From the IMG/VR virus record IMGVR_UViG_2684622580_000006: a DNA stretch of 34,867 nucleotides. One strand, written 5' to 3'. The position numbers were made by a program, and so were the translations under genes. Shown in pieces: positions 1 to 34,867 of the stretch. This DNA comes from a virus (Duplodnaviria; Heunggongvirae; Uroviricota; Caudoviricetes). The notes beneath the pieces were generated by a model. That model made no database searches, was not told where the DNA came from, and saw only the letters and a list, made by a program, of their open reading frames with translations. How positions within the stretch are numbered: the first letter of the stretch is position 1; each line of letters begins with the position of its first letter.

Positions 1-70
<70 letters not shown>

Positions 71-114
71 TGATAAGCGTAGCGCATCAGGCTATTTTGC
101 ATTTGTCATCAGCC

Positions 115-143
115 GCCGTCACCCCGACAGTATCGGGGTGACG
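115..143. other. Perfect 12-bp stem / 5-nt loop hairpin just 3' of the ybiT stop (REP-like or terminator-like)
   Basis: ccgtcaccccga-cagta-tcggggtgacgg is a perfect inverted repeat; no clear U-tract on either side. Confidence 0.3.
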
Positions 144-152
144 GATAATCAC

Positions 153-1745
153 TTACTCGATCCCTTTACTACGCAGGTAATCTTCGTAATTACCGCTAAA
201 GTCGATCACGCGTTCCGGGGTGATTTCCAGAATGCGGGTCGCCAGGGAGCTTACGAACTCACGGTCGTGTGAAACAAAGATCAGCGTGCCCTGATACAGT
301 TCCAGCGCCATGTTCAGTGACTCGATGGATTCCATATCCAGGTGGTTGGTCGGTTCGTCCATGATCAGAATGTTCGGCTTCTGCATCATTAACTTACCAA
401 ACAGCATCCGCCCTTTTTCCCCACCGGAAAGCACTTTAGCTGGCTTTTTGATGTCGTCCTGGCTGAACAGCAAACGACCGAGAATGCTGCGTACCGCCTG
501 CTCGTCATCGCCTTCCTGCTTCCACTGACTCATCCATTCGAACACGGTCAGATCATTTTCAAACTCATATTCGTGGTCCTGGGCGTAGTAACCAATGCGC
601 GCGTTTTCAGACCATTTTACGGTGCCGCTGTCCGGTTGCAGATCGCCCACCAGCGTTTTCAGCAGCGTTGATTTACCGACGCCGTTGGTACCCAGTACCG
701 CAAGTTTTTCACCGACCTCCAGCAGCAGGTTGAGATTTTTAAACAGTGGACCGTTATCAAACCCTTTGGTCAGACCTTCCACTTCCAGCGCGTTACGGAA
801 CAGTTTCTTATCCTGTTCAAAACGGATGAACGGGTTCTGACGGCTGGAGGCTTTCACCTCTTCCAGTTTGATTTTATCAATCTGGCGCGCGCGCGAAGTT
901 GCCTGGCGAGATTTCGAGGCGTTGGCGCTAAAGCGGCTAACGAAAGATTGCAACTCAGCAATCTGCGCTTTCTTCTTGGCGTTATCGGCCAGCAGACGTT
1001 CACGCGCCTGGGTCGCCGCCGTCATGTACTCATCGTAGTTACCCGGATAAACGCGCAGCTCGCCGTAATCCAGATCCGCCATGTGGGTACAGACCATGTT
1101 AAGGAAGTGACGGTCGTGCGAGATGATGATCATGGTGCTGTCACGCTCGTTCAGCACCTGTTCCAGCCAGCGAATGGTGTCGATGTCGAGGTTGTTGGTC
1201 GGTTCGTCGAGCAGGAGAATATCCGGATCAGCAAACAGCGCCTGCGCCAGAAGCACACGCAGCTTCCAGCCAGGAGCAACTTCACTCATCGGGCCGTAGT
1301 GCTGTTCCACTGGAATTCCCACGCCAAGCAACAGTTCACCGGCGCGAGCTTCCGCAGAGTAACCGTCCATTTCGCCGTATTTCACTTCCAGATCGGCCAC
1401 TTTATAGCCGTCTTCTTCACTCATTTCCGGCAAAGCATAGATGCGGTCGCGCTCCTGCTTCACTTCCCACAACTCTTTATGCCCCATGATCACCGTATCC
1501 AGCACAGTGAACTCTTCAAAGGCAAACTGATCCTGACGCAGCTTACCAATGCGCTCGTTGGGATCGAGGGAAACGTTACCCAGCGTCGGCTCAAGGTCGC
1601 CGCCGAGAATCTTCATAAAGGTGGATTTACCACTACCGTTCGCGCCAATCAGGCCGTAACGGTTGCCGCCGCCGAATTTGACGGAAATGTTTTCAAACAA
1701 CGGCTTACTGCCGAACTGCATGGTGATATTGTTGCTAAGAAGCAA
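153..1745 (-). CDS. ybiT: ABC-F family ATPase (YbiT-like), host chromosomal gene
   Basis: 530 aa with two ABC cassettes: Walker [10 protein letters not shown] and GTNGVGKST, signature LSGGE, Walker [12 protein letters not shown] / [12 protein letters not shown]; sequence matches my recollection of E. coli YbiT except the first ~8 residues; GC-rich unlike the rest of the window; reported ORF begins with TTG. Confidence 0.9.
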
Positions 1746-1790
1746 AATTGATACTCTCTGCTAAGTGATTGAAAGGATTAGATTATGCAA
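1715..1790. other. Candidate attL / host-prophage junction overlapping the 5' end of ybiT
   Basis: Abrupt GC-rich to AT-rich transition around 1720-1745; only 39 bp separate the ybiT start from the serine recombinase start; small palindrome ttgctaagaagcaa (1731-1744) and a second tgctaag at 1760-1766. Confidence 0.3.
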
Positions 1791-3290
1791 AAGCAAAACG
1801 GGTTAGCTTACTCATACATACGATTTTCGAGCAAGAAACAAGAACAAGGGGACTCAGTAAGACGACAGACTGAACTTGCTGAAAAATACGCTTCATCGAA
1901 CAATCTTACACTATCTGAAAAGAACTTTCAGGATCTGGGGATCTCAGCGTTCAAAGAAGGAAACAGACCTTCACTCGGTGACATGCTTTCTGCTATCGAG
2001 CAAGGAGCAATCGAATCAGGCAGCACGATAATCATCGAATCACTTGATCGCTTGAGTCGTCGGGGTATCGATGTGACTCAACAGATAATCAAGTCAATCT
2101 TACAACACAACGTCTTTATAGCGAGCCTGACAGACGGTCTGTTACTCAATAGAGAATCAGTTAACGACCTTGTAAGCGTGATTAGAATCGCTCTGGCTGC
2201 TGACCTTGCGCATAAAGAATCGGAGAAGAAATCACAGCGTTTGCGTGAGACAAAACAGCAACAAAGAAAAGCTGCTCTTGAGGGTAAAGTAATCAACAAA
2301 ATACTGCCTTTCTGGTTATCAAGAGAAAAAGACCAGTTTGTTTTCTCTGACAGATTTGACGCAGTGAAAAGAATTATCGAACTAAAGAAAAAGGGACTTG
2401 GGACAAATAAAATAGCTAAGACATTAAACGATGAAGGATTTAAACCATTGCGTTCTGCTGGCTGGAATCATACAACTGTTGGTAAAACTCTAAGTTCAGT
2501 TGCTTTATACGGTGCTTATCAAACATCAGAAACGACGAAAGATAGAAAAGTTATTCTGTTGGATATTATCGATAATTATTATCCAGCAGTAATTAGCAAA
2601 GAAGATTGGATGTTATTACAATCAGACGCAAAGCAGAATAAACCGGGGTATAAGTCAGACAAAAATGCTTTCACAGGGTTATTAAAGCACTCTTGCGGAG
2701 GTGCGTTAGTCAGAAAATTCCATGTTGTTACTGGTAAAACGTATCAATACCATGTTTGTGCTAATGCTCGCGATGGTAAATGCACCGTTACGCAGAATTT
2801 TAAAAACATGGAGATTGCTCTTTATAAAATCTTAAAGCACTTAAAGATGGAGAAGAAAACCTCTGTTGATGCGACAATTGCACAAGAACGCGCTCAATTA
2901 AAAGAGCAAATCGACAACTTGAACGGAATGCTTCTAACAATGAAAAAAGTTCCTATGAGTGTTCTTGAGACAATCGGCAATCTTGAGGAAAAGTTACAGG
3001 AACTCGACCAGCAGTTTAAACAACAATCTGATATGGTATTAGCTGAACAATCAGTCGATTTCAACCTCCTGTCGGAAATCAAAGATCCTATCGAATTAAA
3101 CATGATGCTTAAACGAGTTATAAAAGAAATCACGGTATTTAATCTTAAAAAATCTTGGCGAATAAAAGTTCAGTATCTGAATGGTCATTCTCAGAGTTTC
3201 CGATGGGATGGATATAGTATGAGTTTTGTTTCTGACAGCAAAAAACTACTGGAATACATGAACGCTGAGAAAGAGCAATTGGATAACTAA
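1785..3290 (+). CDS. Large serine recombinase (phage integrase, serine type)
   Basis: N-terminal resolvase-like catalytic domain with the serine motif AYSYIRFSSKKQ...RQ; Cys cluster HSCGG...YHVCANARDGKC (zinc ribbon) and C-terminal coiled coil typical of large serine integrases; sits at the element boundary. Confidence 0.85.
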   Translation: MQKQNGLAYSYIRFSSKKQEQGDSVRRQTELAEKYASSNNLTLSEKNFQDLGISAFKEGNRPSLGDMLSAIEQGAIESGSTIIIESLDRLSRRGIDVTQQIIKSILQHNVFIASLTDGLLLNRESVNDLVSVIRIALAADLAHKESEKKSQRLRETKQQQRKAALEGKVINKILPFWLSREKDQFVFSDRFDAVKRIIELKKKGLGTNKIAKTLNDEGFKPLRSAGWNHTTVGKTLSSVALYGAYQTSETTKDRKVILLDIIDNYYPAVISKEDWMLLQSDAKQNKPGYKSDKNAFTGLLKHSCGGALVRKFHVVTGKTYQYHVCANARDGKCTVTQNFKNMEIALYKILKHLKMEKKTSVDATIAQERAQLKEQIDNLNGMLLTMKKVPMSVLETIGNLEEKLQELDQQFKQQSDMVLAEQSVDFNLLSEIKDPIELNMMLKRVIKEITVFNLKKSWRIKVQYLNGHSQSFRWDGYSMSFVSDSKKLLEYMNAEKEQLDN

Positions 3291-3399
3291 CTACAACCAT
3301 AAATGTAACAATACGTATTGCATTTAACTAAATGTTAACCACATTAATATTTTACGTAGCATCCTTGACAAGCTAACATAAGAAAAAATCAGAACTTCG

Positions 3400-3408
3400 T
3401 GTTTTAAT
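3400..3408 (+). promoter_or_regulatory. Possible extended -10 promoter (TGtTTTAAT) for the 3449 gene
   Basis: TGnTTTAAT about 40 nt upstream of the ATG; AAGGAA Shine-Dalgarno precedes the start; a TTGACA hexamer at 3365-3370 is badly spaced. Confidence 0.25.
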
Positions 3409-3448
3409 CTATTGAGTTTCTTACTCATTAACTTCAAAAGGAATCGAA

Positions 3449-4186
3449 ATGAAATTACCAATTGTTGATGTATTTGAGAACCCATACGAATCCTGGACCT
3501 ACAGAAATGCCAGTCAGGAAGAAATGATGGCTGTCTACAGGGCTACTGGCAAATTTGAAACTCATATCAAAGATAAACTGATTGCAAAAATTAAAAATCA
3601 TTTAGATGCAGCAAAACACATGGCAAAAAGAGGTTCGGATAATGGATTAGAGAATTTCATTGACCGATATCTTGACAATAGCGTCAATTATAAAGAACTA
3701 AGACGCGCTATGCCTTCAAAAACTCCAAAAGTGTTATTTGACTATCAACAAAAATATCCTAATTACTCAGTAACCGAGGTGGATAAAGAAATCAATAGCA
3801 TCGGTCATACACTAAGCGAAGGTCAATATCTTTTTCATGGTGGTGCATGGGTAAATGGAGCATCAAATCAATTCAAATTAACAGCACCACTTTCAACAAG
3901 TTTTTGTCCTCAAGTTGCATTAAGAAATGCTGAATGGAGAGGGAAAGCATATGATAACAATAAAATAGAGTTATTTGTATTACATACAGTGAATCCTATC
4001 ACTAATGTTTTTGCTTTTCCTAGAAAGAATGCAAGTATGGGAAATGAAAAAGAGATTCTTTTTGCATCAGGGGCGACCCTGATTAGGCGAGCCACTCATT
4101 TAATACGTGATGACTATCCGGCTGGAAAATATGAACATAAGGATAAAAAAATCCCAATCTATGTAGTAGAAGTTGACATTTCATAA
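3449..4186 (+). CDS. Hypothetical protein (cargo gene next to the integrase); weak STS...ExE pattern
   Basis: 245 aa ORF with a good SD; contains PLSTSF and NEKEILF spaced as in R-S-E ADP-ribosyltransferases, but the Arg motif is not convincing (FHGG instead). Confidence 0.6.
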   Translation: MKLPIVDVFENPYESWTYRNASQEEMMAVYRATGKFETHIKDKLIAKIKNHLDAAKHMAKRGSDNGLENFIDRYLDNSVNYKELRRAMPSKTPKVLFDYQQKYPNYSVTEVDKEINSIGHTLSEGQYLFHGGAWVNGASNQFKLTAPLSTSFCPQVALRNAEWRGKAYDNNKIELFVLHTVNPITNVFAFPRKNASMGNEKEILFASGATLIRRATHLIRDDYPAGKYEHKDKKIPIYVVEVDIS

Positions 4187-4197
4187 TACAATTCATG

Positions 4198-4220
4198 AGG
4201 GAGTTGTTGCTCCCTTATTT
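4198..4220. terminator. Bidirectional intrinsic terminator between convergent genes
   Basis: agggag-ttgttg-ctccct hairpin followed by tatttt; lies between the stop at 4186 (+) and the stop at 4215 (-). Confidence 0.5.
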
Positions 4221-4862
4221 TACGCTCGTCCACTTAGATTCTGAGTTCCATTTACCGATTCGAGAAAAAAACGTATCTTGTTCATTTCCTTTATAACTAC
4301 GATGAACACCATCAGAAGCGTGATTTCTTGCCGATTTCTCAAGAACCTCCCAGATTGAGTTCATAACAGCTTCGGTTTCGTTTTTAGATTCATTATCATC
4401 GTATTCGATATTAACTGTTAATTTATCCATAGAACCAGTAAACAGATTAAAACTCTCTGTTAGACTGCCAGTATTCGGATTCAGAAAACAAATATCAATT
4501 TTAACGTCTGCTCTGTTCAAAGCTTTTGTTCGAATCAAGTTAATATATTCTTTTCGGATATTAGCCAGCTTAACGGTCATACCGATGTTGCTAATTTCTT
4601 TTTCTTCGCTGATTGAACTGATATCAGTAAAGTCACCAGCGGCAATATAATTTTTACCTTGATATTGCAAGTCGTAATAAGCATCAGTTAACAACAGTTC
4701 TGCGCCGTTATGCATCTTAATCTGAACAAGATGAAACAACGTGCCAACACTGAACAACTGACCAGTAGTCAGTTCAGTATAAGCAGTGCCGTTAAAATCG
4801 TTATACGCTTCGATGAAGTCGGGGTCTTTTCTCAGTCTGTTAAATTGGTCTTTTACTGACAT
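4215..4862 (-). CDS. Hypothetical protein (second gene of a minus-strand pair)
   Basis: 215 aa ORF; start overlaps the upstream gene stop by 1 nt (translational coupling); no motif I recognise. Confidence 0.6.
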   Translation of the reverse strand: MSVKDQFNRLRKDPDFIEAYNDFNGTAYTELTTGQLFSVGTLFHLVQIKMHNGAELLLTDAYYDLQYQGKNYIAAGDFTDISSISEEKEISNIGMTVKLANIRKEYINLIRTKALNRADVKIDICFLNPNTGSLTESFNLFTGSMDKLTVNIEYDDNESKNETEAVMNSIWEVLEKSARNHASDGVHRSYKGNEQDTFFSRIGKWNSESKWTSVK

Positions 4863-5437
4863 TACACCACCTCTGTTGCAGTGAGTTTAATATTTGAAAT
4901 TGATGCTAAGTCTAACGGGATAGTATCGTTCGTTAGGATGAATCGTCCTTTTGTTCCTCTGTAACTGACAGTTTCACCAGCTTGAACGTTCTGCAACAGA
5001 TTCGGAAATAGTTTCATCTCTCCACCTGCTTTGACATCCTCCGTCACGGTGTACAGCTTGGAGTGATTCTGAAACTGAACAAGTGCTCCCGCTTCTAAAG
5101 TATCTGCAAAGCTGTTCAGAGTGACCTTACGCGCTCCTTTGTTAGCTGTAACAGATGCTTGGATAAGTCCCTGAGCCGAGCCTTTATAGTCAGTCAAGTA
5201 GCTTAACGGAAAGTCAAACGGTTGACCTTGTTGATGCATCGCGATAAAGCGTTGAACGTGTCTTGTGTCCTGCGACATATAATTCACAGTGAAATTCAAT
5301 TCGAAATATTGAACGCCTGTATAACGTTTCTGAAAACGTCCTGATACTGCTCTGTTAGAGAAAAACGGAGCATTTGATTTAAGCTGAACATCGGTCAGCC
5401 TAACGTCTGTGTCTAATAGATTCATAAGTCCTCTCAT
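4862..5437 (-). CDS. Hypothetical protein (first gene of a minus-strand pair; start may be the internal Met at 5425)
   Basis: 191 aa ORF; AGAGGA precedes the ATG of MNLLDTD at 5425, whereas the ATG at 5437 has no SD. Confidence 0.6.
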   Translation of the reverse strand: MRGLMNLLDTDVRLTDVQLKSNAPFFSNRAVSGRFQKRYTGVQYFELNFTVNYMSQDTRHVQRFIAMHQQGQPFDFPLSYLTDYKGSAQGLIQASVTANKGARKVTLNSFADTLEAGALVQFQNHSKLYTVTEDVKAGGEMKLFPNLLQNVQAGETVSYRGTKGRFILTNDTIPLDLASISNIKLTATEVV

Positions 5438-5470
5438 AAATAAGATTTTAACTATATTTATGAGGCCAAT

Positions 5471-5956
5471 ATGGAACTAAACGCAATGCTTCGTTATGAC
5501 GAAGGCGAAAAACTCACGATGTATAAAGACACAGAAGGATATTTCACAATCGGTGTCGGACACTTGATTACAAAAAATCCATCAAGAGACTACGCTTTGA
5601 AAGAACTTGATAAAGCTGTTGGTCATCCTTGTTATGGATATATCACAGCGAAAAAATCTGATCAGTTACTGAATATTGATGTTAACTCAACTCTGCGTCA
5701 GCTTAGTAAAACAGAACTGCATCCAGCTTATATCAGAATCGATACAGCCAGGCGTTCAGCGTTAATCAATATGTGTTTTCAACTCGGCGTTTCTGGCGTA
5801 TGTCAGTTCAAGAAATTCTTGGGATACATGGCTGTTGGAGATTATCAAAATGCGGCTGATGAAGCTTTAGACTCAAGATGGGCACGTCAGACTCCTAATA
5901 GAGCAAAACGTGTAACTGATGTTATTAGATATGGCGATTTCAGAAGTTATAATTAA
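5471..5956 (+). CDS. T4-type lysozyme (endolysin, glycoside hydrolase family 24)
   Basis: 161 aa; N-terminus MLRYDEGEKLTMYKDTEGYFTIGVGH aligns to T4 lysozyme [26 protein letters not shown] with catalytic E11, D20, T26 conserved; C-terminal RWARQTPNRAKRV also matches. Confidence 0.9.
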   Translation: MELNAMLRYDEGEKLTMYKDTEGYFTIGVGHLITKNPSRDYALKELDKAVGHPCYGYITAKKSDQLLNIDVNSTLRQLSKTELHPAYIRIDTARRSALINMCFQLGVSGVCQFKKFLGYMAVGDYQNAADEALDSRWARQTPNRAKRVTDVIRYGDFRSYN

Positions 5957-6000
5957 AAATTTATATTATCTAATTTGAACAGCATCAAGTTGATGAATCG

Positions 6001-6038
6001 GACTAAGCAGATATGTAATTAACACCATCAGCTTAGTC
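6001..6038. promoter_or_regulatory. Operator-like inverted repeat GACTAAGC-N22-GCTTAGTC just upstream of the -10 element
   Basis: Perfect 8-bp inverted repeat at 6001-6008 and 6031-6038; a third half-site GACTAAGCA at 6248-6256 in the leader. Confidence 0.35.
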
Positions 6039-6049
6039 TACATATAGCT

Positions 6050-6058
6050 TGTTATAAT
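6050..6058 (+). promoter_or_regulatory. Extended -10 sigma70-type promoter (TGtTATAAT)
   Basis: Perfect TATAAT at 6053-6058 preceded by TG at 6050-6051; about 250 nt upstream of the 6310 ORF. Confidence 0.45.
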
Positions 6059-6309
6059 TTTTTACGACTCAACGAAGTCTTGTTAGGATAATGTAAACAA
6101 ATCCGTTTTTTTAGATGTGAGTAATATTAGCAATGTTCATCTTAGAATGTGATATCGAAGGAAACTCGAAAATGATAATAGCTTTACACTATTGAGAAAA
6201 TTTGGTTGAGGCTTCAAAATAGAGCATTCATACGTGATCAATAGCCAGACTAAGCAAGCAACAGCTAAACCCCGTAACGTACTGATTAAATTGATAATTG
6301 AAGGTGCAT

Positions 6310-6597
6310 ATGTTAAAAGTTACTGGTCTTGATAAGCTTCAGAAAGAACTCAAGGATGCAAAGCGTATACTGAGTGAGCTGGATGGCGAGCTAGGAGTCG
6401 TAAAGTTTAACCCTAACGACCCTGCTAGCATCGAGTCGGCAATTCAAACAGTTAATCACATGATTGATGAACGCATTGGCGGATGTTCAACCAACTCCAT
6501 AGTCGGCTCGCTTGCGCAGCAGATGAAGGAAACATACAGAGAAGGCATTCTTAAAAAAGCTGCCGAAGCCAGATTGACTTCAAGTGAGGATGAGTAA
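6310..6597 (+). CDS. Small protein (95 aa), first gene of a two-gene cargo operon
   Basis: ATG at 6310 preceded by GAAGGTG; the track ORF starts at TTG 6298; stop overlaps the next ATG by 1 nt (TAATG). Confidence 0.6.
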   Translation: MLKVTGLDKLQKELKDAKRILSELDGELGVVKFNPNDPASIESAIQTVNHMIDERIGGCSTNSIVGSLAQQMKETYREGILKKAAEARLTSSEDE

Positions 6598-7493
6598 TGG
6601 CTCAAGATATTTTTTCTGAAATGAACAATGCTGTTCTGGATTTACAGGCTTCACAATACCAGACCTTTGAACGTCCACTCAAAAAGCTTGCTCAGCTTCT
6701 AAAACATTCCGATCTTGAATCATACAATGCAGACCTGACTGAAGGACTCAATCTTACAGAGTTTCTCGCAGAAAGTGAGAAGACTGGAGGAAGTATGGCT
6801 GGGAGTGCCCAGCTTGTCTGGCCAGATGATGCAAGAAAAACACTAGGCCTTACATTACTTTTGATTTTTAAGTTAGCAGAAGATCCTAATTATGCAATCA
6901 ACTTTGGACATCATTTTTTCTATTCCGGAAGTAAAGTTATAGCAGGCATTCATTCGATTACAGGACAACTTATCATTCCTTTCGTTAGAGATTACAAAAA
7001 TTATGTTCAGTCTAAGGGAAGCACAGAAACTATGTTGAAGCCGCAGTTTTCGAACAAAGTTTTCATTGTTCATGGTCATGATGATGGCGCCCGTGAAACA
7101 GTCGCAAGGTTTCTTGAACGTATAGGTTTAGAAGCAATCATATTACATGAGCAAGCTAATCAGGGACGAACTGTCATTGAGAAAGTTATAGCAAATAGTG
7201 ATGTTGGATTTGCTGTTGTATTGCTAACACCAGATGATGAAGGTTGTGCTAAAGGAGGAATACCAGAACCAAGGGCAAGGCAGAATGTAATGCTAGAATT
7301 AGGATATTTTATCGGGCGTTTAGGCAGAGAGAAAGTATGTGCACTAAAACGCGGCTCACTAGATATTCCAAGTGATTTTGCTGGGGTTGTTTGGGAAAAT
7401 ATGGATAGCAGTGGAGGCTGGAAGCAAGCACTCGCACGAGAACTTGAAGCTGCTGGTCACAATATTGATTGGAATAAAGCAATGCGGAGTTGA
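6597..7493 (+). CDS. Protein with a C-terminal TIR-like nucleotide-binding domain (COG4271 / PF10137-like); candidate defence effector
   Basis: C-terminal segment KVFIVHGHDDGARETVARFLERIGLEAIILHEQANQGRTVIEKVIANSDVGFAVVLLTPDDEG matches the consensus I remember for the 'predicted nucleotide-binding protein containing TIR-like domain' family; the N-terminal ~150 aa are unrecognised. Confidence 0.55.
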   Translation: MAQDIFSEMNNAVLDLQASQYQTFERPLKKLAQLLKHSDLESYNADLTEGLNLTEFLAESEKTGGSMAGSAQLVWPDDARKTLGLTLLLIFKLAEDPNYAINFGHHFFYSGSKVIAGIHSITGQLIIPFVRDYKNYVQSKGSTETMLKPQFSNKVFIVHGHDDGARETVARFLERIGLEAIILHEQANQGRTVIEKVIANSDVGFAVVLLTPDDEGCAKGGIPEPRARQNVMLELGYFIGRLGREKVCALKRGSLDIPSDFAGVVWENMDSSGGWKQALARELEAAGHNIDWNKAMRS

Positions 7494-7832
7494 TTTTATA
7501 TAGCTCCATTTTTAGCGATACTGGCGTTTCATCGACAATTAAAAATTTGGCTGCTGATTAGCCTAAAACGCAGCCAAATATAAATCATTAATGATATTGC
7601 TTAAATAAGTTTTAACGACTCATCTTCAGCGCCCCCCTCTAACAAAAAATAATAGTTACTCTGGGACTTCTGAAACACCGAGATGTTTCGAACGCTCAGC
7701 TTTTTTCTCGCGAGTGAAAATCCAAATCGTGTTCAGTTCATCATCGATAGACAGGAACTATCCCGAATTCCTCCCGCTGTAGAGATAAATACAGAGATAA
7801 ACCCTTATTCCCTCTACACTTGGAGATATTTA

Positions 7833-8372
7833 ATGGCTCGTAAAACTTATGTAAGCATGACTGAAATGGCTAAACGTTATGGTTATAGCCTCAACGCTAT
7901 CAAGAGCTGGCGTGCAGAAGGACTGCCCTACTCTGATAATCCTTCTGGTATTCCAGAAGACGAAGGCACTTTATGGATTGTTCAGAACAAAATTAACCCA
8001 ATGCGAAATATGTCCATCAAGGACGAATTCGAACGAGAAAAACTCCGTGAACAGGTGGCTAAAGCTGACTTGGCAACTTATGCAGCACAAGAAAAATCTG
8101 GTGAATTAATACCAGTGGATTATGTTCAAGCTGAGTTGAACCGTTTTTGTTCGCAACTGAAAGACAAAATCAGATTAATTCCGAAACAACACGCTTTGGA
8201 GATTCTTGAATCTGCCGTTTCAGTTGAAGAACTTCGTGATTGTCTGAAAGAGAAAATCGACCAGACGTTACGTGAGGTTGACAGTTTGTTTGAAGAACCT
8301 CAGTTACAGGACAATTCCTCAGACGAGTACAAAGAAAAGACAGAGAATGATACTGAGATTGACCTTGATTAA
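7833..8372 (+). CDS. Terminase small subunit (lambda Nu1-like)
   Basis: From the ATG at 7833 (GGAG 7 nt upstream) the product is 179 aa; N-terminal wHTH MTEMAKRYGYSLNAIKSWRAEGLPY resembles Nu1 LADIFGASIRTIQNWQEQGMPV; EREKLREQV resembles Nu1 ENEKLRREV; the track ORF is extended to 7683. Confidence 0.65.
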   Translation: MARKTYVSMTEMAKRYGYSLNAIKSWRAEGLPYSDNPSGIPEDEGTLWIVQNKINPMRNMSIKDEFEREKLREQVAKADLATYAAQEKSGELIPVDYVQAELNRFCSQLKDKIRLIPKQHALEILESAVSVEELRDCLKEKIDQTLREVDSLFEEPQLQDNSSDEYKEKTENDTEIDLD

Positions 8373-8387
8373 GGGAGCATCGCTCCC
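8373..8387. terminator. Stem-loop gggagc-atc-gctccc right after the terS stop
   Basis: 6-bp GC-rich stem immediately after the stop at 8370-8372; weak U-tract; same stem sequence as the hairpins at 4198, 13232 and 13505. Confidence 0.35.
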
Positions 8388-8600
8388 TTATCGCACAGCA
8401 CTTTTGAAGATCTGTTTCAGACGGTTGATAGAGACACGATCTGGTGAAAGATGTCGGATTTGTATACCACAATATTTCATTACATCATGATTACAAAGGA
8501 TTTGATGGCAGTTGTAATGCGATTCAACGCGATGCATCACCGTGTCCGTTCTTTTCAAAGAGCATTTGCAGTTTGCACACTGATGGTCAAATTTTGTCAT
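8388..8600 (-). CDS. Small Cys/His-rich protein (about 70 aa), possible zinc-binding
   Basis: Minus-strand ORF; ATG at 8600 preceded by GAGGAAG; TATAAATA on the minus strand at 8622-8629; product has QCANCKC and HYNCHQILCNH clusters. Confidence 0.4.
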   Translation of the reverse strand: MTKFDHQCANCKCSLKRTDTVMHRVESHYNCHQILCNHDVMKYCGIQIRHLSPDRVSINRLKQIFKSAVR

Positions 8601-8768
8601 AGATACTTCCTCTAAAACTGTATTTATACACTGTGCACAGTGATGATATATTACTATGCATGAACTTGATTTCATGCTTTATAAGTTTTATTGAGTCTCA
8701 CAAAATGATAGATTATCCTATGTGAATACAAACAGTTATAACCGACAGATTAATGGGTTGAGGACGTA

Positions 8769-9245
8769 ATGGACAATGAACTGAAAAAACTTATACACGC
8801 ATTCAGAAATGCTCTCGTTATGGCTGCGGATACACATTCATTTGGGTGTTTCAGTATGCCAAGATGGTCAGAGTTAAACAGTTTTCCACATGGTTGCTGT
8901 GACTTAGCAAGTAATTTTCTGGCTCAATATCTCACAGACTATGGATATGAGCCTGAAATAATTTGGTTTGAATGCTGCGAAGAACTAAACAAATATATCA
9001 AATCACACGTAGTTGTTAGGATTAACGATTACTATGTTGATTTAACACGAAATCAATTTGATGATCATAATGGAAGAGTATTGATTGAAGACAAATTCGG
9101 TTCCATTCCACGATTAATTAAACAAATAAAATCAATGAACTCAAATAATGTTGAGGATAGAAATATCAATATTAATACATTTAATTCAAGTGGGTATGAA
9201 CTCTACAGCTATATCAAAAAAATTGCGAATAATTTGATTAACTGA
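8769..9245 (+). CDS. Putative Cys-His-Asp fold protein (papain/transglutaminase-like), paralog 1
   Basis: 158 aa; Cys in FPHGCCDLASNFLAQYL, then SHVVVRINDYYVDLT; shares the H-x2-V-x-[VI]-x2-Y-x2-DL[ST] pattern with the next ORF; GAGGA SD; very AT-rich. Confidence 0.5.
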   Translation: MDNELKKLIHAFRNALVMAADTHSFGCFSMPRWSELNSFPHGCCDLASNFLAQYLTDYGYEPEIIWFECCEELNKYIKSHVVVRINDYYVDLTRNQFDDHNGRVLIEDKFGSIPRLIKQIKSMNSNNVEDRNININTFNSSGYELYSYIKKIANNLIN

Positions 9246-9341
9246 ATAAAATTATTTTAAAAAGGAAAAGAACCAGCATTGGAAATTTATTAAACATGTT
9301 GGTTTTATAATCGATAAAACAATCTGATTGGTGAGAATAAA

Positions 9342-9848
9342 ATGAATAATAATGAAATGAAGCAACAAATAAATGAATTGTCTTCTTATGTTCTGGACAA
9401 GACAATCAAAAAAGAGAAGGCATGTCTCTACATGAGTGCATATCTTTGCGCACTTATCAATGACAACATGAGAATAACCGCAAGATTGATTTCTGGGTCA
9501 CTTGTTATAAAAAACACTAAGATTTTCTCACATGAGCCTATACTGCCGATACTTACTTCGGGGAGCAATTATACCGGAGAATGGGATGGTCATGCTTGGG
9601 TTGAGGTCGCTGGATATATATGCGATTTATCAATCTTTTGTACAATTTTTTCAGAAAGTACATCAACTGAATTGCAGGATGTTTTCATGCAAACATTTGA
9701 TAGATACTATGAATTCTTAATCGCACCAAGAGAAAAACTAGAAGCAGCAGATATTTGCTATAAAGAATGCGAAGAATTAGGTAATGAACAAATAGATATT
9801 CTGATTCACTCAGGAATCAAATCAGGTATCTTAGTCAATCCAGAATGA
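9342..9848 (+). CDS. Putative transglutaminase-like cysteine peptidase fold protein, paralog 2
   Basis: 168 aa; KACLYMSAYLCAL (Cys), then GHAWVEVAGYICDLS, which matches the transglutaminase-like HAWxEV...D signature; stop overlaps the next start (ATGA). Confidence 0.5.
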   Translation: MNNNEMKQQINELSSYVLDKTIKKEKACLYMSAYLCALINDNMRITARLISGSLVIKNTKIFSHEPILPILTSGSNYTGEWDGHAWVEVAGYICDLSIFCTIFSESTSTELQDVFMQTFDRYYEFLIAPREKLEAADICYKECEELGNEQIDILIHSGIKSGILVNPE

Positions 9849-10567
9849 TTACAGAGGATAAAATGGAAGCAAACACTTTTATCGACCGTTTTTTTCATAG
9901 TTCTTATGAATTGACAGATTTTCGTCACGTTGGCGAACGAGACATTAACTCATTGTATACATTTCTGAATTTACTCCATTCTCTAAATGATCGTTTCAGC
10001 AAGGAATTTGGGATAGCTCAACTGGCCAAAAGGCCAGAGTTTAAATTATTACGTTTGATACGTAATTATTTTCAACATGTAGGGGATGTGGACGAATTCC
10101 GTCTATTTCAGACTCGTGATGCCATTTTGACTTCACATATGGAAATGATCATCATCCCAACAGCTTTAGTAGCTCGTGCCATCGAAAGTTTTCGAAACCA
10201 ACCACATAATAAGAAAGATCCAGTACGGGCTGAAAAAGAACTTTCATCCATTGCATCAGCTATCAGCGATTTTGAATATCTTTGTGATAATACGGATCTT
10301 TTTAGAGAAAACCCTCCTTTTCATGATACTGATAATACATATTTCTTAGGTTTTGACCTTTATAAATCCGTGTATAATATTACCAATATCGTAGCAGATA
10401 TATGCAGGAAAAGGGATGAATTTGCAATAAAAAAATGCGTTCAAGAGCTTGAAAAAGAATACACCGAAATGAATAACATACCAAAAGAAAATATATTATT
10501 ACTTGCGGGAAGTCCACCGCCACTACTAACAACCCAAGGTTTTGTGTTTCCTAAAAGGGATAGATAA
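9845..10567 (+). CDS. HEPN-motif protein (Abi-like putative RNase)
   Basis: 240 aa; contains LIRNYFQH, i.e. the R-[N]-x3-H (Rx4-6H) HEPN motif in its usual hydrophobic context; translationally coupled to the preceding gene. Confidence 0.45.
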   Translation: MITEDKMEANTFIDRFFHSSYELTDFRHVGERDINSLYTFLNLLHSLNDRFSKEFGIAQLAKRPEFKLLRLIRNYFQHVGDVDEFRLFQTRDAILTSHMEMIIIPTALVARAIESFRNQPHNKKDPVRAEKELSSIASAISDFEYLCDNTDLFRENPPFHDTDNTYFLGFDLYKSVYNITNIVADICRKRDEFAIKKCVQELEKEYTEMNNIPKENILLLAGSPPPLLTTQGFVFPKRDR

Positions 10568-10608
10568 ATTAAAGTAATTATAGTTCGTATAGATTTTCTT
10601 TTACCAAA

Positions 10609-10650
10609 TATTGTTGATTCGCTATTATACCTTAATAGCAATCAACAATT
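10609..10650. terminator. Imperfect 17-bp palindrome between convergent stops (bidirectional terminator or protein site)
   Basis: ttgttgatt(c)gctatta - tacct - taatagcaatcaacaa; lies exactly between the stops at 10567 (+) and 10656 (-). Confidence 0.4.
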
Positions 10651-10655
10651 GATTT

Positions 10656-11264
10656 TCATATTGCTTTGGTCGGCTTTGAAATTTCAATTTTCACAATTAA
10701 CAGTTCTTCGTCAAAAGATAACTTATTCCCCTTCATTACTTTTCTCATAACGCCGTTCTCATTTTCGAGAGCAGCGTTTTTTAGTTTTAAGGCTTCAATC
10801 TCCTTTCTCAATTCTTCCAATTCGTTGGTGATAACATCAACTTTCTGTTCAGTAGGAAATTCAATTTCTTCTTTAATCTCTACAAAACTCCCAACATATT
10901 GCTGAACAAAGTTATCGGTGTCTTTTTTGTGAATCATAGTCAAGTCTGAACCTAAAGCTTTCCAGTTACGACCTTCACAGCAAACGATCACAGCTTTTGT
11001 CATATCACTTGAATAAGCAACGATAGCAGGCTTGTCGTTCAGTTCTGACATACCGATTTGGAATTTACGCATATCTTTTACAGTCAACGCGTTTTCAACT
11101 TTGCTTAACATCTTTGCTCTGATGTTACGGTGAATCTCTGTAAAGCTACCGATAAAACTTTTCAGCTTGTTTCTGTTATTGGTCATTTCGTTAGTCTTAA
11201 CGATTTTTTTATTCAAGCTAACGTTAGTAGTCCCGTTCAAGTTTTCAAAGATTGAGAAATTCAT
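10656..11264 (-). CDS. Hypothetical protein with C-terminal coiled coil (possible regulator / antirepressor-like)
   Basis: 202 aa; C-terminal ELEELRKEIEALKLKNAALENE heptads; start overlaps the stop of the upstream small HTH ORF. Confidence 0.55.
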   Translation of the reverse strand: MNFSIFENLNGTTNVSLNKKIVKTNEMTNNRNKLKSFIGSFTEIHRNIRAKMLSKVENALTVKDMRKFQIGMSELNDKPAIVAYSSDMTKAVIVCCEGRNWKALGSDLTMIHKKDTDNFVQQYVGSFVEIKEEIEFPTEQKVDVITNELEELRKEIEALKLKNAALENENGVMRKVMKGNKLSFDEELLIVKIEISKPTKAI

Positions 11265-11428
11265 TATTTGATGTCCTTTTTAACAGGTTGAGTTCTGATA
11301 TTTCGTTTCTTGCAAGCGTTATATAGCGTTGCTTTGTTCATCTGTTTAGATTCTGCAATCTGCTGAAATGTCTCACCAGCATCTAGACGTGATTCGATTT
11401 CAAATTTGTTTGGAATAAACTTTGCCAT
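11264..11428 (-). CDS. Small HTH DNA-binding protein (54 aa), below the ORF-track size cutoff
   Basis: Hand translation MAKFIPNKFEIESRLDAGETFQQIAESKQMNKATLYNACKKRNIRTQPVKKDIK; resolvase/Hin-type HTH; stop overlaps the ATG of the 202-aa gene (TAATG). Confidence 0.5.
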   Translation of the reverse strand: MAKFIPNKFEIESRLDAGETFQQIAESKQMNKATLYNACKKRNIRTQPVKKDIK

Positions 11429-11451
11429 TTGGTTGCCTTTTTATGATGTTG

Positions 11452-11477
11452 AAAAAAGAGCGCTCTTGCGAGCGCTT
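11452..11477 (-). terminator. Intrinsic terminator oriented for minus-strand transcription
   Basis: Stem agcgctc / gagcgct with loop ttgc; plus-strand A-run at 11452-11457 gives a U-tract on the minus-strand RNA; sits in the leader of the HTH operon. Confidence 0.45.
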
Positions 11478-11491
11478 CAAACTTTAAGGAA
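11476..11491 (+). repeat. 16-bp direct repeat ttcaaactttaaggaa, copy 1
   Basis: Identical to 12404-12419; contains an AAGGA ribosome-binding site followed by a 7-codon micro-ORF. Confidence 0.6.
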
Positions 11492-12403
11492 TTTTTAAAT
11501 GAACTTATCGTTGTTCACATAGCTATTTTATATCGGCTATTCGATAGCGTAAACAAAGAGAGAAAACAACGAGGAGAAGAAACTCTCTATTGTTCTTCAT
11601 AGGGTATTTAGTGCCCTCACCGAAAGTGTAAGCAAAATTTTTAAAATAATTTGAAAGCAATCGGAGCAAACGTATCGATGCACTGATAAAACGCATCGAT
11701 AGCGCATCGATGCTTCTCGGCAAAGCGCATGGACCTTGAAGAAAATCGCCCTATAAGAACAATTGGATAAAGATGATATGGAAGGATATAGAAGCAGTAA
11801 ACACTACAAAACCAGATCTGAAAAACAGATTTCGCGAAGCGCGGGCGAAGCCCTAATTAATAACATTAGCGCGTAAGCGCGACAGATAGAAGTTAATCAA
11901 CATCGCTATGATCATAGATGTTGAACTTGATGATCAGTAATTATTACTAGATACGATTATTAGCGCTTCGCGCGTTCGCTACGCTCACAATATTGTTTTC
12001 TGATCATAATCAATAACTTCTAACTGCATTATAACCAGATCTGAAAACCTGATAAACTTAACTATCGTTAATTAAATCAGATAGCGTTAGTGAGTTCTCC
12101 ATCGCTTCGCTCAGTCGAACGGGCAAGCGCCGTCTTTGATAGAGATCTGGTCTTTATCGTTTTAGCTGACCTTATCGTCCCTCCTCGCTTCTCCCTGCTC
12201 TACTGACCATCTTGATACACCTTGTTCATCTATACCAGCCAAATTGAACCTGATGCACCCTGCTTTGATACCGACCTTGATTGTTGTCGCTTCGCCTGCG
12301 GCTCGCTTACCACCGTTATTGAATCGGACCAATAGAGATTCCTAGTTTACTAAATACAAGCGTGATTCAGAGAAACATCTGAAAGTCAACACTTCTATTC
12401 AAA
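11492..12403. other. About 0.9 kb non-coding, repeat-rich region (candidate ncRNA, iteron origin, or insertion remnant)
   Basis: No credible ORF; three GCATCGAT palindromes at 11676-11716; two aaccagatctgaaaa repeats (about 11810 and 12035); several CGCTTCGC-like motifs. Confidence 0.4.
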
Positions 12404-12419
12404 TTCAAACTTTAAGGAA
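12404..12419 (+). repeat. 16-bp direct repeat ttcaaactttaaggaa, copy 2 (RBS of the homing endonuclease gene)
   Basis: Identical to 11476-11491; immediately precedes the ATG at 12427. Confidence 0.6.
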
Positions 12420-12426
12420 ACTCAAA

Positions 12427-13041
12427 ATGTACAAAAGAACTATCAACAACGTAACTTACAAAACCCGTTCTGAACTGGATACTGAGCCAACCGGATTCAG
12501 CGTTTATAAAACCGTTTTCAGTATCAACAATGAATCATTCGTTTATTACGGCAAACAAGCTTTCAACGGTCAGCCTGATATGTCGTATATCGGTTCTGGT
12601 CGCAGAGTTCAGGAAAAACTCGCTGAAATGACCGAGTCAGATATCGTTTATAAAATCGTTCTACAGAATTTTGAATCAGAACAAGAAGCGTATGACTTCG
12701 AATCTGAATGCATTCAATCAGCACGCAAATCGAAGGTTAATATTTTAAATATATCTAAAGGAAACTCCGGTGGTAAGGTCTTTGACAAAATGACAGAAGA
12801 ACAAATTAAACAACGTAACGCGAAAATCTCTATGAGCATGATGGGTCACGAAGTCTCTGATGAAACTCGTCGTAAAATCTCAGAAGCGAAATCTGGTCAG
12901 ACTCGCTCTGATAATACGAAACAAAAAATCGGTGATGCTCTGCACGGTCGCAAAACTGGACCTAAATCAGAAGAAACCAAACGCAGAATGTCAGAAGCAC
13001 ATAAAGCACGTCACGCTAACAAGGAGACAGCGAATGTCTAA
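12427..13041 (+). CDS. GIY-YIG homing endonuclease with NUMOD3-like repeats (Seg / I-TevI-like)
   Basis: 204 aa; N-terminal GFSVYK...FVYYGKQ...YIGSGRR (GIY-YIG spacing) and C-terminal repeats HEVSDETRRKISEAKSG / SEETKRRMSEAHK typical of NUMOD3. Confidence 0.75.
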   Translation: MYKRTINNVTYKTRSELDTEPTGFSVYKTVFSINNESFVYYGKQAFNGQPDMSYIGSGRRVQEKLAEMTESDIVYKIVLQNFESEQEAYDFESECIQSARKSKVNILNISKGNSGGKVFDKMTEEQIKQRNAKISMSMMGHEVSDETRRKISEAKSGQTRSDNTKQKIGDALHGRKTGPKSEETKRRMSEAHKARHANKETANV

Positions 13042-13285
13042 AACTCAGCAGTTTCTAAGACCTGTTATCGTTGCGCTTGTTGTCGTAGGAGGTTGCGCTA
13101 TTGAATCGTGTAGCAGCACAGTATCAAAAGAATCGATTATAAAGCGTGACATCATATGCGCAAATCAGGAGTACAATCCTAAAACTGCAAAGCATGACAT
13201 TGAAATGTGCCGAAAGGGATTCAACAAAAAAGGGAGCATCAGCTCCCTTTTATCATTTAAATCCATGAACCAGCAGCTGCTCTAA
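13034..13285 (+). CDS. Small lipoprotein (83 aa), candidate superinfection-exclusion or spanin-like protein
   Basis: ATG at 13034 preceded by AAGGAG; signal peptide MSKTQQFLRPVIVALVVVGG followed by the lipobox Cys (VVGGC); the track ORF 12860-13285 is an artefactual upstream extension. Confidence 0.6.
   Translation: MSKTQQFLRPVIVALVVVGGCAIESCSSTVSKESIIKRDIICANQEYNPKTAKHDIEMCRKGFNKKGSISSLLSFKSMNQQLL
13226..13253. terminator. Bidirectional terminator hairpin gggagc-atca-gctccc embedded in the 3' end of the lipoprotein ORF
   Basis: 6-bp stem flanked by an A-run (13226-13231) and a T-run (13248-13251); for the minus strand it sits right after the stop of the 59-aa ORF. Confidence 0.45.
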
Positions 13286-13432
13286 TCTCTTCTCTAGCAA
13301 CTTGTTCGCTGAATCTTCGCTGAAGATGATTGATTGAACGTCACAGTCGGTTTTCAGTCTTAATGCTGCATCATCAACCGACATACGTTCGTTTTGTACA
13401 TCACCATTTTTGTAAATAACTTTAACAATCAT
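13253..13432 (-). CDS. Small protein (59 aa), convergent with and overlapping the 3' end of the lipoprotein gene
   Basis: Hand translation MIVKVIYKNGDVQNERMSVDDAALRLKTDCDVQSIIFSEDSANKLLEKRLEQLLVHGFK; AAGGAG 6 nt upstream of the ATG; terminator right after the stop. Confidence 0.4.
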   Translation of the reverse strand: MIVKVIYKNGDVQNERMSVDDAALRLKTDCDVQSIIFSEDSANKLLEKRLEQLLVHGFK

Positions 13433-13500
13433 GCTTGCTCCTTAGCATTGTTTGAAACATGATGATTTCACATTTCAACTTATATCTCAATCTACATACA

Positions 13501-13528
13501 GAAAATGGGAGCATTAGCTCCCATTTTT
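13501..13528. terminator. Intrinsic terminator downstream of the minus-strand HTH gene
   Basis: atgggagc-atta-gctcccat hairpin flanked by aaaa and ttttt. Confidence 0.5.
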
Positions 13529-13929
13529 CATTGTGAACCTCCATTTGTTTTATTGGTACAGCGTAAAAACTGATCGCGTATATACGCTTTTGATTTACCT
13601 GTCATTCGCTTACCGAATTCAATGAAATCTCCTTTCGTCTGACGATAAACAATCAAACTGATTTCAGAAGGTTTTTTGTGAGCACTATTTGATGCTAGCT
13701 GTTTTTCAATGTTCGGGATTTCTGATTCTTTAACTTCACCAGCTTCAATTTCAGAAGCAATAACTTCCTCTTCAACTGGCTTCACAGTGTATTTTTCAAT
13801 ATTTGCTTTAACGCGACGAACAACAGAGCGGGAAACTTCAAATTGTTCAGCAATCTTACGTTCTGATAAATCTGTTCCTGCGTTAATCATTGCAGCTATT
13901 TTATTTTCGATAGTCGGTTCAGTTTTCAA
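13528..13929 (-). CDS. HTH DNA-binding protein (133 aa), divergent from the large terminase gene
   Basis: N-terminal HTH AGTDLSERKIAEQFEVSRSVVRRV; TTG start with GGAG 8 nt upstream. Confidence 0.55.
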   Translation of the reverse strand: MKTEPTIENKIAAMINAGTDLSERKIAEQFEVSRSVVRRVKANIEKYTVKPVEEEVIASEIEAGEVKESEIPNIEKQLASNSAHKKPSEISLIVYRQTKGDFIEFGKRMTGKSKAYIRDQFLRCTNKTNGGSQ

Positions 13930-14039
13930 TTCGATGTTCTCCGTGTTGAGATGGATTGAACTTTAACAATCCAGGTCCGAGGTGCAAGCGTCCTGAAAAT
14001 TATTTGTTGGATTCTTCATAAATACACTCAGAGGTGACT

Positions 14040-15923
14040 ATGAAAAGTATCAACAAATTAAAGAAAATCATTAAAGCATCAAAAATTTTTATCATGCCTC
14101 CTGCTGATTACACGCCGTCAGAATGGGTCGAACAGAACTTAATCTTCCCTGATGGACCATATGCGGATCAGCCAATGCGACTTTTTGAGTTCCAGCGCGG
14201 AATGATTGACGCTATCAAAGGCAATAAGAAGAAAATCGTTCTTATGACTTCTGCACAGATCGGCAAAACGACGATTCTGAACGGTGTTCTGTTCTATAAA
14301 TCAGCTATAGATCCAGGCAACGCGGGTGTTTTACAGTCTACAGCGAAAGAAACGACACAATGGTTATCAGGTAAAATTAAACCGATGATTGATGCATCGG
14401 AAGAAATGCAGAAAATCGTTACTGATAAAAACGACAGAAATGCAGTTAATAACACCAGTCAGATTCAGCTACGAAATGGTGGTTTCTGGTATTTCATGAG
14501 TTTGAACTCTCCTTCTCACTTGCGTGGTAAAACTCTGCCATTGCTTCTGCTTGATGAAGTTGATGCTGTCGATACTGATACAGAAGAAGGCAACCCAATA
14601 ATGATTGCCGAACAGCGTGCAACAACTTTCGGTTCAGACGCTCGAATCTTTATCAGTTCGACGCCTACTGGCAAATACGGTGCCATCAATACTCAATACG
14701 AAGCATCCGATAGACGTAAATTCCATATCGATTGTCCTCATTGTGGTCGTTCTCATGAACTCGTTTGGGAAAACATTAAATTCGATTGGATTAAACATGA
14801 TGGTAAATCAGTACCAGATCCAGAAACTGCGCGTCTTGAATGTCCTTCTTGTAATGAAGCAATCTCAGAAGCACAACGAGCAAGAGCATTAGCAAACGGT
14901 AATTGGATTGTGACTAATCCAGAAGCTGATACAGCAGGATTCCATGTAAGTCGTTTATACAGTCCTATGAGTTCAATAAAATCTGTCGTTCAAGATTTCA
15001 AAAATGCTTATCAAACATTCAGTTTGTCAACGTTCTATAACACCGTATTAGGTCTGCCTTTTGATGATCTGAACGAGGATGTGGAAATCAGTAAATTAAA
15101 CGAACTGAAAACTGATATCAGTATCAGAAATATTCCAGAAGATTGTCTTTTCTTAACTGCGGGTGTTGACCAACAGCAAGACCGTTTAGAAGTAACCTTG
15201 ATGGGTCACAACGAACGAACCGTTTATATTCTTGCACATCGTAGCTTTATGACAATGAACGCTGAGGTTATCGATTCCCCTGCTTATAAAGAACTTCTTG
15301 CATACGTTAAAGCACCGTTCAGAACAGCTTTGGGAAGAAAGGTTCCTTTAGCGTGGGTGAACGTCGATAGCTCAAACGGTCGAGCAACTAAAACAATCTA
15401 TCGTTTCTGCTCTCAGTGGACAAACCTGAAAGCAATTAAAGGTGCCAGCTCAGTTGATGCCCCTTATGTTCCAACGAAAATCACGAAAACCGGTGGTTAT
15501 GAACTTTATATGATTGGTGTAAACCAAGGAAAAAACTTAGTTCGTGAACTGCTAAACAGAAGCGTGAAATCTGGAAATACACCAGTCAGAGTCGAAATCT
15601 CTGATGATGTTCCAGATGATTACTGCGAACAGCTTATGTCCGAAGAATTAAAACGCTCTGGCAATACTGTTAGATGGGTTATTAAACAAGGCGGTGTTCG
15701 TAACGAAGGTCTTGACTGCTTTAACTACGGTTATTGTGCGCGTCTGCAAGTTCTAGAGAAAATCAAATTTCACGAGTGGAGGAAACTCGCTGCTAAATCT
15801 GATATTGAAATGCCAGAAGAACAAAACGAAACAAATTCTCCTGTTATTCAAACTCCTGAACCACGTCGAAACATTATCAAACGAAACAGACCAGTTAATA
15901 AGCCTCGTGGTTTCGGATTATAA
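14040..15923 (+). CDS. Terminase large subunit (lambda gpA family)
   Basis: Walker A-like SAQIGKTT; FHIDCPHCGRSHELVW...ECPSCNEAI aligns to the lambda gpA zinc-ribbon region FHVACPHCGEEQYL; NEGLDCFNYGYCARL aligns to gpA NEALDCFVYALAAL; ATG 14040 with a GAGGTG SD (track start is GTG 14034). Confidence 0.9.
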   Translation: MKSINKLKKIIKASKIFIMPPADYTPSEWVEQNLIFPDGPYADQPMRLFEFQRGMIDAIKGNKKKIVLMTSAQIGKTTILNGVLFYKSAIDPGNAGVLQSTAKETTQWLSGKIKPMIDASEEMQKIVTDKNDRNAVNNTSQIQLRNGGFWYFMSLNSPSHLRGKTLPLLLLDEVDAVDTDTEEGNPIMIAEQRATTFGSDARIFISSTPTGKYGAINTQYEASDRRKFHIDCPHCGRSHELVWENIKFDWIKHDGKSVPDPETARLECPSCNEAISEAQRARALANGNWIVTNPEADTAGFHVSRLYSPMSSIKSVVQDFKNAYQTFSLSTFYNTVLGLPFDDLNEDVEISKLNELKTDISIRNIPEDCLFLTAGVDQQQDRLEVTLMGHNERTVYILAHRSFMTMNAEVIDSPAYKELLAYVKAPFRTALGRKVPLAWVNVDSSNGRATKTIYRFCSQWTNLKAIKGASSVDAPYVPTKITKTGGYELYMIGVNQGKNLVRELLNRSVKSGNTPVRVEISDDVPDDYCEQLMSEELKRSGNTVRWVIKQGGVRNEGLDCFNYGYCARLQVLEKIKFHEWRKLAAKSDIEMPEEQNETNSPVIQTPEPRRNIIKRNRPVNKPRGFGL

Positions 15924-15926
15924 ATA
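15919..15926 (+). promoter_or_regulatory. TATAAATA (T4 late-promoter-like octamer) upstream of the 15944 gene
   Basis: Exact TATAAATA overlapping the terL stop, 18 nt before the next ATG. Confidence 0.35.
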
Positions 15927-15943
15927 TAAGAAAGGAGAACTCA

Positions 15944-16438
15944 ATGCAAAAATCAAATTCAGAAATTTACATCGGTGAAAAACTCGCTGTTTATAATCCT
16001 GAAGGTGCAACAGTCTCCATAGGCTCAACTGAAACTAAATTGTTTTCTCAAACTGATTGTCCAGCGAATATCTCGGTGGACACATCAGATTTTATCGAAG
16101 GAACTTTTTCTGCTGTTGTTCTCTATGAAGGTGCGCTTATCAGTAACAGCATTATCAAAGTGAAATCACCATTCGTTTCAAAAACGAAAAAAGAACAACT
16201 CAGGGAAATGATTAACGATATCGATATGGTTATTCAGTATCGTCTGACAAGTAACGAAGAAGCTATTCAGCAAATGAGCATTAACGGTAAATCATTCGTA
16301 TATGAAACCCTTGATTCTCTGCTATTAGCTCGCAAACGTCTATTAGCAAACTTGGCGAATCTGATTAAGTCAGAACAAATGGCAAACGGTAAATCTCCGA
16401 TTGTTACTATTAAAGCGAGGTTCACGAATCCATCATGA
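15944..16438 (+). CDS. Hypothetical protein between terminase and portal (possible head-assembly protein)
   Basis: 164 aa; AAGGAG SD; overlaps the portal start by 4 nt. Confidence 0.6.
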   Translation: MQKSNSEIYIGEKLAVYNPEGATVSIGSTETKLFSQTDCPANISVDTSDFIEGTFSAVVLYEGALISNSIIKVKSPFVSKTKKEQLREMINDIDMVIQYRLTSNEEAIQQMSINGKSFVYETLDSLLLARKRLLANLANLIKSEQMANGKSPIVTIKARFTNPS

Positions 16439-18000
16439 CATTAAAAGAATTTTTCACATTTAAAAAACCAGAACCTGAAAAGCGTTCGAAGGGTTACAGA
16501 TTAGTAAATTACAAACAACCGAAGCTTATTATCGATAACGACAAAGCTTATGGTTCAGAAATGAAACGTCTTATGGGTCCTCGTGTTGACCGTTTGGATG
16601 GTGATTTCAATACTAATCTGATCAGAACTGCAACGATTAATAACGAGATTCGAGGCAACGTTGAAAAACTGCGTGATATGTCCCGAACTCTGACAGTTAA
16701 CAGTCCGTTTGCAAAACATGCAGCACAATATCAGATTGATAACGTTATTGGTGAAGGTATTAATCCTCAACTGCGTATTCTTCAATCTAATGGTAAACCG
16801 AATAAGAAACTGAACTCTGCTATTTCAAATCAGTTTTATTTCTGGGCAGACTCTGCAAAACGTTTCAGTAAAAACGAGCGTATGAACTGGCGCAGATTCC
16901 AAGAAATGGTTGAACGTTCTCGTTTCGTTGATGGTGAAGTTTTTATCCGTATCTATGAAACAGAAACTGAATTTAAACTCGAACTAATTGAAGCTGCTCG
17001 CTGTAAATTCGGTGAAAGAGCAACAACTGAAAACGGTTATATTCTTGACGGTATCGAATACGACGCATCGAATACACCGATTCGTTATTACTTTGACAGC
17101 GTAAACCAATCGACTCAGACAGCATCAGGAAAGTCTTATTCTGTTGAAGCATCAGACATTATTCACTATTTCAAAGACGAGTTCCCTGATCAGCGTAGAG
17201 GTTATCCAGAGATAACTCCTAATATTGACGTAATGAATCAATACGACGCTTTCACAAAAGCCACTCTTGTTCAAAAACGTGCTGCCGCAAGTTCTATGGG
17301 TTTCATCACTCAAGATAAAGACGGTCAGGATAATATCGAACTCGATGACGATAACGAAATGCAAGAAACTCCTGAAATCATTCAGAACTTTGAATCAGGA
17401 ACAATTCATCAATTACCTGCTGGTTACGATATCAAGCAATTTAGCTCTACTCAGGGCGGTGATGATTACTTGAATTTCACAAGTCGTCTGGAAGATATGC
17501 TTGCAATGGGTTACGGCTTTTATAAGCAAGGCTGGAAAGGTGATACGTCAGGTATTAACTATTCTGCGGCTCGTTTTGGTGACTTAACTCAACGTAATAA
17601 ATTCCGTTCTGTTCAGCGCAATGTCAAAGAGCAAGTTTTTGAAACTATCTTCGAACGTTGGTTGACTTGGATGATTATGCAAGAGCGAATTCAAATGCGC
17701 ATGACTGCTATTCCAGAAGTGTTAAGACAGACTGTTTGGACATATCCAAAATGGGCATCAATCGATCCAAGCAAAGACGCACAGAAAGACGCGCTTGATG
17801 TTGAAAACGGTTTTAAATCTGCTGCTGACGTAATTATTGAACGCGGTGAAGATCCAGAACTGGTGTTTGCTCAGATTGAACAAGAGAAAACTCGTTTTGT
17901 TCCGAAATACAGTAATCAAATTGCGGTTGCTTCTGTTGCTGCTGATGCACAAGTGGAAGTTGCTGAAATTAATTCGGATAACAGCCAGGAAAACATCTAA
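16435..18000 (+). CDS. Portal protein (lambda gpB family)
   Basis: 521 aa; RLDGDFNTNLIRTATINNEIRGN...QYQIDNVIGEG and the C-terminal KDAQKDALDVENGFKSAADVIIERGEDPELVFAQIEQEK align to corresponding lambda gpB segments. Confidence 0.85.
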   Translation: MTLKEFFTFKKPEPEKRSKGYRLVNYKQPKLIIDNDKAYGSEMKRLMGPRVDRLDGDFNTNLIRTATINNEIRGNVEKLRDMSRTLTVNSPFAKHAAQYQIDNVIGEGINPQLRILQSNGKPNKKLNSAISNQFYFWADSAKRFSKNERMNWRRFQEMVERSRFVDGEVFIRIYETETEFKLELIEAARCKFGERATTENGYILDGIEYDASNTPIRYYFDSVNQSTQTASGKSYSVEASDIIHYFKDEFPDQRRGYPEITPNIDVMNQYDAFTKATLVQKRAAASSMGFITQDKDGQDNIELDDDNEMQETPEIIQNFESGTIHQLPAGYDIKQFSSTQGGDDYLNFTSRLEDMLAMGYGFYKQGWKGDTSGINYSAARFGDLTQRNKFRSVQRNVKEQVFETIFERWLTWMIMQERIQMRMTAIPEVLRQTVWTYPKWASIDPSKDAQKDALDVENGFKSAADVIIERGEDPELVFAQIEQEKTRFVPKYSNQIAVASVAADAQVEVAEINSDNSQENI

Positions 18001-18019
18001 ATACATTCAGTAAAACAAA

Positions 18020-18037
18020 GAGCGTCGAAAGACGCTC
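18020..18037 (+). other. Stem-loop with GAAA tetraloop in the 5' leader of the capsid gene
   Basis: gagcgtc-gaaa-gacgctc perfect 7-bp stem 17 nt upstream of the ATG; no U-tract after it. Confidence 0.35.
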
Positions 18038-18053
18038 AACAAGAGGAATCGAA

Positions 18054-20030
18054 ATGCTAAAACTAAAACGCGATTTCGAAGCCCAAGAAATTAAAATTAC
18101 TGATGATAGTTATGAAATTGCGTTCTCAAGTGAAACTCCTGTTGAACGTCAAATTCTCGATAGTTACGGTCAACCAATAACAGTTAATGAAATTCTTTTG
18201 CATGACGGTCCTCAAAATGCTGACCTCGAGCGAATCAATAACGGCGCTGCTCTGTTGTTTAACCATAATTTCGACAATCATCTAGGCGTTGTAATTCCCG
18301 GGTCTGTAAGAATCGATAATGACCGTAAAGGTCGCGCTGTTGTTAAATTCAGTAAAGTTGGTCAATTAGCTAACGAAATTAAATCAAAAATCGACGAAGG
18401 AACAATTTCTAAAATTTCTTTCGGCTACGACATTATTGAATATGAACTCAAAGGAGACGACTTGTTAGTTTCTCGTTGGAGTCCGTATGAAATTTCTTTC
18501 GTTACTGTTCCTGCTGACGACAAAGTTGGCTTGGGAAGACTTCTAAATACAGATGACAAAACAATTAACGTTGAAGGAAAAAGAATGAATTTTGGTGAAA
18601 TCACTCTCGAAGAACTTCAAACACTTTCTCGCGAACAACTTGCGGAAATGAATGTTGAAGAAATTGAAGCGATGCCAGAAGAACTTCGTTTGAAGCGTGA
18701 AGAACTATTAGCGGAAGAAGCTGATATTCAGGATATCAAAGAAGAAGTTCAAGAAGCATCCGAAGAACAGACTGTTCCAGAAAAACAGGAACAAGAAGTA
18801 CAGAAAACCGAAGCTGAAATTGAGGCTGAAAAAGCTGCTGAAATGGAAGCGCTAAATAAAGAAAAAGAACGAGTTGAAGAAATCGAAGATATTTCGGTTC
18901 GATACAAAGTTCCTTACGAAAAAACGAAATCTGCTATTGAAGACAAAATGTCTGTTTCTGATTTCAAACGCTCTATTAAACCTAATAACGCTCCTACGGT
19001 GGTAAGAAAAATGACTAAAGATACTCAAATTGAACTTGAAAACAAATTTAATCTGGCTAACGCAATGCGCGCAATTGCTGACGGTAAAGCACTGACTGGT
19101 GCAGAAGCTGAATATACTCAAGAAATGATTTCTAAACGTCAGAAAGCTGGTCGCGGTATCGTTTCTAACGGTCTGTATCTGCCTCTGTCAGTTCTGAAAG
19201 GCAAACGCGCTATTAACACTGTCCCGACTGTTTCCGCGATTCAGCAAGTTGAACAGCGTTATGACAGCTTTGTTGAAATGCTGCTTGCTCCGACTGTTCT
19301 AGGTCGTATGGGTGTTAACTTCCTGACTGGTCTGAATACTCCGATTTCTGTGCCTAAGCAAACTGCTAGTTCTGTTGATGCTTTCGGTTTCGTTGATGAA
19401 AACGGTGCTTCTCCAGAAGGCGAAAGCAAATTTGCTAACGTTCAGTTCATGCCGAAAACATTTACTGGTGGTAACCCGATTTCTCGTCAAGCGATGCTGA
19501 CTATGCCGAATCTTGAACAGTTTATTTCTGATCATATCGTTAAGCACTCACGCGCTAAACTGGAAGCTCTGATTCTGGGTTCTGCAACTGACGCTAAAGC
19601 TCCTGAATCTCTGGACGCTCAATTGACCGCTACTTCTATGGGCATGACCTATAAAGAATTCGTTAAAGCTGCTGCTAAAGCGAAAGGTAAAGGCGTTGAC
19701 ATGGACAAGTTCATGTATCTGATGGATGCCGAAACTGAAGGTGATCTGAAAACCACTCTGCGTGACGCTGGTGTTGCAGGTTACATCGTAGGTGAAGACA
19801 ACAAACTGGGTGGACACGAAGTTGTTGGTTCCGGTCTGGTTAAAGATGGCACTATCTTTGCTGGTGATTTCTCTGCTCTGACTGTTGCTGAGTGGGAAGG
19901 TATCGGTATTGATATCGACGACACAACTTATCGTAACGCAGGCGCTATCGTTCCTCGTGTTTGGGCTGACATCGACTGGAAAGTTACTGCTGACGACCGT
20001 CTGTTTAAATACGTAAAAACGGGAGCTTAA
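18054..20030 (+). CDS. Fused prohead protease - scaffold (coiled coil) - HK97-fold major capsid protein
   Basis: N-terminus carries U35/HK97-protease-like motifs (NHNFDNHLG; ISFGYD; YEISFVTVPAD); a central acidic coiled coil (about residues 190-290); the C-terminal 350 aa look like an HK97-type capsid protein. Confidence 0.75.
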   Translation: MLKLKRDFEAQEIKITDDSYEIAFSSETPVERQILDSYGQPITVNEILLHDGPQNADLERINNGAALLFNHNFDNHLGVVIPGSVRIDNDRKGRAVVKFSKVGQLANEIKSKIDEGTISKISFGYDIIEYELKGDDLLVSRWSPYEISFVTVPADDKVGLGRLLNTDDKTINVEGKRMNFGEITLEELQTLSREQLAEMNVEEIEAMPEELRLKREELLAEEADIQDIKEEVQEASEEQTVPEKQEQEVQKTEAEIEAEKAAEMEALNKEKERVEEIEDISVRYKVPYEKTKSAIEDKMSVSDFKRSIKPNNAPTVVRKMTKDTQIELENKFNLANAMRAIADGKALTGAEAEYTQEMISKRQKAGRGIVSNGLYLPLSVLKGKRAINTVPTVSAIQQVEQRYDSFVEMLLAPTVLGRMGVNFLTGLNTPISVPKQTASSVDAFGFVDENGASPEGESKFANVQFMPKTFTGGNPISRQAMLTMPNLEQFISDHIVKHSRAKLEALILGSATDAKAPESLDAQLTATSMGMTYKEFVKAAAKAKGKGVDMDKFMYLMDAETEGDLKTTLRDAGVAGYIVGEDNKLGGHEVVGSGLVKDGTIFAGDFSALTVAEWEGIGIDIDDTTYRNAGAIVPRVWADIDWKVTADDRLFKYVKTGA

Positions 20031-20101
20031 TTAACACAGGAGAACAAGCTTCTCCTGCTAAAGTTAAAAAGCCACGTGCTCTTAAGGTGAAATAAAAACG
20101 A

Positions 20102-20126
20102 AGGACTCCGAAAGGGGTCCTTTTTT
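20102..20126 (+). terminator. Intrinsic terminator after the capsid gene
   Basis: aggactcc-gaaa-ggggtcct stem with GAAA loop followed by tttttt. Confidence 0.6.
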
Positions 20127-20136
20127 CGTTTCTGGA

Positions 20137-20147
20137 CTAAATAAAAG
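20137..20147 (+). promoter_or_regulatory. Late-promoter-like motif CTAAATAAAAG
   Basis: One of several copies of CTAAATAAA(G) lying 13-30 nt upstream of late-gene start codons. Confidence 0.4.
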
Positions 20148-20161
20148 AAAAAGGAGACAAC

Positions 20162-20458
20162 ATGATTTTCCCATATACAGAAAAACAAAAACAGTCTTTC
20201 TTAACTCGTTTCGGTCAAAAAATTAAAATCAACGATAAAGACGCTCTCGGCATTGTTGAGATTGAAATTAATAACGATAACGGACAAGTAAGCGAGACAC
20301 TTTATATAACCGCTGATATTAATTCAATTAAGCAAGACGATTCTATTTTGTTAAACGAGATTTTGTATAACGTCGCTTATCTGACAAACGATGGTTCAGG
20401 ACTCGTGAATTGTTATCTTGCTTATAAAACTGAACAGGAGACCTCATTCTATGATTAA
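20162..20458 (+). CDS. Hypothetical structural protein (98 aa), possible head completion / adaptor
   Basis: AAGGAG SD; position between the capsid gene and the tail genes. Confidence 0.55.
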   Translation: MIFPYTEKQKQSFLTRFGQKIKINDKDALGIVEIEINNDNGQVSETLYITADINSIKQDDSILLNEILYNVAYLTNDGSGLVNCYLAYKTEQETSFYD

Positions 20459-20849
20459 TATGCCACGCTTGGGAATTAAACGAGCACTGGAAGAAATAAT
20501 TGTAAAAGAGCTAAAACTGAAATACGTAAAAAATGCTTTTACAACTGGAGTTACAGAAACAGTTCAAGTGATGATTCCAGAAATGACAGAAGAATACACA
20601 AGAATTAATCTTCAATCGAAGCTATCAGCCGTTTTGAATATTACGATTAACGTTTTCTCTGAGAAAAAAGAAACAGACGTTCACAAAGCTGTTTACGACC
20701 TGATTTCTATTAAAGCTGATGATCCGAAACTTCGAGAATTTAAAATCAATAAAATTTATCCGAGTTCGAGTTTTACCGATTACGACGGTGAAGCATCAAA
20801 TGGTCATGTTAGCGCACAAGTAATTTTAACTTTCGAATACATAATGTGA
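20451..20849 (+). CDS. Hypothetical structural protein (about 132 aa)
   Basis: The ATG at 20451 (AGGAG upstream) overlaps the upstream stop; the track start 20418 lies inside the previous gene. Confidence 0.5.
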   Translation: MINMPRLGIKRALEEIIVKELKLKYVKNAFTTGVTETVQVMIPEMTEEYTRINLQSKLSAVLNITINVFSEKKETDVHKAVYDLISIKADDPKLREFKINKIYPSSSFTDYDGEASNGHVSAQVILTFEYIM

Positions 20850-20856
20850 GGCAGAA

Positions 20857-21885
20857 ATGACAAATGATATTTTTGTAGGAAATAACGTAAGAGTTTCAGT
20901 AAACCCAGAAGTCGTTGAACAACCCGGCTATCACGACCCAGGATATATTTCAACTGCTAATCTTGCTGCTTTTCCTGTTATCGGTTTCAAGAAAGATGTC
21001 CAATCGCTAGAAGACTTTCGCGATGACTTTACGGTTAAATTATCCGGTGACGTAACAGTTAATGACACTTTTATAAGTCTTTTTGAAACTTCTGATGACC
21101 CAGTTTATCAGTTGCTTGATGAAGCGTTAATGGAAAAGAAACTAATCAGATTCAGAAACCTTTATGTTATCGATGGTGAATCGAAAAAAGAAAATGAATC
21201 CGGTCTGTATCATATTTTCAACGCTTGGGTAACTAAGAAAGAAACAACAGGCTCCGAAAACTCAGTTGTTACTACCACTTTTAATCTTTCTCCTGATGGT
21301 CAGATTTTCACTGGCTTTGCTGAATTCACTGCTCCGTTAAACGTTGGTGATTATGGCGTTGGTGCTGGTACAGAAGAAATCGAAGGTGTTAAAGATTTAG
21401 GTCTGTTGAGTGGTAATAGATGGGTAACAGTTGACGCAACGAACAGCGATAACCCTTATAACTCTGGCACGTCTGCTATGGCTATTCAGCATCCTGATGG
21501 ACAAGGTTGGGAGCTTATTGGTTCGTCAGTCGGTAATCCAAGTATCAGAATCAGAAATAAACAAATTGCACACGACGAATCTGTTACAGAATCTCCGTGG
21601 GTGAAAGTCTATACAGAACTTGAACGCCCTACTCCTGAAGATATTAACGCATTGCCAATTACTGGTGGAACTCTGAAAGGTTCACTTGTTATTGAGGAAT
21701 ATCTAACAGTACGTAAAAAGATTTCTGCTCCGCAAGGTGAAATTCTGGCTCTAAATAGTAATGAAATTAACTCAACTTCTGTAAAGGTCAAAGGCTCAGA
21801 AGTCTATTCTCCAAGTAACAAACCAACACCATTAGAGATTAATTGTGTAGCGTTAGGAGAAACTTTAGATGCAGGAGTTTTTTAA
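20857..21885 (+). CDS. Structural protein with a fiber-like C-terminal segment (342 aa)
   Basis: Contains LPITGGTLKGSL, a motif type common in tail fiber/tube accessory domains; lies between head and fiber genes. Confidence 0.55.
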   Translation: MTNDIFVGNNVRVSVNPEVVEQPGYHDPGYISTANLAAFPVIGFKKDVQSLEDFRDDFTVKLSGDVTVNDTFISLFETSDDPVYQLLDEALMEKKLIRFRNLYVIDGESKKENESGLYHIFNAWVTKKETTGSENSVVTTTFNLSPDGQIFTGFAEFTAPLNVGDYGVGAGTEEIEGVKDLGLLSGNRWVTVDATNSDNPYNSGTSAMAIQHPDGQGWELIGSSVGNPSIRIRNKQIAHDESVTESPWVKVYTELERPTPEDINALPITGGTLKGSLVIEEYLTVRKKISAPQGEILALNSNEINSTSVKVKGSEVYSPSNKPTPLEINCVALGETLDAGVF

Positions 21886-21897
21886 CGGATAAAGAAA

Positions 21898-24729
21898 ATG
21901 GCAAATAACAAAGTTAAACATTATAGAACAGACGTCGCCGGAAGAAAGCCAGAAGCAAAAAACATGCTTGATGGTGAAATCGCTATTAACTTAGCCGATC
22001 GAAAGATTTTCACTAAATTCGGTGACGCTGTTATTAACATCGGTAATGGTGCCGACGCTGTTGTTGAAGGTAGTCAGACCTTTACTGGCAAAATTAAAGC
22101 AAGTGATATTGAATCCGATTCGAATCTGACTTTAAAAAATCTTGATAAAAGCGATATTGTTTTTGCTGATGAACACGGTAAAGCAAAAGCACGTATTAGT
22201 TCTCCTGCTCAGACAGACTCTAAAGGTGAACTTCGTGTTACGGTAGCGAAAGGAAAAGCTACAGGAGAGAGTTCTGACTTCGTGCTTAACGGTAATGGTC
22301 AGTTATCTTTGCCTGCTGCTCCTGTTGCTCCTGATAGCGCTACGCGTAAAGATTACGTTGATTCTGAAATCAGCAAAGTTCAAACAGGTTCAAGTGCTGA
22401 CCTGACGAAACTCGAACAGAAAGTTGATGCTAACGACGCTGCTATTAACACTCGCGTTGATAATCTGAATTCAAAAGTTGACCAGAACGACACGGCTATT
22501 AATACGAAAGTTGATGCGAATAAAGCTGATGCTGACGAAAAGATTAAAGCAGTTAATGACCGTTTGACTGTTGATAATCAGACTCTGAAAGACATGATTG
22601 ACACCAAAGTTAATAAAGCTGGCGACACGATGACTGGCGACTTAACTGTTCCTAAGTTAAATGCTACTGACATTAGAACCACAAAGATGCTCGTTACAAC
22701 TAATCCTGTTGAAGCTAACGCTCTTGGTGATAACTCTATTGCTATGGGTGATGGTGATACAGGTCTGAAATGGCAATCTGATGGCAAATTGCAATCATGG
22801 TCGAATAATATTCCTGTAACAGAACTTGATAAGTCTGAAATCAAATTTAATAGAAACGCAACCTTTCGTTTCAGAAGCGATAACGGTGAAATTGACTTGA
22901 TGACTCCTGATGGTATGAGTCTTGTTAAAATTGATACTACGAAAGACGGTAATAACACTGGCGATTCTATCAGTTATCTGGGACTTGTTAACTCAGGAAA
23001 ATATAATCACTATCTGAGAGGCACAGGCAGAACTTATATTGATACTCACGAAGGTCTCGGTGTTGCTGGTCCTACAAGTTTCTATCAGACTATTTTTAAC
23101 AACAAAGGACACGGAAGCTACGATAGTGAATCATTGCCTATTTGGACTGATGCTGGATTTCAGACAAATCATCTTCGTAAACTTAGAGCTAGAGACGCCG
23201 CTACAATTTTTCATGAAGCTGTTGTTGGTGATCATGAAGATCCTAGAGCTAGACAATCGATAAGTTGGTGGCATGGCAATGGTCCTGAAACTTTCATTGC
23301 CTCGATGCAACAGGATGGAACAATTAACGCATATCGTTTTAATACGTCGGCTGAATATGAAGCGATTAATCTAAAAACGAAAAATCGCGAAGCTGCATAT
23401 ATTAGAGGCACAGACGGTGACAAAACCTCATGGTTATTTGGTCGTTTGAATCCCGGTGATAACAGGTTAATTGCTCGTTCTACTATCGACCAAGACGGAA
23501 GTTCTACTGTTGACTTGGAGTTGGATTCAGGAAGCAAATACTTCGGTGTTAATGTTGGTGGGAATAGAATTGCAAGATTTCATGAAAAGAATATTATTAT
23601 CGACGGAAGAAAATGGGCTGCAGACAATAGTCACGCGTGGGCAGACCAATGGAATCAACTTCCTCCTGTTGCTATAGAATTTGGTGCTGTTCCTGCTGCG
23701 AGTGATTATTATCCTGGTTATGCGTTACAAAGTAGCTCTGTTGGTTTTGGTTATTCAACTCGATTCGAACTTGGTATGATTCGTGCTCCTGCTGATCAAT
23801 TCGGTAAAGGTATTCTTCGTGTAGGAACATATGAAGAAGGTGCGTCGAAGAGAATGGCGAATTACGAGTTTGATATTGACGGAAGATTCGCAGTTCCTGG
23901 TAAAATTAATACTCCTTACGTGGAAACCGATCGTTTAACAAGCTTTGGTGTTCATACTAATAACTTGCTTGGTGGAAACTCTATTGCTTTCGGTGACCAA
24001 GATACGGGTATTCGTCAAAGATTCGACGGAAACTTAGAGATTATTACAGATTCGCTTCATCTGGCTACGTTTAATCCTTCAGGCTTAACTATTAATGATC
24101 GTATGATTTCAGTTAACGCTCCCAATAATTCTCGCGGTATTTACGTTGGAAATGTGAGAACTGGTAATGCTAATGCGATGATTCAAGGTCAAGTCGATGG
24201 ATGGGCTGATTGGGGTGCATGGCGTGATCGTCCTGCGGGAATGACCGTTGAAGCTCCTACTCGTTCGAAATGTATTAATATCTGGAAACATGTTCACTGG
24301 GGCACTGAATGGGGCGCTGCGATGGACGTTTATAATCCCGACGGTGCAGGTCCTGAAGCCCAATTACACGTTGGTGGTGCAAACTATCATTTCAGCGGTA
24401 ACGGAACAGCAAACGCCATTTCTTGGGTTAGCACTTCTGATAAACGTCTGAAATCAAATTTTGAAGAAATTGAAAACGCGGTTGATAAAGTCGAGAAACT
24501 TACTGGTTACGTATACGATAAGAAATCTGATTTAGTCGAAACTGAATATTCATTCGAAGTTCGTGAAGCAGGTATTATCGCTCAAGAATTGCAAGAGGTT
24601 CTTCCAGAAGCTGTTAGTTCTTTCGGACCTGACAAAATTCTTGGTGTTAACTCTGCTGCTGTAAACGCGTTGTTGGTTAATGCTATCAAGGAATTAAGTG
24701 CTCGCGTTAAAGAACTTGAAGCTAAATAA
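21898..24729 (+). CDS. Tail fiber / tailspike with a C-terminal S74 intramolecular chaperone (self-cleaving) domain
   Basis: 943 aa; imperfect repeats VDANDAAINTRVDNLNSKVDQNDTAINTKVD and GDTMTGDLTV; C-terminus SWVSTSDKRLKSNFEEIENAVDKVEKLTGYVY...GIIAQELQEVLPEAVS...LLVNAIKELSARVKELEAK is the classic peptidase S74 chaperone signature. Confidence 0.8.
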   Translation: MANNKVKHYRTDVAGRKPEAKNMLDGEIAINLADRKIFTKFGDAVINIGNGADAVVEGSQTFTGKIKASDIESDSNLTLKNLDKSDIVFADEHGKAKARISSPAQTDSKGELRVTVAKGKATGESSDFVLNGNGQLSLPAAPVAPDSATRKDYVDSEISKVQTGSSADLTKLEQKVDANDAAINTRVDNLNSKVDQNDTAINTKVDANKADADEKIKAVNDRLTVDNQTLKDMIDTKVNKAGDTMTGDLTVPKLNATDIRTTKMLVTTNPVEANALGDNSIAMGDGDTGLKWQSDGKLQSWSNNIPVTELDKSEIKFNRNATFRFRSDNGEIDLMTPDGMSLVKIDTTKDGNNTGDSISYLGLVNSGKYNHYLRGTGRTYIDTHEGLGVAGPTSFYQTIFNNKGHGSYDSESLPIWTDAGFQTNHLRKLRARDAATIFHEAVVGDHEDPRARQSISWWHGNGPETFIASMQQDGTINAYRFNTSAEYEAINLKTKNREAAYIRGTDGDKTSWLFGRLNPGDNRLIARSTIDQDGSSTVDLELDSGSKYFGVNVGGNRIARFHEKNIIIDGRKWAADNSHAWADQWNQLPPVAIEFGAVPAASDYYPGYALQSSSVGFGYSTRFELGMIRAPADQFGKGILRVGTYEEGASKRMANYEFDIDGRFAVPGKINTPYVETDRLTSFGVHTNNLLGGNSIAFGDQDTGIRQRFDGNLEIITDSLHLATFNPSGLTINDRMISVNAPNNSRGIYVGNVRTGNANAMIQGQVDGWADWGAWRDRPAGMTVEAPTRSKCINIWKHVHWGTEWGAAMDVYNPDGAGPEAQLHVGGANYHFSGNGTANAISWVSTSDKRLKSNFEEIENAVDKVEKLTGYVYDKKSDLVETEYSFEVREAGIIAQELQEVLPEAVSSFGPDKILGVNSAAVNALLVNAIKELSARVKELEAK

Positions 24730-24753
24730 CGAAAATGGGAGAAATCCCCTTTG

Positions 24754-24763
24754 CTAAATAAAC
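24754..24763 (+). promoter_or_regulatory. Late-promoter-like motif CTAAATAAAC
   Basis: 28 nt upstream of the ATG at 24791. Confidence 0.4.
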
Positions 24764-24790
24764 TATATTAACTCAAATAGGAAATTAAAA

Positions 24791-25270
24791 ATGGCAGACA
24801 AATTTGATATTTTTGCTGGCTCTTACGTCAGTGTGTTCTATAACTCAGAAATCACAAACACTGATATTAATTCAGAAAAGTTTGTTGAAATTCCTGAAAC
24901 TGGTGCATTCCCTTCTACGGGTATTGAGCGAGAAGTTATTACAGCTCCTAACTTCTCTCACAAATATTCCCGTAAACTGGTTGGTCGTGGCTCTGTTCCT
25001 GATATCGACTTGACTGTTAACTATATTCCAGAAAGCGTTCATGATGTTCTGATTAAGCTTGCGGAAGATGGCAAACGTGGTCAGTTCAAAATCGTTTATT
25101 GGGTCGATGCTTCTAAAGATCTGGGTGTTGCAAAAGTCTATAACGGCTTCTTGTCAAGCGCTGTTCACAATGGTGGAGAATCAGAAGTTTCTGGTCTGAC
25201 TCTGACTCTTTCTGTTGACGGTGGTCCAGTTGCTTCAGGCGTTATCGATACAACTACTCCTACTCCGTAA
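24791..25270 (+). CDS. Putative major tail (tube) protein
   Basis: 159 aa, beta-rich, size and pattern of siphovirus tube proteins; preceded by the late motif and followed by a strong terminator. Confidence 0.5.
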   Translation: MADKFDIFAGSYVSVFYNSEITNTDINSEKFVEIPETGAFPSTGIEREVITAPNFSHKYSRKLVGRGSVPDIDLTVNYIPESVHDVLIKLAEDGKRGQFKIVYWVDASKDLGVAKVYNGFLSSAVHNGGESEVSGLTLTLSVDGGPVASGVIDTTTPTP

Positions 25271-25286
25271 TATCGAAGTTGAACGA

Positions 25287-25311
25287 AGGACTCCTTGTGA
25301 GTCCTTTTTTT
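25287..25311 (+). terminator. Intrinsic terminator after the tail-tube-like gene
   Basis: aggactc-cttgt-gagtcct followed by ttttttt; same AGGACTC stem family as the terminator at 20102. Confidence 0.6.
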
Positions 25312-25315
25312 GGCT

Positions 25316-25325
25316 CTAAATAAAG
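25316..25325 (+). promoter_or_regulatory. Late-promoter-like motif CTAAATAAAG
   Basis: Exact 10-mer also at 29449 and 30938; 13 nt upstream of the ATG at 25339. Confidence 0.4.
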
Positions 25326-25338
25326 TCAGAGGTGAAAC

Positions 25339-25755
25339 ATGTTTAAATTTCAAGCTGACTTATCAAAATTACTGAATCGATATATCAACAAAGAACATCA
25401 ATTCGGTCAAAACGACTGTAATATCCTTGTTGCTGAATATATCGACCTTGTTTGTGTTACTGAATACACAGACAAATTAAAAGACAAATATACGAGTATT
25501 CCTGAAGGTCTCAAGATTTGCAAAAAACTCACTGGTTTTAACAACGTTCTCGAAGCTTGTGAAAATCATCTTGAGAAATCAGAAAAGATAGAAACTGGCT
25601 CGGTTATCTTAATTAAGAAAAAACATAAAAACCGTGTCTATTACGTTGCGTCCATCGTTTTCAATAATCAAGCATTAGTTGAACACGAAAACAAATACAA
25701 ACTAGTGAACGTCAACGATTTTAACTTTGAATTAATTTTTAACAGGAGAAAATAA
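25339..25755 (+). CDS. Hypothetical protein (138 aa), translationally coupled to the gpJ-like gene
   Basis: Stop overlaps the next ATG (TAATG). Confidence 0.55.
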
Positions 25756-28700
25756 TGGCCATTGCTGCTATTGGTGCAATTATTGCGGGTGCTTCCGCTG
25801 CTGCTGCTGCATATGCCGCTGGTGCTGCAATTGCTGTTGCTATCGGTATTGGTGTTGCTGTTGCTGCTGTTTCGGGATTAATGTCCTATTCGATGAAAGA
25901 ATCTGTTCCTCGATTTAATAGCGCAGACACTGCAACGACATTAGGAACAACGTCTGACCCTGCAAGCGTAATTCCTATTATCTACGGCGAACAACGCACA
26001 GGGACAATTAACGTTTGGAAAGCTGTTGGTGTCGATACGACTTATCTGGTGCAAGTCTTTGCAATCTGTGAAGGAGAAGTTGATAGCTTCAAAAACCTGT
26101 ATATGGATAATCAGAAAATCTTACTTGATGGAACTTACAGAGATGGAATTTTAGATAAAGGCTCTATCGCTGCCGAATATCAGAATTTCGTTGAAATTGA
26201 ATTCTCAACTGGTAAACCATACGGTCACGTTTTCACGCTTGCTCAAAAATATCTGGGTAATGATGTTGCTGGTTGGCCTGATTCTGCAACTGGTAATGGT
26301 ATCGCTTCTGTGTGTGTTGTTATGCGCAAACGTAACACAGACTTAGAAAACCAAGCTGATATTCTGCAACCTAACAGTCAAGTAGCTGTTGACGTTAGAG
26401 GACGTTTGATTACAGACCTGAACACAGGAGGCATCGTCCCTTCAAACAATGGTCCTAGTCAAGCAGTCGATTATCTGACGAACGAACGTTACGGTCTGGG
26501 TATTCCACTTGATAAAATCAATCTTGATAGTTTCAAGCAATGTGCAGAACACGCAAAACTGAACAGTCTGTTTTCTAACGGTGCAACTGACCCGAATGGT
26601 TCATTCAAAGAAAACTTAACTCAGATTGCAGGTGCTTTTAACGGTATTATCACTGAATCTTTCGGACTGGTTACTTGCGTTATCGATGGTCCTGGTGTTG
26701 TTCAATATGATTTCAACGAAGATAATATTAATGCTGGAACTGTTAGCTTGAATGATGGCGGAACAGAGAATTACTACAATACTCTGAACGTGAAATATCA
26801 AGATCCTGAAATCGATTATTCTGACCAAGTTCTTCGTTATCCGTCTGACGTAACAAATGATGGAACTATCGCGAAAGACAAACGTATTATCGCAAAAGAT
26901 ATCAGTTACAGATTCGTTAAAGGAAAAGACCAGTTAGACAAAATTGCTTCAATCGAACGAAGCAAATCACTGTTACAACAGGTTATTAGTTTTTCTTCTA
27001 CTGATGCTTATACCGTACAAGTATGGGATATTATCAGAGTTAATTTCGAAGAACTGGAACTGACTGATTCATTATGGCGAGTAACTAACGTTGATCGCAC
27101 GATGGAAAAAGGTGCTGCTGGTATCGTTACTATTACCGCTGCTGAATATATCGAAGAAGTTTATACCGATCTTGACTACGCGAAAGACCCGGATAACTCA
27201 GGAAGTAACATTCCAAACAAAGCTGTTCTTATTCCACCGAAGAATCTGACAGTTAAAGCAGTTGCTGAAACAGCACTCGGAAGAACTTTGAAAGTGCAAT
27301 GGACGTCTGAACCTGATTATAACCGCGCAGGTTATTATATTCAGTATAGTCTTGCTGGCAAGAACTCCTGGACTCAAGCAGGTTTCACATCAGGCGATTA
27401 TTTCTTGATTATGAGTCTTGATCCTAATCAGAAATTTGATATTCGTGTTTGTGCTTCTGGTGTTGTGTATCGTTCAGATTGGGTATATGTGAATAACGTT
27501 AACCCTGATGTTACGTATAACTTACCAAGCGTCACAGGATTACGCCTAGTGAACGCGGTTGAAAATCAGTACACCACTAACAAGACTCAATTTGAATTCG
27601 CTTGGGACGACCAGAGCGCACAGAAATTCTATGTTGACGACACGTTACAGACATTCGGTGAAGTTTTTCAATATTACGAAATTAAACTCGAAGGTCAACG
27701 TCCTGTAATTTGCAAGACTAAAGATTTAGGTTTTGTATATGACTTTAATATGAACTTGGGTAATGGTCTGAGTCGTGAACTGAAAGTTTCTGTTACTGCA
27801 TACGGTCACGCTGGTATGAAATCAGATCCGAGTATTATTACTGTTAAGAACAATCAAGCTCCTGCGATTCAAGGTTTCACAGCTTCTAATGGTCCTGGAA
27901 TGCTGATGTGTTCATGGAATGACCCACGCGATAATATTCCTGAAGTTCCTGACTTCAAAGGCACAATCGTTCATATTGCGAAAGACCAAAGCTTTAATGA
28001 AATTGTCCACGTTTATTCAAGCTCAAGTCCGTTTTTAGACAACTTCCCGTTAGAAGATGGTCAATTCTATGTTCGTGCAGCATGGTATGACGTTTTCGGA
28101 CAAGACCAGATTACTTGGTCACAGGCGACTTATATCGATATGAAATGGGATATTCCATGGAACGACGATATGAAAGACCAGTTGGAAGACTTGTTAGATC
28201 TGAACAACCGAGTTGATGGTGCTATCGATGAAGCGTTGAAACTTGCTAAGGAATATACTGACACCGAGGTTATTGCTTCTGAACAAAAAGTTGTTACCGA
28301 ACTGAATCAGACAATCACAACGAAAAACACCGAACTGTATACACAAATTACAGATGAAACGAATGGCGCTATTAATCAGGCTATTACGATTCAAGAGGCG
28401 AATTTCGATGGAAAACTGAATTCAGCAATCACTAAAGTTGAAAAAACTCAAGCTGATGATAGAGAGGCAACTGCAAGTTCTATTAGCCAACTGAAAGCTG
28501 AAACTGACTCGGCAATTGCAAGTGTTTCAACAGAAGCAAAAGCAAGCGTTGACGAACTGACAGGAACTATTAACAGCAAATGGGCAGTTCAGACTAATGC
28601 CGACGGTGTTGTTGCTGGTATCAGTATGCTCGCTAATAAAAATGCTGACGGTTCGAAATCATCAAGCATTATTTTCAACGCTGATAAAATCGCTATTACG

Positions 28701-29444
28701 AATAACAACACTCCTGAAGGTGCTGTTCCTCCGTTCATGGTTGCAGATAATAAGACTTATCTTCAAGATGCTATGATTCGCGATGCTTCAATCGGTAATG
28801 CGAAAATTGGTTATGCTGCTATTGATACAGCGAAGATTCAAGACGCTGCTATTAACAACGCTAAAATTCAAGATGGTGCTATTACATCAGCGAAGATCGG
28901 TAATGCTCAGATCGGTAATGCTCAGATTGCTTATGAAATATCGTCTGATAACTGGTTCCCTTCCGGTGGTACTCAAGGTTGGACAATCAGAAAAGACGGT
29001 TGGGCTTCTTTCCAAAACGTTAATATCAGAGGTAACATTCAAGCAGATTCTGGTTATTTCGCAGGTGAAATCAGAGGCGGTTCAGGTTATTTCACAGGAA
29101 CTGTATACGCTGACAGAATTGAAGGTGACGTTATCAAAATGGGTCATATAGATCCGTGGACAACAGTTCATATTCCTGCTGTTAACTGGAACAGAGTAAT
29201 TGCTATTCCAAACCTTGCGATTTCAGGCAGAACTTATTCTGGTGGCGCTTGGGGCTACGGAACTGCATGGATTAATATGACGAACGGTCAAGAAATCGTA
29301 AGAACAGTTACCAGTGCAATGAGTGGTTCAAACGGTGGTACGGCTATTATCTATGCGGGACAAGCTGTTGATTTGAGTTACGGTGCTGACTTGAATCATG
29401 CGACCGCAGCAAGAGCAGTTTACTTTATCAGTAAACAACAATAA
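25755..29444 (+). CDS. Host-specificity / central tail fiber protein (lambda gpJ-like) with an unusual hydrophobic N-terminal segment
   Basis: 1229 aa; [23 protein letters not shown] resembles gpJ ISEGPIEGPVDGLKSVLLNSTPVLD; FN3-like block ([13 protein letters not shown]...); [13 protein letters not shown]...[10 protein letters not shown] resembles gpJ GIGLSMEDTEEGK...FVAQGNQIF; first 45 residues are Ala/Gly/Ile-rich. Confidence 0.6.
28783..28932 (+). repeat. Tandem hexapeptide-coding repeats inside the gpJ-like gene
   Basis: Encodes [52 protein letters not shown]; the nucleotide repeat atcggtaatgctcag is directly duplicated. Confidence 0.6.
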
Positions 29445-29448
29445 CGTT

Positions 29449-29458
29449 CTAAATAAAG
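29449..29458 (+). promoter_or_regulatory. Late-promoter-like motif CTAAATAAAG
   Basis: Exact 10-mer; 30 nt upstream of the ATG at 29489. Confidence 0.4.
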
Positions 29459-29488
29459 ACAAGGAGGTCTTTAAAAAGGAGATTCAAG

Positions 29489-29773
29489 ATGGTCGATATG
29501 GCACTGATCATTTCCATCTTGGGTGCTCTAGGAGGTTTCTTGGCTTGGGTTTATGCCGAAATTAAATCAAACAATGAAAAACGACTTGACCTTGAGAAAC
29601 GTTTCTCAGACATCGAAAAAAGCATTGCCGTTAATGACGCAAAAGATGCTTCGCTTATAAGCGATATAACCAGACAACAGGATGAATTTCGAGAGGTCAA
29701 ATCTGATTTGAAGAATTTAGAAGGAAGGACATCAAAGCTAGACATCGACCTAGCAGTTCTAAGAGGAAAATGA
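29489..29773 (+). CDS. Membrane-anchored coiled-coil protein (holin / i-spanin-like topology)
   Basis: 94 aa; N-terminal transmembrane helix MALIISILGALGGFLAWVYA followed by a charged coiled coil; AAGGAG SD. Confidence 0.5.
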   Translation: MVDMALIISILGALGGFLAWVYAEIKSNNEKRLDLEKRFSDIEKSIAVNDAKDASLISDITRQQDEFREVKSDLKNLEGRTSKLDIDLAVLRGK

Positions 29774-30246
29774 AAAGAAAAGAGATTCCGATTTATAAGC
29801 AAGAACTCTTTCAAAAGCAAAAAGGTCTTTGTGCGTTAACAGGCATAAAGATTCACGAAGTTAATAAAGCCCATCTTGACCATGACCATATTTTAACAGG
29901 CTCTAACGCAGGCAGATGCAGAGGATTATTAATCGCTCAAGCAAACGTCCTCGAGGGTAGAATAAAACATCAGTTTAAACGTTCAGGTCTCGATGGGAAA
30001 ATTGACTACATCGAGTTTTTAAAGAATCTTGTTCAGTATCTTGAAAAAGACTACTCAGACAATCCTACGCATCCACAACTTATTCCCGATTTAAAGAAAG
30101 CGTTCTCTCGAAAAAATCTTTCTGAGATGAAAGCTATTACAGGTTCAAACCTTAAAACGAAAAAGGAGCTTGAAAAAGTCTACTCAAACCAAATAAAGGT
30201 GAAATATGAAAATGAAATATCTCCAAGCAATGGCAAAACACGCTAA
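29770..30246 (+). CDS. Endonuclease VII (T4 gp49-like Holliday junction resolvase) homolog
   Basis: 158 aa; HLDHDHILTGSNAGRCRGLL...EGRIKHQFKRSGLDGKIDYIEFLKNLVQYLEKDYSDNPTHP aligns closely to T4 Endo VII HLDHDHELNGPKAGKVRGLL...EGQMKHKFNRSGLKGQGVDYLEWLENLLTYLKSDY. Confidence 0.85.
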   Translation: MKRKEIPIYKQELFQKQKGLCALTGIKIHEVNKAHLDHDHILTGSNAGRCRGLLIAQANVLEGRIKHQFKRSGLDGKIDYIEFLKNLVQYLEKDYSDNPTHPQLIPDLKKAFSRKNLSEMKAITGSNLKTKKELEKVYSNQIKVKYENEISPSNGKTR

Positions 30247-30403
30247 AGATTATCTTATTGTTCTATTTCTCGTTACTGTAACTTATAACACTGTTGCTGT
30301 TCCTGTTCTGCAAGCTTTCGATATTAAAGCGCCTAAAATGATTCTTATCAGCGAAGAACAGATTAAAACATTCGGGGCACTTCTGATGTCAGGAGTGAAC
30401 TAA
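30206..30403 (+). CDS. Small membrane protein (65 aa), holin/antiholin-like
   Basis: AGGTGA SD 5 nt before the ATG; one hydrophobic helix YLIVLFLVTVTYNTVAVPVLQAF; overlaps the 3' end of the Endo VII gene. Confidence 0.4.
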   Translation: MKMKYLQAMAKHAKDYLIVLFLVTVTYNTVAVPVLQAFDIKAPKMILISEEQIKTFGALLMSGVN

Positions 30404-30945
30404 TGGCAAAAGCAAAAGATGTTATGAAAGACCTTGAAAAATGGCGAATCAAAGAATCTGACGTGTTCAGTAAGAAAGTAACCAAAGCGTCTAAACTCGC
30501 TTCTGTTGAGTTGCAAAGAAAAATCAATAGACGTGTTGACGGACCAGTTAATTTCACTAAGAACGCAGTAGGTTTCAGTTTCAGATACGATCAGAACGGG
30601 TCACGAAATAGAATATTCATCAAAGACAAGCAGGCTGATTATCTTGCTCCGTTGATTGATGATAACAAAGGAATTAACAAGTTTGTTCCAACTGGCGTAA
30701 GAGGTTCAAAGAACAAATTCGGTAACATTCCTAACTTGAAATCAAGAAATAATCTTGAAGCTGTCAAACAGAAAAAAGATGGCGTAACTCGAACGATCCT
30801 CATTAAAACTAACGTTAAAAAGCAAGACCGTCGTTTAATTGCTGTGTTCAAGAAAAATCAACATAGAAGAAAAACTCTGGGTTCATGGAATCAAATCTCT
30901 GACGATTTTTTCAAAACCGTTAAGCGTGTTGCGGGCACTAAATAA
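30403..30945 (+). CDS. Basic hypothetical protein (180 aa)
   Basis: Lys/Arg-rich; coupled to the preceding ORF. Confidence 0.55.
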   Translation: MAKAKDVMKDLEKWRIKESDVFSKKVTKASKLASVELQRKINRRVDGPVNFTKNAVGFSFRYDQNGSRNRIFIKDKQADYLAPLIDDNKGINKFVPTGVRGSKNKFGNIPNLKSRNNLEAVKQKKDGVTRTILIKTNVKKQDRRLIAVFKKNQHRRKTLGSWNQISDDFFKTVKRVAGTK

Positions 30946-30947
30946 AG
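30938..30947 (+). promoter_or_regulatory. Late-promoter-like motif CTAAATAAAG
   Basis: Exact 10-mer overlapping the stop of the upstream gene; 16 nt before the ATG at 30963. Confidence 0.4.
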
Positions 30948-30962
30948 TCAAAAGGAGAACAA

Positions 30963-31280
30963 ATGAACATTCACGATTTTGATACTTACAGATTAGACGA
31001 ACTTGCCGACATCTACGTTAACGAGATTAATCCCGAGTCAATGACTGTTCCTTACGGTTGCGAACACATCAAAGATAAGCGCATTAAAAAATATCTGTTC
31101 AACGATAAAAACGTTTTTATTGTTTCAACACAAAAGAAAAAACCTAATTGTCATTTCAAATTAGGACAGACAGTTCGACTGCAAGGTCCATTTTTTGAGA
31201 CCGAAGCGAAGAACTTAGGAATGATTGAATATATCCACAAAGGTTTCAGAATGTACGGATATTTCTTTCAATGGAAATAA
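30963..31280 (+). CDS. Hypothetical protein (105 aa)
   Basis: AAGGAG SD; followed by an imperfect hairpin plus T-tract at 31286-31307. Confidence 0.55.
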   Translation: MNIHDFDTYRLDELADIYVNEINPESMTVPYGCEHIKDKRIKKYLFNDKNVFIVSTQKKKPNCHFKLGQTVRLQGPFFETEAKNLGMIEYIHKGFRMYGYFFQWK

Positions 31281-31307
31281 CAAAAGGAAGCCTCGCGCTC
31301 CCTTTTT

Positions 31308-31319
31308 CATAAATAAAAG
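31308..31319 (+). promoter_or_regulatory. Late-promoter-like motif CATAAATAAAAG
   Basis: Variant of the CTAAATAAA motif, 25 nt upstream of the ATG at 31344. Confidence 0.35.
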
Positions 31320-31343
31320 AAAACTCAACAAAGGGAAACAAAA

Positions 31344-31652
31344 ATGAATTTCGATGAAATGTTAGCATCATTATCACCAAAACGCGAAGCTGTTGAAATC
31401 AACGGTTATAAATTCTATGCACGTCCGATGACTGTATCCGAGTTTGGTGAATTCTATTTCAAAAATGAAAACACAGAAGAACGTAATGACCGAATGATTC
31501 TGAATTGTATTCAGCACGAAGACGGAACAAGCGTTTTTAAAGAAATCTCTCAAGTTCAGAAACTTTATACAACTGTTCGTTCGCAACTCGCAAGCGCTGT
31601 TTCAAACGCTAGTATTCTGACTAAGGATTCAGACATTCTGGAAAAGAACTAA
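31344..31652 (+). CDS. Tail assembly chaperone (lambda gpG-like)
   Basis: 102 aa ORF immediately upstream of the tape measure gene; the next ORF overlaps in the -1 frame. Confidence 0.6.
   Translation: MNFDEMLASLSPKREAVEINGYKFYARPMTVSEFGEFYFKNENTEERNDRMILNCIQHEDGTSVFKEISQVQKLYTTVRSQLASAVSNASILTKDSDILEKN
31640..31646 (+). other. Candidate -1 programmed frameshift site G_GAA_AAG (G to GT fusion)
   Basis: In the chaperone frame ...CTG GAA AAG AAC TAA; the -1 frame is open from 31625 and continues into the 31688 ORF, which has no SD of its own; the Lys tRNA can re-pair on AAA. Confidence 0.45.
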
Positions 31653-31687
31653 GACAGAACTGGGCAAAATCATTTCAGTATCGAACA

Positions 31688-32050
31688 ATGTTACGTCGCG
31701 GATTATCTAACGAAGAAATTCAACAGATGTCCGTAATGATGTATTATGAATTATGGTTTTTCGATTCGTTTATTGAACCACAAAGTCCTGTCTATAACGA
31801 TTTCTATCAAGCTCGATTGATTCACACTATCGAAGCAAATAACCCGAATCTGACCAAAGAGTACAGGAAAAAGTTGAACATGAAAGACCATCAGCTTATT
31901 AAAGATTCTGTGTTTAAGTCTCAAGAAGAAATCGAAAAAGAGAAAGAACAACAGGAGATTAAACGTAAGAAAGCTATTGAATCGATGTTCGACCCAGCTC
32001 TGTTAGATAAAGTTAAACTGAGAAAAACAAAAAAGGTGAATAATGGCTAA
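31688..32050 (+). CDS. Tail assembly chaperone C-terminal extension (gpT-like), probably expressed as a G-T fusion
   Basis: 120 aa ORF in the -1 frame relative to the chaperone ORF; no ribosome-binding site upstream of its ATG; overlaps the tape measure start by 8 nt. Confidence 0.5.
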   Translation: MLRRGLSNEEIQQMSVMMYYELWFFDSFIEPQSPVYNDFYQARLIHTIEANNPNLTKEYRKKLNMKDHQLIKDSVFKSQEEIEKEKEQQEIKRKKAIESMFDPALLDKVKLRKTKKVNNG

Positions 32051-34442
32051 ATCACGTTATGACGTTGAGATTAACGGAGATAACAAAGGCCTTTCAAAAT
32101 CTATTGATAAGTCTATGGAGCAACTGAACGAACTTGATTCGGTTGCTAATGGACTTTTTAGTAATATGACAGGACCGTTGAATAATCTCAACAGTGGAAT
32201 ATCAGGTATTGCAGGAATGTCCTCGGGTATGCAAGCTCTGGGGATTGCAGGAATGGCAGCAGGTGTAGGTGTCGCCGCTCTTAATACCGCTTTAGAAAAA
32301 ACAAGAGAACTTAATCAGATCTCTACGTCAACTGGACTTTCAGTTGAATATCTGCAACAGCTTCAAAAAGAATTTCGCACTACAGGAATGGAAATTGACC
32401 GATTCGGGGATCTTAACAAAGATACTCTCGACCATCTCGGTGATTCATTCAGAGAAGGCGCAGGTGGTATTGGTGATGACCTTGAAAAATGGGGTATTGG
32501 TCTTGAGCGATACACTCAATATGTTAACGACGCTGAAGGCGGTATTAAAGCACTTGTTCAGACGTATTATGACCTGAAAAAAGCTGGTGCAAGTCAAGCT
32601 GAAATCGTTAACGGAATGGAGTCTATGGCTTCTGACGGTTCTCACTTGATTACTGTTCTTGAAAAATACGGCTCAACTCAAGAAGCATTAAACGCTATCA
32701 ATAACCAATCAGCTAGTATTACAAACGAAACAGCAAGAGAATACCAAGGATTCGATGAAAACATGAAAACGCTTTCGGTGAACTTGGATAATTTAACTGT
32801 TAACGTTATGGGTCCTCTCGTTTCGAAAATGAATAATCTTTATGATATTGCGAATAAAGATTGGACAGCTAGTAATATCCTCGATTTCTTTACTAAGATT
32901 GATAGCTTACGTCCTGATAAGATGTTAGCAGATTGGGCGGCTGACACAGTTGTTGATGCTTACGCAGACGCTAATCCTACTTCTGGCGCAGGTCAACGTA
33001 AACAGCAAAAAGATTATCTTGATACGACAGAACGTTTTCTGAAACAGACCAAAGCTCAAGGCGATAAAGCTTATGAAAAACGTAAGCAAGACGAAATAAC
33101 ACGAGCGAAGTTACAGAAACAGCGTAATGAGAAAGCCGCTGAGGATGCGAAAAAAGAAGCTGATAAAGCTAAACGCGAAGCTGACAGAATAGCAAGAGAG
33201 CAAGAACGCGCTGGGAAAGAAAAGCTACGCTTACAGGAGCAAGCCGCAAGAGAATCTAAAGCTGCTTACGATAAGATGATGCAAGAAAGGGAGACAGCGT
33301 TACAGAGTCTTTCCAGTCTTGATGCTGCAATTCTGAGTCAAGAAGGTCGCACGATTTCAAATCAGGTTAGTCAAGTTCAACAGGCTATTAAAACTATCTC
33401 AGAACTTGAGAAAAAAGGAATTATCTCCGCTGAACAGGCTAAGCAACGTCGAAACATGCTGTTTAAAACATCTAATGCAGAATTTAAACAGACTCTTATG
33501 ACGAGTCCTGAAGAAATTGGAGCAATCACGACAAGTCTTGAAGTTGTATATCAGCAACAGCTTGAACAACTCGAAGCGAAGAAAGCCCAGTCGTTAATCA
33601 GTCAGCAAGAATACAACACACAGGTTGAAGCATTACAGCAAGACCATCAGTCACGTCTTGAAGCTATTAAAGCAACGAGCGGTGACGGTAATATGGCTAA
33701 TATGAAAAATCTCAGTGCGTTGGGTTTTGCAACTGACGAAGAACAGATGGCTATTCAACAAGCCGCGTTAGATGAACAATTTCAGAAAATGCGTGAACAG
33801 AACCAGAAATTATATGATGGTCAGTTAATCAATCACGAGCAATTCCTGCAACAGAAAGCACGTCTTGACCAAGCGTATGCCGCGAAGTCGAAACAAATTA
33901 CTTTCTTGGAAACTCAGACGAAACTCCAGATGTATAACGGGTTGGCTTCTGGTATGGGTTCAATAATCGCTGGTATCGCAGGTGAAAGTTCGGACGCTGC
34001 TCAAGCTGTATTTGCTATTCAGAAAGGAACAGCAATCGCAAGCGGTATGTTAAACGCTTATGAATCCGCGACTGCTGCAATGGCTAAATATCCTGGTCCT
34101 ATGGGTTACGCTATGGCTGCTTCAAGCTATGCGCGTGTTATCGGACAAGTCTTGCAGATGAAATCAGTGAATATTACTGGTATGGCTCACGATGGTATTT
34201 CAGAAGTGCCAAGAGAAGGGACATGGTTGCTTGATGGTGGCGAACGTGTTGTTGATGAACGCACTAACGGCGACTTAAAAGAATTCTTAGACAATAACAA
34301 AATAGGAGAAGCAACAAAAATCGATGCAAGTATTCACGTAAATGGAAATGTTACTGATCAGCGTTGGTTTGCTGAACAATTAAAACGTCAGCAACAGAAC
34401 ATCGCGGCTATTGTGCAAGACTGCAACAGACGCAAGATGTAA
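32043..34442 (+). CDS. Tail tape measure protein
   Basis: 799 aa, alpha-helical; Gly/Ala-rich hydrophobic segments (GIAGMSSGMQALGIAGMAAGVGVAAL; GLASGMGSIIAGIAG); long charged coiled coil (KAAEDAKKEADKAKREADRIAREQERAGKEK); follows the G/GT pair. Confidence 0.75.
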   Translation: MAKSRYDVEINGDNKGLSKSIDKSMEQLNELDSVANGLFSNMTGPLNNLNSGISGIAGMSSGMQALGIAGMAAGVGVAALNTALEKTRELNQISTSTGLSVEYLQQLQKEFRTTGMEIDRFGDLNKDTLDHLGDSFREGAGGIGDDLEKWGIGLERYTQYVNDAEGGIKALVQTYYDLKKAGASQAEIVNGMESMASDGSHLITVLEKYGSTQEALNAINNQSASITNETAREYQGFDENMKTLSVNLDNLTVNVMGPLVSKMNNLYDIANKDWTASNILDFFTKIDSLRPDKMLADWAADTVVDAYADANPTSGAGQRKQQKDYLDTTERFLKQTKAQGDKAYEKRKQDEITRAKLQKQRNEKAAEDAKKEADKAKREADRIAREQERAGKEKLRLQEQAARESKAAYDKMMQERETALQSLSSLDAAILSQEGRTISNQVSQVQQAIKTISELEKKGIISAEQAKQRRNMLFKTSNAEFKQTLMTSPEEIGAITTSLEVVYQQQLEQLEAKKAQSLISQQEYNTQVEALQQDHQSRLEAIKATSGDGNMANMKNLSALGFATDEEQMAIQQAALDEQFQKMREQNQKLYDGQLINHEQFLQQKARLDQAYAAKSKQITFLETQTKLQMYNGLASGMGSIIAGIAGESSDAAQAVFAIQKGTAIASGMLNAYESATAAMAKYPGPMGYAMAASSYARVIGQVLQMKSVNITGMAHDGISEVPREGTWLLDGGERVVDERTNGDLKEFLDNNKIGEATKIDASIHVNGNVTDQRWFAEQLKRQQQNIAAIVQDCNRRKM

Positions 34443-34468
34443 GAGTTTTTGCAAGCGATTTACGATAA

Positions 34469-34493
34469 TACGGGGTGAATAAAATCCCCCCGT
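34469..34493. terminator. Stem-loop between the tape measure gene and a convergent minus-strand gene
   Basis: acgggg ... ccccgt stem with an A-rich loop; followed by ttaattg. Confidence 0.3.
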
Positions 34494-34510
34494 TAATTGT
34501 TCTAAAAAAA

Positions 34511-34867
34511 CTAAAGCACAGCTTGAAAACTCTGCCATTCAGGTGCATGCATTAGTACCGCGCTTTGTTCATTTCTATTCCAGATAGATACAGCTTTTCC
34601 CATATAGAAAAAATGCGATGTAGCATCGTTACTTTTCTTTTCGCTGCTTTTCCCTGTTTTTGTATATACGACAACAAGATCGCCAGCACGAACAGACTTA
34701 TCCGGAAACCAAAATGTTTCATAAATGCCAGTGTTCACTGACTCATTCTCAAATCCTGTTTGTAGTAGGATAAATTCACCAATATTGCATGAACTGTCAA
34801 CTCGAATGACAATTCGTTCCTTCTCTAAGTTTCCTGGTTCGCGAATTGCTGTAATATTAACTTTCAT
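34511..34867 (-). CDS. Hypothetical protein, convergent with the tail module; may be truncated by the window edge
   Basis: 118 aa ORF whose ATG is the last 3 nt of the window; no recognisable motif. Confidence 0.5.
   Translation of the reverse strand: MKVNITAIREPGNLEKERIVIRVDSSCNIGEFILLQTGFENESVNTGIYETFWFPDKSVRAGDLVVVYTKTGKSSEKKSNDATSHFFYMGKAVSIWNRNEQSAVLMHAPEWQSFQAVL

What the first reader, a model, noticed from the sequence alone, without database searches (positions are those of the whole stretch)
20857..34442. Non-canonical order of the tail module
Siphovirus tail genes usually run tube, chaperones G/GT, tape measure, distal tail, tip/fibers. Here the fiber (21898), tube-like gene (24791) and gpJ-like gene (25755) come first, then membrane proteins, Endo VII and three small genes, and only then G/GT and the tape measure protein. 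The tape measure gene is followed by a convergent minus-strand gene. This suggests module rearrangement or a mosaic origin.
Basis: inference. Interest (0 to 1): 0.45.

Follow-up and report, generated by a model that had tools for sequence, protein, structure and literature searches.

The report
Scrambled but intact phage tail module
This E. coli prophage-like island carries a complete set of siphovirus tail genes whose order has been reshuffled into separate cassettes, each headed by a short T4-phage-style late-promoter motif; the shuffled order is real, conserved and under selection, not an assembly error or decay.

Summary
The window is an E. coli chromosome segment with a ~34-kb serine-recombinase island between ybiT and ldtB. 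On the + strand the order is: tube paralog with extension, fibre, tube, DUF6950, gpJ-like, membrane protein, Endo VII, small genes, chaperones, tape measure. The distal-tail and hub genes that seemed missing lie 27 kb away on the minus strand (4215-5437), next to the recombinase.

Seven complete E. coli genomes and many IMG/VR contigs share this order. A sister lineage puts the chaperone-tape-measure cassette after the lysozyme gene. More distant relatives keep the canonical order. The rearranged elements form one clade in tube and gpJ trees. All tail genes have dN/dS of 0.07-0.25. Identity to canonical relatives is similar across blocks. This supports internal rearrangement and argues against mosaic acquisition, decay or misassembly.

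Every block starts with an NNTAAATA motif like the T4 late promoter (TATAAATA), often after a shared terminator hairpin, and the motif moves with its cassette. I infer self-contained late transcription units shuffled by recombination at these cassettes. No gp55-type sigma factor or replication gene was detected, so what reads the motif is unknown.

The parts
1785..3290 (+). Large serine recombinase (integrase) at the left end of the island, 39 bp from the ybiT start codon
   Evidence: PHROG 95 integrase, E 5e-74. Annotated 'recombinase family protein' in NZ_AP027790.
4215..4862 (-). Baseplate hub protein (215 aa), displaced and inverted
   Evidence: Pfam PF09931 'Baseplate hub protein, N-terminal attachment domain' at 28 bits (cut-off 26). 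PHROG 2048 tail protein, E 1e-19. 44% identical to the gene that follows the distal tail gene in DCP80.
4862..5437 (-). Distal tail protein (191 aa), displaced and inverted; first gene of the minus-strand distal-tail-hub unit
   Evidence: PHROG 1302 distal tail protein, E 5e-22. The Hafniaceae homologue has a weak T5 pb9 B-domain hit. It lies directly after the tape measure gene in all canonical relatives.
5436..5461 (.). Back-to-back pair of late-promoter-like motifs (CATAAATA ... TATTTATG) in the 33-bp divergent spacer between the distal tail gene (minus strand) and the lysozyme gene (plus strand)
   Evidence: Sequence. An equivalent inverted pair is present in all type 2 and type 3 relatives. 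No upstream ORF exists on either strand here, so the motif cannot be a stop-codon by-product.
5471..5956 (+). T4-type lysozyme, divergent from the distal tail gene
   Evidence: Pfam Phage_lysozyme, E 6e-11; PHROG 430/7.
20100..20145 (+). Terminator hairpin (GAAGGACTCC...GGGGTCC, then T6) plus ACTAAATAAA motif after the capsid gene; a repeated cassette
20857..21885 (+). Tube-protein paralog with a C-terminal extension (342 aa); probably the fibre-anchoring tube ring
   Evidence: N-terminal 160 residues are 24% identical to the 159-aa tube protein (E 5e-10). The AlphaFold model (pLDDT 70-90 over residues 10-155) matches lambda gpV, 8k36_A, E 8.7e-7, TMt 0.64. Some homologues carry Pfam Phage_T4_gp36 in the C-terminal part.
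21898..24729 (+). Tail fibre (943 aa) with a C-terminal intramolecular chaperone domain
   Evidence: PHROG 1699, E 8e-114; Pfam Peptidase_S74, E 4e-15.
24754..25270 (+). GCTAAATA motif (24754-24760) and the tail tube gene (24791-25270, 159 aa)
   Evidence: PHROG 158, E 2.5e-14. Homologues have PF16461 and are named tail tube protein. The gene sits directly upstream of the chaperones in canonical relatives.
25285..25322 (+). Terminator hairpin (same GAAGGACTCC stem as after the capsid gene) plus TCTAAATA motif. This is the derived junction between the tube gene and DUF6950.
   Evidence: The same hairpin-plus-motif precedes DUF6950 in type 2 and type 3 relatives and in DCP80, where the upstream gene is the hub instead.
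25339..25755 (+). DUF6950 protein (138 aa), always directly upstream of the J-like gene
   Evidence: Pfam PF22262, E 8e-11; PHROG 2134.
25755..29444 (+). gpJ-like central tail fibre / tip protein (1229 aa) with a hydrophobic N-terminus
   Evidence: Pfam Phage_Tail_Tip, E 2e-24; PHROG 31, E 5e-59; PDB 23gd_D 'J-like tail tip protein', E 4e-6.
29449..30945 (+). TCTAAATA motif (29449) leading a unit of a 94-aa membrane/coiled-coil protein (29489-29773), Endo VII (29770-30246), a 65-aa ORF (30206-30403) and a 180-aa putative minor tail protein (30403-30945)
   Evidence: PHROG 423 Endo VII, E 6e-36. PHROG 1924 minor tail protein, E 1.5e-4 (weak). Motif.
30938..31280 (+). ACTAAATA motif (30938) and a conserved 105-aa gene of unknown function; last gene of the J block
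   Evidence: Homologues are present in all arrangement types.
31282..31315 (+). Hairpin (31282-31306) plus CATAAATA motif (31309-31315). This is the derived junction where the chaperone-tape-measure cassette now sits.
   Evidence: In relatives L029/L063 this junction carries the GGACTCC...GGGGTCC hairpin found elsewhere at the tube/DUF6950 junction.
31344..32050 (+). Tail assembly chaperone pair. G-like ORF at 31344-31652. The T-like reading frame is -1, open from 31625 to 32050. Candidate slip site G GAA AAG at 31640-31646.
   Evidence: PHROG 344, E 4e-6; weak Pfam Phage_TAC_13. Frame analysis. 'N GAA AAG' before the stop codon and a -1 T frame are conserved in all type 2 and type 3 relatives.
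32043..34442 (+). Tape measure protein (799 aa)
   Evidence: PHROG 13674, E 2e-72, covering residues 7-798.
34511..34867 (-). Convergent 118-aa cargo gene of unknown function. A second 148-aa minus-strand gene and the right end of the island lie just beyond the window.
   Evidence: No family hit. 95% identical in L022 although the neighbouring tape measure protein is only 52% identical.

Best explanation
The island encodes one complete lambda/GTA-style siphovirus tail gene set: two tube paralogs, fibre, chaperone pair with a -1 frameshift, tape measure, distal tail protein, hub, DUF6950 and a J-like tip. In an ancestor of an Escherichia/Klebsiella/Enterobacter clade this set was cut at transcription-unit boundaries and re-joined in a new order.

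Relative to the canonical order still seen in relatives:
1. The block [chaperones, tape measure, distal tail, hub] left its place between the tube gene and DUF6950.
2. The distal-tail-hub pair was inverted and now diverges from the lysozyme gene.
3. The 3.1-kb chaperone-tape-measure cassette sits either after the 105-aa gene (this window) or after lysozyme (the sister lineage).

The tail can still be built because each block is its own late transcription unit. Every block begins 9-50 nt upstream of its start codon with an 8-bp NNTAAATA element. This matches the T4-family late promoter, which needs no -35 element and works in either orientation. At the hairpin-bearing junctions (after the capsid gene, the fibre gene, the tube gene and the 105-aa gene) it follows a rho-independent terminator hairpin. 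These repeated terminator-promoter cassettes probably also served as the recombination points that moved the blocks.

Shown: the gene identities; the order here and in relatives; conservation of the order; purifying selection; the position, enrichment and co-movement of the motif.

Inferred: that the motif is a promoter; that cassette recombination caused the moves; the exact sequence of events.
For: Order and conservation:
- The same order is found in 7 of 5426 complete E. coli genomes, spanning 100%, 88.6% and 74% nucleotide identity.
- It is also found in IMG/VR contigs L003-L006, L022, L023, L029 and L063, whose tape measure proteins are 50-100% identical.
- The left-end arrangement (recombinase, hub and distal tail inverted, lysozyme) is conserved in L010-L013.
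- The sister arrangement is seen on single contigs: L024, and L025+L017+L009. K. pneumoniae L076 also has tube, DUF6950, J and the 105-aa gene, then host DNA.
- Canonical order is kept in the DCP80 segment, L030/34/37/41/47/62, Hafniaceae and Atlantibacter.
- The rearranged elements form one clade in tube and J trees.

Function retained:
- dN/dS is 0.07-0.25 for every tail gene, including the displaced ones.
- The slip site and -1 T frame are conserved.

Motif:
- 12 of 20 [CA]TAAATA sites fall in the 3.2% of strand-space within 60 nt upstream of a start codon. All 12 precede structural or lysis genes.
- TAAATA is the most start-proximal hexamer in the window: 44% of its copies are upstream of starts, against 5.3% for AT-only hexamers. 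This exceeds the Shine-Dalgarno hexamers.
- None of these sites is called as a sigma-70 promoter.
- The motif precedes the chaperone gene whether its upstream neighbour is the 105-aa gene, lysozyme or the tube gene. It forms a back-to-back pair in the divergent distal-tail/lysozyme spacer.
- L023, L029 and L063, and the DCP80 segment, have perfect TATAAATA, as before gp22, gp18 and soc in the T4-like part of the DCP80 record.

Literature:
- T4 late promoters are an 8-bp TATA box with no -35 element, occur in either polarity, and have an (a/g)C variant at -13/-12 in phage Aeh1 (PMC2988020).
- Composite terminator/promoter cassettes mediate modular shuffling in T4-type phages (PMC2839356, PMC4122927).

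Shared hairpin-plus-motif cassettes at different junctions are documented.
Against: - No transcription data exist, so promoter activity of the motif is inferred from position and conservation only.
- No gp55, gp33 or gp45 homologue was found in the window or in 1.3 Mb of related loci (tblastn). Pfam and PHROG scans of the early-region proteins found none either. The factor that would read such a promoter is therefore unidentified.
- About half of the window's sites have C at -12 (CTAAATA), a deviation from the T4 consensus, although it is known from Aeh1.
- The motif contains TAA in two frames, and in one case (the 180-aa gene) it overlaps the real stop codon.
- The history needs at least three events, and their order cannot be resolved.
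- The recombinases of the two rearranged lineages are only 38-39% identical, so integration modules were also exchanged.
- Several copies carry IS insertions in capsid or J genes, so not every copy is functional.
- No virion has been observed.
Confidence: 0.65

Rival explanations
1. The odd order is mostly an artefact of linearising a circular phage genome at its attachment site. In the excised circle the tail genes would be canonical.
For: The recombinase and both island ends lie between the tape measure gene and the distal-tail/hub genes. In the circle, the tape measure stop codon and the hub gene would be only about 3.3-3.7 kb apart.
Against: No circular permutation restores the canonical order. 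The tube gene is joined directly to DUF6950-J. The chaperones and tape measure come after J. The distal-tail-hub pair is on the opposite strand. Contig L024 spans the equivalent junction in the sister lineage and is still non-canonical.
Confidence: 0.05
2. Mosaic origin: the chaperone-tape-measure cassette and/or the distal-tail-hub pair were acquired from a different phage and inserted at new sites, replacing lost originals.
For: Phage genomes are mosaic. Within the clade there is clear local exchange. The fibre is 61% identical and the tape measure protein 78% against L003, while neighbouring genes are 99-100%. J and capsid trees are incongruent with the tube tree. The tape measure N-terminal domain is shared with unrelated Serratia and Klebsiella phages.
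Against: The displaced genes are as similar to canonical relatives as the non-displaced ones. Against the Hafniaceae relative the values are: chaperone 46%, T-frame product 54%, tape measure 38%, distal tail 53%, hub 52%; compared with portal 42%, capsid 47%, tube 62%, J 52%. Each has an orthologue at the canonical position in those relatives, so the same gene set was rearranged, not replaced.
Confidence: 0.1
3. The island is a decaying cryptic prophage. The order was scrambled by IS elements or recombinase accidents and no longer matters because no tail is made.
For: No replication genes were recognised. Several copies carry IS insertions: IS3 in the capsid gene of NZ_AP027790, an IS in the J gene of L008, and IS50R, IS2 or ISEc68 in others. 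The element is rare (7 of 5426 genomes).
Against: All tail ORFs are intact in the window. dN/dS is 0.07-0.25 across relatives that already share the rearranged order. The order is stable down to about 50% protein identity and across Escherichia, Klebsiella and Enterobacter. Junctions are tight and carry conserved regulatory cassettes with no IS scars. The frameshift site is conserved.
Confidence: 0.1
4. Assembly misjoin in the source genome.
For: None specific. The closest phage record (DCP80) is itself visibly misassembled.
Against: Four independent complete chromosomes are 100% identical over the whole region. Three further complete genomes and more than ten independent contigs are colinear with it.
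Confidence: 0.01

Closest known systems
Canonical siphovirus tail module (lambda V-G/GT-H-M-L-K-I-J; HK97-like)
   Same: Same functional parts: a gpV-fold tube protein; a chaperone pair with an overlapping -1 frame; a tape measure; a distal tail protein; a hub; a J-like tip with the Phage_Tail_Tip domain; and a terminator after the tube gene.
   Different: The colinear order is broken into at least three places and two strands. The hub is of the phiJL001/DUF2163 type, not gpL. DUF6950 replaces gpK/gpI. There is a second tube paralog with a fibre-like extension upstream of the fibre gene.
Uncultured or unnamed relatives with the same gene set in canonical order: the 26-kb segment of GenBank PQ671644 (Escherichia phage DCP80), Hafniaceae and Atlantibacter prophages, and IMG/VR contigs L030/34/37/41/47/62
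   Same: Orthologues of essentially every structural gene, at 25-62% amino-acid identity. They share the NNTAAATA motifs before the tube, chaperone, distal tail and 105-aa genes, and the tube paralog plus fibre upstream of the tube gene.
   Different: They keep the order tube, chaperones, tape measure, distal tail, hub, DUF6950, J. The DCP80 record is a chimeric assembly (three rIIA copies, duplicated primase and exonuclease genes), so only its contiguous 26-kb segment is informative. The Hafniaceae relative has its own inversion of the 180-aa gene, 105-aa gene and lysozyme.
T4-family late gene organisation and PeSL cassettes (Geiduschek & Kassavetis 2010, PMC2988020; Arbiol et al. 2010, PMC2839356; Comeau et al. 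2014, PMC4122927)
   Same: An 8-bp TATAAATA-like element without a -35 element lies shortly upstream of late genes, on either strand. Structural genes are dispersed in several units. Composite terminator-promoter cassettes sit at points where neighbouring genes differ between relatives.
   Different: This is a 34-kb integrative siphovirus-like element, not a 170-kb lytic myovirus. No gp55, gp33 or gp45 was detected. PeSLs combine a terminator with an early (sigma-70) promoter, whereas here the promoter-like part is of the late type.
Rhodobacter GTA / phage phiJL001-type tail tip
   Same: The hub matches Pfam PF09931 (phiJL001 Gp84 N-terminal attachment domain; RefSeq annotators call it DUF2163). 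The hub region has the same layout: distal tail protein, hub, a small protein, then a large J-like protein. No replication genes were recognised, as in GTAs.
   Different: It has an integrase, a small terminase subunit and a lambda gpA-type large terminase. It occurs sporadically, as a mobile element would. GTA genes are colinear.

Membership tests
Siphovirus (lambda-type) tail morphogenesis module | Tail tube protein with a gpV/Hcp-like fold | tested here: met
   PHROG 158, E 2.5e-14. Homologues carry PF16461. The paralog model matches lambda gpV, E 8.7e-7, and the two paralogs align at E 5e-10.
Siphovirus (lambda-type) tail morphogenesis module | Chaperone pair G/GT made by -1 programmed frameshift just upstream of the tape measure gene | tested here: inconclusive
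   The architecture is met: the -1 frame is open from 31625, 'G GAA AAG' lies 4 nt before the stop codon, and both are conserved in all type 2 and type 3 relatives. Frameshifting itself was not demonstrated, and the T frame also has its own ATG at 31688.
Siphovirus (lambda-type) tail morphogenesis module | Tape measure, distal tail protein, hub and central fibre all present | tested here: met
Siphovirus (lambda-type) tail morphogenesis module | Colinear order tube, chaperones, tape measure, distal tail, hub, tip on one strand | tested here: not met
   The order here is tube, DUF6950, J, further genes, chaperones, tape measure. Distal tail and hub are on the minus strand at 4215-5437.
T4-family late transcription units | 8-bp TATAAATA-type element, no -35 element, shortly upstream of late genes, in either orientation | tested here: met
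   There are 12 sites before structural or lysis genes, with strong positional enrichment. They are conserved and move with their cassettes in relatives. The definition is taken from PMC2988020.
T4-family late transcription units | Element encodes the late sigma gp55, the co-activator gp33 and the sliding clamp gp45 | tested here: not met
   tblastn with the DCP80 gp55, gp33 and gp45 gave no hit with E <= 0.4 in the window and none with E <= 1 in 1.3 Mb of related loci. Pfam and PHROG scans found no hits. BLAST-level sensitivity only.
T4-family late transcription units | Transcripts start about 6-10 nt downstream of the motif late in infection or induction | not testable with these tools
   Requires RNA 5'-end mapping.
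PeSL-like recombination cassettes | Composite terminator hairpin plus promoter at boundaries where gene neighbours differ between relatives | tested here: met
   Hairpin plus motif is present at capsid/98-aa gene, tube/DUF6950 and 105-aa gene/chaperone junctions. The same hairpin sequence occurs at different junctions in different relatives.
PeSL-like recombination cassettes | Promoter part is an early, sigma-70-type promoter | tested here: not met
   No sigma-70-like promoter was called at these sites. The motif is of the late type.
Phage satellite (PICI/P4/PLE-like) | Lacks most virion structural genes and hijacks those of a helper | tested here: not met
   A complete head, packaging and tail gene set is present.
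Phage satellite (PICI/P4/PLE-like) | Life cycle depends on a helper phage | not testable with these tools
   The only evidence is indirect. No replication or late-sigma genes were recognised. Promoter-like motifs are of the T4-family type. A relative was co-assembled with a T4-like phage in PQ671644.
Gene transfer agent | Packages random host DNA; not self-transmissible; no integrase | tested here: not met
   A serine integrase, a small terminase subunit and a gpA-type large terminase are present. The element has a patchy, mobile distribution. Packaging specificity was not testable.

The most novel reading that the evidence does not exclude
The island and its relatives form a class of integrative, virion-encoding elements with no detected replication genes or late sigma factor, whose structural genes are all wired to T4-family late promoters. 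On this reading they would depend on a superinfecting lytic phage that has a gp55-type late transcription system (T-even, rV5-like or ViI-like). The helper's replisome and gp55/gp33/gp45 machinery would replicate the element and switch on its structural genes, which then build the element's own siphovirus particles. That would be a satellite that borrows the helper's replication and transcription machinery and builds its own particles. The scrambled tail module would be a by-product of using position-independent T4-type promoters. The co-assembly of a relative with a T4-like phage in record PQ671644 would be the first trace of such a pairing.
Probability: 0.12. Interest if true: 0.9.

Novelty: new variant of a known kind. 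Interest (0 to 1): 0.55.

Why it matters
Gene order in siphovirus tail modules is one of the most conserved features of phage genomes, and annotation pipelines rely on it. Here a whole clade keeps a working, selected tail gene set after it was broken into cassettes on both strands.

There is a concrete candidate reason why this is tolerated: each cassette has its own simple late promoter. There is also a candidate route for how it happened: repeated terminator-promoter cassettes acting as recombination points.

This gives a natural test case for whether order matters for tail assembly. It also warns that 'missing' distal tail or hub genes may simply lie elsewhere in the element.

The T4-style promoter motifs, in an element with no recognisable late sigma factor or replication genes, raise a separate and testable question: what drives this element's late gene expression?

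Tried and rejected
- **Genome-contig scans.** Two scans with the J protein and a J alignment found nothing. The family is absent from the species-representative genomes, or the patterns were too strict.
- **L007-type element in E. coli.** A megablast search of complete E. coli genomes found nothing. That lineage lives in other Enterobacterales.
- **Extending an IMG/VR contig.** An exact-pattern search returned the same stored chunk. The tape-measure alignment scan solved this.
- **Serratia, Klebsiella and Dickeya siphoviruses.** They share the tape measure N-terminal domain, so I checked them as possible cultured relatives. They have a lambda-type M-L-K-I-J tip and a different family of structural genes.
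- **DCP80 segment elsewhere.** It is not a common E. coli prophage and is not present in any other phage record.
- **PDB sequence searches.** Searches with the hub and the tube protein gave no hits.
- **Attachment-site repeat.** No direct repeat longer than 7 nt was found between the two island ends, as expected for a serine recombinase. The exact island ends are therefore bracketed only: 1746-1784 on the left, and 440-820 bp beyond the window end on the right.
- **Window-wide long repeats.** The repeat search found no long repeats at block borders. Only the short hairpin/motif cassettes recur.
- **Literature.** Searches found no description of this element family, nor of T4-late-promoter-driven satellites.
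- **Motif as sigma-70 -10 box.** Rejected. The hexamers fit poorly and the scanner calls none of the sites.
- **Motif as stop-codon cluster.** Rejected as a general explanation, because of the back-to-back pair in the divergent spacer and the sites downstream of hairpins.

Full report
**What the window is.** The first 1.75 kb is E. coli ybiT. From 1785 onward there is a low-GC (about 38%) island that starts with a large serine recombinase. In NZ_AP027790 the island ends one gene beyond the window, in front of ldtB. Four complete E. coli chromosomes carry it at 100% identity. Two carry it at 88.6% (including MS 115-1) and one at 74%. That is 7 of 5426 genomes in all.

**Check of the observation.**
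- 21898-24729 is a fibre with an S74 chaperone domain.
- 24791-25270 is a tube protein.
- 25755-29444 is a gpJ-like tip protein.
- 29770-30246 is Endo VII.
- 31344-31652 is a tail assembly chaperone.
- 32043-34442 is a full-length tape measure.
- A convergent minus-strand ORF follows at 34511-34867.

The ORF after the chaperone is in the -1 frame, which is open from 31625. 'G GAA AAG' sits four bases before the chaperone stop codon. This hexamer-plus-frame arrangement is conserved in all close and sister relatives although the flanks differ. A G/GT-type pair is therefore likely.

Its first 160 residues align with the 159-aa tube protein (24% identity, E 5e-10). An AlphaFold model of it matches lambda gpV. 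Homologues carry a T4 gp36-like C-terminal part. It is probably a tube ring that anchors the gp37-like fibre encoded next to it; this is inference.

The distal tail protein (4862-5437) and the baseplate hub (4215-4862) are present. They lie on the minus strand at the other end of the island, between the recombinase and a T4-type lysozyme gene. The small terminase gene (about 7833-8372) is likewise 5.7 kb from the large one. The tail gene set is therefore complete but lies in three places on two strands.

**Synteny in relatives.** I projected the window's proteins onto 30-odd related loci by tblastn. This gave three main arrangements of the same genes.

1. *Canonical.* The order is tube paralog, fibre, tube, chaperones, tape measure, distal tail, hub, DUF6950, J, further genes, 180-aa gene, 105-aa gene. 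It occurs in a 26-kb segment of GenBank PQ671644 (phage DCP80), in IMG/VR contigs L030, L034, L037, L041, L047 and L062, and in Hafniaceae and Atlantibacter prophages. The Hafniaceae relative additionally has the 180-aa gene, 105-aa gene and lysozyme inverted.
2. *Type 2.* The order is hub(-), distal tail(-), lysozyme(+), chaperones, tape measure, small terminase, heads, tube, DUF6950, J, 105-aa gene, then recombinase(-) or host DNA. It is seen on single contigs (L024; L025+L017+L009) and in K. pneumoniae (L076).
3. *Type 3.* This is the window's order. It is also found in L003-L006 and L010-L013, and in much more diverged contigs L022, L023, L029 and L063, whose tape measure proteins are 50-56% identical.

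Types 2 and 3 share two derived junctions: tube|DUF6950, and hub(-) distal tail(-)|lysozyme(+). In neighbour-joining trees of the tube and J proteins they form one clade nested among canonical relatives. The capsid tree is incongruent with this, which indicates separate exchange of head genes.

**Rearrangement or mosaic?** Identity to the canonical Hafniaceae relative is 38-54% for the displaced genes and 30-62% for the rest. The pattern is similar against other canonical relatives. The displaced genes have orthologues at the canonical position in those relatives. This is internal rearrangement of one gene set, not acquisition from elsewhere.

Within the rearranged clade dN/dS is 0.07-0.25 for all tail genes, including the chaperones, tape measure, distal tail and hub. 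The genes therefore stayed under purifying selection after the rearrangement. A misjoin is excluded by the independent complete genomes.

Linearisation at the attachment site explains only one thing: the tape measure and the distal-tail/hub genes are neighbours across the junction, about 3.3-3.7 kb apart. It does not explain their opposite strands or the tube|DUF6950 join.

**How it can work.** While looking at block borders I found that TAAATAAA occurs seven times, all on the plus strand, six of them in short intergenic spacers of the late region. Generalised to [CA]TAAATA, 12 of 20 occurrences on both strands lie within 60 nt upstream of a same-strand start codon. That zone is 3.2% of the available space. 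TAAATA is the most start-proximal hexamer in the whole window (44% of copies, against 5.3% for AT-only hexamers), ahead of the Shine-Dalgarno hexamers.

The 12 sites precede lysozyme, the distal tail gene, both terminase subunits, the head-tail joining gene, the protease-capsid gene, the 98-aa gene, the tube gene, DUF6950, the 94-aa membrane protein, the 105-aa gene and the chaperone gene. None precedes the recombinase, cargo or regulator genes. None is called as a sigma-70 promoter.

In the 33-bp divergent spacer between the distal tail gene and lysozyme, two copies sit back to back (CATAAATA...TATTTATG). No upstream ORF could explain them as stop codons. Every type 2 and type 3 relative has an equivalent inverted pair.

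The motif travels with the downstream cassette. It precedes the chaperone gene whether the upstream neighbour is the 105-aa gene (type 3), lysozyme (type 2) or the tube gene (canonical).

Several relatives, and the DCP80 segment, have the perfect T4 late-promoter octamer TATAAATA. This is indistinguishable from the sites before gp22, gp18 and soc in the T4-like part of that record. According to Geiduschek and Kassavetis, T4 late promoters are an 8-bp TATA box without a -35 element, late transcripts have either polarity, and phage Aeh1 uses (a/g)C at -13/-12 (PMC2988020). That is the ACTAAATA/GCTAAATA variant seen at half of the window's sites.

I therefore read each block as a self-contained late transcription unit whose expression does not depend on position or orientation. 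This would explain why a scrambled order is tolerated. It is an inference from position, enrichment and conservation, not from RNA data.

**How it may have happened.** Three junctions in the window carry a terminator-like hairpin immediately followed by the motif: after the capsid gene, after the tube gene, and between the 105-aa gene and the chaperone gene. The first two share the stem GAAGGACTCC. A shorter hairpin with the same layout precedes the tube gene's motif (after the fibre gene, about 24737-24749).

In relatives the same hairpin sequence appears at different junctions. For example, GGACTCCGCAAGGGGTCC-T6 is at the 105-aa gene/chaperone junction in L029 and at the tube/DUF6950 junction in L003. 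In DCP80 a hairpin plus TATAAATA precedes DUF6950 after the hub gene.

These are short repeats flanking each block, analogous to the composite terminator/promoter 'PeSL' cassettes shown to mediate modular shuffling in T4-type phages (PMC2839356, PMC4122927).

A parsimonious path runs as follows.
1. Recombination between the cassettes after the tube gene and before DUF6950 excises [chaperones, tape measure, distal tail, hub] and creates the tube|DUF6950 join.
2. The excised block re-inserts at the cassette after the 105-aa gene.
3. The distal-tail-hub pair is inverted.
4. The 3.1-kb chaperone-tape-measure cassette relocates in one of the two lineages.

The recombinases of the two lineages are only 38-39% identical, so the integration modules were also exchanged. 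The exact order of events cannot be recovered from the present data.

**Open problem.** Nothing in the island looks like a late sigma factor or a replication protein.
- tblastn with gp55, gp33 and gp45 from the T4-like part of DCP80 finds nothing in the window or in 1.3 Mb of related loci.
- Pfam, PHROG and PADLOC scans of the 5.9-14 kb region find only a TIR defence gene, a small terminase, a GIY-YIG/NUMOD3 homing endonuclease, an HTH regulator and unknowns.

Either an unrecognised factor reads the motif, or the element relies on a superinfecting phage with a gp55-type system. The only phage-database relative is embedded in a visibly chimeric assembly of a T4-like lysate (three rIIA copies, duplicated primase and exonuclease genes). 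That relative is absent from all 5426 E. coli genomes and from every other phage record. This is compatible with co-propagation, but equally with contamination. I rate the helper-dependent reading as possible but unproven (about 0.12).

**Verdict.** It is a new variant of a known kind: a siphovirus tail module that has been cut into promoter-led cassettes and reshuffled, stably, in a small clade of enterobacterial integrative elements.

Noticed in passing
window 6298-7493: A 99-aa gene and a 298-aa TIR-domain protein (Pfam CAP12-PCTIR_TIR, E 5e-38; PADLOC candidate system PDC-S35, E 1e-70) sit between lysozyme and the small terminase gene. They are 98-100% identical in relatives whose flanking genes are only 61-71% identical (L011-L013), so this looks like a recently exchanged defence cargo.
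   Followed up: partly
L002, L016, L070 (GenBank PQ671644, Escherichia phage DCP80): The record is labelled a complete Tevenvirinae genome of 141 kb. It contains three rIIA genes, two primases, duplicated exonuclease, spackle and RNAP-binding genes in inverted copies, a terminase fragment, and a 26-kb siphovirus-like segment at its start. It looks like concatenated contigs of a T4-like phage plus a second element.
   Followed up: partly
window 20857-21885 and 24791-25270: There are two paralogous lambda-gpV-fold tube proteins in one tail module, one fused to a gp36-like or fibre-like C-terminal part and placed directly before the fibre gene. Both are conserved in every relative, canonical or rearranged. 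Which one forms the bulk of the tube is unknown.
   Followed up: partly
window 18853-18860: The only intragenic TAAATAAA lies inside the protease-capsid fusion gene, in the linker between the protease and capsid domains (about residue 266). It could give a separate capsid-only transcript.
   Followed up: no
window 5900-14030: Pfam and PHROGs recognise no replication initiator, helicase, primase, polymerase or classical repressor/Cro pair. The non-structural genes conserved among relatives are only the recombinase, the small terminase, and four small minus-strand ORFs (202, 54, 59 and 133 aa; the 133-aa one has a GntR-like HTH). Type 2 elements are equally compact (31.6-kb contig).
   Followed up: partly
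window 12427-13041: A GIY-YIG/NUMOD3 homing-endonuclease-like gene (PHROG 314, E 5e-18). Together with Endo VII, T4-type lysozyme, a gp37-like fibre and 38% GC, it gives the island a T-even-like character that is unusual for an E. coli integrative element.
   Followed up: no
window 1746-1784: The island's left end is at most 39 bp from the ybiT start codon. The insertion therefore splits the divergent ybiT-ldtB promoter region. Other E. coli strains carry different recombinase-led islands at the same site (1-2861 matches at about 89-90% identity with nothing beyond).
   Followed up: no
L001 21491-22719; L008 11231-12351; hits H4, H5, H63, H66: Several copies of the element are interrupted by IS elements: IS3 in the protease-capsid gene, an IS in the J gene, and IS50R, IS2 or ISEc68 elsewhere. 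The window's copy has all ORFs intact.
   Followed up: partly
window 34511-34867 and L022 12420-12773: The convergent 118-aa gene after the tape measure is 95% identical in L022, although the adjacent tape measure protein is only 52% identical there. This suggests a mobile cargo gene at the island end. No family match was found in Pfam, PHROGs or PADLOC.
   Followed up: partly
hits H6/H7 (E. coli 2021CK-01361 and MS 115-1): In the 88.6% variants of the island, a retron Ec67-family reverse transcriptase/endonuclease is annotated next to ybiT at the same locus.
   Followed up: no
L072 19434-20471 (Hafniaceae metagenome scaffold): An otherwise canonical relative has the 180-aa gene, 105-aa gene and lysozyme inverted after the J gene. 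This is a fourth arrangement, suggesting the whole family is prone to cassette-level rearrangement in the late region.
   Followed up: partly

Follow-up and report, generated by a model that had tools for sequence, protein, structure and literature searches.

The stretch of DNA analysed here (the window; 34,867 nucleotides) comes from an E. coli prophage in which the tail module is split (Table 1). The + strand open reading frame at positions 25755-29444 encodes a J-like protein of 1229 amino acids, exactly as proposed in an earlier note that was made from the sequence alone. Its ATG is the earliest possible start in this frame, with an in-frame TAA located at 25740-25742, and it shares one nucleotide with the TAA stop codon of the preceding DUF6950 gene (TAATG). 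By sequence, these two genes are translationally coupled. The DUF6950 protein can be called 'gpK-like' by position only. It carries no JAB/MPN domain, for which its 138 residues leave no room, and it shows no similarity to lambda gpK by BLASTP or to PDB chains. The pairing of DUF6950 and J-like genes recurs in DCP80 and in Vibrio phage henriette, where the canonical order H-M-L-DUF6950-J is preserved and an I gene is absent.

Table 1. Coordinates of the J-like gene, its parts and associated tail genes in the window.
Feature	Coordinates	Strand	Remarks
gpL-like tail protein	4215..4862	-	Hub partner, ~20 kb from J on the other strand
Distal tail protein	4862..5437	-	Hub partner, ~20 kb from J on the other strand
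DUF6950 protein (138 aa), occupying the lambda gene K position	25339..25755	+	Pfam PF22262, E 8e-11, residues 4-126
Strong Shine-Dalgarno sequence AGGAG	25744..25748	+	6 nt 5′ of ATG 25755
Whole J-like gene, probable gpI-C::gpJ-type fusion (tip plug, baseplate hub and central fibre)	25755..29444	+	1229 aa
Uncharged Ala/Gly/Ile/Val-rich segment, residues 1-47; probably two helices, counterpart of lambda gpI H1/H2	25755..25895	+	
Residues 48-95, corresponding to the plug of gpI (its residues 159-175) and its beta-strand VLPVLYGEMRVG; strand continuous with hub domain II	25896..26039	+	
Baseplate hub domains (HDII, its insertion, HDIII, HDIV), residues ~96-480	26040..27194	+	AF2 pLDDT mostly 80-94, Foldseek
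FN3-type domains, residues ~490-800	27222..28154	+	AF2, Foldseek
One long helix (130 residues), residues 804-933; presumed trimeric coiled-coil shaft	28164..28553	+	AF2 C-terminal model, helix at model positions 15-144
Eleven AxIxx pentads, residues 1006-1060 (a weaker twelfth before, from 1001), paired as decapeptides	28770..28935	+	
Variable C-terminal domain, residues 1128-1229; presumed receptor binder	29136..29441	+	Identity and difference counts
Tape measure protein	32043..34442	+	PHROG 13674, E 2e-72

The encoded product is a hub and central-fibre protein of the lambda-J/T5-pb3 type. The gpJ-like character suggested previously is borne out by matches to PHROG 31, 'central tail fiber J' (E 4.6e-59), and to the Pfam family Phage_Tail_Tip (PF09327; E 2.1e-24, which exceeds the curated cut-off). 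AlphaFold (AF2) modelled the protein with confidence from residue 71 on, where the hub fold begins. Searches with Foldseek gave structural matches spanning E 1e-17 to 1e-31, among which T5/DT57C pb3 was the best (E 1e-30 to 1e-31), and the set also includes lambda gpJ (E 1e-21) and the tail tips of T1, JBD30 and Chi. Residues 69-118 align to positions 260-310 of T5 pb3. The FN3-like domain noted earlier is likewise present, since both the model and the Foldseek matches contain hub and FN3 domains; the strands predicted at residues 496-582 resemble titin and other FN3 domains (TM 0.7-0.8), and the homologue P0129 bears PF00041. Similarity to the F2-pyocin fibre (E 1.5e-4) extends over residues ~900-1022 and includes AxIxx pentads. 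Fold-switching central fibre proteins of the F7-pyocin type have a long trimeric coiled coil with the pattern SxSxxMxxLxS, and beta-prism seed strands after it. This pattern occurs three times in the J-like protein compared to 1.7 expected, a count that is not significant, as 499 of 2000 shuffles reach it.

Residues 1-47 are the hydrophobic, Ala/Gly-rich N-terminus that the earlier note had described, comprising 20 Ala, seven Ile, six Gly, four Val and no charged residue. The 19-residue Kyte-Doolittle mean peaks at 2.38 in this segment, which is the sole part of the 1229-residue protein where the mean is above 1.6. AF2 predicted helices at residues 17-31 and 36-45 with pLDDT below 50, as is the case for all of residues 1-70, and the model is uninformative in this region. 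The segment is found from residue 1 in all relatives, with identity down to ~30%, and does not vary at G7, G12, G33 and several Ala. Comparison of codons 1-47 with those of two relatives yielded 15 synonymous and six amino-acid changes for L003, and 23 synonymous and 12 amino-acid changes for L007. This synonymous excess, together with the conservation, indicates that residues 1-47 are translated. The segment is under purifying selection, and is neither a chance feature nor an annotation artefact.

Homologue searches that rely on indexed words were swamped by low-complexity words and returned only six to ten proteins, mostly truncated; IS insertions in J account for at least two of these. A megablast search against isolated phages gave no match. 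An exhaustive search with a profile of 95 positions was also conducted against 1.84 billion representatives, and all real matches correspond to residues 1-~95 of J-like proteins, most of which are 1148-2324 residues long.

Lambda gpI is also known as tail assembly protein I, TAPI, 'insertion protein', THIP or tip plug. Profile comparisons indicate that residues ~5-97 of the J-like protein are homologous to the C-terminal half of gpI, in collinear order. An HMM built from 21 sequences of the family matched more than 120 gpI-family proteins (E 5e-10 to 1e-5), with profile positions 5-97 aligned to gpI ~105-204 in the same order; these are small-database statistics, and the link amounts to ~30 bits. 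The signal is not limited to the hydrophobic part. A profile of residues 48-95 alone recovered 121 gpI-family proteins with E values down to 5e-9 (best decoy, 0.56), and BLASTP aligned residues 48-84 to gpI 158-200 (E 8e-5). Similarly, when the family was compared to a gpI alignment with hhalign, residues 25-91 were paired with gpI 137-207 at a probability of 95.3%, and the probability was 92.7% when the hydrophobic part was removed. The plug and the beta-strand motif LPV(L/V)YG..R.G that characterize the C-terminal module of gpI are both present, and hydrophobic Gly/Ala-rich helices directly precede the plug (residues 1-47; the alignment reaches gpI ~105).

This relationship emerged only with the broader query-family profile and hhalign, and an HMM made exclusively from close relatives of lambda gpI (at least 70% identical) missed the J N-terminus. 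When the 95-position profile was run against the 1.8 billion representatives, the fused family was recovered along with zero gpI proteins; a score of ~30 bits is not significant for a collection of that size. Searches of Pfam and NCBIfam with the J N-terminus produced nothing useful. Pfam misses the C-terminal half of gpI because PF06805 models only its ubiquitin-like (Ubl) domain; this model matches residues 14-97 of lambda gpI, and does not match the J-like protein. A Ubl HMM found nothing in the six frames of the window, and the family HMM searched in the same manner gave nothing better than E 0.5 except for J, from which the profile derives. There is no separate I gene, as the stop codon of the gene in the K position overlaps the J start and the module forms the N-terminus of J itself. 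The earlier note had considered such a segment unexpected at a tail tip, but it is a known tip-plug module that is fused to J rather than encoded by its own gene I.

In lambda, gpI from residue 101 onward consists of the helices H1 and H2, a plug (159-175) and beta-strands that pass through the hub of gpJ, and H1 and H2 are predicted transmembrane helices (PMC11101478). The protein contacts gpJ by beta-sheet augmentation and forms a tripod below the gpH C-terminus (PMC10721106). The fused protein resembles gpI in that a hydrophobic helix pair, a plug and a beta-strand (VLPVLYGEMRVG in gpI) follow in the same order at the same K-J junction, and it resembles gpJ in its J-type hub, FN3 domains, helical shaft and C-terminal binding domain. 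However, what lambda divides between two polypeptides is found here in one, with very low sequence identity to gpJ. The ubiquitin-like domain of gpI (PF06805) is absent, the hydrophobic part is 47 residues long rather than ~58, and the partner in the K position is a JAB-less DUF6950 protein.

A precedent for a single chain is provided by pb3 of T5/DT57C, in which the plug and the strand that opens hub domain II also reside on the hub chain (PMC10038345, PMC10721106). Nevertheless, pb3 includes hub domain I (the equivalent of gpL), which is encoded by a separate gene in the window; its plug refolds to a beta-hairpin, in contrast to the hydrophobic helical pair found here; and it stops after two FN3 domains without a fibre (PMC10038345), whereas a fibre is present in the J-like protein. 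F-type pyocins carry a gpI homologue (PA0640/THIP) that caps the tape measure and for which two hydrophobic helices are predicted, and their fibre is comparable, with a beta-prism located after a long coiled coil (PMC12874032; 10.64898/2026.02.24.707460). The pyocin makes its plug and its fibre as two proteins, whereas the two are fused here, and the published fold-switch motif is unenriched in our protein. Fusions of TAPI and TAPJ in some prophages, along with K proteins that lack JAB and have an NlpC/P60 domain only, were noted in 2006 by Iyer, Burroughs and Aravind (PMC1779556). Those fusions concern proteins recognized by a Ubl domain, whereas its absence here makes the hydrophobic segment the extreme N-terminus.

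Taken together with these likenesses, the protein is probably a single-chain version of two lambda proteins, in which the C-terminal half of gpI is fused directly to a hub and fibre of the gpJ/pb3 type. Its first ~95 residues would supply a hydrophobic helical hairpin, a lumen plug and the beta-strand that completes hub domain II. By analogy with lambda, T5 and the F-pyocin, the closed cone of the tail tip would house the three N-termini, packed round the tape-measure C-terminus with which the plug is expected to interact, and the channel would thereby be blocked. Binding of a receptor by the C-terminal domain might then open the hub and free the plug, whereupon the hydrophobic helices, still covalently attached to the hub, would reach the outer membrane and probably insert into it. 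Exit of the tape measure and DNA would come last. Both the lumen placement and the membrane insertion of the J N-terminus are inferred by analogy to these systems. The prophage may be partly decayed, given its split tail module and the IS elements that disrupt either J or the capsid gene among its relatives, and the function of J in virions is a prediction. The J gene is intact in E. coli L3Cip3 (CP062211) and MS 115-1 (CP146665).

Several other explanations for the hydrophobic segment were considered. In-frame Met codons occur at residues 43 and 47, and initiation at either one would leave the hydrophobic stretch untranslated, in line with a caveat of the earlier note that the true start might be located further downstream. 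This seems barely credible. AGGAG precedes the ATG at 25755 at a distance of 6 nt and is absent before Met43 and Met47, the stop/start overlap TAATG coincides with the upstream ATG, and residues 1-47 are kept in frame from residue 1 among relatives of 30-89% identity, where synonymous changes are in excess. If translated, a strongly hydrophobic N-terminus could serve as a Sec/SRP signal or inner-membrane anchor that targets J to the producer cell's membrane or periplasm, perhaps with subsequent cleavage. A Sec signal peptide has a positively charged n-region, a hydrophobic core of 7-15 residues and a cleavage site. Residues 1-47 lack a positively charged n-region, and their uncharged run of 47 residues (~45 of them forming the hydrophobic stretch) far exceeds such a core. 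Moreover, tail tips are assembled in the cytoplasm, and the segment's homologous counterpart lies inside the chain of a virion protein that is cytoplasmic. A role in export or anchoring is thus highly improbable.

A more serious contender is that the gpI-homologous module acts purely as an assembly element or plug, whose helices pack round the tape-measure C-terminus inside the cone without ever entering a membrane. In the F-pyocin structure, the tape-measure C-terminus is surrounded by the helices at the N-terminus of the plug (10.64898/2026.02.24.707460), and the position-specific conservation of G7, G12, G33 and several Ala is as expected for helix packing. Furthermore, none of the published work demonstrates that gpI inserts into membranes (PMC11101478, PMC12617516). 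On the other hand, the helices in the open lambda structure are out of the cone and directed towards the membrane, and are predicted to be transmembrane (PMC11101478), and the 19-residue Kyte-Doolittle mean of 2.38 observed for J falls in the transmembrane range. On balance, we regard a plug that never meets the membrane as unlikely. The idea of a membrane-insertion element, which the earlier note had raised, agrees with what has been proposed for the homologous plug helices of lambda gpI and the F-pyocin (PMC11101478, PMC12874032).

A bolder form of the single-chain proposal is that the hairpin is membrane-active, permanently tethered to the hub, and made without a Ubl domain or a JAB-containing K protein. 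We find this rather doubtful. If it were true and the prophage functional, the Ubl/JAB processing step of lambda would be dispensable. Plug helices would then act while joined to the hub, for example as a six-helix anchor or pore in the outer membrane at the tail mouth, and the hydrophobic N-terminus would have to avoid the inner membrane of the producer, perhaps with the coupled DUF6950 protein as a chaperone.

The single-chain arrangement bears on two questions, namely whether helices of the gpI type enter the outer membrane and what purpose is served by the gpI Ubl domain and gpK. A natural single-chain plug that lacks both the Ubl domain and a JAB peptidase suggests that the plug module can exist without either, and argues for plug helices that work while fixed to the hub. 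It would also offer a simpler genetic handle, in that N-terminal edits in one gene could be used to probe both plug and membrane function. For annotation, the module would explain recurrent calls of a 'TM helix at tail-fibre start', which would be neither signal peptides nor start-codon errors.

Toward the other end of the protein, the earlier note had reported hexapeptide repeats. The real period is 5/10 residues, with 11-12 AxIxx pentads and a hydrophobic periodicity power of 2.63 at five residues and 0.05 at six. A hexapeptide (left-handed beta-helix) repeat is ruled out by this result and by Tandem Repeats Finder, which reported periods of 30 nt (2.8 copies, 74% match) and 15 nt (an exact unit in 2.3 copies at 28894-28927). 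Pentapeptide-repeat proteins (A[D/N]LXX) form a quadrilateral beta-helix, and their Pfam profile, Pentapeptide, was unmatched at E ≤ 0.01. Designed pentapeptide-repeat solenoids in the PDB gave weak matches to the pentads (E 0.005-0.07), and the AF2 monomer is uninformative there. Probably, the pentads form beta-prism strands after the coiled coil.

Tandem repeats of this kind might constitute a slippage-prone contingency locus that alters fibre length or host range, and the repeats had been put forward as an expansion hotspot. The exact 15-nt repeat could favour slippage, and distant homologues carry seven, 11 or 13 pentads, differing in steps of 10 residues. However, such differences occur only between homologues with less than ~50% identity, and the copy number is constant among close relatives. 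All 11 pentads are retained in the 11 full-length members of the cluster (at least 90% identity), in relatives of 89% identity and in DCP80 (~43% identical), and seven complete E. coli genomes align at constant length except for one IS insertion. A contingency locus is thus very unlikely, and the pentads are instead a structural, non-variable repeat within the central fibre.

The sequence differences are concentrated elsewhere, at residues 1149-1219. Two cluster variants of 1230 residues have 23 of 26 (P0150) and 23 of 31 (P0161) differences within this region. Residues 1128-1229 share 11-18% identity with L007 and DCP80, compared to 35-74% for other parts of the protein. From these patterns, the J trimer at the tail tip presumably binds its receptor through this C-terminal domain. 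The presumed host-range determinant of the prophage group therefore moves from the repeats to residues ~1128-1229, and in more distant relatives the last 100 residues are swapped.

J, the 1229-aa gpJ-like protein, has the hub fold and the profile matches that define the J/hub family: PHROG 31 'central tail fiber J' scores E 4.6e-59, Pfam Phage_Tail_Tip scores E 2e-24, and PGAP names the protein 'phage tail tip fiber protein' in complete E. coli genomes. No charged residue occurs in its first 47 residues, whose Kyte-Doolittle mean over 19 residues peaks at 2.38; nowhere else in J does this mean exceed 1.6. The ATG that opens this segment is the first possible start codon because an in-frame TAA is present at 25740-25742. 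It is preceded by AGGAG 6 nt 5ʹ and overlaps the TAA of the gene before it (TAATG).

A similar segment begins at residue 1 in the 89%-identical relatives L003-L005, in the approximately 60%-identical L007 and L008, in the phage record DCP80, and in database proteins P0001-P0006 and P0127-P0129, down to 31% identity. When 1.84 billion representatives were searched exhaustively with a profile, 17 matches reached E <= 1e-3. Two of these are spurious repeat proteins; the others fall at residues 1 to ~95 of mostly J-like proteins of 1148-2324 aa. Within the segment, G7, G12, G33 and several Ala residues are invariant, and conservation equals or exceeds that of the rest of J. Codons 1-47 carry 15 synonymous versus 6 amino-acid changes relative to L003, and 23 versus 12 relative to L007. 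Because the segment is conserved from residue 1 and shows this synonymous excess, the possibilities that the start is wrongly assigned or that the segment goes untranslated are, for practical purposes, ruled out. The ATG given in the earlier note is upheld as the start. The underlying DNA is of low complexity, with a TTGCTG hexanucleotide repeated six times (80% match, 25831-25866) and GCT serving as 14 of the 20 Ala codons, although only single-residue indels alter segment length among relatives. AF2 places helices at 17-31 and 36-45, with pLDDT <50 over residues 1-70.

The segment and the residues that follow it are homologous to the C-terminal half of lambda gpI, the tip-plug protein. The N-terminus of gpI is a ubiquitin-like (Ubl) domain, the only part modelled by Pfam PF06805; beyond it come a hydrophobic stretch rich in Gly and Ala and then a C-terminal portion that ends ...VLPVLYGEMRVGSRVVSQ. 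BLASTP aligned J 48-84 with gpI 158-200 (E 8e-5), and an hhalign comparison of alignments of the family and of gpI matched J 25-91 to gpI 137-207 with a probability of 95.3%, which was still 92.7% when restricted to J 48-100. An HMM built from 21 family sequences was searched against 120 gpI-family proteins, with 319 segments from the six reading frames of the window serving as decoys. Profile positions 5-97 matched gpI ~105-204 at E 5e-10 to 1e-5, and a profile of J 48-95 alone reached E 5e-9 against a best decoy of 0.56; these are small-database E values, corresponding to ~30 bits. A narrow HMM made only from gpI did not match the J N-terminus. Two of four gpI features are present in J, namely the hydrophobic helices and the C-terminal module (TAPI-C), whereas the Ubl domain and the separate polypeptide are missing. 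No Ubl-like sequence was found in any frame of the window.

Directly after the gpI-like module, J 69-118 aligns with T5 pb3 260-310, and AlphaFold models J with confidence from residue 71 on. Structurally, this model is closest to T5/DT57C pb3 (E 1e-30 to 1e-31); the other top matches are lambda gpJ (1e-21) and the tail tips of T1, JBD30 and Chi. Therefore, the strand of the gpI-like module belongs covalently to hub domain II as its first strand, a place that in lambda is filled in trans by a strand of gpI through beta-sheet augmentation (PMC10721106). These comparisons establish, at the level of sequence, the relationships of J to gpI and to the hub.

In lambda, gpI from residue 101 onward comprises two predicted transmembrane helices (H1 and H2), a plug (159-175) sealing the lumen below the C-terminal coil of gpH, and strands that thread the gpJ hub; once LamB is bound, the plug loosens and H1/H2 exit in the direction of the membrane (PMC11101478, PMC10721106, PMC12617516). 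The same plug protein, with its two hydrophobic helices, is found in F-type pyocins (PMC12874032; 10.64898/2026.02.24.707460), and in T5 the plug is a part of pb3 that refolds to form membrane-anchoring hairpins (PMC10038345). We infer that J would work like the C-terminal half of gpI and gpJ combined. It would also resemble pb3, but lacks hub domain I and carries a fibre. The three J N-termini would, by homology, sit inside the closed cone and cap the tape measure. Opening of the hub would release them toward the outer membrane, with covalent tethering maintained throughout. Insertion of the N-terminal helices into a membrane, as raised in the earlier note, is a proposal here, as it is for lambda.

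The protein at the position of lambda gene K is 138 aa long with DUF6950 over residues 4-126, which leaves too little space for a JAB domain. DCP80 is the nearest of 50,697 isolated phage records and the only one covering most of J (43.5% identity, 88% of the query). Its gene order is canonical for lambda, V-G-T-H-M-L-K(DUF6950)-J (L001 6410-15636), with no gene I. This record (PQ671644.1; 141 kb) is classed as a T4-like Gaprivervirus and has motA and ndd, yet also carries a siphovirus structural module of lambda-like type, akin to that of the window prophage; its sequence may be a chimera in which a T4-like phage and an induced prophage were assembled together. The isolated lytic Vibrio phage henriette 12B8 (L010 5532-9606) has the DUF6950-J gene pair in the same H-M-L-DUF6950-J arrangement. 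Its J begins with a single shorter hydrophobic helix (~22 aa) followed by DVVYGR, and the plug-J fusion therefore exists in one-helix and two-helix forms.

A TAPI-TAPJ (gpI-gpJ) fusion in some prophages and K proteins without JAB were noted in 2006 (PMC1779556). The literature searched contains no description of a Ubl-less form with a hydrophobic hairpin as the extreme N-terminus and a DUF6950 partner. This form is rare, with ~15 clusters at 50% identity in the profile search. J is a variant of the known lambda gpI/gpJ-type tail-tip system, and its distinguishing part is the Ubl-less fused arrangement.

The window comprises nearly all of an E. coli prophage inserted beside ldtB/ybiR and found in 7 of the 5426 complete genomes of this species. 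The identical J protein occurs on 77 contigs, and 66 members from E. coli and Citrobacter make up its 90% cluster.

Features of the prophage in the window
Feature	Position	Strand	Remark
Large serine recombinase	1785-3290		
Distal tail protein and gpL-like protein	4215-5437	-	beside large serine recombinase
NUMOD3/homing-endonuclease-like gene	12427-13041		upstream of terminase
Prohead protease and major capsid protein	18054-20030		one 658-aa ORF (PHROG 617 / 4523 / 80)
Side tail fibre	21898-24729		943 aa; C-terminal S74 intramolecular chaperone domain
Major tail protein	24791	+	start of tail block
DUF6950 protein	25339	+	after major tail protein, before J
J	25755-29444	+	1229 aa
Endonuclease VII	29770-30246		after J, within tail block; same position in all relatives
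Minor tail protein			after endonuclease VII
Chaperones			after minor tail protein
Tape measure	32043-34442	+	after chaperones, prophage right end

The tail module is split, with the distal tail and gpL-like genes ~20 kb from the tail block (24791-34442) and on the opposite strand. DUF6950 and J directly follow the major tail protein, and the chaperones and tape measure lie beyond J. This V-K-J order recurs in L003-L005 and L007/L008. The side tail fibre is strongly mosaic in relatives (26-78% identity, partial coverage). An IS3-family element splits J in L008 (11221-12426), another lies in the capsid gene of strain 2017.06.05CC (L009 12817-14045), and the IS5-like ISEc68 lies inside J of strain 2021CK-01361 (NZ_CP107720.1). 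Such insertions explain at least two of the truncated 'J' entries in databases and suggest that some prophage copies are decaying. Because of these insertions and the split tail module, prophage activity in the group is only putative.

Near the C-terminus, Tandem Repeats Finder reported a 30-nt period (2.8 copies, 74% match) as well as 2.3 exact copies of a 15-nt unit, and a repeat search found five copies spaced 30 nt at 28770-28935. The repeats described earlier do exist, but they are not hexapeptides: the protein has 11 or 12 AxIxx pentads, with a periodicity power of 2.63 at 5 versus 0.05 at 6. A 130-residue helix (J 804-933) precedes them and fits a coiled-coil shaft like that of lambda or F-pyocin fibres. 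A few such pentads occur at the same place in T1-like gp24 (PDB 23gd) and the F2-pyocin fibre. A published fold-switch motif showed no enrichment in J.

Eleven pentads are present in the window, L003, L005, DCP80, P0132 and P0136, and each of the 11 full-length proteins in the >=90% cluster keeps the same pentads, including an exact ten-residue duplication. Across the aligned complete E. coli genomes, J length is unchanged except for one IS insertion. Only distant homologues differ, with 7 or 13 pentads and gaps in multiples of 10 residues; thus, the decapeptide is the structural unit and copy number changes only over long evolutionary times. This constancy among close relatives contradicts the suggestion of a repeat-expansion hotspot affecting host range, and variation is found instead at residues 1128-1229. 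That region is unrelated in L007 and DCP80 (11-18% identity), and in the 1230-aa cluster variants P0150 and P0161, 23 of the 26-31 differences lie inside 1149-1219. Between the window and L003, 159 of 167 codons are identical over J codons 1063-1229 (window 28941-29441, L003 13088-13588), whereas 18-48% of codons differ in the rest of the gene. This pattern of codon identity indicates a recent exchange of the J binding domain, the junction lying where the pentad repeats end.

Follow-up and report, generated by a model that had tools for sequence, protein, structure and literature searches.

A prophage endonuclease VII homolog that lacks three of the four zinc ligands and sits in a conserved cassette among tail genes

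The window analyzed here, a stretch of 34,867 nucleotides of phage DNA, holds a temperate element of Escherichia coli that encodes a homolog of T4 endonuclease VII (Endo VII) in which three of the four zinc ligands have been replaced and the catalytic residues are kept. Judged by its sequence, the protein is a zinc-less, non-canonical variant inside the homologous Endo VII family, and we file it there because the homology is unambiguous despite the missing zinc knuckle. It probably (at about 0.7, in our estimate) represents an active, late-expressed, gp49-type resolvase of branched DNA, in which side-chain packing would have replaced the knuckle. T4 Endo VII is a textbook junction resolvase and a widely used reagent for mismatch and heteroduplex cleavage, and its zinc site is regarded as indispensable both for folding and for binding DNA. 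The prophage version is thus a natural and strongly conserved enzyme without a site that is usually held essential. The gene and the segments of its product are located in the window as follows.

29770-30246, plus strand: Endo VII homolog of 158 aa, three of four zinc ligands gone (open reading frame; matches to T4, PF02945 and PHROG 423; dN/dS 0.02-0.2)
29830-29841, plus strand: former first zinc knuckle, C21-A-L-T24 (T4 C23-L-I-C26), from alignments
29872-29889, plus strand: catalytic cluster H35-L-D37-H38-D-H40 (T4 H38, D40, H41, H43), identical to T4
29917-29922, plus strand: C50-R51, the second Cys (T4 V53) and the active-site Arg (T4 R54), from the clade alignment
29932-29955, plus strand: former second knuckle and start of the catalytic helix, I55-A-Q-A58-N59-V-L-E62 (T4 C58-N-L-C61-N62-A-A-E65), from alignments
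30070-30192, plus strand: C-terminal helical region matching the T4 Endo VII dimerization domain (weak PF09124 match, modeled helices)

The reading frame opens with an ATG that overlaps the stop codon of the preceding ORF (ATGA) and lies three bases downstream of a GAGG motif, and PGAP, in E. coli chromosomes that match the 3-kb query at 100% identity, calls an identical CDS (WP_053264352.1) under the name 'endonuclease domain-containing protein'. In a phmmer search against PDB sequences the best match was T4 endonuclease VII (1e7d/1en7; E=2.1e-27), with prophage residues 10-122 aligned to T4 residues 12-126 and two single-residue gaps, both away from the ligands. Pfam PF02945 scored 41.7 bits against a cut-off of 23.6, PHROG 423 'endonuclease VII' matched at E=5.7e-36, and the protein has the beta-beta-alpha-metal fold of the Endo VII family. 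Together with the HLDHDH core, which is identical in the two proteins, the phmmer match upholds the original prediction of homology to T4 Endo VII along the length of the protein. Over the C-terminal part, PF09124 (dimerization) gave E=0.0031 and 18.1 bits, under its cut-off of 22, clade members P0017-P0023 have precomputed PF09124 matches, and the AlphaFold model placed helices at residues 104-113, 117-124, and 131-147; the protein may dimerize, as T4 gp49 does by domain swapping. Mean pLDDT was 88, with the former knuckle segments in blocks of 95 and 88, values that are no proof of a stable metal-free fold, and the next-best structural matches after T4 Endo VII were Cas9 HNH domains. The 3-kb region that includes the gene was found at 100% identity in three other complete E. 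coli genomes, and the protein belongs to a cluster of 28 member sequences at 99% identity. A sequencing error or pseudogene was ruled out by these identical copies and by the dN/dS values given below.

Pairwise alignment with T4 gp49, which had no gaps around the ligands, paired T4 C23 with C21 and C26 with T24 (GLCALTG vs. T4 GKCLICQ), and C58 with I55 and C61 with A58 (LLIAQANV vs. T4 LLCNLCNA). The predicted replacement of three of the four ligands, to C-T-I-A, is therefore confirmed, and the T4 ligand positions on which that prediction was based (C23, C26, C58, C61) are those given in PMC6083498. In Endo VII, the motifs CX2-4C and CX2C bind one zinc (Fang et al., PMC6083498); at the corresponding places the prophage protein reads C21-x-x-T24 and I55-x-x-A58, so that the CX2-4C...CX2C knuckle is absent. 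There are two cysteines in the entire protein, C21 and C50, and a shifted four-Cys site is therefore impossible, which excludes the case that had been named as a refutation, namely ligands conserved in displaced positions. No bound zinc is predicted from the sequence. The catalytic set of T4, D40/H41/H43/R54/N62 (+E65), is present in full: D40, H41, and H43 correspond to D37, H38, and H40, the active-site arginine R54 to R51, and N62 and E65 to N59 and E62.

In T4, the C23S and C61S mutants are inactive and have lost DNA binding, while the C26S and C58S single mutants are active and the C26S/C58S double mutant is again inactive with DNA binding lost (Giraud-Panis 1995, as summarized in PMC6083498). 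Substitutions of the prophage type would therefore be expected to kill the T4 enzyme, and compensating changes must exist. A mutual-information scan of the family alignment for columns that track zinc status recovered just the ligand columns and no single compensating column; the next-best columns were weak (<=0.33 bits) and confounded by phylogeny.

Searching 5.8 billion proteins returned 24 relatives, from E. coli, Enterobacter hormaechei, Klebsiella aerogenes, and Pantoea, and the loss of the zinc site was common to all 22 full-length close homologs. Among these 22, C21 was invariant, position 24 was always T or S, position 58 was A or V, and position 55 wandered among I, L, V, T, C, and H, as expected of a residue that no longer binds metal. 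The sites of two K. aerogenes proteins (C-T-C-A) and of two Pantoea proteins (C-T-H-V) look partly degraded and are apparent intermediates. Across the clade, with identity down to 52%, H35, D37, H38, H40, R51, and N59 were invariant and E62 was nearly so, with Asp in one sequence (P0001). The reading frame was intact in four genera. Comparison with a 96%-identical E. coli copy gave 10 synonymous changes and 1 non-synonymous change (dN/dS 0.024, Nei-Gojobori), and values against the Enterobacter and E. coli PSS-15 copies were 0.10-0.19; the gene has therefore been kept as a protein, under strong purifying selection.

This selection bears on whether the gene could be an inactivated or decaying relic, perhaps a nuclease-dead DNA-binding protein with a fold that was damaged when zinc was lost. 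The inactivity of the equivalent T4 mutants, as that work is relayed in PMC6083498, and the degradation of some prophage copies by IS elements would both fit such a relic, which we nevertheless regard as very improbable given the purifying selection, the intact frame, the catalytic residues retained down to 52% identity (E62 nearly so), and the retention of the catalytic set in 71 of 72 zinc-less representatives of the wider family.

The two remaining cysteines raise another reading, in which zinc dependence was kept and the ligands changed, through a remodeled metal site formed, for example, by C21 and C50 with a His or a carboxylate. C21 is invariant, C50 is present in 19 of the 22 homologs, and among the representatives of the wider family Cys occupies the C50 column somewhat more often in zinc-less (40%) than in zinc-type (23%) sequences. 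Against this, P0004-P0006 have I or T in place of C50, 17 of 73 enzymes that already possess a complete site also have Cys at this column, 13 of the 72 zinc-less representatives contain no more than one Cys anywhere in their sequence, and no new conserved His or Cys has arisen in the clade, in which the invariant histidines are all shared with T4. A remodeled site is accordingly a slim prospect. C50 as compensation for the lost ligands is likewise unsupported, being absent from three clade members and present in 23% of full-site enzymes.

To place the loss, an exhaustive HMMER scan of 1.84 billion cluster representatives was used, which gave 267 relatives at E<=1e-3, and an alignment was made of the best 150, the clade, and T4. 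Beyond the clade, the 12 best full-length matches were all CCCC or CCHC. The nearest sequences there, P0025-P0037, were likewise CCCC or CCHC, save two with an unscorable N-terminal knuckle, one of them N-terminally truncated (P0034) and the other reading A-V at the two N-terminal knuckle columns (P0036). The closest proteins from cultured phages were T4-like gp49s at 46-47% identity, e.g., those of Klebsiella phage KP15, with knuckles GLCALCG...LLCNLCN, and Aeromonas phage UP87, with LLCPQCN as its second knuckle. By neighbor-joining with the four ligand columns removed and without bootstrap, the clade was monophyletic and nested among the zinc-type gp49 group. Synteny is the stronger evidence. 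The gene for P0025 (CCHC) lies on L016, a metagenome contig of 32 kb that is syntenic with the prophage, and a siphophage-like block of GenBank PQ671644.1 ('phage DCP80') has the same cassette around a CCCC enzyme; Endo VII identity was 46% between prophage and L016, with a range of 41-46% over L016 and DCP80. Because these syntenic relatives are still CCCC or CCHC, the zinc site was lost inside an Enterobacteriaceae temperate phage lineage, and, on these sequences, zinc-type and zinc-less versions of the same gene coexist at the same place in one phage lineage. The case for an independent loss draws chiefly on the synteny shared with zinc-type relatives and on how the matches rank.

Zinc-less sequences were also found well beyond the clade. 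We scored 149 sequences, comprising those of the top-150 representatives with all four columns together with T4, the query, and three clade members, a sample that is biased because the query is itself zinc-less. The full ligand set was present in 73 (42 CCCC, 31 CCHC), and 75 had two or fewer ligands. The zinc-less sequences were scattered over several separate parts of the tree, and their 72 representatives (the added clade members excluded) included 71 with D-H-H-R-N, 53 with the first Cys, and 18 with Asp in its place. Among cultured phages, the E. coli jumbo phage A4 (Asteriusvirus) provides one such sequence, with D-I-Q-V at the ligand positions of its 'DNA endonuclease VII'. The pattern CX2-4C...DHDH...CX2C has been called highly conserved in 313 homologs (Fang et al. 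2018, PMC6083498). Since about half of these diverse representatives do not have the knuckle, that published picture is clearly incomplete, and the survey corrects the impression of CxxC...CxxC as a near-universal hallmark of Endo VII. By these alignments, zinc loss is not very unusual in the Endo VII family and is widespread in sequence databases; our literature search, which left most subscription papers outside its reach, found no description of a zinc-less Endo VII.

The element of ~34 kb is inserted between the host genes ybiT (153-1745, minus strand) and ldtB, and was found in 7 of 5,426 complete E. coli genomes. A megablast search of 50,697 phage records found none with the region, and the element is known as a prophage only. 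Some of its copies have been degraded by IS elements. Its recognized genes are listed below in order of position, with strand where assigned.

1785: serine recombinase
4215-5437, minus strand: hub and distal tail protein (Dit)
5471: lysozyme
6597: TIR-domain protein
7683: small terminase
12427: NUMOD3 homing-endonuclease-like ORF
13528, minus strand: GntR-type regulator
14034: gpA-type large terminase with its own nuclease domain (PF20454, E=4.9e-47)
16435: lambda-family portal
18054: protease-capsid fusion
21898: tail fiber
25339: DUF6950
25755-29444, plus strand: tail-tip J-like protein of 1229 aa, directly 5' of the cassette (PHROG 31 'central tail fiber J', E=4.6e-59)
29489-31280: cassette encoding proteins of 94 aa, Endo VII, 65 aa, 180 aa, and 105 aa
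29489-29773, plus strand: 94-aa ORF with an N-terminal transmembrane-type segment and a coiled-coil tail (PHROG 1009, function unassigned)
30206-30403, plus strand: 65-aa ORF with one transmembrane-type segment, overlapping the 3' end of the Endo VII gene (PGAP start 30212)
30403-30945, plus strand: 180-aa cassette protein (weak match to PHROG 1924 'minor tail protein', E=1.5e-4)
30963-31280, plus strand: 105-aa cassette protein
31344-31652 and 31688-32050, plus strand: tail assembly chaperone ORFs (PHROG 344, E=3.8e-6)
32043-34442, plus strand: tape measure protein (PHROG 13674, E=2.4e-72)

PGAP names the tail-tip gene 'phage tail tip fiber protein'. Each of the small ORFs flanking the Endo VII gene encodes one 19-residue hydrophobic segment (Kyte-Doolittle means 2.07 and 2.16), which spans residues 1-19 in the 94-aa protein, and start and stop codons overlap on both sides of the Endo VII gene. 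The 105-aa protein had no family match in Pfam or PHROG, and no replication, recombination, or other resolvase genes were recognized in the element. A terminase-associated HNH endonuclease of cos phages was considered as an identity and rejected, since the gene lies ~14 kb 3' of TerL and TerL has its own gpA nuclease domain. In other respects the gene is unremarkable, a phage resolvase gene in a late operon of the ordinary kind.

The ORF map, PHROG matches, and hydrophobic segments thus bear out the predicted location, amid tail genes and with a small membrane-type ORF on either side. That location had been called atypical for a DNA-processing enzyme; the position is real, and as evidence of an unusual function it did not stand, the cassette being conserved and also present around zinc-type enzymes. 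In Enterobacter, Pantoea, E. coli PSS-15, L016, and DCP80 the tail tip is likewise followed by a small ORF, Endo VII, and the ~180-aa protein, and ORFs of the transmembrane/coiled-coil type lie 5' of Endo VII at the matching place in L002, L005, L007, L015, and L016. The small downstream ORF, annotated or found in all listed relatives except Enterobacter, encodes 57 aa in Pantoea, 70 aa in E. coli PSS-15, 55 aa in L016, and 57 aa in DCP80; its hydrophobicity was computed for the prophage only, and the L016 and DCP80 ORFs look hydrophobic by eye. Between the prophage and L016 or DCP80, the small membrane ORFs showed no BLAST similarity at 1e-3, and they match in position and build only. The tail-tip, 180-aa, and 105-aa neighbors are shared with L016 and DCP80 at 29-60% identity; specifically, the 180-aa protein shares 60% identity with its 177-aa counterpart on L016 and 53% with the 183-aa one of DCP80, and the 105-aa protein is 42% and 29% identical to its respective counterparts.

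Gene order on L016 runs tape measure, Dit, hub, DUF6950, tail tip, 101-aa ORF, Endo VII, 55-aa ORF, 177-aa protein, opposite-strand acetyltransferase, 104-aa protein, lysozyme, and serine recombinase. In the relatives with this canonical order (L016 and DCP80) the tape measure gene precedes the tail tip, and the cassette ends the tail operon, before the lysozyme gene; in the prophage it looks embedded because the chaperone and tape-measure genes now follow it. Given that its position is conserved in relatives that include zinc-type ones, the cassette is a stable hallmark of this phage group and older than the loss of zinc.

The same comparisons address the possibility that the protein is a selfish or conflict nuclease, either a free-standing homing endonuclease like F-CphI (DHHRN) or a nuclease that acts with a membrane-protein partner in superinfection exclusion, host DNA degradation, or lysis timing. 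Homing endonucleases do use Endo VII catalytic domains (PMC6083498), the arrangement of a small transmembrane ORF on either side of Endo VII is conserved in relatives (in Enterobacter without the downstream ORF), and the cassette adjoins the lysozyme gene where the order is canonical. We still consider such a role unlikely. The gene holds a fixed position in E. coli, Enterobacter, Pantoea, and two more distant relatives, and the divergence of its product between prophage and L016 (46% identity) is about that of its neighbors (40-60%), which is the opposite of what a sporadic homing gene would present. Moreover, the protein itself has no hydrophobic segment by Kyte-Doolittle scan and has the gp49 architecture, with an N-terminal catalytic domain followed by C-terminal helices, whereas in F-CphI the DNA-binding part comes first and the catalytic domain is C-terminal (PMC6083498). 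An F-CphI-type homing endonuclease specifically was rejected as an identity, on the N-terminal placement of the catalytic domain and the occurrence of the gene at the same place in every relative examined.

Under the preferred reading, of an active gp49-type resolvase, catalysis would proceed as in T4, with a putative metal site at D37/N59 and the histidines H38/H40. In T4 the knuckle anchors the N-terminal hairpin at the beginning of the catalytic helix, a tie predicted to be missing here; T24, I55, and A58 may instead pack against the invariant C21. With Thr, an aliphatic residue (I/L/V), and Ala at the three ligand positions, hairpin and helix would thus be held together by side-chain packing. 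The gene would be expressed late, from the structural operon, and be translationally coupled to its neighbors, and late expression fits, because T4 gp49 is itself late and packaging-associated. The T4 protein is also said, after 1999 work by Golz & Kemper, to associate with the portal protein. T4 gp49 clears DNA branches before packaging (PMC5714182), and by analogy the likeliest job of the prophage enzyme would be to debranch replicated or recombined concatemers so that the gpA-type terminase can package them.

It is conceivable, if doubtful, that the loss of zinc was adaptive and not neutral, providing a temperate phage of gut Enterobacteriaceae with a late resolvase independent of zinc and of oxidizable thiolates, for which zinc-free paralogs of ribosomal proteins offer an analogy. 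Packaging would then still be possible in a zinc-starved or oxidatively stressed host, e.g., in the inflamed gut, when prophages are induced. A bolder and equally doubtful extension would take the invariant pairing with two membrane ORFs to mean that the nuclease serves a membrane-linked process distinct from T4-style debranching. The CCCC and CCHC syntenic relatives, together with the C-T-C-A proteins of Klebsiella aerogenes and the C-T-H-V proteins of Pantoea, form a ready series on the metal-free stabilization of a His-Me finger, and a metal-free, cysteine-poor Endo VII could make a more robust reagent.

Several known systems provide points of comparison. T4 gp49 (1EN7, 1E7D, 2QNC; PF02945 and PF09124) is 39% identical to the prophage protein and co-linear with it over ~115 residues, is of nearly the same length (157 vs. 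158 aa), has the matching C-terminal helical region, and is likewise a late gene product. It differs in its ligands (C26 to T, C58 to I, and C61 to A in the prophage enzyme) and in setting, as gene 49 lies beside nrdD in a 170-kb lytic genome, whereas here the gene is in the tail/late operon of a ~34-kb temperate element with a gpA-type terminase. L016 (P0025, CCHC) and DCP80 (CCCC) have the cassette order of the prophage but keep the full ligand set in their enzymes. Many His-Me fingers have no zinc knuckle (PMC5714182), the Cas9 HNH domain and P1 Ref among them, and these share with the prophage protein a fold kept without structural zinc. They belong to other families, as does NEIL1, whereas here the loss appears recent and occurred in a family whose published consensus includes the knuckle (PMC6083498). 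The zinc-less Endo VIIs of jumbo phage A4 and of metagenomic clusters have, like the prophage enzyme, lost CxxC...CxxC and kept D-H-H-R-N, but the tree places them apart from it, on branches of their own; at the C58 position their residue is usually polar (D, S, H, or Q), and some have Asp for C23, whereas the prophage clade always keeps C23 and is mostly aliphatic at the C58 position. In NEIL1 (Fpg/Nei family), the 'zincless finger' is a motif that persists after the loss of its structural zinc.

Two membrane-type open reading frames bracket the Endo VII gene:

29489-29773, + strand, upstream membrane-type ORF with an N-terminal transmembrane (TM) segment and a coiled coil
30206-30403, + strand, downstream membrane-type ORF, small, with one TM segment

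The position and build of both ORFs were kept among relatives of the element, and sequence conservation with those relatives was not detectable for either. Because their counterparts in the relatives were located close to the lysozyme gene, the two proteins may conceivably take part in lysis, in the manner of spanins or holins. Directly upstream of this cassette, the 1229-aa J-like tail-tip protein begins with approximately 45 hydrophobic residues, rich in Ala, Gly, and Ile (25755-25900, + strand; 42 letters of the N-terminal sequence are not shown). This start seems atypical among J-type proteins, and a comparable hydrophobic N-terminal stretch was present in the J-like homologue of the phage record 'Escherichia phage DCP80'.

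The tail module to which these genes belong was found to be in two pieces in the window, with part of it inverted:

4215-5437, - strand, Dit and hub, at the left end of the window, adjoining the serine recombinase
31344-34442, + strand, chaperones and tape measure, at the right end, downstream of the tail-tip gene

In contrast, L016, a syntenic 32-kb metagenome contig whose proteins shared 40-56% identity with their counterparts in the window, retained the canonical order of tape measure, Dit, hub, DUF6950, and tail tip (positions 1-12291), an order that is broken in the window.

The DCP80 record (PQ671644.1) is 141 kb in length and classified as Tevenvirinae/Gaprivervirus. It opens with a block of about 25 kb (within L015, the DCP80 region, 1-36000) in which a gpA terminase of the lambda type and a tail module resembling those of siphophages accompany the Endo VII cassette, and downstream of this block are T4-like genes, including motA and a nucleoid disruption protein. 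The record looks like a chimeric assembly in which two phages were joined.

In the copy of the element in E. coli E-93 (regions L001 7719-11031 and L008 5463-6893), the protease-capsid gene was broken by an IS3 element, an IS50R element was located close to the recombinase, and the span equivalent to the window's 943-aa tail-fibre gene was mostly devoid of annotated CDS. The E-93 copy is therefore defective. The 658-aa protease-capsid fusion ORF of the window (18054-20030) is intact.

The ~34-kb element (1785-34867) had no recognisable genes for replication or recombination and none of the classical CI/Cro type, and the ORFs at 8769-11264 and 12860-13285 had no match to any family of known function. 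Among the genes that did match families were the following two:

6597-7493, + strand, TIR-domain protein, 298 aa (PF10137, E=4.8e-38)
12427-13041, + strand, NUMOD3-motif protein (PHROG 314, E=4.8e-18; PF07460, E=1.6e-9)

The first, whose product ends in a TIR domain like that of CAP12/Pycsar effectors, is flanked by the lysozyme gene on one side and the small-terminase gene on the other, and is probably a defence gene carried by the prophage. The second resembles the DNA-binding part of homing endonucleases and lies a short distance upstream of the genes for a GntR regulator and the large terminase.

What the first reader, a model, noticed from the sequence alone, without database searches (positions are those of the whole stretch)
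31344..32050. Candidate G/GT-type -1 programmed frameshift at a non-canonical heptamer
A 102-aa chaperone-like ORF ends at 31652. A 120-aa ORF in the -1 frame is open from 31625, lacks its own ribosome-binding site and runs up to the tape measure gene, the conserved G-T arrangement. The only plausible slip site in the overlap is G_GAA_AAG (31640-31646), which deviates from the X_XXY_YYZ rule (lambda uses G_GGA_AAG), so slippage would rely on the A-site Lys tRNA alone.
Basis: partly seen in the sequence, partly recalled or inferred. Interest (0 to 1): 0.5.

Follow-up and report, generated by a model that had tools for sequence, protein, structure and literature searches.

The report
Tail chaperone frameshift at near-canonical site
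An E. coli prophage most likely makes its longer tail-assembly chaperone by a -1 ribosomal frameshift at G_GAA_AAG, an ordinary phage mechanism using a slightly weakened slip site that its relatives keep only as the four bases A_AAG.

Summary
A 102-aa ORF (31344-31652) is followed by a -1-frame reading frame open from 31625 to 32050, which overlaps the start of the tape measure gene (32043-34442). The ORF has the tail assembly chaperone (TAC) fold; its best PDB match is the HK97 TAC. The -1 frame has no start codon before 31688, and that ATG has no Shine-Dalgarno sequence.

The window is an E. coli prophage. About 100 related loci in 23 sequence contexts all keep the G/-1-frame/tape-measure layout. 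All have an in-frame A_AAG in the short overlap, inside six different heptamers ([G/A/C]_GAA_AAG, G/A_GTA_AAG, A_AAA_AAG, T_TTA_AAG) at three alignment registers.

Residues conserved in the -1 frame lie upstream of any start codon. Substitutions show -1-frame codon periodicity straight after the slip site. No downstream RNA structure is conserved. A UAAGGA Shine-Dalgarno-like element lies 12 nt upstream in the window but is not conserved across the family. G at heptamer position 1 and a stop codon 0-1 codons after AAG are both enriched.

Verdict: a programmed -1 frameshift of the lambda G/GT type at a near-cognate heptamer, unannotated in RefSeq. It is a new member of a known kind, of modest interest. 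Product and efficiency are untested.

The parts
31344..31652 (+). G-like tail assembly chaperone ORF, 102 aa, frame 0. Its Shine-Dalgarno-like AAGGGA lies at 31331-31336.
   Evidence: ORF. phrog_344 tail assembly chaperone E=3.8e-6. 11 of 12 relatives hit phrog_344 and 9 of 12 hit PF16459. AlphaFold model with pLDDT 79 matches HK97 TAC 2OB9 at TM 0.59. The C-terminal residues 93-102, which carry the slip site, are predicted disordered.
31622..31627 (+). UAAGGA, a Shine-Dalgarno-like element 12 nt 5' of the heptamer and a candidate frameshift stimulator. Its first three bases (31622-31624) are the TAA that closes the -1 frame upstream.
   Evidence: Anti-Shine-Dalgarno duplex energy is -5.8 kcal/mol, as strong as real ribosome-binding sites in this window (median -5.6). 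It is present with the same spacing in L003 and L109 but lost in L004. Family-wide, 7 of 31 upstream contexts score <= -5 kcal/mol against 4% of background windows. The role is inferred, not shown.
31640..31646 (+). Slip site G_GAA_AAG. The proposed event is tRNA-Lys moving from AAG (31644-31646) to AAA (31643-31645), and tRNA-Glu from GAA to GGA.
   Evidence: It is the only A_AAG in the 28-nt overlap. A_AAG is kept in all 23 sequence contexts of the family, inside six different heptamers. AAG is the minor Lys codon, 18% of Lys codons in the window.
31650..31652 (+). Frame-0 stop codon TAA of G, one codon after the slip site.
   Evidence: Across the family the stop lies 0-1 codons after AAG in 17 of 23 contexts, and TAA, TGA and TAG all occur at the same place.
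31646..32050 (+). T-like extension read in the -1 frame, 134 codons plus TAA at 32048-32050. Joined to 31344-31646 it gives a predicted 235-aa G-T fusion with junction ...DSDILEK|ELRQNWAKSFQYR...
   Evidence: Translation. The fusion aligns colinearly with 11 relatives and has invariant residues F111, R114, R118, G120 and L121. The first two of these lie upstream of ATG 31688. Codon-position entropy after the slip runs 3rd > 1st > 2nd in the -1 frame. All three substitutions between 31653 and 31687 in L003 and L004 are synonymous in the -1 frame. PF06223 Phage_tail_T is hit by 5 of 12 relatives.
32043..34442 (+). Tape measure protein gene, 799 aa. Its start overlaps the end of the T frame by 8 nt.
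   Evidence: phrog_13674 tail length tape measure protein, E=2.4e-72. It is 37% identical to the tape measure protein of phage DCP80.

Best explanation
A small fraction of ribosomes translating the chaperone gene (31344-31652) slip back one base on G_GAA_AAG (31640-31646). They then continue in the -1 frame to 32050. The cell therefore makes mostly the 102-aa G-like protein and a minor 235-aa G-T fusion, as phage lambda does with gpG and gpGT.

Proposed mechanism. The core event is E. coli's single, shift-prone tRNA-Lys (anticodon mnm5s2UUU) re-pairing from AAG to AAA. The P-site tRNA-Glu re-pairs from GAA to GGA imperfectly, as G-C, G.U and A-U. No RNA structure is involved. An upstream UAAGGA Shine-Dalgarno-like element and the stop codon one codon downstream may raise the efficiency.

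What is shown: the gene anatomy; the chaperone identity of G; the absence of any independent start for T; purifying selection on the -1 frame from the slip site onward; and family-wide conservation of A_AAG.

For: Anatomy and lack of a start
- The anatomy is as described.
- The -1 frame has no ATG, GTG or TTG between 31625 and 31687, and ATG 31688 has no Shine-Dalgarno sequence (+0.7 against a median of -5.6 kcal/mol).

Identity of the genes
- G is a TAC by profile and by fold.
- The tape measure gene lies directly downstream.

Host
- The window is 100% identical to four complete E. coli chromosomes.
- E. coli has one tRNA-Lys for AAA and AAG, and A_AAG is its most shift-prone tetramer (PMC5009743; PMC4066793).

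Family comparison
- About 100 loci in 23 contexts all keep an in-frame A_AAG in a 16-55 nt overlap. It sits in six heptamer types at three registers of the T alignment. Chance expectation is about 2-7% per overlap.
- In L009, L011, L014 and L109 the first -1-frame start codon lies 11 or more codons downstream of the invariant RxGL motif.
- Codon periodicity in the -1 frame begins at the first codon after the slip.
- All three substitutions between the G stop and ATG 31688 in close relatives are synonymous in the -1 frame.
- Rare codons are used to build the site: AAG is 18% of Lys, GTA 16% of Val, and the G-ending codon before the site is enriched with P about 3e-4.
- Two distant relatives carry fully canonical sites at the same junction: T_TTA_AAG in phage DCP80 and A_AAA_AAG in L024, L040 and L100.
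- T homologues among 1.84 billion representative proteins are all 53-126 aa fragments that start at whichever Met comes first. None has a conserved start of its own.
Against: - There is no experimental evidence of the fusion product.
- The heptamer breaks the X_XXY_YYZ rule.
- In E. coli reporters, Z_ZZN tetramers without a stimulator are barely above background (0.15% against 0.11%). They need a pseudoknot to reach 5.6% (PMC4066793).
- No downstream structure is predicted in the window: the 74 nt after the site fold worse than shuffled sequences, z=+1.5.
- RNAalifold finds no conserved pairs across 17 relatives.
- The Shine-Dalgarno-like element is not conserved across the family.
- The window's own T region does not reach significance against Pfam Phage_tail_T or against lambda gpT (hhalign E=0.019; HMM not significant).
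- The usual position between the major tail gene and the tape measure gene is not kept in this prophage.
Confidence: 0.85

Rival explanations
1. The frameshift is real, but the event differs from tandem or A-site slippage at AAG. One possibility is slippage of a single P-site tRNA while the nearby stop codon sits unread in the A site (a 'shifty stop' or vacant-A-site regime). Another is slippage at G_AAC_TAA one codon later.
For: - A stop lies 0-1 codons after AAG in 17 of 23 contexts. TAA, TGA and TAG are interchangeable at that position.
- The -1-frame Val after the slip Lys uses the minor codons GTA or GTG, which create the frame-0 stop, in 8 of 9 clusters (P about 1e-4, ignoring phylogeny).
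- In group A the stop is maintained through the rare -1-frame codons CTA, ATA and AGR.
- There is a precedent: the pea enation mosaic virus site G_GAU_UUU_UGG_UAG depends on a stop codon 3 nt downstream (PMC5009743).
Against: - In the window the stop is not adjacent to AAG, because AAC intervenes. tRNA-Asn re-pairing from AAC to GAA would be poor.
- The intervening codon varies (AAC, AAA, CCC, CCA, AGC), so no second slippery codon is conserved.
- L022, L091, L024 and DCP80 have the stop 4-12 codons away.
- The contexts are phylogenetically related, so the statistics overstate independence.
Confidence: 0.1
2. The -1-frame ORF is translated on its own from ATG 31688 or a later ATG, as RefSeq annotates it. 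It would then give a free 104-120-aa T protein and no fusion.
For: An ATG exists at 31688. PGAP and other gene callers annotate separate ORFs of 104-120 aa.
Against: - None of the candidate ATGs has a Shine-Dalgarno sequence.
- The invariant residues F111 and R114 are encoded upstream of ATG 31688.
- The Met is not conserved, and in L009, L011, L014 and L109 no start codon precedes the invariant RxGL motif.
- Synonymous-type substitutions and codon periodicity extend from the slip site, not from the ATG.
- Gene callers start T homologues at scattered positions.
Confidence: 0.04
3. The -1-frame ORF is a non-functional relic or a chance open frame, and only G is made.
For: Alternative-frame ORFs longer than 100 aa occur elsewhere in the window. 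The window's T region alone has no significant Pfam hit.
Against: - The frame is conserved as protein down to 30-40% identity in about 19 clusters, with invariant residues and third-position-biased substitution.
- 5 of 12 relatives hit Pfam Phage_tail_T.
- The frame always ends at the tape measure gene start.
Confidence: 0.01

Closest known systems
Phage lambda gpG/gpGT, and the conserved TAC frameshift of long-tailed phages (Levin et al. 1993 and Xu et al. 2004, as cited in PMC5009743)
   Same: Both have two overlapping ORFs directly upstream of the tape measure gene. In both, the second ORF is in the -1 frame and lacks a start of its own. The slip site ends in A_AAG, no RNA structure is required, the host is E. 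coli, and the T frame ends overlapping the tape measure gene start. For lambda, I verified the G_GGA_AAG site and layout in NC_001416.
   Different: - The heptamer is G_GAA_AAG rather than G_GGA_AAG. Position 3 is A, so the P-site tRNA is tRNA-Glu, re-pairing with a G.U pair, rather than tRNA-Gly.
- G is 102 aa against 140 aa in lambda.
- The frame-0 stop is 1 codon after the site, against 5 in lambda.
- Sequence similarity to lambda G and T is not significant.
- In this prophage the cassette is not next to the major tail gene.
HK97 tail assembly chaperone (PDB 2OB9)
   Same: It is the best structural match to the modelled G protein: Foldseek probability 1.00, TM 0.57-0.59 over 100 of 102 residues.
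   Different: Sequence identity is only 15-18%. The comparison uses a predicted model (pLDDT 79), not a solved structure.
A_AAG tetramer and near-cognate heptamer -1 frameshifting in bacteria: IS1222 G_CGA_AAG, B. subtilis cdd A_CGA_AAG, and phage T7 gene 10 with its G_GU-type P-site half (PMC5009743)
   Same: The A-site tRNA-Lys slips from AAG to AAA while the P-site codon cannot re-pair perfectly. The family's two main P-site halves, G_GA and G_GU, are the recognised intermediate types. An upstream Shine-Dalgarno-like element at 12 nt resembles the spacing used by dnaX.
   Different: Those cases are transposase, cytidine deaminase or capsid genes, and several depend on demonstrated stimulators. 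Here the setting is a TAC gene, and no stimulator is conserved across the family.
Pea enation mosaic virus G_GAU_UUU_UGG_UAG (PMC5009743)
   Same: It has a G_GA-type near-canonical heptamer followed by a stop codon one codon downstream. This is the same geometry as G_GAA_AAG_AAC_TAA.
   Different: It is a eukaryotic RNA virus with a different A-site tRNA. The stop-codon dependence was shown there and is only hypothesised here.

Membership tests
Lambda-type G/GT tail assembly chaperone with programmed -1 frameshift | Two overlapping ORFs immediately upstream of the tape measure gene | tested here: met
   G is 31344-31652, the -1 frame is open 31625-32050, and the tape measure gene is 32043-34442 (phrog_13674, E=2e-72).
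Lambda-type G/GT tail assembly chaperone with programmed -1 frameshift | The cassette lies between the major tail protein gene and the tape measure gene | tested here: not met
   In the window, G is preceded by ORFs of 180 and 105 aa. The major-tail-like gene (24791-25270, phrog_158) is 6 kb upstream. The canonical order is kept in the relatives DCP80, L015, L022 and L024.
Lambda-type G/GT tail assembly chaperone with programmed -1 frameshift | The second ORF is in the -1 frame and has no translation start of its own | tested here: met
   There is no start codon at 31625-31687 and no Shine-Dalgarno sequence before ATG 31688. Conserved residues lie upstream of any start in the relatives.
Lambda-type G/GT tail assembly chaperone with programmed -1 frameshift | A canonical X_XXY_YYZ slippery heptamer in the overlap | tested here: not met
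   G_GAA_AAG fails XXX at position 3. The Z_ZZN core A_AAG is present and invariant in the family. Canonical sites occur in the distant relatives DCP80, L024, L040 and L100.
Lambda-type G/GT tail assembly chaperone with programmed -1 frameshift | The first ORF is a tail assembly chaperone by sequence and fold | tested here: met
   phrog_344 E=3.8e-6. 11 of 12 relatives hit phrog_344 and 9 of 12 hit PF16459. The top PDB fold match is HK97 TAC 2OB9.
Lambda-type G/GT tail assembly chaperone with programmed -1 frameshift | The extension is a T domain (Pfam PF06223, Phage_tail_T) | tested here: inconclusive
   5 of 12 relatives hit PF06223, best E=4e-4. The window's own T does not. hhalign against lambda T gives E=0.019 and a colinear alignment. 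An HMM search is not significant.
Lambda-type G/GT tail assembly chaperone with programmed -1 frameshift | G and the G-T fusion are both made, with the fusion in a low fixed ratio, and both are needed for tail assembly | not testable with these tools
   This requires protein analysis or genetics.
A_AAG-based (Z_ZZN tetramer or near-cognate heptamer) -1 frameshifting in bacteria | A Z_ZZN motif in frame 0 that allows cognate A-site re-pairing | tested here: met
   The site is A_AAG at 31643-31646, with AAG as the frame-0 codon.
A_AAG-based (Z_ZZN tetramer or near-cognate heptamer) -1 frameshifting in bacteria | The host decodes AAA and AAG with a single tRNA-Lys (mnm5s2UUU) | tested here: met
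   The host is identified as E. coli, and relatives are in Citrobacter, Klebsiella and Salmonella. The tRNA property is established knowledge taken from PMC5009743 and was not measured here.
A_AAG-based (Z_ZZN tetramer or near-cognate heptamer) -1 frameshifting in bacteria | A stimulator is present: a Shine-Dalgarno-like element about 10-14 nt 5' of the site, or a 3' stem-loop or pseudoknot | tested here: inconclusive
   UAAGGA lies 12 nt upstream in the window (-5.8 kcal/mol). Such elements occur in only 7 of 31 family contexts. No 3' structure is found in the window or conserved in the family. Rfam gives no hit.
dnaX-type high-efficiency frameshift | A_AAA_AAG heptamer with both an upstream Shine-Dalgarno element and a downstream stem-loop | tested here: not met
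   The heptamer differs, and there is no downstream stem-loop.

The most novel reading that the evidence does not exclude
In this family of enterobacterial prophage chaperone genes, the weak slip site (A_AAG with an imperfect P-site half and no RNA structure) may be compensated by a selected frame-0 stop codon placed 0-1 codons after AAG. That would be a 'shifty-stop' form of -1 frameshifting, in which slow termination or a vacant A site lets tRNA-Lys slip. It has not been described for G/GT genes. The family would also provide a natural allelic series, N_GAA_AAG, N_GTA_AAG, A_AAA_AAG and T_TTA_AAG, each with or without an adjacent stop, for dissecting P-site and stop-codon contributions in E. 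coli.
Probability: 0.2. Interest if true: 0.5.

Novelty: new member of a known kind. Interest (0 to 1): 0.3.

Why it matters
The practical consequence is an annotation fix. RefSeq and PGAP call G, a truncated T and the tape measure protein 'hypothetical', and NCBI names many G homologues 'cytochrome'. The 235-aa G-T fusion is missing from every record I looked at.

The family also shows that selection at a G/T junction preserves only A_AAG plus a preference for G at position 1. The site itself moves between three registers and six heptamers. This is a clean natural illustration of which parts of a bacterial slip site matter. Because the host is E. coli, each variant is directly testable with standard reporters.

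It does not change the accepted picture of tail chaperone frameshifting.

Tried and rejected
Searches that found nothing useful
- Megablast of 30900-34500 against phage genomes gave no match.
- tblastn of G against phage genomes gave no match.
- The word-indexed protein search with the fused 235-aa sequence gave no hit. G alone did give hits.
- An HMM of the family against lambda gpG and gpT was not significant.
- A profile search against PDB sequences gave nothing relevant.
- An Rfam scan of 31200-32200 gave only a sub-threshold chance snoRNA match.

Stimulator searches
- I looked for a 3' stimulatory structure in single-sequence folds of the window and eight relatives. None lies next to the site, and the window segment folds worse than shuffled sequence.
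- RNAalifold on 17 relatives predicted zero pairs.
- The hairpin near 31692-31740 is about 45 nt from the site, which is too far, and it is not conserved.

Natural fusions
- I looked for natural in-frame G-T fusions among 1.84 billion representative proteins. There are none, and all T homologues are short fragments.

Mechanisms rejected
- Transcriptional slippage is unlikely. The window has only four consecutive A's and the commonest relatives have three.
- Termination-reinitiation is unlikely. No conserved start codon follows the stop.

Not obtainable
- Xu et al. 2004 could not be read. Whether G_GAA_AAG appears in their table is therefore unknown to me.

Full report
**1. The observation**

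- A 102-aa ORF runs from ATG 31344 to TAA 31650-31652.
- The -1 frame is closed by TAA at 31622-31624 and then open for 141 codons to TAA 32048-32050.
- It ends 8 nt inside the next gene, ATG 32043 to 34442.
- The 28-nt overlap reads ACT AAG GAT TCA GAC ATT CTG GAA AAG AAC TAA in frame 0. G_GAA_AAG (31640-31646) is the only repetitive element in it.
- The statement that the second ORF has no ribosome-binding site holds quantitatively. The best pairing of the 18 nt upstream of ATG 31688 with the 16S rRNA tail is +0.7 kcal/mol, against a median of -5.6 for 25 gene starts in the window.

**2. What the genes are**

- The 799-aa downstream protein is a tape measure protein (phrog_13674, E=2e-72).
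- The 102-aa protein matches tail assembly chaperone (TAC) profiles weakly on its own: phrog_344 E=4e-6, and Pfam Phage_TAC_13 below threshold.
- 11 of 12 diverse relatives hit phrog_344 and 9 of 12 hit Phage_TAC_13.
- An AlphaFold model built on 26 homologues has pLDDT 79. Its top two PDB matches are the two chains of the HK97 tail assembly chaperone 2OB9, at probability 1.00 and TM 0.59 over 100 of 102 residues. The next hits are far weaker.
- The last ten residues, which carry the slip site, are predicted disordered.
- The -1 extension hits Pfam Phage_tail_T in 5 of 12 relatives. It aligns colinearly but weakly with lambda gpT (hhalign E=0.019). That link stays tentative.

**3. Host and relatives**

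- The region is 100% identical to four complete E. coli chromosomes. There it is a prophage end next to ldtB, ybiR and mntR.
- RefSeq annotates G, a truncated 104-aa T and the tape measure protein as hypothetical proteins, with no frameshift.
- Related cassettes came from several sources. These were phage DCP80, IMG/VR and metagenome contigs, one GTDB genome, and contigs carrying G homologues from E. coli, Citrobacter, Klebsiella and Salmonella.
- In total there are about 100 loci: 55 distinct fusion sequences in 17 clusters at 85% identity, plus six further single loci (DCP80, L091, L109-L112). Identity to the window's G-T falls as low as 30%.

**4. Comparative evidence for the frameshift**

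- Every locus has G, a -1-frame extension and the tape measure gene in the same layout.
- Every locus has an in-frame A_AAG inside a short overlap of 16-55 nt. There are 23 distinct sequence contexts.
- The heptamers are G_GAA_AAG (window and others), A_GAA_AAG, C_GAA_AAG, G_GTA_AAG (the commonest), A_GTA_AAG, A_AAA_AAG and T_TTA_AAG. The last two are fully canonical.
- These sites sit at three different registers of the T-domain alignment. The site has therefore been re-created or moved rather than merely inherited.
- By chance, an overlap of this size contains an in-frame A_AAG about 2-7% of the time.
- AAG is the minor Lys codon here, at 18%.
- The fused proteins align without a break across the junction. 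The invariant residues F111, R114, R118, G120 and L121 include two encoded upstream of ATG 31688.
- In L009, L011, L014 and L109 the first -1-frame start codon lies well downstream of the invariant RxGL motif.
- Nucleotide variability after the slip site follows -1-frame codon periodicity from the first codon onward, with third position > first > second in all three alignment groups.
- The three substitutions that L003 and L004 carry between the G stop and ATG 31688 are all synonymous in the -1 frame.
- T homologues among 1.84 billion representative proteins are all short fragments that begin at whichever Met comes first.
- Together these results exclude independent translation of T and exclude a chance ORF.

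**5. Mechanism**

- E. coli has a single tRNA-Lys for AAA and AAG. A_AAG is its most shift-prone tetramer (PMC5009743; PMC4066793).
- Position 1 is nevertheless G in 7 of 10 contexts where a synonymous choice exists, against 1.9 expected from codon usage. This gives P about 3e-4, or 2e-3 after collapsing related contexts.
- With G at position 1, tRNA-Glu can re-pair on GGA as G-C, G.U and A-U. A near-cognate two-tRNA slip is therefore the best reading.
- G_GA and G_GU P-site halves are recognised intermediate motifs, as in T7 gene 10, umbraviruses and insect flaviviruses (PMC5009743).

**6. Stimulators**

- No 3' structure is predicted in the window. The 74 nt after the site fold worse than shuffled sequences, z=+1.5.
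- No structure is conserved in the family, and Rfam gives nothing. Lambda G/T also needs no structure.
- A UAAGGA Shine-Dalgarno-like element (31622-31627, -5.8 kcal/mol) lies 12 nt upstream of the heptamer. This is the spacing range known to stimulate -1 shifts.
- The element recurs in L003 and L109, and in a similar form in L015, but it is lost in L004. Only 7 of 31 family contexts have such an element, against 4% of background windows. It is a candidate stimulator, not a conserved one.
- A frame-0 stop lies 0-1 codons after AAG in 17 of 23 contexts. TAA, TGA and TAG interchange at that position.
- The stop is maintained through minor -1-frame codons: GTA or GTG for Val, and CTA, ATA and AGR.
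- This suggests selection on the position of the stop. It is the basis of the more novel 'shifty stop' reading.
- Against that reading, the window's own stop is one codon removed from AAG. The contexts are also not phylogenetically independent.
- Reporter data warn that bare tetramers, and even bare heptamers, give less than 1% in some E. coli contexts (PMC4066793). Efficiency here may be low, which a G:GT ratio of the lambda kind (about 30:1; PMC5009743) would tolerate.

**7. Comparison with known systems, and novelty**

This works like lambda G/GT and meets most membership features. It fails two. The heptamer is not strictly X_XXY_YYZ. In this prophage the cassette is not adjacent to the major tail gene, although it is adjacent in the relatives DCP80, L015, L022 and L024.

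The slip-site type has precedents in IS1222, B. subtilis cdd, T7 gene 10 and pea enation mosaic virus. I therefore class it as a new member of a known kind. It is unannotated in public records and of modest interest. The family-level allelic series is the most useful by-product.

**8. Limits**

Nothing here shows that the fusion protein exists or measures its abundance. The mechanism beyond 'a -1 shift within 31640-31652' is inference. I could not read Xu et al. 2004 to check whether this heptamer was already tabulated.

Noticed in passing
window 31344-31652 and homologues P0001-P0019: NCBI and UniRef name many homologues of this tail assembly chaperone 'cytochrome', and one E. coli RefSeq hit also carries that label. 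This is almost certainly a propagated misannotation.
   Followed up: partly
window 4215-5437 (- strand), 24791-25755, 31344-34442: The tail module is scrambled. The major-tail-like gene (24791-25270) is followed directly by the w138 ORF and the J-like tip protein. G-T-tape measure sits 6 kb further on, at the prophage's right end. The distal tail protein (4862-5437) and a tail protein (4215-4862) lie on the opposite strand near the left end. DCP80, L015 and L024 keep the canonical order major tail - G - T - tape measure - Dit - tail protein. L012 shows a third arrangement.
   Followed up: partly
window 1785-3290: A 501-aa large serine recombinase (phrog_95 integrase, E=5e-74, with a DNA-invertase-like N-terminus) lies next to the inverted Dit and tail-protein genes. 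I did not examine whether it is only the integrase or also inverts a segment.
   Followed up: no
window 31282-31306; L001 7250-7275: A GC-rich hairpin followed by a T-run sits just upstream of G in the window. A similar hairpin (GGGACCTTCGGGTCCC followed by T6) precedes G in DCP80. It may be a terminator or attenuator that travels with the G-T-tape measure cassette.
   Followed up: no
L001 (PQ671644.1, Escherichia phage DCP80): The record is 141 kb and classified as Straboviridae/Tevenvirinae. It nevertheless contains a siphovirus-type major tail - G - T - tape measure - Dit - J module related to this 35-kb prophage. It may be a chimeric assembly or misclassified.
   Followed up: no
L041 1800-1815: In one G_GTA_AAG variant the stop is TGA. 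The -1 frame then reads GTG directly after the slip Lys, preceded by GAGG. In this single lineage that makes a possible, though very tightly spaced, alternative start. More generally, GAG GTA AAG embeds a GAGGU Shine-Dalgarno-like sequence inside the commonest slip site.
   Followed up: no
L027 (JBEBQJ010000175.1): A contig binned as a Sphingobacterium yanglingense MAG carries a G/T junction identical to those of the prophage loci L012 and L013. Relatives with named hosts are enterobacterial. This is probably a mis-binned contig.
   Followed up: no
window 18054-20030: A 658-aa protein matches both major head protein and head maturation protease families (phrog_617, phrog_4523, phrog_80). It appears to be a fused protease-capsid gene.
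   Followed up: no
window, other genes: In-frame G_GAA_AAG occurs three times among the window's genes, counting the G/T site. There are 42 in-frame A_AAG sites in 9456 codons. I did not examine the other two G_GAA_AAG sites for -1-frame extensions.
   Followed up: no
L050 and L091: L050, from a low-coverage food metagenome, has an in-frame stop inside T (TY*EPQ). This may be a pseudogene or a sequencing error. L091 has lost the adjacent stop (TAA changed to AAA), which extends G by 4 codons and opens the -1 frame for 159 codons.
   Followed up: no
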